Positions 1-28,044 of a stretch of DNA of 28,044 bases are shown piece after piece. Each line of letters opens with the position of its first letter. The first letter of the stretch is position 1. The translations under genes were made by a program, and so were the position numbers. The notes beneath the pieces are model-generated. The model was not told the origin of the DNA, ran no database searches, and was given only the letters and a program-made list of their open reading frames with translations. The DNA comes from an uncultured archaeon (lineage in GTDB: Archaea > Asgardarchaeota > Heimdallarchaeia > Heimdallarchaeales > Kariarchaeaceae): positions 1-28,044 of the forward strand of contig CAZYCQ010000046.1 of NCBI GenBank assembly GCA_964645535.1. The letters run 5' to 3'.

Positions 1-45
1 CCTATAAATATAAAAATATATCTAAATTTTGTGACAGTTGTATCA

Positions 46-1119
46 TCAATAGCAATACAATGCACGTATCAATCCAAAGGGTCCGGCCATCATCATATTG
101 CCAATGGGATGTACGTATGTACATAGATCAGACGGCAATTTGTGACGGTTCGGTCCGAGAACAACCAATGAGGATGGAGGATTATTATGTAGAACCGCAT
201 CCAAATTGAAAATCTTCAACCCATGACCACCTTTCGCCACAACATCCTGATGAGTCAACGTACCTTGATAAACCGCGGACACGTCAGCAAGAAACTCCTC
301 AGCATGGAATCTTCCAGTATGACCCTCATATACATAAAGAAGATCCCCAAAACGATGGTGGATTGCAGACACATGCCCGTTACCGATATTCACCACCAAT
401 TCCTCTGCATCCGGATTGATTGCCCCCAAAAGAACTGCAGCAGCGGAATCCATGATAAAGACGGTATCCTTGTCGAGATGGGGAAATTCACGGAGGGCGG
501 CATTGACAAGGGATTGGAAACGGGGAAAGGCTGGAGAAACCTGATCACCCTTCATCAGTCGTGATTCAAGAGAAGGCTGATCACCCCAAACCTGTTTCAT
601 TCTGAAATCTTTGGAGGACTCTCCTTTAGGCGCATGTCCATGCTCTTGGGCACAGAGCAAAAGGTAGCGGATTTGATCGGGAGAAATGTCTGAGGATTCA
701 AGAATACCCTTTAGTCTTGCCCATCCGACATCCGAAAGGATTATGTTGGGATCATTGATCTCATCAAGGACGGTTATTCCTTTTGTTCTGACATAATCAA
801 GGTCATATTTCAGTGACATTGCTGCGGATTTGGTCATGTATACGGGGACATCCCGATCATACACCAATTTATGCCAAGGTTCACCTGCCATGAGGTCGCC
901 TGCGATACGCAATTCCTTGCCTGTATATTTTCTGATCCGTTCGGTGATGAGTTGCGTCATTGACGGCAGAACCAATTGAATGGAATTTTCGAAGCTAGAG
1001 CCGACTTGATGGATCAGAACATCTTCAGTGCCCTTTCCGACATCGATTCCAACAATGACGTCACCATCTTCCACTTTCATCAGGGAGACAGGAATACTTC
1101 CGCATATATAGGTTGTCAC
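46..1119 (-). CDS. DUF1786 family protein (ASKHA/actin-like ATPase fold, function unknown)
   Basis: GIDVGKGTEDVL (phosphate-1-like), ENSIQLVLPS, QEHG, MDSAAA, VNIGNGH (phosphate-2-like), YEGHT, GGHG and C-terminal GNMMMAGPFGL match the DUF1786 pattern. The GTG start overlaps the MutY stop (GTGA); the ATG at 1080 is an alternative start. Confidence 0.8.
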   Translation of the reverse strand: MTTYICGSIPVSLMKVEDGDVIVGIDVGKGTEDVLIHQVGSSFENSIQLVLPSMTQLITERIRKYTGKELRIAGDLMAGEPWHKLVYDRDVPVYMTKSAAMSLKYDLDYVRTKGITVLDEINDPNIILSDVGWARLKGILESSDISPDQIRYLLLCAQEHGHAPKGESSKDFRMKQVWGDQPSLESRLMKGDQVSPAFPRFQSLVNAALREFPHLDKDTVFIMDSAAAVLLGAINPDAEELVVNIGNGHVSAIHHRFGDLLYVYEGHTGRFHAEEFLADVSAVYQGTLTHQDVVAKGGHGLKIFNLDAVLHNNPPSSLVVLGPNRHKLPSDLCTYVHPIGNMMMAGPFGLIRALYCY

Positions 1120-1889
1120 ATGACACGATACAATCCATCTTGGTAGGAGATGAGTCCTTCAGCACACATTTTCTGGAGAATTGGCAGAAGGTGCCGTTCA
1201 TTTGCCTCCAGCATTTGACAGAGATCAGAAAGGTTTTGGGGGCGATTGAGAAGGAGTTTGAGGATTTTGCCCCGGAAGAACCTTGAAGATTTTTCGTAGG
1301 GGGATTGACGTCCTGTTGAACGAATCCCTGACTTTCGCGCAGTGACTATTTTGCTCCCGTAGTCCATAAGTGCATTGTGCCAGTCGCGGGAGCGACCTTG
1401 GGGTACCAAACGATCGGCAATCTGAAACAGTTCCTTTTGAGGGGTAGCTTCAGTGGCGAACCCTTCCACGATGAACACTCTTCGGATATTGGTATCTACT
1501 GTCCCGAAATCTTTGTTGAAGGCGAAGATGGGAATTGATCGCGACGTGTAGGGACCAATCCCCTTGAGTCGGATGAGTTCTTTGGGATCATCAGGAAAGT
1601 ATCCCCAATCAAGAAGGGTTTTGGCGGCCTCTTGCAAGTGCAATGCTCGGCGGTTGTAGCCGAGTCCTGACCAAAGTCGGAGGACTTGGAGCTGGGAGGC
1701 TTGAGCTAGGCTTTCAAGGGTAGGAAAGGTCTTGATGAAGGAGAGATATTTTGGGATCACCCGCGATGCCTGAGTCTGCTGTAGCATGATCTCGCTGACC
1801 ATGACACGATATGGATCGGTGGTTTTTCGCCAAGGGTAGTCCATTTTGTTTTCTTTCCACCATGAAAAGATACGATCATGGATTTCCAC
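1116..1889 (-). CDS. mutY: MutY-like A/G-specific adenine DNA glycosylase (HhH-GPD), lacking the 4Fe-4S motif, with a short C-terminal wHTH-like domain
   Basis: PWR..TDPY.V.VSEIMLQQT, WSGLGYNRRA..L, HhH LKGIGPYT, VDTNIRRV, NALMDYG. The ORF is open to 1991 (TTG). GTG 1889 was chosen because it avoids overlap with the divergent flippase; the start is uncertain. Confidence 0.85.
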   Translation of the reverse strand: MEIHDRIFSWWKENKMDYPWRKTTDPYRVMVSEIMLQQTQASRVIPKYLSFIKTFPTLESLAQASQLQVLRLWSGLGYNRRALHLQEAAKTLLDWGYFPDDPKELIRLKGIGPYTSRSIPIFAFNKDFGTVDTNIRRVFIVEGFATEATPQKELFQIADRLVPQGRSRDWHNALMDYGSKIVTARKSGIRSTGRQSPYEKSSRFFRGKILKLLLNRPQNLSDLCQMLEANERHLLPILQKMCAEGLISYQDGLYRVM

Positions 1890-1946
1890 AGATGTGAGGA
1901 GATTTTCCGACTTATGAAAGCTGAGGTCGGTGCTTATATGGGATGG

Positions 1947-1952
1947 TTTATA
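1947..1952 (+). promoter_or_regulatory. Candidate archaeal TATA box for the flippase gene
   Basis: TTTATA about 24 nt upstream of the in-frame GTG at 1976, in a divergent intergenic region. Confidence 0.35.
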
Positions 1953-1975
1953 GTTGTCAATCCCTTGTGGGAATT

Positions 1976-3448
1976 GTGGACAATGAGCCAAGGCTGTCCC
2001 GGAAATACCGGGATTTCATGATAAGCGGGGGCATGAGGGTGATTGCCACGCGTTTTTTCAGTCTGCTGTATACGTATATTGTTGCAAGGTTGATTGTCAA
2101 GGATGAGATGGACATATTGGTCATTCTTGCCTCGACACAGATGATCTTGGTTCTGTTCAGCACCTATGGGCTCAGATTTTCTGCGGTTCATTTCGGCTTG
2201 GGCAAGCATAGGGTTGAAGGAGGCACGGCTCTGCCTTTCCAAGTGACACTTTATGTCGGGCTTCCTTCGATGCTTCTGCTGACGGAGGTGGTTGTGATTC
2301 TCATGGAATTGGCGTTCGGTCAGGCAAGTGTCTTCCATCCATTGATGGCAGATAGCGGATTGCATTTGGCATTCCTTTTCTCGAATGCCATGGCCATATT
2401 ATTGGAAGGGATCACCAAGGTGCAGGTTGCCCTGCTGAATGTCGACAAGGAGGCTGGACTGCGAGCCCTGTATTCCGTGACAAACAGCATTTTTGTCCCT
2501 TTGGCATATTACATCCAACCGGGAGTGACATCCGTGGTCTGGACATGGGGAATATTGATGGCATTGACCACTGCGGTGGGGATCTGGATCCTTCCCGATC
2601 GGAAGAGCCTGGTTCGGATCCGTGCACATGAGATTTGGAAAATCATCCGTTTTGGCTTTGCATACAATTTGACCTCGGTTCTGGTGGTATTTTCAGGATA
2701 TTACGATCAATTCATTATTGCCTTGAATTTTGATCCGGGTGTTCTTACAGACTATTACTGGCCACAGCGCATTGCCCTGATCGGAACCGAGGTTTTTGCT
2801 GTCGTAATGACTGGGCTCTTTCCCCTTTTGACGAAGTTGGAGGCAGAACATGGAAAAGAGGTTGCCATCAAGAGGTTCCGGGTCATGTACAAGTTGATCG
2901 CATACGGGGCATCCATCTTCTTTACAGGACTTCTGGTCACTTCGGACCTTGCAGTTCATCTTCTTTTGGGGGACAATTATGCCGCAAGTGTGGAATATCT
3001 TCAGCTGTTTGCCGTCATGGCATGGTTCCAATCAATCAATCAGCTGCTCCGTATTCGTCTCAATGCCTATGGTTCAAGAAGATTGGTGGTCTACACGGAT
3101 CTTCTGGCGGCGTTCACCCGGATGCTTTTGCTGACTCTTGCCAGTTTCCTGTCCATAGAAGCCTTGATCATGGCAAGGATCTTGACGTTCATGGTCATCT
3201 CCACCTATATCCTTTCCTTCAGGAATTTTGTAGGCATTGGTTGGAAATATACGGGATGGTATCTGTTGATCGGGACAATTCATTTCATGATCGGATACGG
3301 GTTGACCCTTTGGATCGCAAATGTTTGGATCAGGATCGGCATTGGATTGCTGGTTACCTTCTTCTCTGTTGGAATGGCTCTTAAATTCAAGTTCATAGGC
3401 AGGGAGGAAAGGTTGCTGATCAGGAGAATCATTGATCGAAGAGTCTAA
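1976..3448 (+). CDS. MOP-superfamily oligosaccharide/polysaccharide flippase (Wzx/RfbX-like)
   Basis: About 12-14 hydrophobic segments; N-terminal 'YIVARLI'; central 'IIRFGFAY...YYDQFII...YYWPQRI...GLFPLLT'; 'LLLGDNY..SV..LQL'. The ORF is open from 1943; GTG 1976 or ATG 2018 is the more likely start. Confidence 0.8.
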   Translation: MDNEPRLSRKYRDFMISGGMRVIATRFFSLLYTYIVARLIVKDEMDILVILASTQMILVLFSTYGLRFSAVHFGLGKHRVEGGTALPFQVTLYVGLPSMLLLTEVVVILMELAFGQASVFHPLMADSGLHLAFLFSNAMAILLEGITKVQVALLNVDKEAGLRALYSVTNSIFVPLAYYIQPGVTSVVWTWGILMALTTAVGIWILPDRKSLVRIRAHEIWKIIRFGFAYNLTSVLVVFSGYYDQFIIALNFDPGVLTDYYWPQRIALIGTEVFAVVMTGLFPLLTKLEAEHGKEVAIKRFRVMYKLIAYGASIFFTGLLVTSDLAVHLLLGDNYAASVEYLQLFAVMAWFQSINQLLRIRLNAYGSRRLVVYTDLLAAFTRMLLLTLASFLSIEALIMARILTFMVISTYILSFRNFVGIGWKYTGWYLLIGTIHFMIGYGLTLWIANVWIRIGIGLLVTFFSVGMALKFKFIGREERLLIRRIIDRRV

Positions 3449-4158
3449 TCCCGAATACGAACATCCAATCCGGAAGAGTTTTCCTTGAGCCATGTATCAA
3501 GTTCCTTGCGATTGGGAATGTATTTGGTGACGGTTGCCCAGAATAGCTTGCTGTGGTTTCTTATTCGCAGGTGCACCAATTCATGGACGAGTACAAGATC
3601 GATCACTTCAGGAGGGGCGAGACCAAGCTTCCAATTGAAGCGAAGCGAGTTGTCTGACAGGCAGGCCGCCCATTTGCGTTTGTATTCCCTGACTGAGAGT
3701 CCTTTTGGGAAATCCAGTCCCTTGGAGACAAAAAACGGGATTCTTGTCTCCAGATATTGAAGCAACTGTTGTGCATAGAAATCTTTCAGCTTTTGGGCAA
3801 GAAACTTTTTGGTGGCGCGGGGATGTCTTTGAAGATGGAGGATTTCACCTTTCAACTCGAATTGGGTTTTGGATCCGCTTGTCACGATCATGCGACATTC
3901 TTTTCCGAGAATGGGAAGGACATCATCTTTGGCAAATGAGATTTCAGGAGGGAGGGGGCGTTCACGATGTTTTCGTACATGCTTGAGAACCCATTCCTTT
4001 TTCTCAACAAGGTAAGTCTCAGCATAATCCGCAGGAAGGGATTGAGGCATCCTGACTTCCACGGAATCACCCAAGACCACCAGAGAAACGCGGGTCCTGC
4101 GAGGGGAATGTTTGACGACATAGGAGATTGCCGTTCCATCAAGTTGAATCGTGGGCAC
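3445..4158 (-). CDS. YgjP/DUF45 (M48/SprT-like) zinc-dependent hydrolase
   Basis: N-terminal 'YVVKHSPRRTRVSL..VEVRMP', 'KRKWAAC....LRFNWKL..AP..VID.V.VHELVH....NHS..FW'. Confidence 0.9.
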   Translation of the reverse strand: MPTIQLDGTAISYVVKHSPRRTRVSLVVLGDSVEVRMPQSLPADYAETYLVEKKEWVLKHVRKHRERPLPPEISFAKDDVLPILGKECRMIVTSGSKTQFELKGEILHLQRHPRATKKFLAQKLKDFYAQQLLQYLETRIPFFVSKGLDFPKGLSVREYKRKWAACLSDNSLRFNWKLGLAPPEVIDLVLVHELVHLRIRNHSKLFWATVTKYIPNRKELDTWLKENSSGLDVRIRD

Positions 4159-4189
4159 CGATTGTATCTTGTTTTTTTATCTTTATAGG

Positions 4190-4552
4190 CTATTCTTTTT
4201 GCAACGTCCGTTTCAGTTTTTCTGTCAAGGTGTTCATGGAACTGTCCTCGATGGGGAAGCGTTGCTCGTTCAGTTGCATTTTCTCCAGAAATGCCTGCTT
4301 CAGGTCGATACCGGAAATGTTTGCAAGTGAAAGAAGATAGATGAAAATGTCAGCGAGTTCACCGGTCAGTGCCTGCCGAAACTCTGGCATCTGTACCGCC
4401 TGTCGGCTCTCCTCAATGGTCAGCCATTGGAACAGCTCCATCAACTCTGCCGCTTCAATGGCTATGGACATTGAGAGATTCTTTGGGGAATGGAATTGAA
4501 TCCAGTTTCTTTGTTCAAGGAAATTATGTAGAACACGTACCAAGTCTTCCAT
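4190..4552 (-). CDS. MazG-like nucleotide pyrophosphohydrolase (dCTP pyrophosphatase-like)
   Basis: R.W.QFHSPKNL.MSIAIEAAEL.E.FQW ... ELADIFIYL..LA....IDL..AF.EKM..NE.RFP. Confidence 0.92.
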   Translation of the reverse strand: MEDLVRVLHNFLEQRNWIQFHSPKNLSMSIAIEAAELMELFQWLTIEESRQAVQMPEFRQALTGELADIFIYLLSLANISGIDLKQAFLEKMQLNEQRFPIEDSSMNTLTEKLKRTLQKE

Positions 4553-4573
4553 AGAGCCATGTAGGGAGTAACT

Positions 4574-5719
4574 TTAATCAAAAATTCGTTTCAGGACATC
4601 CATGGAGGCATTGATGATATGATAATCACCTTCCTTCAATCGGTTGCCATCGATGTCCACCCCTTCCAAAGAACCGGGATTGATGGATTGGACAATTTCC
4701 GAGGGAATGAACAGTGTCAGGACTGCGAGGGTTTTGCCATGGAAACGGGGGTCTTTGAATTCACCTTCCATCAGAACAGGAATGGCAAGTCCAATAAAGG
4801 TATTTTTCAGGTGAATGGCAAAGAGGCTGGGATGAAGTAAGGAAAAGTCGGTTGTTTCATGACCGAAACCTGCAATGGAGACCACGGTGGCAGCCAATTG
4901 ATCTATGATTTCCTGTGAGAGGTCTTGTCTTTCTGCAAATTGATCAGAGACCTGCATTGCTTCAGGACCCATATCCGCCATTCTGAAAAGCATCCAACCT
5001 ACAATTCCGTCTTCTAGGAAACCTTGATAGGCAGGAAGAGAAGGAAAACGCTGAATAAAATAGACAACCAAGACAAGGGAGAATAGGCTGATGGCAATGA
5101 CACCAATCTGAATACCGAGATATGTTTTTTCGGACTGGGATAGCAAGGGGAAGCTAATGGTGGATATGATAAGGAGAATTATCATTCCCAACAGGGAAAA
5201 TAACCACTCAAAGGAAGGGAGCTCAAAATAGTCTTTCAGTTGCTGATTTAGACGATAAAGATTTTCCAGAACGACAAGCGAGGAAAGAAATGAGAAGATT
5301 GCGGGAAGGAATAAAATCATGAAATCGGCGGAGAAGGAAGGCTCATTCTCCAAAAATGAGAAAATTTCAGGATATATGCTGCCGGAGATCCCGAAGGAAA
5401 TGAGGATCCCCGCAGAAATGATGGTGGTACGTTGCCAAAATCTCAGCAATCTTGTCTTTTCCGGGAAATTGAATGCCAAAATCACGATTGAGATTCCTAT
5501 CAGCGAGGTACTGAGAGCAAAAAGGGAGATCTGGGCATTTCCTTCGAGCCCATATCCGATACGACCAATGATGCCGGCAAATGTGAGAAGAAAGGAGCTG
5601 AAGACCATGAACAGAATTGAAAAGTGTGACCGAACCAGCAGGAAGACGGTCAGAACTGCATTGATGGTGAAGGAAACCAGAATGGCCAAGACAAAAATAA
5701 GTTCAAATAGAATCATCAT
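4574..5719 (-). CDS. 7-TM membrane protein with C-terminal cytoplasmic longin/uDENN-like domain (pair 1, gene B)
   Basis: Seven hydrophobic segments in aa ~3-222, then a soluble alpha/beta domain starting 'GIVGWMLFRMADMGPEAM'; shares motifs with 5726..6898. The CDS is solid; the fold is inferred. Confidence 0.6.
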   Translation of the reverse strand: MMILFELIFVLAILVSFTINAVLTVFLLVRSHFSILFMVFSSFLLTFAGIIGRIGYGLEGNAQISLFALSTSLIGISIVILAFNFPEKTRLLRFWQRTTIISAGILISFGISGSIYPEIFSFLENEPSFSADFMILFLPAIFSFLSSLVVLENLYRLNQQLKDYFELPSFEWLFSLLGMIILLIISTISFPLLSQSEKTYLGIQIGVIAISLFSLVLVVYFIQRFPSLPAYQGFLEDGIVGWMLFRMADMGPEAMQVSDQFAERQDLSQEIIDQLAATVVSIAGFGHETTDFSLLHPSLFAIHLKNTFIGLAIPVLMEGEFKDPRFHGKTLAVLTLFIPSEIVQSINPGSLEGVDIDGNRLKEGDYHIINASMDVLKRIFD

Positions 5720-5725
5720 AGGTCA

Positions 5726-6898
5726 TCAACTCGCATACACCCTTTGAATGACCGATACGATCAGATCGGTGATCCTTCCCGTTTCAAGAGAATGTTCCAG
5801 CTCGGTCAGTGAGGAGACATGTCGGAAGATACCTCCTTTGATATTCTTTAGATCCTCAATCAGCGGGACATAACCTGTCGGAATGATGATGGTGAAAACC
5901 ACCTGTTGAGGACGGGGGATATGGCAGAGGCTGACCGGGATGGAGATGACGGTGAAATCCGGGTGTGAGGGAAGAGGAAAGATCAGGATAGGGGGATTCT
6001 CAGCATGTTGCAACATAAGCATCATTGTTCCGGCAGATCCAAGAATGACATCAATTTGAAAGCCATAATGGGTCAGGAAATCAGTGGAATAGGCCAGTGG
6101 TTGGGGTATGATATTTTCAACCTTGAAAACGGCCCAGCCGATTTGACCGTTATCCACCAAGATGCGAGTATTGAATCTTTTGAAGTAGAGAATATGCGGA
6201 AATCTGAGTTGGGGATAGGTGACGACAATGAAGACAATGGTGTTGATCAATTCAGCGACAAGAAACGGTTCAAGGGAACCGAGTTTTGCAAAGATGCCTT
6301 GGGACAGAACAAGAAGAACAAAAAGGCCGATAAGCGCATGTCGAGGATGCAATTGCTGTGAAAATCTACCAGGAATGGAAATTGTAGTACCTAGCAGAAA
6401 GATATAGTATGTGACAATGAAGAAGAGAGCTGAAAGAAAGGAAAAGGCGGAGAACAGGGGGGAACGGACAAGGATGATTTTGCCATCAGTACCCACCACG
6501 GATCCGACAATCAGAGAGGAGTGGGAAATGGCACTCAACAGTAGAAAGCCTATAGTAACAGAAAGCAGTGTGTAGGTTGATTTGGCAAAGATTGCCAATC
6601 TGCTGTTATGGCTTCGTCGGTCAAAATGGAAGAGCAATCCAATAAGAACGGAATAGCTGAAAATATCGCCCAAAATGGAGAAAAGGGAAAGTGAATTGCC
6701 GTCAATAGGTAATGGCACTATGAGAAACAGGTTCACGAACACTGAATAGGCATAAAGCGTAAGGAGGAAGAGAAAACGCAAGGCAACAGAATTCCTCGTT
6801 TTGAAGTGTTCCCTCACTAGCAGAATGGCATAGCCACATATGATCAGAAGATTGACCAGCCAAAGGAGGAGGGAGAAAAAGACATTCACAACTCTCAA
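5726..6898 (-). CDS. 7-TM membrane protein with C-terminal cytoplasmic longin/uDENN-like domain (pair 1, gene A)
   Basis: Seven hydrophobic segments, a beta-hairpin-like TM4-TM5 loop (IVGSVVGTDGKIILVR), then 'RFP...LVDNGQIGWAVFKVENIIPQP'; 6 bp from its paralog. Confidence 0.6.
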   Translation of the reverse strand: MRVVNVFFSLLLWLVNLLIICGYAILLVREHFKTRNSVALRFLFLLTLYAYSVFVNLFLIVPLPIDGNSLSLFSILGDIFSYSVLIGLLFHFDRRSHNSRLAIFAKSTYTLLSVTIGFLLLSAISHSSLIVGSVVGTDGKIILVRSPLFSAFSFLSALFFIVTYYIFLLGTTISIPGRFSQQLHPRHALIGLFVLLVLSQGIFAKLGSLEPFLVAELINTIVFIVVTYPQLRFPHILYFKRFNTRILVDNGQIGWAVFKVENIIPQPLAYSTDFLTHYGFQIDVILGSAGTMMLMLQHAENPPILIFPLPSHPDFTVISIPVSLCHIPRPQQVVFTIIIPTGYVPLIEDLKNIKGGIFRHVSSLTELEHSLETGRITDLIVSVIQRVYAS

Positions 6899-6928
6899 GT
6901 TCAGAAAAAAGAAAGGTATTTTTAACTT

Positions 6929-7411
6929 CTATGACGAAGTTCTCCAGAAAACCAAACTGACGCCGAAAAGAGTGTAGCTGGTCACAACAGAGCCCATACA
7001 GTAGAGACAGACCAGTTTGAGAACCGCCACTTGAAGGAAAAGAAGGATGGTCGAGACCAAGAAACCTACAGAAGAAAGGATCAGAAAAAGATTGGAGAGG
7101 GAGAGTCCTTTAGGTTGGATAAAGGCATTCACTTTGGCATCAAAGAAAAGGATTGCAAAGAATGTGAGATAGTACAAAAGACCGAAGAGAGAGATCGGAA
7201 GGCCAAAAATGGTGCTGTATTGCGAGGTGGTGACTTGACCGCAATCGACGGGAATACCGAAGAAGCTTTCAATGAAGGGGGTAGTACAGGCGGCAGGATC
7301 ATTGTAATGGCTGTTCACCAAATAGAGGGTGTCGACAATACCAGCCCCGGAAGCAAGCATAAGCAAGAGTTGAGTTGTCTTATATTTCATGAGTTCATGT
7401 TGGATGTTCAC
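6929..7411 (-). CDS. Vitamin K epoxide reductase (VKOR) family protein
   Basis: Loop cysteines (AAC...DCGQVTTSQYS.IFGLP.S.FG), about 4-5 TM helices, active-site CLYC. Confidence 0.92.
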   Translation of the reverse strand: MNIQHELMKYKTTQLLLMLASGAGIVDTLYLVNSHYNDPAACTTPFIESFFGIPVDCGQVTTSQYSTIFGLPISLFGLLYYLTFFAILFFDAKVNAFIQPKGLSLSNLFLILSSVGFLVSTILLFLQVAVLKLVCLYCMGSVVTSYTLFGVSLVFWRTSS

Positions 7412-7429
7412 TATTTGAACACGTTGGTG

Positions 7430-8116
7430 TCATTTCGTCTCTTTTTTGATTGGGGTATCTTCGGGAGGGGGGGATGAATCGGTCATCTTGAAGTAGATGA
7501 AGATGAGCAGGGAGGCGATAAATCCCGCTTGGACAATGGGATTTCCGAAAAAGTCTCCGAGAAGGCTTGATCCACTGCCTGATGGGTTGCCGACTTTATT
7601 GAGATCGGAGATTCTTTCCGTATTCTCACCGGAAATGTAGGTGTCAATGCCAGTTATCAGGTCGGATAGTGGGGTGAGGCCACGCCAAGAGGTTGCAGGA
7701 TAGCCATTGGTATCGAACAGGATCATGGTGGGTGTTCCTTGAACGTTGTATTTGGTTGAAAAGGCACCTTGAACATCCCGACCAACTTCCCATTTGATCG
7801 GATGATCAACCATGAAGCTCTGGATCTCTTCTACCGTATCCTGCGGAACTGCCAAAGACAGCATGGTCAGGTTGTATTCAGGTTTGCTGGCTCTTAACTC
7901 ATACAGTTGTTCCAGATCTGGATGTTGCTGGATACAGAAATGGCAGTCATGGCGGAAGACCTCAACAAAGAGCCATTTGCCCTGATAGGTGGAAAAGCTT
8001 ACCTGATTGCCGTCGAGATCCAAATAGGAAAGATTGATCTGGTATGACCCTTGGGCAGTAGAGCCCATTGAGGCAAGGATAAGAAAGGCAAGAGGAATGA
8101 CCACAAGATATTTCAT
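7430..8116 (-). CDS. Exported TlpA/ResA-like thioredoxin-fold oxidoreductase with C-terminal membrane anchor
   Basis: Signal peptide; 'DLDGNQVSFS.YQGK...V.VFRHDCHFC' (CxxC); cis-Pro 'YNVQGTPT.ILFD..G'; C-terminal TM (IVQAGFIASLLIFIYF). Confidence 0.85.
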   Translation of the reverse strand: MKYLVVIPLAFLILASMGSTAQGSYQINLSYLDLDGNQVSFSTYQGKWLFVEVFRHDCHFCIQQHPDLEQLYELRASKPEYNLTMLSLAVPQDTVEEIQSFMVDHPIKWEVGRDVQGAFSTKYNVQGTPTMILFDTNGYPATSWRGLTPLSDLITGIDTYISGENTERISDLNKVGNPSGSGSSLLGDFFGNPIVQAGFIASLLIFIYFKMTDSSPPPEDTPIKKETK

Positions 8117-8343
8117 CAGTTTGGAGTGGAAACTTCCAATTTAAAAACCTAGAAGTTCGTCCAATGGGAACCGCGAAACTTTTTCCATGAACTGAAAAAC
8201 AGGCTTTGAGCAGGCTTACCAATGGAAGGAACTAAAGCATCTACAGTTTGGAAAAATTCTGGCATGATCACAACTTAAGGAGAAAAGTTCCGTTCCCTTG
8301 GAAGTAAAGACTAATAAGGTGATGAAAAATGTAATTAAATGAA

Positions 8344-8805
8344 ATGACTGTCAAGAAACAACCGACACTTGCATCCTTGTTGCGGCAGGGCATATCCTTT
8401 GAGGAAATGGAGACACAGGGCTTGGAGACGGATGAATCCTTTCAGACACATCATGAAAGACAGGTGTTTGGATGGATCGGATTTTGGTTGACAATTACCA
8501 TCCTGTCCTATGTAGGTCTATGGATATTTGGAAGAAAAAGACAATTGGTTGATTTCATGAAGTCCGCAACCTTGACGGTCAGCTTTATTCTGATGGGCAT
8601 AGTGGCCATTTTTGGCTATTCCAATTATGTATTGGGTACTAGACCCATCCTACCATTGACGGCATACACTTCAGGAAAGGGTGCCATTGAAGTGGAGGTT
8701 CAGGCACGAGATCAAATGTTCAGCCGTTTTCTGGGTCCTTTGGTCGGTATTGCATTCATTGTCCTGCTTTCGGCCATTGATGTTCTTCTCATGAAGGGAG
8801 GATGA
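8344..8805 (+). CDS. Hypothetical membrane protein (3 TM)
   Basis: 153 aa ATG ORF with a polar N-terminus and three hydrophobic segments; no family recognised. Confidence 0.65.
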   Translation: MTVKKQPTLASLLRQGISFEEMETQGLETDESFQTHHERQVFGWIGFWLTITILSYVGLWIFGRKRQLVDFMKSATLTVSFILMGIVAIFGYSNYVLGTRPILPLTAYTSGKGAIEVEVQARDQMFSRFLGPLVGIAFIVLLSAIDVLLMKGG

Positions 8806-8827
8806 GAATGCAAGAAGTGTGCATTGA

Positions 8828-9778
8828 TTGCATGGCTCATTTCGACATTTTTTATACGTCTCTGCACCAAGGAAAAGAAAGGGGTATGCAAAGATAAACA
8901 GATGTGCACATTGCGGGGTTCCCACGGCCCTTCCATTCACTTGCAACCTATGCGGCGAGAAACATTGTCCTGCACACCGATTGCCGGAGCACCATGATTG
9001 TCCCAATGTAGGAATCTACCAGAGTGAGGAATATAGGCGGGCAAAAATCTATCAAATGCAGAGCGAGCCGCCTCAGACCCACATGTTTGTCGGAAGTGAG
9101 GCGGTTCCCCGGCGAACGAACACGCAAGAAATGGAACGAAAACGGTATGAACGGCTATTGTTCATGAATCCGGCACTCATTTCCTTTGGCAGGGAGGCGG
9201 TGGATCTTGTCATTGCCTTTCTGCTGATTTTTTGGGGCATCAGTTTCTATGGGATTTTTACGGGTAGTGAAACCTTTGTGGATGCTTTGGCGTTCGGACT
9301 TGCAGTTGCACCCGCCTTCATCCTGCATGAGCTCGGTCACAAGTACATGGCAATCAATTACGGTAGGTACGCACGGTTTGCCATGATCAAGAATTTTGCG
9401 GTTTTGACCTTCATGATGGGGTTCTTTCCATTCTTCATCGGTACTCCAGGAGCGACCATGATTCTTGGAAGACCTCCCAACAGACGCGAGAACGGTCTGT
9501 TCAGCATTGCAGGCCCAGGAGTCAATTTTGTCCTTGCTGTTTTCTTTATGTTGGTGCACCCCTTGGCAGCCAATGGACCGGAATTCGTGTACCTGTTTGT
9601 TGATGTCTCCATTTTTGTCAATATCATCTTAGGACTGTTCAATCTTCTTCCCTTTTCCATCATTGACGGCAAGAAGATCTGGAATTGGTCGAGAACGGTC
9701 TGGATACTCTGTGTACTGGCATTCGTATTCCTTTTCATGGTATATCTCCCGATTTCTTTCTATTTGAGTTCCGTATAG
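8828..9778 (+). CDS. AN1-type zinc finger fused to M50 (site-2 protease) intramembrane metalloprotease
   Basis: AN1: CAHC..LPFTCNLCGEKHCPAHRLPEHHDC. M50: HELGH, SIAGPGVN, FNLLPFSIIDG.K. Start uncertain (TTG 8828). Confidence 0.88.
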   Translation: MHGSFRHFLYVSAPRKRKGYAKINRCAHCGVPTALPFTCNLCGEKHCPAHRLPEHHDCPNVGIYQSEEYRRAKIYQMQSEPPQTHMFVGSEAVPRRTNTQEMERKRYERLLFMNPALISFGREAVDLVIAFLLIFWGISFYGIFTGSETFVDALAFGLAVAPAFILHELGHKYMAINYGRYARFAMIKNFAVLTFMMGFFPFFIGTPGATMILGRPPNRRENGLFSIAGPGVNFVLAVFFMLVHPLAANGPEFVYLFVDVSIFVNIILGLFNLLPFSIIDGKKIWNWSRTVWILCVLAFVFLFMVYLPISFYLSSV

Positions 9779-9814
9779 CCAAAACATTTTTCTCGTTGGA
9801 GTCATGGCCAACTC

Positions 9815-10186
9815 ATGGATGAAAGATCGACTGCTGGAATTGTGGGCTTCCTCTATGGATTGATTTTTTCGGCATCTTTCGGCTTTCTTGTGGAACTGCT
9901 TCAGGTTTTCATCAACATTTTGCTTTTTGGATTGCCGATATTCGCCGCCTTTTATTTCCCGAAACAATTTCCACAAAGCTATAGGCAGGCCAACCGCTTC
10001 AGCTATCTTGGAATTCTGCTCGGAGGAATCATAAATGCAGCCATTATCCTTCAAGAAGCGACAGGATTCGCAGCCATTGCCGCGATCCTGATCATTCCCA
10101 TGACCATTATCTACATCATCGGCTATGCATTCGTCATCTTCCTTCTTCATCGTCTCCTTGTCCATCCGGATCGGAATTCACTTTGA
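9815..10186 (+). CDS. Small hypothetical membrane protein (~4 TM)
   Basis: 123 aa, mostly hydrophobic, co-oriented with flanking genes. Confidence 0.65.
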   Translation: MDERSTAGIVGFLYGLIFSASFGFLVELLQVFINILLFGLPIFAAFYFPKQFPQSYRQANRFSYLGILLGGIINAAIILQEATGFAAIAAILIIPMTIIYIIGYAFVIFLLHRLLVHPDRNSL

Positions 10187-10227
10187 GGTCTAAAAAAGAT
10201 TAATTAGTTCCAGGTACAGTAAAACAT

Positions 10228-10617
10228 ATGCAAGCACGCAAGATTTCCCTCATAGGTGGTTTTGCCTATGGCTTTGCATACCTACCGATTTATTATTGGA
10301 TCATTTCGTTTTTTATGGGATTTCGACTTGACGATGCAGGAATCTTTGCAGGATATATTTGGATTGTATCAGCACCCATTATCTCGGGTTTCCTTTTTCG
10401 CAAGTCGATCAGGAATGCGGAAAAGGTGATTCAAGCAAGCTTTTGGGGAGCTATGGTTTATGGACCCGTTACAGCAGGGGTTCAGCAACTCATGGGATGG
10501 ACACGAGATATTTCCGTAGAATTATATCTGGCGTTAAACATTCTGCTAGCAATCGTCTACATTTTTGCAACCCTGTTGGTCATGCAGATAGGAGAATGGA
10601 TGGGAAAAGCCAATTGA
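10228..10617 (+). CDS. Small hypothetical membrane protein (~4 TM)
   Basis: 129 aa, four hydrophobic segments; similar size and topology to 9815..10186 (both have an early 'GF.YG'). Confidence 0.65.
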   Translation: MQARKISLIGGFAYGFAYLPIYYWIISFFMGFRLDDAGIFAGYIWIVSAPIISGFLFRKSIRNAEKVIQASFWGAMVYGPVTAGVQQLMGWTRDISVELYLALNILLAIVYIFATLLVMQIGEWMGKAN

Positions 10618-10679
10618 TGGGCATTTTTCCCGCTTGCAAGGTCAAGGTTCTAAACATCAACAGTTTCATTGGAGCTTGA

Positions 10680-11627
10680 ATGACGTATTTCGGGGTACAG
10701 ATCGAGCCTCAATTCGGATACAACCTTCAACAGATCAGTGACATCTGCATTGCAGCTGAACAGAATGGCTTCAGTCATGCATGGTTCAGCGATCATTTCA
10801 TGCTGACCAAGGATTCCACCGATGTCATAGCCTATGAGGCTTTCGCAACCATGATGGCAGCTGCCTCATGGACCAGCAATCTGAGAATTGGTTCCTTGGT
10901 GTTCTGCAATAACTATCGGCATCCAGCAGTCCTTGCCAAGCAGGTCGTGACCTTGGATCATTTTTCTGGAGGACGTGTGGAATTCGGCTATGGAGCTGGA
11001 TGGAAACAGATCGAGTATGAAGCCTATGGCATTCCCTTTCCATCTGCAGGAACAAGAATCCGGATGATGAGTGAGGGATTGGATGTGATCCGCAAGCTTT
11101 GGACAGAGGAATGTGCAAACTATGAAGGCGAATTCTACCGTCTTAAAAATGCGGTTGCATATCCCAAACCGATGCAGGAACCTCATCCCCCTATATGGGT
11201 GGGGACAATGGAAGCCAAGGAGAAAATGCTCAACGTGATTGCCCAAAAGGCAGATGGAATTAACATTGCATGGTCCTTCTCCCCAGAAGTCTACCAGGAA
11301 AAATTGGAGAAAATCAATGCATTCTGCGAAAAGCATGGAAGAGACCCTTCAACCTTGAAGAAATCCTATGGGGTATGGACACGGATCTATGCTGATGAAG
11401 AGGAGAAGATGAAGGCGTGGAAAGAGATCTGCGAACGACGGGGGATTACCATGGATCAATTGGAAAAACGGATGGAAGGAGCTCTCCATGGCACTGTTGA
11501 GGAGATTGTGGACAAGCTCAAGGCATATAAGCAATTGGGCATTACCCACTTCATTTTCATGTTTCCACAGAACCAAGAGATCGAATCCATGGAGATATTT
11601 GCCGACAAGGTCATCTCAAAAGTGTGA
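10680..11627 (+). CDS. Luciferase-like monooxygenase (LLM) class, probably F420-dependent oxidoreductase
   Basis: AEQNGF..AWFSDHF, LRIGSLV..N.YRHPAVLAK...TLDH.SGGRV.FG.GAGW...EY.AYG, PKP.Q.PHPPIWVG. Confidence 0.9.
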   Translation: MTYFGVQIEPQFGYNLQQISDICIAAEQNGFSHAWFSDHFMLTKDSTDVIAYEAFATMMAAASWTSNLRIGSLVFCNNYRHPAVLAKQVVTLDHFSGGRVEFGYGAGWKQIEYEAYGIPFPSAGTRIRMMSEGLDVIRKLWTEECANYEGEFYRLKNAVAYPKPMQEPHPPIWVGTMEAKEKMLNVIAQKADGINIAWSFSPEVYQEKLEKINAFCEKHGRDPSTLKKSYGVWTRIYADEEEKMKAWKEICERRGITMDQLEKRMEGALHGTVEEIVDKLKAYKQLGITHFIFMFPQNQEIESMEIFADKVISKV

Positions 11628-11693
11628 AATCTTATCTTCCGATTGACTGGGAAGACTTCCAAAGGTTGAAAACGATCAAGGAGATCCAGACAT

Positions 11694-12518
11694 ATGAACA
11701 TTCAGGTTTCGAATGATGATGGCATCCAATCCTCAGGCATCCGCCATTTGGCCTTGGCGGCTAAACGGATGGGAAAGGTAACTATCGTCACACCAGAAAC
11801 ACAGCAGACAGCTCAAGGCAAGTCCCTCACCTTCAATTCGCCGATACGTATCCATAAGGTTGAAGTAGATGGATTGGAAGCCTATGGTCATTCGGGAGTA
11901 CCGGCAGATTCCCTGATCCTCTATGAACATTTCACTGGAAAGACCCCGGATGTGGTACTGTCAGGCATCAATGGAGGGGAAAACACCTCAGTCCACAGCA
12001 TTCTCACCTCAGGAACCTGTGGAGTGGCCATGGAGGCAGGTCTCAGAAACATTCCGGCATTTGCCTTCTCAATGGATGTGCCGGAGGAATATTTCTTTGC
12101 CAAGTCACTGCCGTTCGATATGGAAACCATTGCCAATATTGCAGTCGATGTAGCAAAGGTTTTTCTTGAAGCACCAAAAGATTTCTGGAACAGAATCCTG
12201 TTTGTCAATGTCAATTTCCCCCATGAGGTCAACCATGAAACCAAGATGGAAGTGGTCGGTCTTGAAACCTATAAATACATCAACTATCTAGTGGAACGGA
12301 TTGATCCCAAAGGAGAGCAGTATTTCTGGTTATGGGGAGAAAAACGGAAGGACTGGCAGAAGGACAAGGATAGTTACAAGGTCATCTTTGACAATACGAT
12401 TACGATCACCCCGGTCACGTTCGGGATATATGAAAAGACCCTGAATGCCGCCAAAGACGTACTCAAGGAAAGTAAACTGACAGAGACCATCAAGGAATAC
12501 TTTACTGAACCTCGATGA
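11694..12518 (+). CDS. surE: 5'/3'-nucleotidase SurE
   Basis: N-terminal SNDDGI.S.GI, G.PAD, PD.V.SGIN.G.N, SGT.G.A.EA, NVNFP, R.DP.G..Y.WL.G. Confidence 0.93.
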   Translation: MNIQVSNDDGIQSSGIRHLALAAKRMGKVTIVTPETQQTAQGKSLTFNSPIRIHKVEVDGLEAYGHSGVPADSLILYEHFTGKTPDVVLSGINGGENTSVHSILTSGTCGVAMEAGLRNIPAFAFSMDVPEEYFFAKSLPFDMETIANIAVDVAKVFLEAPKDFWNRILFVNVNFPHEVNHETKMEVVGLETYKYINYLVERIDPKGEQYFWLWGEKRKDWQKDKDSYKVIFDNTITITPVTFGIYEKTLNAAKDVLKESKLTETIKEYFTEPR

Positions 12519-13416
12519 AGATCTTCTCTTTTTTCAGAAAGCCGAAACGGGAGATAAGCTCCTCTTCGAGTTTGTCAATATGCTCCGCAAGGTCTCCTCT
12601 TTCAATTTCGTCATTGAATTCCAAGTCCAATGCCAAAATGATGTCGTTTGGACCCAGAAGCATGGTCTTGATGTCATGAATTTCTTTCAGACCTTTGAAT
12701 TCACCGACTGCATCCTTGATCTTTTCGAACAGCGTGGGATGGACACTTTTGCCGATCAGGTATCGCTTGTTTTCACGGGCAAGCAAGAGCCCTCCAACCA
12801 TCAGTAAGAGTCCAATCACCATTGAAGTGAGACCATCCCAGAAAGGATCATGGAGGAAAAACGACAGAAGGGTTCCAACAAAGGCAATGACAAGCCCTGC
12901 GAGCGCCAAAAGATCTTCGACAAACACCGAAAGGAGAACTGGATCCTGCATCTCGTCCAAGGCATCCAAGAGGTCTTCACTTTTCATCTTTTTCTGGAAT
13001 GCCTTCACTTCCTTGAGAGCTGTCCAAGATGAAAAGGATTCCAAGAGAATTCCGATACCCAGAACCAAGAGATTCCAGAGAAGATGGGTACTGTCCAATG
13101 GTTCATGGTCACCACTCTGCAACCTATGTAAGCCTTCATTGAATGCAAGGGTTCCGGAGATGCCGAAGATCAGGATAGCCACAACAAATGCCCAAAAGAA
13201 CTGTACCTTCTGGTACCCAAAAGGATGGCTCCGATCCGGTTTTTTGTAGCTCCTTCTGATACCAACCCAAAGAAGAATTTGGTTGAATGTATCCGCAAAG
13301 CTGTGATATGCCTCCGCAATCATGGCTGCTGAGCCGGAGAGGACCCCAGCCACCAACTTGGTGACACCCAGCATGAAATTGGCGAACATCGCAGCATAAA
13401 GTGATTCTTTTGCCAT
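12502..13416 (-). CDS. Cation diffusion facilitator (CDF) metal transporter, ZnT9/SLC30A9-like motif set
   Basis: SGSAAM.AEA.HS.AD..NQ, HPFGY, TM5 'VFVED', D...S..IG.LL, C-terminal dimerisation domain (KTM.LGP). Confidence 0.92.
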   Translation of the reverse strand: MAKESLYAAMFANFMLGVTKLVAGVLSGSAAMIAEAYHSFADTFNQILLWVGIRRSYKKPDRSHPFGYQKVQFFWAFVVAILIFGISGTLAFNEGLHRLQSGDHEPLDSTHLLWNLLVLGIGILLESFSSWTALKEVKAFQKKMKSEDLLDALDEMQDPVLLSVFVEDLLALAGLVIAFVGTLLSFFLHDPFWDGLTSMVIGLLLMVGGLLLARENKRYLIGKSVHPTLFEKIKDAVGEFKGLKEIHDIKTMLLGPNDIILALDLEFNDEIERGDLAEHIDKLEEELISRFGFLKKEKIFIEVQ

Positions 13417-13551
13417 GCAATTTCATTCGGAGAGGTGAATTAAAAGGTTATGATTTCATTGATAAGAATATATGAATTTTCATTGTAATAGCTGTTTTCC
13501 GATACAAATGAGAGAGCTGAGACTTTATTAGGGGATGAAGGCTACAGGAAA

Positions 13552-14460
13552 TTGGTGCATCCCCTAAGTCATAGGTTGAAGGAACAGAACGACCATCACC
13601 TCTTCAATAGGAGATGGTTGGTTGATCTGAAAGAAGCAGATCTTTCCCTACCCGCATATGCAATCATCAACGGATGGATGGCCTATATCGAAAGCAACCA
13701 ATGGTTTCAGGACGAACTCAAGGGAAAGGTCAATATCTTCTCCTACGAAGCCCGCGGCACCGGAAAATCACCCAAGAACGGTCGGTTGGATCCCGTACAG
13801 TATGCCATCGATGCAGACAGAATCATTGGAGAAGCATTCAAAGAATATGATCAATTGGCAAAGGAACAGGGAATAACTCCAGGATCAAAAATCATCCAAG
13901 CCAACTGCATGGGAACCCTCCCATTGGCAACCATGTTTGCCGCAAAGTTGCCTTTGAGCAGAAAGGTGGATGGAGTGGTGCTTCTTTCACCAGTCAGTAC
14001 CTTCAATCTTCCATGGAAGATCAAGTTCGGTTTCTTCGTGCCCCCGTTGCTTGCGAAAGTGCTGCGCAGGTATGTGGCACCGATCGTGGTTCGAAGGATA
14101 GCCCCCAAGGAGGAATCGGAACGATCACGGCAGGAATCACTCAAACGGTTGAACAGCATCGATCTAGGTGTCGCAGGAAAACAGGCGCGGGAAGTGCTGT
14201 GGAAAGCAGACGTTACCCCATTCTGGAAGACCATCAAGGTACCGGCACTCATTCTTGTTTCGGATTCGGATCCCCTTGTCCGACTGGAGGAATCCGTTGA
14301 GGTTTATCACCGCCTCCCGTTTCCCATCTGGATGCAAATGACCGCTCCAGACCATTTGATTCTTGAAGACAACATTGACAAGGTCAAGGTGTTCCTACCG
14401 GAATTTGCGGCAAATCCTTGGAATTTTTACGAAAAGAACAAGCATCGAAAGCCTATGTGA
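13552..14460 (+). CDS. Alpha/beta-hydrolase fold protein with Cys at the nucleophile elbow
   Basis: INGW (oxyanion region), YEARGTGKS, elbow IQANCMG, GVVLLSP, IKVPALILVSDSDPLV (acid), APDHL (His). Confidence 0.78.
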   Translation: MVHPLSHRLKEQNDHHLFNRRWLVDLKEADLSLPAYAIINGWMAYIESNQWFQDELKGKVNIFSYEARGTGKSPKNGRLDPVQYAIDADRIIGEAFKEYDQLAKEQGITPGSKIIQANCMGTLPLATMFAAKLPLSRKVDGVVLLSPVSTFNLPWKIKFGFFVPPLLAKVLRRYVAPIVVRRIAPKEESERSRQESLKRLNSIDLGVAGKQAREVLWKADVTPFWKTIKVPALILVSDSDPLVRLEESVEVYHRLPFPIWMQMTAPDHLILEDNIDKVKVFLPEFAANPWNFYEKNKHRKPM

Positions 14461-15745
14461 ATACTTCCTTGACGACAGTGTCAACTTCCTTGGGAAATTC
14501 CTCAACCGCCCCGCTTGAGCTGACACCATAGGTCTGGATCAATTCCCGCAAGTGGTTGGAAAAGATATGCAGCGATTGCCTGACATAGAAACAGGGAGCG
14601 GTGACAATCACACCGACAGTCCAAACCTTGCCGTTGTTTACCACCTTTTCAACAAGAAAGGCACGATCTTCAAGTTCGACTTCATTGAAGTTTGATTCCT
14701 TGCCTGCGATCTCGTTGAAAACCGTAAAAATGGCGGAGATCACACTGCCTTTCAGGTAGGCTGCGGTTGCACTTTCCATACCTCGATCTTTCTTGAGAAA
14801 GTCATAGGAGTAGACTGTAACGCCGGATTCATTGACTACCAGCAATTCAAGGACAGGAGTTGCCAAAACCGAGATGTAGTTGGGATTACGTGTATAGATC
14901 ACCATCAGAGGAATCAAAAAGGTGATCAGGATGAGCGGAAACTGTACATTCATGGGAAGATTCAATGCCGTATCAATTGCGAACAGGATCATGCCCATGG
15001 TAAGCCCTGCAAGACTGGCAAATTGAATCTGCGCATCCATGGTCACCCCGCCTTCAAGAATATCATAGTTTTTCAGGCTCTGGTAGTACGAGACCGTTCC
15101 GAAAACGGATGCAAAAAGCATTCCGCCCAAAAACAGAAGAGTGCTCACGAAAAAGGCCAATAATCCCATGTGGATATAGTCTTCTCCTGAAAGAATACTG
15201 GCAAGGCCGACTACAAAGGCAGGGGAGATGGAAGCAATGACCGGAACCACACGTTTCAAGGGTGGATAGGGGTTGGTCTGGAACTCAAGATGCAGATAGA
15301 AAACAAAAACAAACATGGCCATCAGTTGAAACCAGATCGAATCATGAAGCCAACTGTTGATTGTTCGAGTACCGTTGGCCAGTAGGTCAATAATCCCCGA
15401 CCAGAGAAACATCAAGCCACCTAGCGAGATTGAACAGATGAATAGCAGGTTATTTACCCGATTGGACCGCCGTATCGATGTTGAAAGCATCAGCCCTACG
15501 AAAGTGAAGAGAAGTGCTGCACCAATAAAATGGTAAGGAACAAAGGTGCCGATGGCCCACCATCTGAAATCGCTCCAGATCTTGCTCACGACCGGGATGG
15601 AAAGTATTGCGGTTTCCAGAACAATCAAGGCAACCGCTACGAAGAACGGAGTGCCGACTGTCTCAACAAACCCTTTTTCTGTTTTTGCTCCACTGTTTGT
15701 CAACACCACGGTGTTGTTTTTTGACCGAATAAAGTTAGTGGACAA
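14453..15745 (-). CDS. 7(+1)-TM membrane protein with C-terminal longin-like domain
   Basis: About 8 hydrophobic segments, then 'LELLVVNESGVTVYSYDF...LKGSVISAIFTVFNEI...FNEVELEDRAFLVEK...TVGVIV...VRQSLHIFSNHL', a beta-beta-alpha-beta-beta-beta-alpha-alpha longin pattern. Confidence 0.7.
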   Translation of the reverse strand: MSTNFIRSKNNTVVLTNSGAKTEKGFVETVGTPFFVAVALIVLETAILSIPVVSKIWSDFRWWAIGTFVPYHFIGAALLFTFVGLMLSTSIRRSNRVNNLLFICSISLGGLMFLWSGIIDLLANGTRTINSWLHDSIWFQLMAMFVFVFYLHLEFQTNPYPPLKRVVPVIASISPAFVVGLASILSGEDYIHMGLLAFFVSTLLFLGGMLFASVFGTVSYYQSLKNYDILEGGVTMDAQIQFASLAGLTMGMILFAIDTALNLPMNVQFPLILITFLIPLMVIYTRNPNYISVLATPVLELLVVNESGVTVYSYDFLKKDRGMESATAAYLKGSVISAIFTVFNEIAGKESNFNEVELEDRAFLVEKVVNNGKVWTVGVIVTAPCFYVRQSLHIFSNHLRELIQTYGVSSSGAVEEFPKEVDTVVKEVFT

Positions 15746-15883
15746 AAAGACAGGCTATGCCCAATATTTACGCAAAAAAATATATTTTTGTAGCAGACTG
15801 CCCAACCCAAGAGATTGATGCAGCATTTTTGTCAGAGGATTGGACTAGCAATAAATAGCAAAAAAGCATGTATTTTAACCGAT

Positions 15884-16996
15884 ATGAAAAGAATAGTTAT
15901 CCTGGCAACCCTATTGATCTTTGCCTCGGCCATTGCACCAACTATAGCAGAAGAATCCGCCAAAAACGGACTGTTCCCCACAGACAAGGGATCATCGGTG
16001 GCGGTCAATGTCACTCTGACCCATGATGGTTTGGTCAATGGTGTGCCGACAATGCAGGTCAACAAGACCTATCATCTGAATGTCACCTTGAAAGTGGAGG
16101 CATTGGGACAGGACGTACAGGACATCCACGATATCACAGTCACCACCAGCATGACCAAGACCAATGTCCTCCAAAAAACCACGTATTATCACTCAGGGAT
16201 CTATGTAGATACCGAATCCACTCTGAAAGCAGGAGATACATGGTATGCCACCATTGAGATTGTCCCGTTGGGACCTGCCGAAACTGTAGAGGGCGTTACC
16301 CTTTCAGTAGTCGTCAGCCTCAAGGAAAATGTCAAGCTGAATCTCGATCCAAAGACAGAGTTCAATCCTTTCAATTATGAGATCATCCTCAATCCCGACG
16401 GCAACACATTCACCATCACCGATTTTGCTGATGGAGTGAAGGTCAATCGCTCAGTTGTCACCTTTCTCAGCAAGGAGTCGCAAGTCAATTTCACCATAGT
16501 GTTCGGTGCAGAGGAAATCAACAACGAGACCGAAAAACCAGTCGTCAGATCTAATGTCAAGTACAGCCTGTACTTCTACCTGAAGGTGCTCAAACTCGGT
16601 CCAGATGCCGAAGACGTTCATGATATCGAAATCTCACTGCTCATGGTCGATGAATCATTAACTGATATTCTCCCCAATTCGGACTCGAAATATTACTTCG
16701 CCATGACTTTGGCCACGGATGCCAAATTGGGTGAAGGGGACAGCATTGAACGTTCCTCGATGCTGTATATTTCCTCCAATGTACAAGATACCAATCCAAA
16801 ACTGAAAGTTAATGTCAAGGCAAAGGAAGGAGTTCCCAATTTTATCGATCCCACCTCCACCATTGCAGATTTCAACATTGAACTCCATTTGAACCCCAAG
16901 GAGAAGACAACAGATACAGTGGGTGCACCAATTCAATACACCTTCCTTCCCATTCTGGCAATGATTGCCTTAATTCAGCGCAGAAGACGGATATAA
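15884..16996 (+). CDS. Secreted cell-surface protein with two tandem beta-rich (Ig-like) repeats and a C-terminal CTERM-type sorting tail
   Basis: Signal peptide from ATG 15884 (MKRIVILATLLIFASAIAPTIA); internal duplication; tail 'TTDTVGAP.IQYTFLPILAMIALIQRRRRI'. Confidence 0.75.
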   Translation: MKRIVILATLLIFASAIAPTIAEESAKNGLFPTDKGSSVAVNVTLTHDGLVNGVPTMQVNKTYHLNVTLKVEALGQDVQDIHDITVTTSMTKTNVLQKTTYYHSGIYVDTESTLKAGDTWYATIEIVPLGPAETVEGVTLSVVVSLKENVKLNLDPKTEFNPFNYEIILNPDGNTFTITDFADGVKVNRSVVTFLSKESQVNFTIVFGAEEINNETEKPVVRSNVKYSLYFYLKVLKLGPDAEDVHDIEISLLMVDESLTDILPNSDSKYYFAMTLATDAKLGEGDSIERSSMLYISSNVQDTNPKLKVNVKAKEGVPNFIDPTSTIADFNIELHLNPKEKTTDTVGAPIQYTFLPILAMIALIQRRRRI

Positions 16997-17048
16997 AGAC
17001 GAATTGAAGACCAATTCATTTTTTAATTGAACAACCTCCCTTGGGTAC

Positions 17049-17732
17049 ATGTACAACTATCAGATAGTCGGAGGAGAAACCTTTGCAGAACTGCATGTCC
17101 AACTGAATCCAGGAGAGGCAATCAGGGCAGAAACCGGTGTCATGTCCTACATGGACGGAACTGTGCAGATTGAGACTTCGTCCGGAGGGATTCTTACAGG
17201 GATCAAACGCAAGTTTTCAGGGGAATCCTTCTTCCTGAACACTTTTACAGGACCTGGAAAGATCGTTTTCGCCCCACCTTTTCCCGGTTCAATTCAGGCC
17301 TTTGAGATCACTCCCGACAGTGCCATGATTCTCCAACAGGGATCCTATCTTGCGGGAAGCCTCAATGTCAAGATCTCATCCAAATGGGGAGGCTTCCGCA
17401 GTATCTTTGCAGGGGAAGGGGCATTCCTGACACATGCCTCCGTGGAGGAGGGAAAGGGGATTTTCTTCACAGGTGCCTCGGGAATTGTGGTTCGCCATGA
17501 AATCCCACCTGGACAGGAATTTGTGGTGGATACCGGCATCTTCTTCGCCACTACCGAAAACGCCCAATTTAAGCTCTCAAGAGTGGGAAAAGGAAAATCC
17601 TTTCTTTTTGGTGGCGAGGGACTGGTTCTTCGGTTCTTCGGACCTTGTGTAGTCTATACCCAATCCCGGGTGCCGTTCCATTTCCTTTTCCGCAGTGGAT
17701 CTGGAGGAAGTGCTTTGGATCTGATCACTTGA
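17049..17732 (+). CDS. AIM24 / TIGR00266 (DUF124) family protein
   Basis: L.V.LNPGE.I.AE.G.M.YM, KR.FSGES.F.N.F, FAP.FPG, Q.G.YLA, F.GEG.F, VVDTG, FGGEGLV.RF.GP..VY.QSR. Confidence 0.92.
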   Translation: MYNYQIVGGETFAELHVQLNPGEAIRAETGVMSYMDGTVQIETSSGGILTGIKRKFSGESFFLNTFTGPGKIVFAPPFPGSIQAFEITPDSAMILQQGSYLAGSLNVKISSKWGGFRSIFAGEGAFLTHASVEEGKGIFFTGASGIVVRHEIPPGQEFVVDTGIFFATTENAQFKLSRVGKGKSFLFGGEGLVLRFFGPCVVYTQSRVPFHFLFRSGSGGSALDLIT

Positions 17733-17781
17733 CCATTGCCTAAAGAATTATCTTATAATTTCAAGACACTTCATTCCTCCA

Positions 17782-18900
17782 ATGGATAGGAAATGGAAAC
17801 TTGGATTGGCGACCATTTTGGCGATCATGCTGATTTCCGCAGGAATTGTTGTCATCCTTATCCAGAAAACCGATACCTTGGAAAACGAAAGCTATAGGTT
17901 GAGCCGGGCATTCACCCATGATTTTGAGAATCCGGTGGAGATTGTTCATCATGGAGACGCCTACTATATTCTTGAACAGAAAGGACGAGTGCTGATGGTC
18001 AAGGAGGGAAACTTTCCGATCAACCAGACTCCAATAGTTGCACTCGACATCAGCACCAAGGTGGATTTCGGAGGGGAAAAAGGGCTTTTGGGGATTGCCT
18101 TCCTCAATGACAAGGTCTATCTGGATTACACGGCACCGGATCCATTAAGAACAGTGGTTGCAGAATATAAGCTCAATGCAGATGGCACAATTTCAGGCAT
18201 CTCTGAACGAATCTTGCTCCAAGTTGAACAACCGGCCTCAAACCATAATGGAGGACATCTTGAGATCGGTCCGGATGGCATGCTCTATATTGCCTTGGGA
18301 GATGGCGGAAGTGCTGGAGATCCATGGGGAAATGGACAAAATCCAAAAACATTGCTGGGAAGTATCCTGCGGATCGACCCGAATGGAGAACCCTATGGCA
18401 TCCCCAAGGACAATCCATTCTATGGCAATACCAACGGGTTCAGGGAGGAAATCTTCGCCTTCGGTCTTCGCAATCCTTGGAAGTTTTCATTCGATGGAAA
18501 CACCATCTGGGCTGGAGATGTAGGACAGAACAGTTATGAGGAAATTGGAATCATTGAAAAGGGAGGAAACCATGGCTGGAATCTCAAAGAAGGATTTGAA
18601 TGCTATGCCGTTACCCCCTGTGCAAATACCTCGCTGGTTGATCCATTGTACGCCTATGGACGCGGTATGGGCGCTTCAGTGACCGGAGGGTATGTGTATC
18701 GGGGAAACACCTTGAATTTGGAGGGAAGGTACATCTATGGAGACTTTATTAGCGGCCGAATTTGGGCATTTTCCCGCACAACAGGAAATATTGAGCTATT
18801 GGACACCGATCTTCTCATCTCCTCCTTTGGATTGTCCTCTGATGGAGAAATTTTCGTCGTAGATTATCGGGGAACCATCTTTCTGTTACAGGAAAAATAA
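17782..18900 (+). CDS. Membrane-anchored PQQ-dependent sugar dehydrogenase (GSDH beta-propeller)
   Basis: N-terminal TM; E.GLLGIAF, NHNGG, GPDGMLYIALGDGG, GSILRID, GLRNPW, GDVGQ..YEEI, GGNHGW, SVTGGYVYRG. Confidence 0.92.
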   Translation: MDRKWKLGLATILAIMLISAGIVVILIQKTDTLENESYRLSRAFTHDFENPVEIVHHGDAYYILEQKGRVLMVKEGNFPINQTPIVALDISTKVDFGGEKGLLGIAFLNDKVYLDYTAPDPLRTVVAEYKLNADGTISGISERILLQVEQPASNHNGGHLEIGPDGMLYIALGDGGSAGDPWGNGQNPKTLLGSILRIDPNGEPYGIPKDNPFYGNTNGFREEIFAFGLRNPWKFSFDGNTIWAGDVGQNSYEEIGIIEKGGNHGWNLKEGFECYAVTPCANTSLVDPLYAYGRGMGASVTGGYVYRGNTLNLEGRYIYGDFISGRIWAFSRTTGNIELLDTDLLISSFGLSSDGEIFVVDYRGTIFLLQEK

Positions 18901-18984
18901 GATGCAAAATACAAACACCGAAAACAGACATGTCACCATATGATATATGTGCAAGCTTAAGTATTCCTTCATAGAAGAAAAGAC

Positions 18985-19227
18985 ATGGAAATCCAAGATT
19001 TTGCAGGAGAATATCTCTGTGCCAACTGCAATACCGAATTTGAAGCACCCCACCATTGTGGAAGGGGAATGATTGTCATCAAGGAGAACGGAAGCTTCAC
19101 TTGGACGTGCTGGAAAGGAGAACATGCGCCGTGCTGTGGCAAGCCATCCGTCATCCCCCTTGAATCATGTTGCCAGCAACAGCAAATCATTCCGAAAAAT
19201 GTCAAAGAACAATTGAAATCATTGTGA
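18985..19227 (+). CDS. Small Cys/His-rich metal-binding protein
   Basis: 80 aa with 8 Cys and 3 His (CANC, HHCG, C..HAPCCG, SCC); ATG start about 25 nt after CTTAAGTA. Confidence 0.7.
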   Translation: MEIQDFAGEYLCANCNTEFEAPHHCGRGMIVIKENGSFTWTCWKGEHAPCCGKPSVIPLESCCQQQQIIPKNVKEQLKSL

Positions 19228-19271
19228 CGCCGCAGAAAAGGTTTTTCAAGAACAATTCCCAGAAAATCCAC

Positions 19272-20099
19272 ATGCCAATTGTCTATGCAACTGTGCTTCC
19301 ACATGGGGCATTGGTTCTTAAACCGGAGGATGATATGAGCAGAAAACTACGTCAAGCCATGGAAACTGTCGCTCAGGAAGTGGCAACGCTCAATCCGGAT
19401 CTGATCCTCCTCAGCACCCCACATGGACTGATGCTCCAGCAGCATTTCGCTCTCTACCATTCCCAAAAAGGAAAGGGAACTGCCGAATGGCAGGGAGAAT
19501 ATCAAGAATTCAAGCTTGAAGTGGAAATGGCAATCGATACCACCAAAGAACTGGCAGGCTTGCTCAAAGCAGAGCTTATCACCCCGCATGTTCCAGTCTT
19601 CCCAATTGAAATGGCATGGGGAGAGATCATCCCGCTCTATTTCATTTACCAGAAGATCAGCCCCAACGTCGTCATCCTTTCCCATCCCGCTCGCAGATAT
19701 GATCATCCTGAGACCATGGACGACGAACTGAAAGAGATAGGCAGAACCATCACCGGATTCTTTGAGAAACGACCGGAACAGGTGGCAGTGATCATCAGCG
19801 GGGATTGGGCACACACCCATCAGGAAAACGGCCCCTACGGATATTCAGAAACCGCAGAACCATTTGACAAGGCCATCGCAGACTGGCTCAGCCATCTGCA
19901 TCTCAAAGACAACATCTGGCAAAAGGCAAGGAAAAGGGCTGCGGAACTGGTCAATACCGCCCTTTCCTGCGGCTATACCGGCCTCATGCTACTTGATGGC
20001 ATCATTCAGGGAGAATGGACAGGCAGGCTCCATGAAATCGGAGCACCAAGCTACTACGGAATGGCAGTGGCCAGCTATGCCCGTACAAAGAATGGATAG
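19272..20099 (+). CDS. LigB/Memo-like (class III extradiol dioxygenase superfamily) protein
   Basis: VLPHG, PDLI.LSTPHG, WGE.IPL.F, ISGDWAH.H...GPYG, FD, SCG, SYYG; ATG 19272 is the likely start. Confidence 0.82.
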   Translation: MPIVYATVLPHGALVLKPEDDMSRKLRQAMETVAQEVATLNPDLILLSTPHGLMLQQHFALYHSQKGKGTAEWQGEYQEFKLEVEMAIDTTKELAGLLKAELITPHVPVFPIEMAWGEIIPLYFIYQKISPNVVILSHPARRYDHPETMDDELKEIGRTITGFFEKRPEQVAVIISGDWAHTHQENGPYGYSETAEPFDKAIADWLSHLHLKDNIWQKARKRAAELVNTALSCGYTGLMLLDGIIQGEWTGRLHEIGAPSYYGMAVASYARTKNG

Positions 20100-21124
20100 A
20101 AACATCTACGAACCAAGAGCTCGAAATCAATGGGTTCCCTTTTCTCCAGACAGGACAGCAATCGGGCAAGGCAGATGCGCCCAATCCTATTTCCCGAACC
20201 CTTCAACATGACCAATCCCGTTAGCTGGCGGGTCGTGAGAAGGACTTCCACCTCATCGGATCCGAAGAAAATAGGTCGTGGTTGCCCTTTTCCCAAGGAT
20301 CGCAATTGATCCATGGAAGAAAGGAACGGGAGGAATTCTGGAACCTCTGTCGGATAGGATGCCAGTGGGGTTTTATCATCCTTGCTGATGACAAGTATAT
20401 ATTCCACAGATCCAAGAACCGGAAGAGTTCTCAACCGTATCACATAATTACCCATATGCAGGATCGAAGAGAGCAGGAAGGGAATGAACACAAAATTGAG
20501 AGGCATCACCAATACATCGAACAATCGTTCCAAGATAACGACAAATGGACCGAGCATGAAACTCAGAATCGCAACAAAGGTGATCCATCCGACTTGAGAA
20601 ATTGCTTGGGGATCCATCTCCAAAAGAGCAAAGACGAACCCGACCAATCCAATGAAATTAAAGAGCAAAATGCCAAACGCGAAGAGATAGCCACCTTCAA
20701 TAGGATCATAATAGACAACTCGAACTGTTCCAAGATCCAAATGCAAGGACGGTACCATACCCCCTATGGAAATACCCACAAGAAAGGAGAGCAGGGCAAT
20801 TGAACCGATTGGAAAATCCTTGACAGAAAGAAGATATAGGTTATAGAAGACCACACCAATGGCTGAAAACAAAAAGGTCAGTTGCAACCATTCATTGGAA
20901 GGTTGAAACGGCAGAGATTTGACATAAAGATGAATGAAGATCAGATTTTCGTAAAGAATGACAGGCAGACCAAGGAATGAGGCCACCAAAAGGGTCGCAA
21001 AGGGAACATCCGTATACCCCGCATTCCATCTGAGCAAAAAACGAACGGTTGCAACTAGAAGAAGCAGAACCGCAACCGCGGTAAGTACAAGAACACTCCA
21101 GCCGGCGATGAGGAAAGGGCCCAT
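20075..21124 (-). CDS. 7-TM membrane protein with C-terminal longin-like domain (pair 2, gene B)
   Basis: Seven hydrophobic segments, then 'VEYILVISKDDKTPLASY...LTGLVML.G.G.RIGRICLARLL'; clear paralog of 21172..22266. Confidence 0.6.
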   Translation of the reverse strand: MGPFLIAGWSVLVLTAVAVLLLLVATVRFLLRWNAGYTDVPFATLLVASFLGLPVILYENLIFIHLYVKSLPFQPSNEWLQLTFLFSAIGVVFYNLYLLSVKDFPIGSIALLSFLVGISIGGMVPSLHLDLGTVRVVYYDPIEGGYLFAFGILLFNFIGLVGFVFALLEMDPQAISQVGWITFVAILSFMLGPFVVILERLFDVLVMPLNFVFIPFLLSSILHMGNYVIRLRTLPVLGSVEYILVISKDDKTPLASYPTEVPEFLPFLSSMDQLRSLGKGQPRPIFFGSDEVEVLLTTRQLTGLVMLKGSGNRIGRICLARLLSCLEKREPIDFELLVRRCFYPFFVRA

Positions 21125-21171
21125 TCATATCCTTTATCCTGAATTGCTTAATAAGAATTGTCAGATTCCAT

Positions 21172-22266
21172 TCAGATAGAATGATGGACAAAAACAGTGT
21201 CAGGATCGGGACCGTTGCATCCGAAAAAGGGAAAGAAGGAACGATGGAGCAGATCCGCAAAGCCAGGATCGTCCAATTCCTGTCCAGTCGTCGCCAGAGA
21301 CATCAACAGCCTTCTTGCACAATACCTGCCAATCTTCTCACCACCCTCGCTGAGCACGAGCAGAACCATAAGTGATCCATGAAATAGATGAACCAAGTTC
21401 CGAGTACGAAACGGCTCATTCCTGCCGAGCGTTTCAACCAATGCCGTCTGTGCGGCAAGAAAAGCCATGCCATCCAAGGTGAGCTGGGTATGACTGCCTT
21501 CAGGATGATAGCCGGCAAGCACAACATTCCGTTCGGTGTCCAGAACGGCAAGCCCGATGATGACGGCACGAACCGAATAGCCACATCCATGATACCGATA
21601 AAGAATCAGGAGGATAAAGGAAGGAACAAGAAAAGGCAGGATGAGAAGATTGCTCGGTCTTTCAAGAAGAAGAACAACCCTAGTGAAAAAGACTGCAATG
21701 GAACCGCTAAAGAACAGAACTGCACTGAAAAGATAGGGAAAGGAAAGGCGGGCACCTTTGCTTTTTGAAAGGAAAAGACCTACAAGCCCCACCAAATTGA
21801 AAAGACCTAGACTGCCGACATACAGCACGCCGGCAATCACCGGCGAATAATAGAGCGGAGGAGTGGTCAGAGGATCAAACTGCACCCCGGCAACCATACC
21901 ACCGATACCTATCCCCATCAAAGCAGCCAGCACCAGCAATCCAGAAAAGGGAAAGTCCTCAAGCACAAGAAACTGCAAGTTGTAAAGGATGATCCCAAAT
22001 GAACTCAACACAAGAAAAACCTTCAGCACCGTCACCGAAAAGGAGATCGGCAATCGCATTACCTCAAGATGCACAAAGAGAAGATTCTCATAGACCAGGA
22101 TGGGTTGTCCGAAAAGAAGAGCAAGAAGAAACAGCCCGTTGGAGACATCCACATATCCCTTTCGCCAGCGAAAAAGATATCTGATGACAGAAACAATGGT
22201 TCCTCCAAAAAACAAAACCGTCAGAAACACAATCCACAATCCAAGATCCGTCCAACGTTCCACCAC
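21172..22266 (-). CDS. 7-TM membrane protein with C-terminal longin-like domain (pair 2, gene A)
   Basis: Shared motifs with its neighbour: R.L.RW..GY.DV, G.P...YENL.F.HL.V..LP, YNL..L...DFP, GI.IGGMV, YY.P, FN..GLVG, P.N....PFL, IGR.C..RLL, R.F.PFF. Confidence 0.6.
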   Translation of the reverse strand: MVERWTDLGLWIVFLTVLFFGGTIVSVIRYLFRWRKGYVDVSNGLFLLALLFGQPILVYENLLFVHLEVMRLPISFSVTVLKVFLVLSSFGIILYNLQFLVLEDFPFSGLLVLAALMGIGIGGMVAGVQFDPLTTPPLYYSPVIAGVLYVGSLGLFNLVGLVGLFLSKSKGARLSFPYLFSAVLFFSGSIAVFFTRVVLLLERPSNLLILPFLVPSFILLILYRYHGCGYSVRAVIIGLAVLDTERNVVLAGYHPEGSHTQLTLDGMAFLAAQTALVETLGRNEPFRTRNLVHLFHGSLMVLLVLSEGGEKIGRYCARRLLMSLATTGQELDDPGFADLLHRSFFPFFGCNGPDPDTVFVHHSI

Positions 22267-22339
22267 ATCTTGTGCCCTGAAACGCCATATTTAACCATTC
22301 ATTGGAAAAAATAAAATAATGCATCAGAAAATACTTTTT

Positions 22340-23506
22340 TCAGCAGAATGCTGCTACAAATTCTGAAACTAGGGAATCCAAGTCCGAAAGCAGGCGATAC
22401 CGACGACGGAAGAAACGGCAGAGGGTACCCAGATCCTGTCTGAGCACATCAACCGCCTCCTTAAAGGAAATGGACGTGGAAGTGGCTTCATCAAGGCTGA
22501 AACGTCGGGATTGCAGAACATCAATCACCACTATCCCTTCATCGCCCACCAACAGATTCGGAGGGGAGAAATCGCCATGGACATAATAACCCTCCGTGAA
22601 CATGTGATACAGCTCATTCAGACAGTCTTCAAACACCTCGGACGGAGACAGGCCATGTTTAACCAAATCAATCGTTTGAAGGCTGGGGGCAGGAAAGAAT
22701 CCCAAGGATTCATTGCAGACACCCTCCATGACCAACAATGGCCCAATCTTCCGGATCGGAGCAGGAACACACACATCCAGCTTCAGCAACGATCGAAGAT
22801 TCGAGAATTCCAAGGCCGCCAAGAAGGTAGGCATCCGCCAATCCGAGGCAGAAAGTCCCCGTGGACGAAAACGCCGTGTCGAAGGACTGTACTTGTAAAA
22901 AACCTTGAAAACATAGCTTTCTTCCGCCCGACCGAAATACACTTCCGCTTCCTTACCCTTGCCGATCACAATCGTCGGCATGTCAACGGACCCTATCTCC
23001 TCCAAGAAAGCCATCAATTGCGAAGGTCGATCAACCCTGAGGGAAGGTATCCGCTTGACTCGACGAACCGCAGATAAAGGATGTGCCTCAAAAGTCCCCT
23101 TGGCATAGGACCATTCCATGACGGAACCGAAGCCAGCATCCACCAGCTTCAACAGCAACCTTGCCGTCATCAACGGATCAGGTTTTGCCAACTTCAGCCC
23201 CAATTCCTCAAGCATGGCACTCAGGGACAGATATCTATCTCCCTGATTGCAAACCTCAATGAGATGCACTGTTGCAGGAACATACCTGAGAAAAGAACGG
23301 AATTCCGAAAGATTGTCGACCAGAACCGCCACCACACCCGTGACGCGGACCATCTCTGCCAAGTGGGTGATACCGACCGATTCGAATTCGGTTCTCCCTC
23401 TATAGACGCAGTTGCGAAGCACAACTGCAAACCGGGAAAACCGCCGGTGTGAACGATCTGATCTGCCGCTATGCAGATCAATACTCAAAAGCTTCTCTTC
23501 TTTCAC
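22340..23506 (-). CDS. RIO-family atypical protein kinase fused to an N-terminal COG2433 (DUF460-protein)-like domain
   Basis: Kinase: IGKGKEAEVY, FKVF, EFSNLRSL, VPAPI, LLVME, HGDFSPPNLL, IDVLQS, LRQD...L.RFF. N-terminus: SIDLHSG..FAVV, LVDNLSE, SL......G....PDP..TA.....L...G.G. Confidence 0.82.
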   Translation of the reverse strand: MKEEKLLSIDLHSGRSDRSHRRFSRFAVVLRNCVYRGRTEFESVGITHLAEMVRVTGVVAVLVDNLSEFRSFLRYVPATVHLIEVCNQGDRYLSLSAMLEELGLKLAKPDPLMTARLLLKLVDAGFGSVMEWSYAKGTFEAHPLSAVRRVKRIPSLRVDRPSQLMAFLEEIGSVDMPTIVIGKGKEAEVYFGRAEESYVFKVFYKYSPSTRRFRPRGLSASDWRMPTFLAALEFSNLRSLLKLDVCVPAPIRKIGPLLVMEGVCNESLGFFPAPSLQTIDLVKHGLSPSEVFEDCLNELYHMFTEGYYVHGDFSPPNLLVGDEGIVVIDVLQSRRFSLDEATSTSISFKEAVDVLRQDLGTLCRFFRRRYRLLSDLDSLVSEFVAAFC

Positions 23507-23522
23507 GCTTCATAACCTCAAA

Positions 23523-23624
23523 AAGGGATGCACTGCACCCTGAGGCTATGATGACACAAGGTGCAGGACTGAAAAACGATACGGGATAAGTTCGCGGATC
23601 TTCAGTTCATGCACCTCCTTTACA
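23523..23624 (+). ncRNA. Candidate structured RNA with K-loop (box D'/C') motif
   Basis: CTGA (23540-43) and ATGATGA (23548-54) inside the stem CTGCACC/GGTGCAG; a second CTGA at 23569-72; a further stem ACTGAA/TTCAGT. Confidence 0.35.
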
Positions 23625-23659
23625 TTGTTGAAGGAAAAATACCATTTAAACTTTTCTTT

Positions 23660-24202
23660 TCAGAAGATAGTCAGCATCAGGAAAAAGGCCAGACCCAGAA
23701 ACAACACAATAAAACTTGCTATGGTAAGGACAATCCCCACGACAATGGCAAGAAAAGCGACAGGAAAATTGATCTTGGTGGTCTGTGACACAAGATAGGC
23801 AAGCTGTAGCACCGCAATAACATGGAAAATTGCACCATAGAGCGTAAAGAACATCAGCACATACCCAATAATGACCCAGACACGAGTGATGGCGACCAAC
23901 CGAAGCATGGTGGCGGCATGTTCAGTCACGCCAAACAGCCGTAAGGCCACAGAAGTCGCCCAAGAGAGCATCAGGACACTCAAAAGCTCGACAAAGAAAT
24001 TGGTGACGATAGGTAAGCCATTCATCCCCTCTGGAATGGGAACGCCCAATGAAATGCCAGCCATCCCTAGCACCAGGGCCAAAACCGATGAAATGACCAC
24101 CATGAGCAGAGCATTCATGTCCTCCCCTTCGTCGTCATGGATACGCCTGAATTCCGTTCTGCGAAAACGTAATCCAGCATTGAAAAAATCCGACAATGTC
24201 AC
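23660..24202 (-). CDS. Yip1-family membrane protein
   Basis: N-terminal 'FFNAGLRF....FRRI.DDE.....AL..V', 5 TM helices, 'A.RLFG.......MLRLVA'. Confidence 0.65.
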   Translation of the reverse strand: MTLSDFFNAGLRFRRTEFRRIHDDEGEDMNALLMVVISSVLALVLGMAGISLGVPIPEGMNGLPIVTNFFVELLSVLMLSWATSVALRLFGVTEHAATMLRLVAITRVWVIIGYVLMFFTLYGAIFHVIAVLQLAYLVSQTTKINFPVAFLAIVVGIVLTIASFIVLFLGLAFFLMLTIF

Positions 24203-24275
24203 ATTCGGGTCTTGAATTGAATGCTAATAAATCTTCTATACTCGACAGGGAGATTTTATGAAATTATGTAGTAAG

Positions 24276-24839
24276 TTAAGCACCTGCAACAAACAAACCA
24301 AGCAAAGCCACGACTAATAAGACGACAACAACAAAGAACAGGATGAACACAAGGATGATGGCAATTATCCAAGCCACAACCATGCTTCCGACGCCCTTGC
24401 CGGTTGCTGCACCCATTCCGATGAGGAACACAATCAGCCCGACAAGGCTAAGAAGAGTGCCAAGATTGACGCCTGCAAGCCCAATCAGATAACCAAGGAT
24501 GGGCCAAATCTGAGAAGCACCAAGAACACGGATGGCCTGCATGGTTGAAGCCTCTTTCGCACCTACGACCCGTGCTGCAAATGCGAATATCCAGGCATAC
24601 ACAAAGGTGGAGAAGAGTGAATAGAATAGATTTGCTATCACTATTGCAATTTGATCTTCAGTCCCTAAGTTCACCGGAGCAAGGGATTGCCCAGACACCA
24701 AACCTACAACAGCTGCAAGAATTGCAGGTATGATCAACATGATAAGAGCGTTGCCATTTTCGCTCTCATCATTTCCAACCTTCGCCAACGCGGCGGAGTC
24801 AAATTTTAAACCAGCCATTACTAAATCTGCGAGTGGCAT
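24276..24839 (-). CDS. Yip1-family membrane protein (paralog of 23660..24202)
   Basis: 'LVMAGLKFDSAALAKVGNDESENGNAL', 5 TM, 'ARVVGAKEASTMQAIRVLG.S..W.ILGY'. Confidence 0.7.
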   Translation of the reverse strand: MPLADLVMAGLKFDSAALAKVGNDESENGNALIMLIIPAILAAVVGLVSGQSLAPVNLGTEDQIAIVIANLFYSLFSTFVYAWIFAFAARVVGAKEASTMQAIRVLGASQIWPILGYLIGLAGVNLGTLLSLVGLIVFLIGMGAATGKGVGSMVVAWIIAIILVFILFFVVVVLLVVALLGLFVAGA

Positions 24840-25050
24840 GATGACGGGTTCGAAAGACCCCTTCTTAAGCCTTTCGCGATTCTATCGTAATAAAATGCCG
24901 ATCAACTATTAAAATCTGTCCTTATTACCACAAAACCGTTTTTTTGAAAGACACACCCCAATATATATGAAAAACGGATTTTACAGTCGACATCGATCAT
25001 TTCGGAACCCATTCCATCCAGTATCGATCACAGCAGAACCGGCAAAATTG

Positions 25051-25077
25051 AACATTGAAAGCTTAAACATTGAAAGC
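25051..25077. repeat. Direct repeat AACATTGAAAGC x2 (15-bp period) in divergent intergenic region
   Basis: Copies at 25051-25062 and 25066-25077, followed by a degenerate third copy (ACTGAAAC). Confidence 0.7.
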
Positions 25078-25215
25078 ACTGAAACATGATCCAATCGTTG
25101 GAAACGAAGAAAACAGAATCAGCTTCAAAACCTGCCCCGGCGCCTGTCAAACACAAGAGATAAGCATGCAAAGACACACCAAAAGGAAAATCAATTCCAC
25201 AAAAATTGCAACATA

Positions 25216-25722
25216 ATGATCATAGCAGTTGGATCCACCAATCCCGTCAAGGTAAAGGCAGCCCAACAGGCAGCAGAAACCTTCGATTCCACCATTGCAG
25301 TGAGGGGAAGGGATGTGCCTTCAGGAGTCTCCGCCATGCCCATGTCGAAAGAGGAGGTTCGCAAAGGGGCAAGGACAAGGGCGATTAATGCATTGGCGAC
25401 AGGTGCAGACCTCGGTATCGGAATGGAAGGGGGAATGCAATTGATTGAAGACAGATACTATCTGACCTCAAGCGTCTACGCATGTACAGATGACGAAGGG
25501 GCATGGGGAGGCGAGGTCTTGGTACGTATTCCTCCCCACATAGTAGATCTAGTGGTCAATCAAGGCATTGAGTTGGGGACAGCCATGGACAAGATTACCG
25601 GCAGGGAAGGAACAAAAAAACAGGAGGGGGCAATATATTACCTTACCGGAGGACGTTTGACACGGATGCAGGTCTTCAGAGACGCCACTATCATGGCACT
25701 TGCACCACTTCTGCACAGATGA
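25216..25722 (+). CDS. yjjX: Inosine/xanthosine triphosphatase (DUF84 / NTPase I-T)
   Basis: IAVGSTNPVKV.A, V.SGVS..P, GA..RA, G.G.EGG, ELG.AMD, K..EGAI..LT.G.LTR. Confidence 0.93.
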   Translation: MIIAVGSTNPVKVKAAQQAAETFDSTIAVRGRDVPSGVSAMPMSKEEVRKGARTRAINALATGADLGIGMEGGMQLIEDRYYLTSSVYACTDDEGAWGGEVLVRIPPHIVDLVVNQGIELGTAMDKITGREGTKKQEGAIYYLTGGRLTRMQVFRDATIMALAPLLHR

Positions 25723-25725
25723 ATC

Positions 25726-25922
25726 AATACAGATACAATACATAATACATACAAATCGCAATACATCAAATACGAAAATGCAGCAGCAGAAACCAGAAAC
25801 GAACCAGGTTACAGAAAAGAAACAGCCACGACCGACCAGAAACCACCCCGCACAGCACACAATACAAACCACAATACATACAATACAATATCAATACATT
25901 ATACAATACACTATACAATACA
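25726..25922. repeat. Low-complexity A/C-rich tract with two clusters of (A)ATAC repeats
   Basis: About 7 ATAC in 25726-25773 and about 9 in 25861-25921; TATACAATACA at 25900 and 25912; no G in 25856-25924. Confidence 0.85.
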
Positions 25923-26020
25923 ACGAAGCATTTAGAGTACATTGTCTACATTCAACACATACAATGCACACACCCAACAGATCATGAACCACCACCACAC
26001 CACACCCGTCACCGACATTC

Positions 26021-26031
26021 AAAGTTTTATA
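26021..26031 (+). promoter_or_regulatory. Candidate BRE/TATA promoter of guaB
   Basis: AAAG-TTTTATA about 30 nt upstream of ATG 26061. Confidence 0.45.
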
Positions 26032-26060
26032 CCGAAACACAAAACGCAACATGACCCCCA

Positions 26061-27494
26061 ATGAAGGAAATACGACTCGGATTAACCTTCCAGGACGTCC
26101 TCCTCGTCCCCAAATACAGCAAGGTGTCCACAAGAAAACAGGTCGACGTATCCACAAACCTGACCAAAAAAATCAGGATGCACATCCCAATTGTCGCATC
26201 CAACATGGACACCGTCTGCGAAGCCGAAATGGCAATCCACATGGCAAGAATGGGAGGAATAGGAATCATCCATAGATTCCTCCCAATCGAGGATCAGGCA
26301 AAAGAGGTGGAAAAGGTCAAAAGGGCTGAATCAATCATCATCGAACGCCCATACACCACAACACCCACCGCCACGGTCAAAGAAGCAACCGAAATCATGC
26401 ACCTACACAATGTGTCAGGACTTATCGTCACCCAAAACAATAAGGTACAGGGAATCCTGACAGAACGGGACATCCAATTCGCAACCCCCGATACAAAGGT
26501 AGCAAAAGTCATGACACCCAAGGAAAGATTGGTCACCGCCCCACCGACCATCTCCATCGAAGAAGCACAGGACATAATGTACCAGAAAAGAGTCGAAAAA
26601 CTGCCCTTGGTCGATTCCAACAACGTATTGCAAGGACTCATTACAGTACAGGACATCCTCAAGAAAAAGGAGAACCCCATTTCAACCAAGGACAAAAAAG
26701 GAAGGTTGGCTACAGGAGCGGCTGTCGGAGTAAAGGGAGATTTCCTGAAACGAACCGAGGCACTTATTGAGGTGGGAACCGACGTCATCGTTGTAGACAT
26801 AGCCCACGGCCATTCCGAATTGGCAATAAACACCGTCAAGAAAATCAAGAAGAACTATGACATTGAAGTCATTGCAGGCAATGTGGCCACAAAAGAAGGT
26901 ACGGCCGACCTAATTGCCGCAGGAGCGGACGGCATCAAGGTTGGGGTCGGACCAGGAAGCATCTGCATCACAAGGATCGTTGCAGGTGCAGGAGTACCAC
27001 AACTCACCGCCATTTGGGATTCCGCAGAAGCAGCACGACCCCAAGGAGTACCGATTATCGCAGACGGAGGTATCCGAACTTCAGGAGACGTTACAAAAGC
27101 ACTCATGGCAGGAGCCGACAGCGTAATGATCGGATCCCTTTTGGCAGGAACAACTGAGAGCCCAGGTCTCCCAATACTTAGAAATGGTAAACGATACAAG
27201 GTAATACGGGGTATGGCATCCCTAGGAGCAACCCTCGGCAGAGAGGCCAAAGAGAAAAAGGGATCATTCGATGAATCGGATGTGGAAGGAGTGGTTCCTG
27301 AAGGAGTTGAAGCACTCGTCCCGTTCAAGGGAACCGCAAAGGATGTCGTTAACCAATTAGTCGGAGGATTGAAATCCGGAATTTCATATTGCGGCGGACT
27401 CTCAATCGAGGAAGCCAGAAAAAATGCAGAATTCATCAGGATCACCCCGGCAGGCTTCAAGGAAAGTAAGCCCCATGATGTCGAGGTCGTGTGA
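26061..27494 (+). CDS. guaB: Inosine-5'-monophosphate dehydrogenase with tandem CBS domains
   Basis: LTFQDVLLVP, MDTV, GG.GIIH, CBS pair, DIAHGHS, AGNVAT, KVGVGPGSICITR (catalytic Cys), IADGGIR.SGD, RGMAS, PEGVE. Confidence 0.98.
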   Translation: MKEIRLGLTFQDVLLVPKYSKVSTRKQVDVSTNLTKKIRMHIPIVASNMDTVCEAEMAIHMARMGGIGIIHRFLPIEDQAKEVEKVKRAESIIIERPYTTTPTATVKEATEIMHLHNVSGLIVTQNNKVQGILTERDIQFATPDTKVAKVMTPKERLVTAPPTISIEEAQDIMYQKRVEKLPLVDSNNVLQGLITVQDILKKKENPISTKDKKGRLATGAAVGVKGDFLKRTEALIEVGTDVIVVDIAHGHSELAINTVKKIKKNYDIEVIAGNVATKEGTADLIAAGADGIKVGVGPGSICITRIVAGAGVPQLTAIWDSAEAARPQGVPIIADGGIRTSGDVTKALMAGADSVMIGSLLAGTTESPGLPILRNGKRYKVIRGMASLGATLGREAKEKKGSFDESDVEGVVPEGVEALVPFKGTAKDVVNQLVGGLKSGISYCGGLSIEEARKNAEFIRITPAGFKESKPHDVEVV

Positions 27495-27541
27495 TTTCCC
27501 CCAATAATAAAGAATAAAACAAAGACCATTCAAATACCCTC

Positions 27542-28012
27542 ATGAAACTGAAAAAAGGTGATGTCGCACCTAATTTCAAAATTCCTGACGAAAAAAGGGA
27601 ACTTCATCAAATCCCGGGAAAAAAAATCGTTTTCTTTTTCCCAAAGGCATTCACCCCAGGATGCACCAAAGAGGCATGTTCAATCCAAGACACTCACTCG
27701 GATCTGCAGATGCACGGGATTGAAACCATCATCGGCATTTCAATGGATGATGAAAAGACACTACAAAAGTTTAAGGAAAGATACAATCTCACCTATTCGT
27801 TGGTTTCAGACAAAAGTGGAGAAATTTCCAAAGCCTATGGGGTTTTCAAGAACTTTTTGCTTGCCAAAATGTCGGATCGGACTACCTTTATTATCGGAGA
27901 TGACAACAAAATTTTGGAGGTATTGGAATTGGGAATACGAGGAGGCAAATCCGCCAAAGGATTGGATCACCATGGCGAAGAGATATTGAATCTTCTTGAA
28001 GACCTCCATTGA
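27542..28012 (+). CDS. bcp: Peroxiredoxin, Bcp/PrxQ subfamily
   Basis: GD.AP.F, FFPKAFTPGCTKEAC (PxxxTxxC plus resolving Cys), GISMD, L.SD, R.TFII. Confidence 0.93.
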   Translation: MKLKKGDVAPNFKIPDEKRELHQIPGKKIVFFFPKAFTPGCTKEACSIQDTHSDLQMHGIETIIGISMDDEKTLQKFKERYNLTYSLVSDKSGEISKAYGVFKNFLLAKMSDRTTFIIGDDNKILEVLELGIRGGKSAKGLDHHGEEILNLLEDLH

Positions 28013-28044
28013 ATCAGAATTATCGATATTTTCGAAACATCACC

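Follow-up and report, generated by a model that had tools for sequence, protein, structure and literature searches.

Longin domains of the TRAPP, Mon1-Ccz1, CPLANE and adaptor-sigma type form dimeric platforms in eukaryotes, on which small GTPases dock and in many cases have their nucleotide exchanged. Those of the FLCN, NPRL2, SMCR8 and C9orf72 type are the catalytic partners in GTPase-activating heterodimers; R164 of FLCN, R78 of NPRL2 and R147 of SMCR8 are their catalytic arginine fingers. Other longins, such as those of SNAREs, the SRP receptor and the sigma and mu subunits of adaptors, have roles unrelated to GTPases. In eukaryotes, the lysosomal amino-acid transporters PQLC2 and SLC38A9 recruit GTPase regulators of the longin/roadblock kind.

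Asgard genomes encode dozens of small GTPases and more than 100 longin/roadblock proteins; since these genes are rarely arranged in operons, it is open how regulators pair with GTPases and gain access to the membrane (PMC10933270). 'FLCN/SMCR8-type' longins have been described from Heimdallarchaeia, and a GP motif, located in GAP-type longins where the loop leading into the second strand ends, is found together with an arginine only in GAP longins (PMC12290439).

Here we analyse five genes, which we call A to E, in a stretch of 28,044 nucleotides of archaeal DNA (the window). The stretch belongs to a hot-spring Asgard archaeon of the Heimdall group; it was matched in two sequencing runs, both of DNA and both from a single hot-spring metagenome study, and in no RNA run. 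A sequence-only reading had proposed that the genes encode one kind of receptor-like protein, with about seven transmembrane (TM) helices and a longin tail acting on small GTPases. Models, fold searches and profiles show a seven-helix bundle that leads straight into a longin domain predicted to be cytoplasmic, an architecture for which we found no published description. We give a probability of roughly one half to the reading that the five are membrane-anchored proteins with longins of two classes, one in C, D and E and another in A, with B as a partner, and that their tails act on small GTPases. Joining a longin to a membrane domain with the shape of a receptor settles the regulator's route to the membrane by construction and, if the seven-helix parts truly sense, would amount to a prokaryotic circuit from receptor to GTPase among the closest relatives of eukaryotes.

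Five genes in three sequence families

All five open reading frames were recovered on the minus strand with the coordinates and lengths previously given: A at 4574..5719 (381 aa), B at 5726..6898 (390 aa), C at 14453..15745 (430 aa), D at 20075..21124 (349 aa) and E at 21172..22266 (364 aa). In database relatives of C, the start codon lies 13 codons further on (nt 15706), which yields a protein of 417 aa. Chance reading frames are ruled out by conservation and by confident models. Of 151 Asgard genomes in the sample, 148 have a match to a C-type profile, and at E ≤ 1e-3 there are matches to 4134 representative clusters. These relatives were gathered by a full HMM search; word-indexed homology searches gave very few, since hydrophobic words saturate their candidate list.

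The absence of a kinase, cyclase, HTH or other catalytic output motif, noted from the sequence, is borne out by Pfam and NCBIfam, in neither of which any curated domain matches one of the five. The assumption of a single kind of protein does not hold. BLASTP comparisons among the five separate three sequence families: A is weakly related to B (1e-6), C stands alone, and D and E can be aligned over their full length with 31% identity (E 1e-38). Their longins are of two or more functionally distinct classes, as set out below. A follows 6 bp downstream of B, and D 47 bp downstream of E.

The tails of C, D and E

In the AlphaFold2 model of C, DSSP assigns the order β-β-α-β-β-β-α-α to the tail, which in the 430-aa form spans aa 297-430; in the numbering of the model, there are strands at 285-291, 297-302, 342-344, 349-357 and 360-368 and helices at 313-334, 373-393 and 407-415. 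The top matches of this tail in Foldseek are all longins, followed by roadblocks. VIA-align finds Trs23 of TRAPP as the best match (3cue_A; Z 13.5, rmsd 3.0 Å over 128 residues), then CPLANE (7q3d_C, Z 12.0), TRAPPC (7b6d_C, Z 11.9) and Mon1-Ccz1 (Z 11.1-11.5). Further matches are the VAMP7 longin, AP sigma/mu, COPI zeta/delta and SRX (Z 10.4-11.2), as well as roadblocks (Z 10-10.8), among them MglB and one Asgard roadblock at 10.3-10.8. The proposal that C carries a longin tail is thus upheld by the order of elements in the model, by Foldseek and by the Trs23 match.

The distinction from roadblocks lies at both ends of the domain. Longin matches span the whole C tail, whereas the roadblock alignments end at about residue 392 of 417, before the last helix. 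Roadblocks have an N-terminal helix and lack the last longin helix; in the models of C and E, by contrast, no soluble helix precedes the first strand, which follows directly after the last TM helix, and two helices close the domain. For C and E, we therefore rejected an assignment to Roadblock/LC7.

Sequence comparisons give fainter signals. The Pfam models Longin, Sybindin, Fuz_longin_1 and Intu_longin_1 have no match on the five at E ≤ 1, and relatives and paralogs, including standalone paralogs, reach Pfam longin models only below threshold (E 3e-4 to 0.08). A profile built from 34 tails weakly matches LC7, MON1, Trs23 and Bet5 among PDB sequences. The genome holds about 13 paralogs of C, and orthologs occur in Heimdallarchaeota MAGs with conserved neighbours.

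The tail of E (aa 236-343) shows the same β-β-α-β-β-β-α-α order in its AlphaFold2 model (pLDDT 86). Compared by hhalign with C-type tails, the tails of D (aa ~228-349) and E match with 76% probability (E 2.3e-5, 119 columns). Foldseek adds a weak match of the E tail to the AP-1 sigma longin, at rank 30 with a TM-score of 0.51 by target. E has five paralogs in the genome. A complex prediction for the tails of D and E scored 0.01, which is evidence neither way. We regard the assignment of the C, D and E tails to longins of the TRAPP/Mon1-Ccz1/CPLANE/adaptor-sigma type as well supported.

The tails of A and B

The tail of A (aa 229-381, nt 4574-5035) joins a family of paralogous tails with an E-value of 1.3e-9 in a leave-one-out family profile. 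Two motifs stand out in this family. The first is G251-P252, within 'MADMGPEAM', whose place relative to the second strand was set by alignment; the glycine is present in all 25 members and the proline in 19. The second is an Asp-x-Arg, of which D323 and R325 are each present in 24 of 25. By sequence, R325 is a candidate for the counterpart of the eukaryotic arginine finger, which in the folded domain sits beside the GP motif.

The class of A was assigned from these motifs and from the Atlas model of a paralog's tail (pLDDT 0.72), whose structural neighbours have TM-scores of 0.56-0.65. They comprise a Heimdall cluster, 23% annotated as Folliculin (0.65), Asgard GTPase fusions (0.62), C9orf72 (0.60), SMCR8 (0.56) and NPRL2 (0.56). 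On this basis, A probably belongs to the FLCN/NPRL2/SMCR8/C9orf72-type longin class, a different one from that of the C, D and E tails. Comparisons of A-type with C-type or D/E tails in hhalign, even with 25 and 80 sequences, were not significant. Searches with the A-type tail profile against PDB sequences returned nothing relevant, and the Pfam models Folliculin (PF11704) and NPR2 (PF06218) have no match at E ≤ 10 anywhere in the genome, A and B included.

In its paralog's structural neighbours, the GP motif and the near-invariant arginine, A resembles FLCN-FNIP, the NPRL2-NPRL3 pair of GATOR1 and C9orf72-SMCR8. It differs from proteins of the FLCN class by having no DENN or other C-terminal domain and in being unmatched by their Pfam models. 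Further, the FLCN/NPRL2-type complexes are soluble and recruited to the membrane, whereas the longin of A is fused to a seven-helix membrane domain.

B has a divergent tail (aa 239-390) with neither a GP motif nor an Asp-x-Arg, which the A-type profile does not detect (E 8). The gene order Trx-VKOR-B-A-MazG is kept in three genomes, this one and two congeneric ones; the motifs are retained by A only, and the B orthologs of the two congeneric genomes lack them as well. FNIP-FLCN and NPRL3-NPRL2 are likewise pairs of a motif-less paralog beside a motif-bearing one, and by this analogy B would most likely be a non-catalytic partner of A. The expectation that the remaining four tails are longins as well is supported for E by the order in its model, for D and E by their profile match to C and for A by its probable class, but not for B.

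Distribution and possible link to small GTPases

The genome encodes about 26 membrane proteins of this architecture and about 32 Ras/Rab/Arf-like GTPases. The window holds no GTPase gene, in agreement with the sequence-only reading, and in the genome as a whole 1 of the 26 lies within 10 kb of a small-GTPase gene, where 3.8 are expected by chance. In a relative with a complete genome, a stretch of 11 kb contains three 7TM-longin genes together with two for GTPases, one of the latter 484 bp upstream on the same strand; since metabolic genes intervene, we do not count this cluster as an operon.

A-type tails occur in all 26 genomes of the order. In the genome studied here, one is fused to a P-loop GTPase-like domain in a protein whose gene lies 81 bp upstream of a Ras/Rab-like GTPase, and fusions of A-type tails to GTPases recur in large Asgard clusters. 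The C-type tail is also found fused to TPR, β-propeller and wHTH domains in this genome, which suggests that it is perhaps a general interaction module. Among 80 C-type members, the tail and the junction between TM7 and the tail are conserved and the TM bundle is not, a pattern that is sensor-like, yet fits a plain anchor equally well.

These observations bear on whether the proteins have a GTPase client at all. They could instead be membrane scaffolds or adaptors, in which the bundle is an anchor and the longin tail, as a dimer, brings in other proteins, possibly coat-like, ESCRT or cytoskeletal ones, as the longins of SNAREs, of SRP receptor alpha (SRX) and of adaptor sigma/mu do. The close ranking of VAMP7, AP sigma/mu, COPI zeta/delta and SRX behind the GEF longins, the fusions to TPR, β-propeller and wHTH domains, the weak conservation of the TM bundle and the missing gene linkage to GTPases in this genome would all fit such a role. 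It accounts poorly, however, for the GP motif and arginine retained by A-type tails, which the literature knows only from GAP longins (PMC12290439), for the fusions of these tails to GTPase domains, seen both in the genome studied and in large Asgard clusters, and for the best matches of the C tail being GTPase-binding longins of TRAPP, CPLANE and Mon1-Ccz1. We therefore hold a scaffold without a GTPase client to be the lesser possibility, at about half the weight of tails acting on small GTPases.

The seven-helix membrane part

Hydropathy indicates seven TM segments each in A (aa ~3-222), B, D and E, and the AlphaFold2 model of E also has seven TM helices (aa 2-226). The model of C (pLDDT 80) has eight, an extra N-terminal helix preceding a seven-helix core that is common to C's shorter paralogs. 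By the positive-inside rule, a rule of thumb that yields a predicted orientation, Lys/Arg counts in the loops place the N-termini of A, B, D and E outside and all five tails in the cytoplasm; the N-terminus of C is predicted inside, because of its one additional helix. The proposed layout of about seven helices, N-out and C-in, thus stands for A, B, D and E, whereas C departs from it in helix number and N-terminus and agrees in the side of its tail.

The bundle of E superposes on bundles of GPCRs (classes C and A) and rhodopsins in VIA-align with Z 12-14.7 (rmsd ~4.0 Å, ~218 residues), and its best 50 structural matches are all of GPCR or rhodopsin type; the last seven helices of C match GPCRs with Z 10-11.9. 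As helical bundles reach Z ~13-14 through their arrangement alone in this method, the modelled likeness to GPCRs is near the noise level. No Pfam family of 7TM proteins (7tm_1/2/3, 7TMR-DISM, HisKA_7TM, bacteriorhodopsin) matches any of the five, and among 80 relatives there is one sub-threshold match each to 7TMR-DISM_7TM and HisKA_7TM. A rhodopsin was rejected because the last TM helix, in the sequences of A, C and E, contains no lysine, whereas bacteriorhodopsin has its retinal lysine in TM7.

In the D/E family, E60, N96, N157, R196 and N206 are invariant in all six sequences, and these polar residues lie inside the helices. Such residues would suit a transporter or 'transceptor', whose bundle moves or binds a solute and whose longin tail regulates the bundle or reports its state, and eukaryotes offer a precedent in the PQ-loop transporter that recruits the CSW complex (PMC12290439). 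On the other hand, no transporter family is matched by sequence, the best 50 structural matches of the bundles are to GPCRs and rhodopsins instead, and no internal repeat is seen in the seven helices, so that we consider a transporter unlikely.

Least probable, and in our view improbable by a wide margin, are tails that sense small molecules or proteins by a roadblock-, profilin- or GAF-like α-β fold and gate a channel-like bundle, unrelated to GTPases: the roadblock scores of the C tail and the language-model neighbours of A's own tail (clusters of SpoVT_C/GAF and of PocR, with scores of 0.76-0.78, which are low) point that way, but these Atlas scores are under the noise level, the structure search with the A paralog gave longin GAP families instead, and longins, not roadblocks, cover the C tail in full.

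A proposed model for tails acting on small GTPases

If the tails act on small GTPases, they would pair as homodimers or heterodimers, and through this pairing the inner side of the membrane would gain a surface that docks or activates GTPases. When or where this surface is active might be set by the seven-helix part, which is poorly conserved and could bind a ligand or lipid or respond to the state of the membrane. B is probably co-transcribed with A and would pair with it as FNIP does with FLCN and NPRL3 with NPRL2. The clients would likely be some of the ~32 small GTPases of the genome. The coupling of sensing to a small GTPase is inferred from the fold, the motifs and one domain fusion.

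A more specific version, which we offer tentatively and think rather improbable, has A and B as a membrane-embedded heterodimeric GAP and C, D and E as membrane-embedded exchange-factor platforms. If it is true, A/B would achieve in archaea by covalent linkage what eukaryotes do by recruiting FLCN-FNIP, GATOR1 or C9orf72-SMCR8 to a polytopic protein of the lysosomal membrane. Seven-helix sensors of Asgard archaea would then already have been coupled to both the on and the off switch of small GTPases, and such coupling would predate GPCR-G protein and nutrient-sensing Rag circuits. The A/B pair bears on the question whether GAP chemistry by longins is older than the eukaryotes and operates at a membrane.

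The layout, a seven-helix bundle oriented N-out/C-in with an output module after TM7, is that of 7TMR-DISM and HisKA_7TM proteins and of GPCRs; here, however, the output is a longin rather than a kinase, a cyclase or an interface for heterotrimeric G proteins. As longin GEF platforms we compared the TRAPP core Bet5/Trs23 (TRAPPC1/C4), Mon1-Ccz1, the Fuzzy-Inturned pair of CPLANE and BLOC-3. The C tail superposes on GEF longins throughout the domain, with the two C-terminal helices included (Z 11-13.5). It differs from these platforms in being a single longin on a membrane protein, for which TRAPPC3-like or other complex partners were not identified. MglB/roadblock with MglA and the C-terminal roadblocks of Rag proteins share the α-β core and the logic of a dimeric GTPase platform, and fusions of a GTPase with a tail are present in the genome studied here. 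The tandem paralog pairs of the window recall, in turn, the heterodimers of longin GEFs.

Five membrane proteins in three sequence families

All five ORFs proposed in the sequence-only reading as receptor-like proteins are present at the coordinates given there, all on the minus strand: A (4574-5719, 381 aa), B (5726-6898, 390 aa), C (14453-15745, 430 aa, or 417 aa from the start used by database relatives, which lies 13 codons further in), D (20075-21124, 349 aa) and E (21172-22266, 364 aa). The spacers between B and A (6 bp) and between E and D (47 bp) are short, so that each pair is probably co-transcribed. No Pfam or NCBIfam family recognises any of the five. They had been taken for one kind of protein; BLASTP comparisons among the five connect D with E (31% identity, E 1e-38) and, weakly, A with B (1e-6), and find no match between C and the other four. 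By sequence the five thus constitute three families, not one.

Hydropathy gives seven membrane segments each for A, B, D and E, and in the AlphaFold2 model of E (mean pLDDT 86) seven transmembrane helices lead into a compact α/β domain. The suggested count of about seven therefore holds for these four but not for C, which has eight: its model (pLDDT 80) shows an extra N-terminal transmembrane helix, a short interfacial helix, seven more transmembrane helices and the tail. This extra helix is absent from most shorter C paralogs. Lysine and arginine counts in the loops, a rule-based criterion, orient A, B, D and E with the N-terminus outside and C with the N-terminus inside; all five tails are accordingly predicted to be cytoplasmic, as had been expected. 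C orthologs were found on contigs of Candidatus Heimdallarchaeota archaeon, and the DNA of the window is present in two runs that belong to a single hot-spring metagenome study.

Longin tails in C, D and E

The tail of C has the element order β-β-α-β-β-β-α-α in its AlphaFold2 model, and its top PDB matches in Foldseek are all longins (TRAPP Trs23, Bet5 and Trs20, BLOC-3, AP sigma, Mon1-Ccz1 and zeta-COP), with the roadblock proteins MglB, LAMTOR and LC7 ranking after them. VIA-align, which is independent of Foldseek, gave the highest similarity to Trs23 (3cue_A, Z 13.5, rmsd 3.0 Å over 128 residues), followed by CPLANE (7q3d_C, Z 12.0), TRAPPC (7b6d_C, Z 11.9), Mon1-Ccz1 (Z 11.1-11.5), sedlin (Z 11.3) and the VAMP7 longin (Z 11.2). 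These longin matches all span residues 284-417, whereas the roadblock alignments (Z 10.1-10.8) end at about residue 392 and leave the last helix uncovered; the longin topology therefore fits the C tail better than the roadblock topology. At the sequence level the support is borderline but points the same way: LC7, MON1, Trs23 and Bet5 are matched at E-values of 6e-4 to 0.02 by a profile made from 34 tails, and paralogs and relatives of C have sub-threshold Pfam matches to Fuz_longin_1, Intu_longin_1, Sybindin, Longin and Robl_LC7.

The tail of E has the same element order in its model, and in Foldseek it matches AP-1 sigma weakly. In hhalign, D/E tails match C-type tails with 76% probability (E 2.3e-5 over 119 columns; 68% with a smaller profile), and the D tail would be a longin by way of E. 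The proposal of longin tails is thus borne out for C by model, Foldseek and VIA-align, for E by its model and for the D/E family by profile comparison; A belongs to a different longin class.

C is located between an α/β hydrolase and a secreted, C-terminally anchored protein, and this placement is kept in a Heimdallarchaeota relative at 64% identity. The secreted neighbour (393 aa, 15815-16996, plus strand, divergent from C), whose pairing with C recurs there (L050:4692-5816), has a signal peptide, a β-rich region with internal repeats and a hydrophobic C-terminal anchor with RRRRI as its last residues, and has no Pfam match. Upstream of E, all on the minus strand, lie genes at 22340-23506, 23660-24202 and 24276-24839. 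They encode a RIO-type kinase (PF01163, 2e-19), separated from E by 73 bp and extended at its N-terminus by about 190 aa, and, further upstream, a Yip1-domain membrane protein and its 33%-identical paralog; all three may be transcribed as a single unit together with E and D. The L050 locus has no match to the RIO kinase, D or E. Elsewhere in the window, one protein (8828-9778, plus strand) unusually carries both an AN1-type zinc finger and an M50 site-2 protease domain.

A putative GTPase-activating longin class in A, and its candidate partner B

We found no profile similarity of the A tail to the C or D/E tails, nor of the A-type tail profile to PDB sequences. Its structural class rests on the ESM Atlas model of a paralog in the window's own genome, which consists of a receiver domain and an A-type tail (G000:C1:92342-93268). 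The neighbours of this paralog's tail are a Heimdall cluster (23% annotated Folliculin, TM-score 0.65), Asgard Arf/Ras/Roc GTPases bearing the same domain (0.62), and eukaryotic C9orf72 (0.60), SMCR8 (0.56) and NPRL2 (0.56). A family profile built without A finds the A tail at E 1.3e-9.

According to a 2025 survey, the GTPase-activating longins FLCN, NPRL2, SMCR8 and C9orf72 are distinguished by an arginine finger combined with a GP motif immediately ahead of the second strand; FNIP2, NPRL3, TRAPP and adaptor longins lack the GP motif, and Heimdall "FLCN/SMCR8-type" longins have it again (PMC12290439). The A motifs "MADMGPEAM" and "KDPRF" agree with this signature, and among 25 family members from the order G251 is conserved in all 25, P252 in 19, and D323 and R325 in 24 each. 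The A tail thus bears the marks of GTPase-activating longins, as a longin class distinct from that of C, with R325 as candidate arginine finger. Asgard NPRL2-like longins joined to two-component domains were described by Liu et al. (10.1101/2020.10.19.343400), and the fusions of receiver domain and A-type tail in this genome match them. The Pfam Folliculin and NPR2 models have no match anywhere in the genome.

The tail of B is undetected by the A-type profile (E 8); it has "NIIPQP" at the place of A's "DMGPE", and the Asp-x-Arg is absent. B and A are flanked by genes for a thioredoxin-like/AhpC protein and a VKOR homolog (6929-8116, minus strand) and for a MazG-like pyrophosphohydrolase (4190-4552, minus strand), at spacers of 18-30 bp. 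The order thioredoxin-like, VKOR, B, A, MazG-like, on one strand with spacers of 6-30 bp, is kept in two congeneric genomes (L077, L078), making a five-gene unit possible. The A and B orthologs there have 23-28% identity to those of the window and the flanking genes 35-58%, which indicates that A and B evolve unusually fast relative to their neighbours within one genus. In both genomes the A ortholog retains the GP motif and the arginine, and the B ortholog has neither. The B-A arrangement mirrors the catalytic/non-catalytic pairs FLCN-FNIP, NPRL2-NPRL3 and SMCR8-C9orf72, and by this likeness A and B would bind each other, as a catalytic-type protein and its motif-less partner. What the window adds is both longin classes side by side and this conserved pair.

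Distribution

With ORFs called across the entire genome (3.6 Mb, 176 contigs, 89% complete), iterated searches yielded about 13-14 full-length C-type, five D/E-type and six A-type seven-helix proteins, with B as a singleton; polytopic proteins with such tails total about 26. One C-type copy, with its transmembrane part and tail split over two overlapping minus-strand ORFs (G000:C80:6380-7494), is possibly frameshifted or mis-assembled. About 25 proteins that are soluble or otherwise fused carry the C-type tail as well, some standalone (150-200 aa), others joined to a winged helix, TPR arrays or an FG-GAP/BBS-like propeller. The long TPR fusions (610-720 aa) are found at L020-L022 (G000:C50, C24, C15), and the FG-GAP propeller fusion at L025 (G000:C12:5085-6578), where the propeller has sub-family matches to BBS2/BBS7 (E 1.5e-8 and 1.4e-6). 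A-type tails also occur alone, after receiver domains and after a weak PAS match.

In a full HMM search, the C-type profile matched 4134 representative clusters at E <= 1e-3, and 1333 clusters at E <= 1e-10; most of the top 150 are full-length (340-430 aa). Counting tail-only proteins, this profile has matches, usually several per genome, in 148 of the 151 genomes sampled from the phylum and in 72 of 72 of high quality. 7TM-longin proteins are pan-Asgard. A-type tails were present in 26 of 26 sampled genomes of the order. Single-sequence queries with the D/E type gave clear matches in its own genome and one congener only, and by profile these proteins resemble a rapidly evolving branch of the C type.

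The seven-helix part

For the bundle of E, all of the top 50 structural matches are GPCRs of classes C and A, designed GPCR-like folds or microbial rhodopsins (Z 12-14.7, rmsd about 4 Å, about 218 residues), and the seven core helices of C reach Z 10-11.9 to bundles of the same kind. Since helical bundles attain Z of about 13-14 from their arrangement alone, as the tool itself cautions, we read this likeness as a general up-down seven-helix arrangement and not as homology. The last helix has no lysine, which excludes a retinal protein.

Across 80 diverse C-type members, the conserved columns lie in the tail and at the junction of TM7 and tail, and the bundle is variable. Sensor families whose output is constant show this pattern; a loosely constrained membrane anchor would fit it equally well. 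We found no paper describing the 7TM-longin fusion; a recent preprint labels Asgard structural clusters as 7TM/GPCR, one of them class C GPCR-like, with longin tails unmentioned (10.64898/2026.10.28.762692).

Links to small GTPases

The sequence-only reading had made these proteins receptors acting on small GTPases. Its architectural part stands: longin tails, predicted to be cytoplasmic, on receptor-shaped membrane proteins found throughout the Asgard archaea, with one class GAP-marked. We infer the remainder, namely that the proteins would sense, dimerise and act on GTPases through their tails.

The genome encodes about 32 Ras/Rab/Arf-like GTPases, and one of the 26 genes lies within 10 kb of a GTPase gene, against 3.8 expected at random placement. 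Tran et al. noted the same general lack of linkage in a cultured Lokiarchaeon (PMC10933270). The positive evidence comes from domain fusion. A 312-aa protein (G000:C67:12627-13565) combines an N-terminal P-loop domain, with sub-threshold GTPase matches, and a C-terminal A-type tail (E 1.8e-8), and ESM Atlas contains large Asgard clusters made of such fusions. After 81 bp its gene is followed by that of a Ras/Rab-like GTPase of the Ras family (PF00071, 1e-56), and the two are good candidates for a regulator-client pair; an uncharacterised ORF, which runs off the contig and encodes at least 378 aa, completes this single-strand locus (L075:3628-6308, G000:C67:12627-15307).

In G015, a relative from this order with a complete genome, one 7TM-longin gene, a single case, is located 484 bp downstream of a GTPase gene on the same strand, in a region interspersed with metabolic genes. 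The surrounding locus (L076, G015:C1:526500-541500) has three 7TM-longin and two small GTPase genes within 11 kb, with integrase-like, AFOR, Ldh_2 and glyoxalase genes between them.
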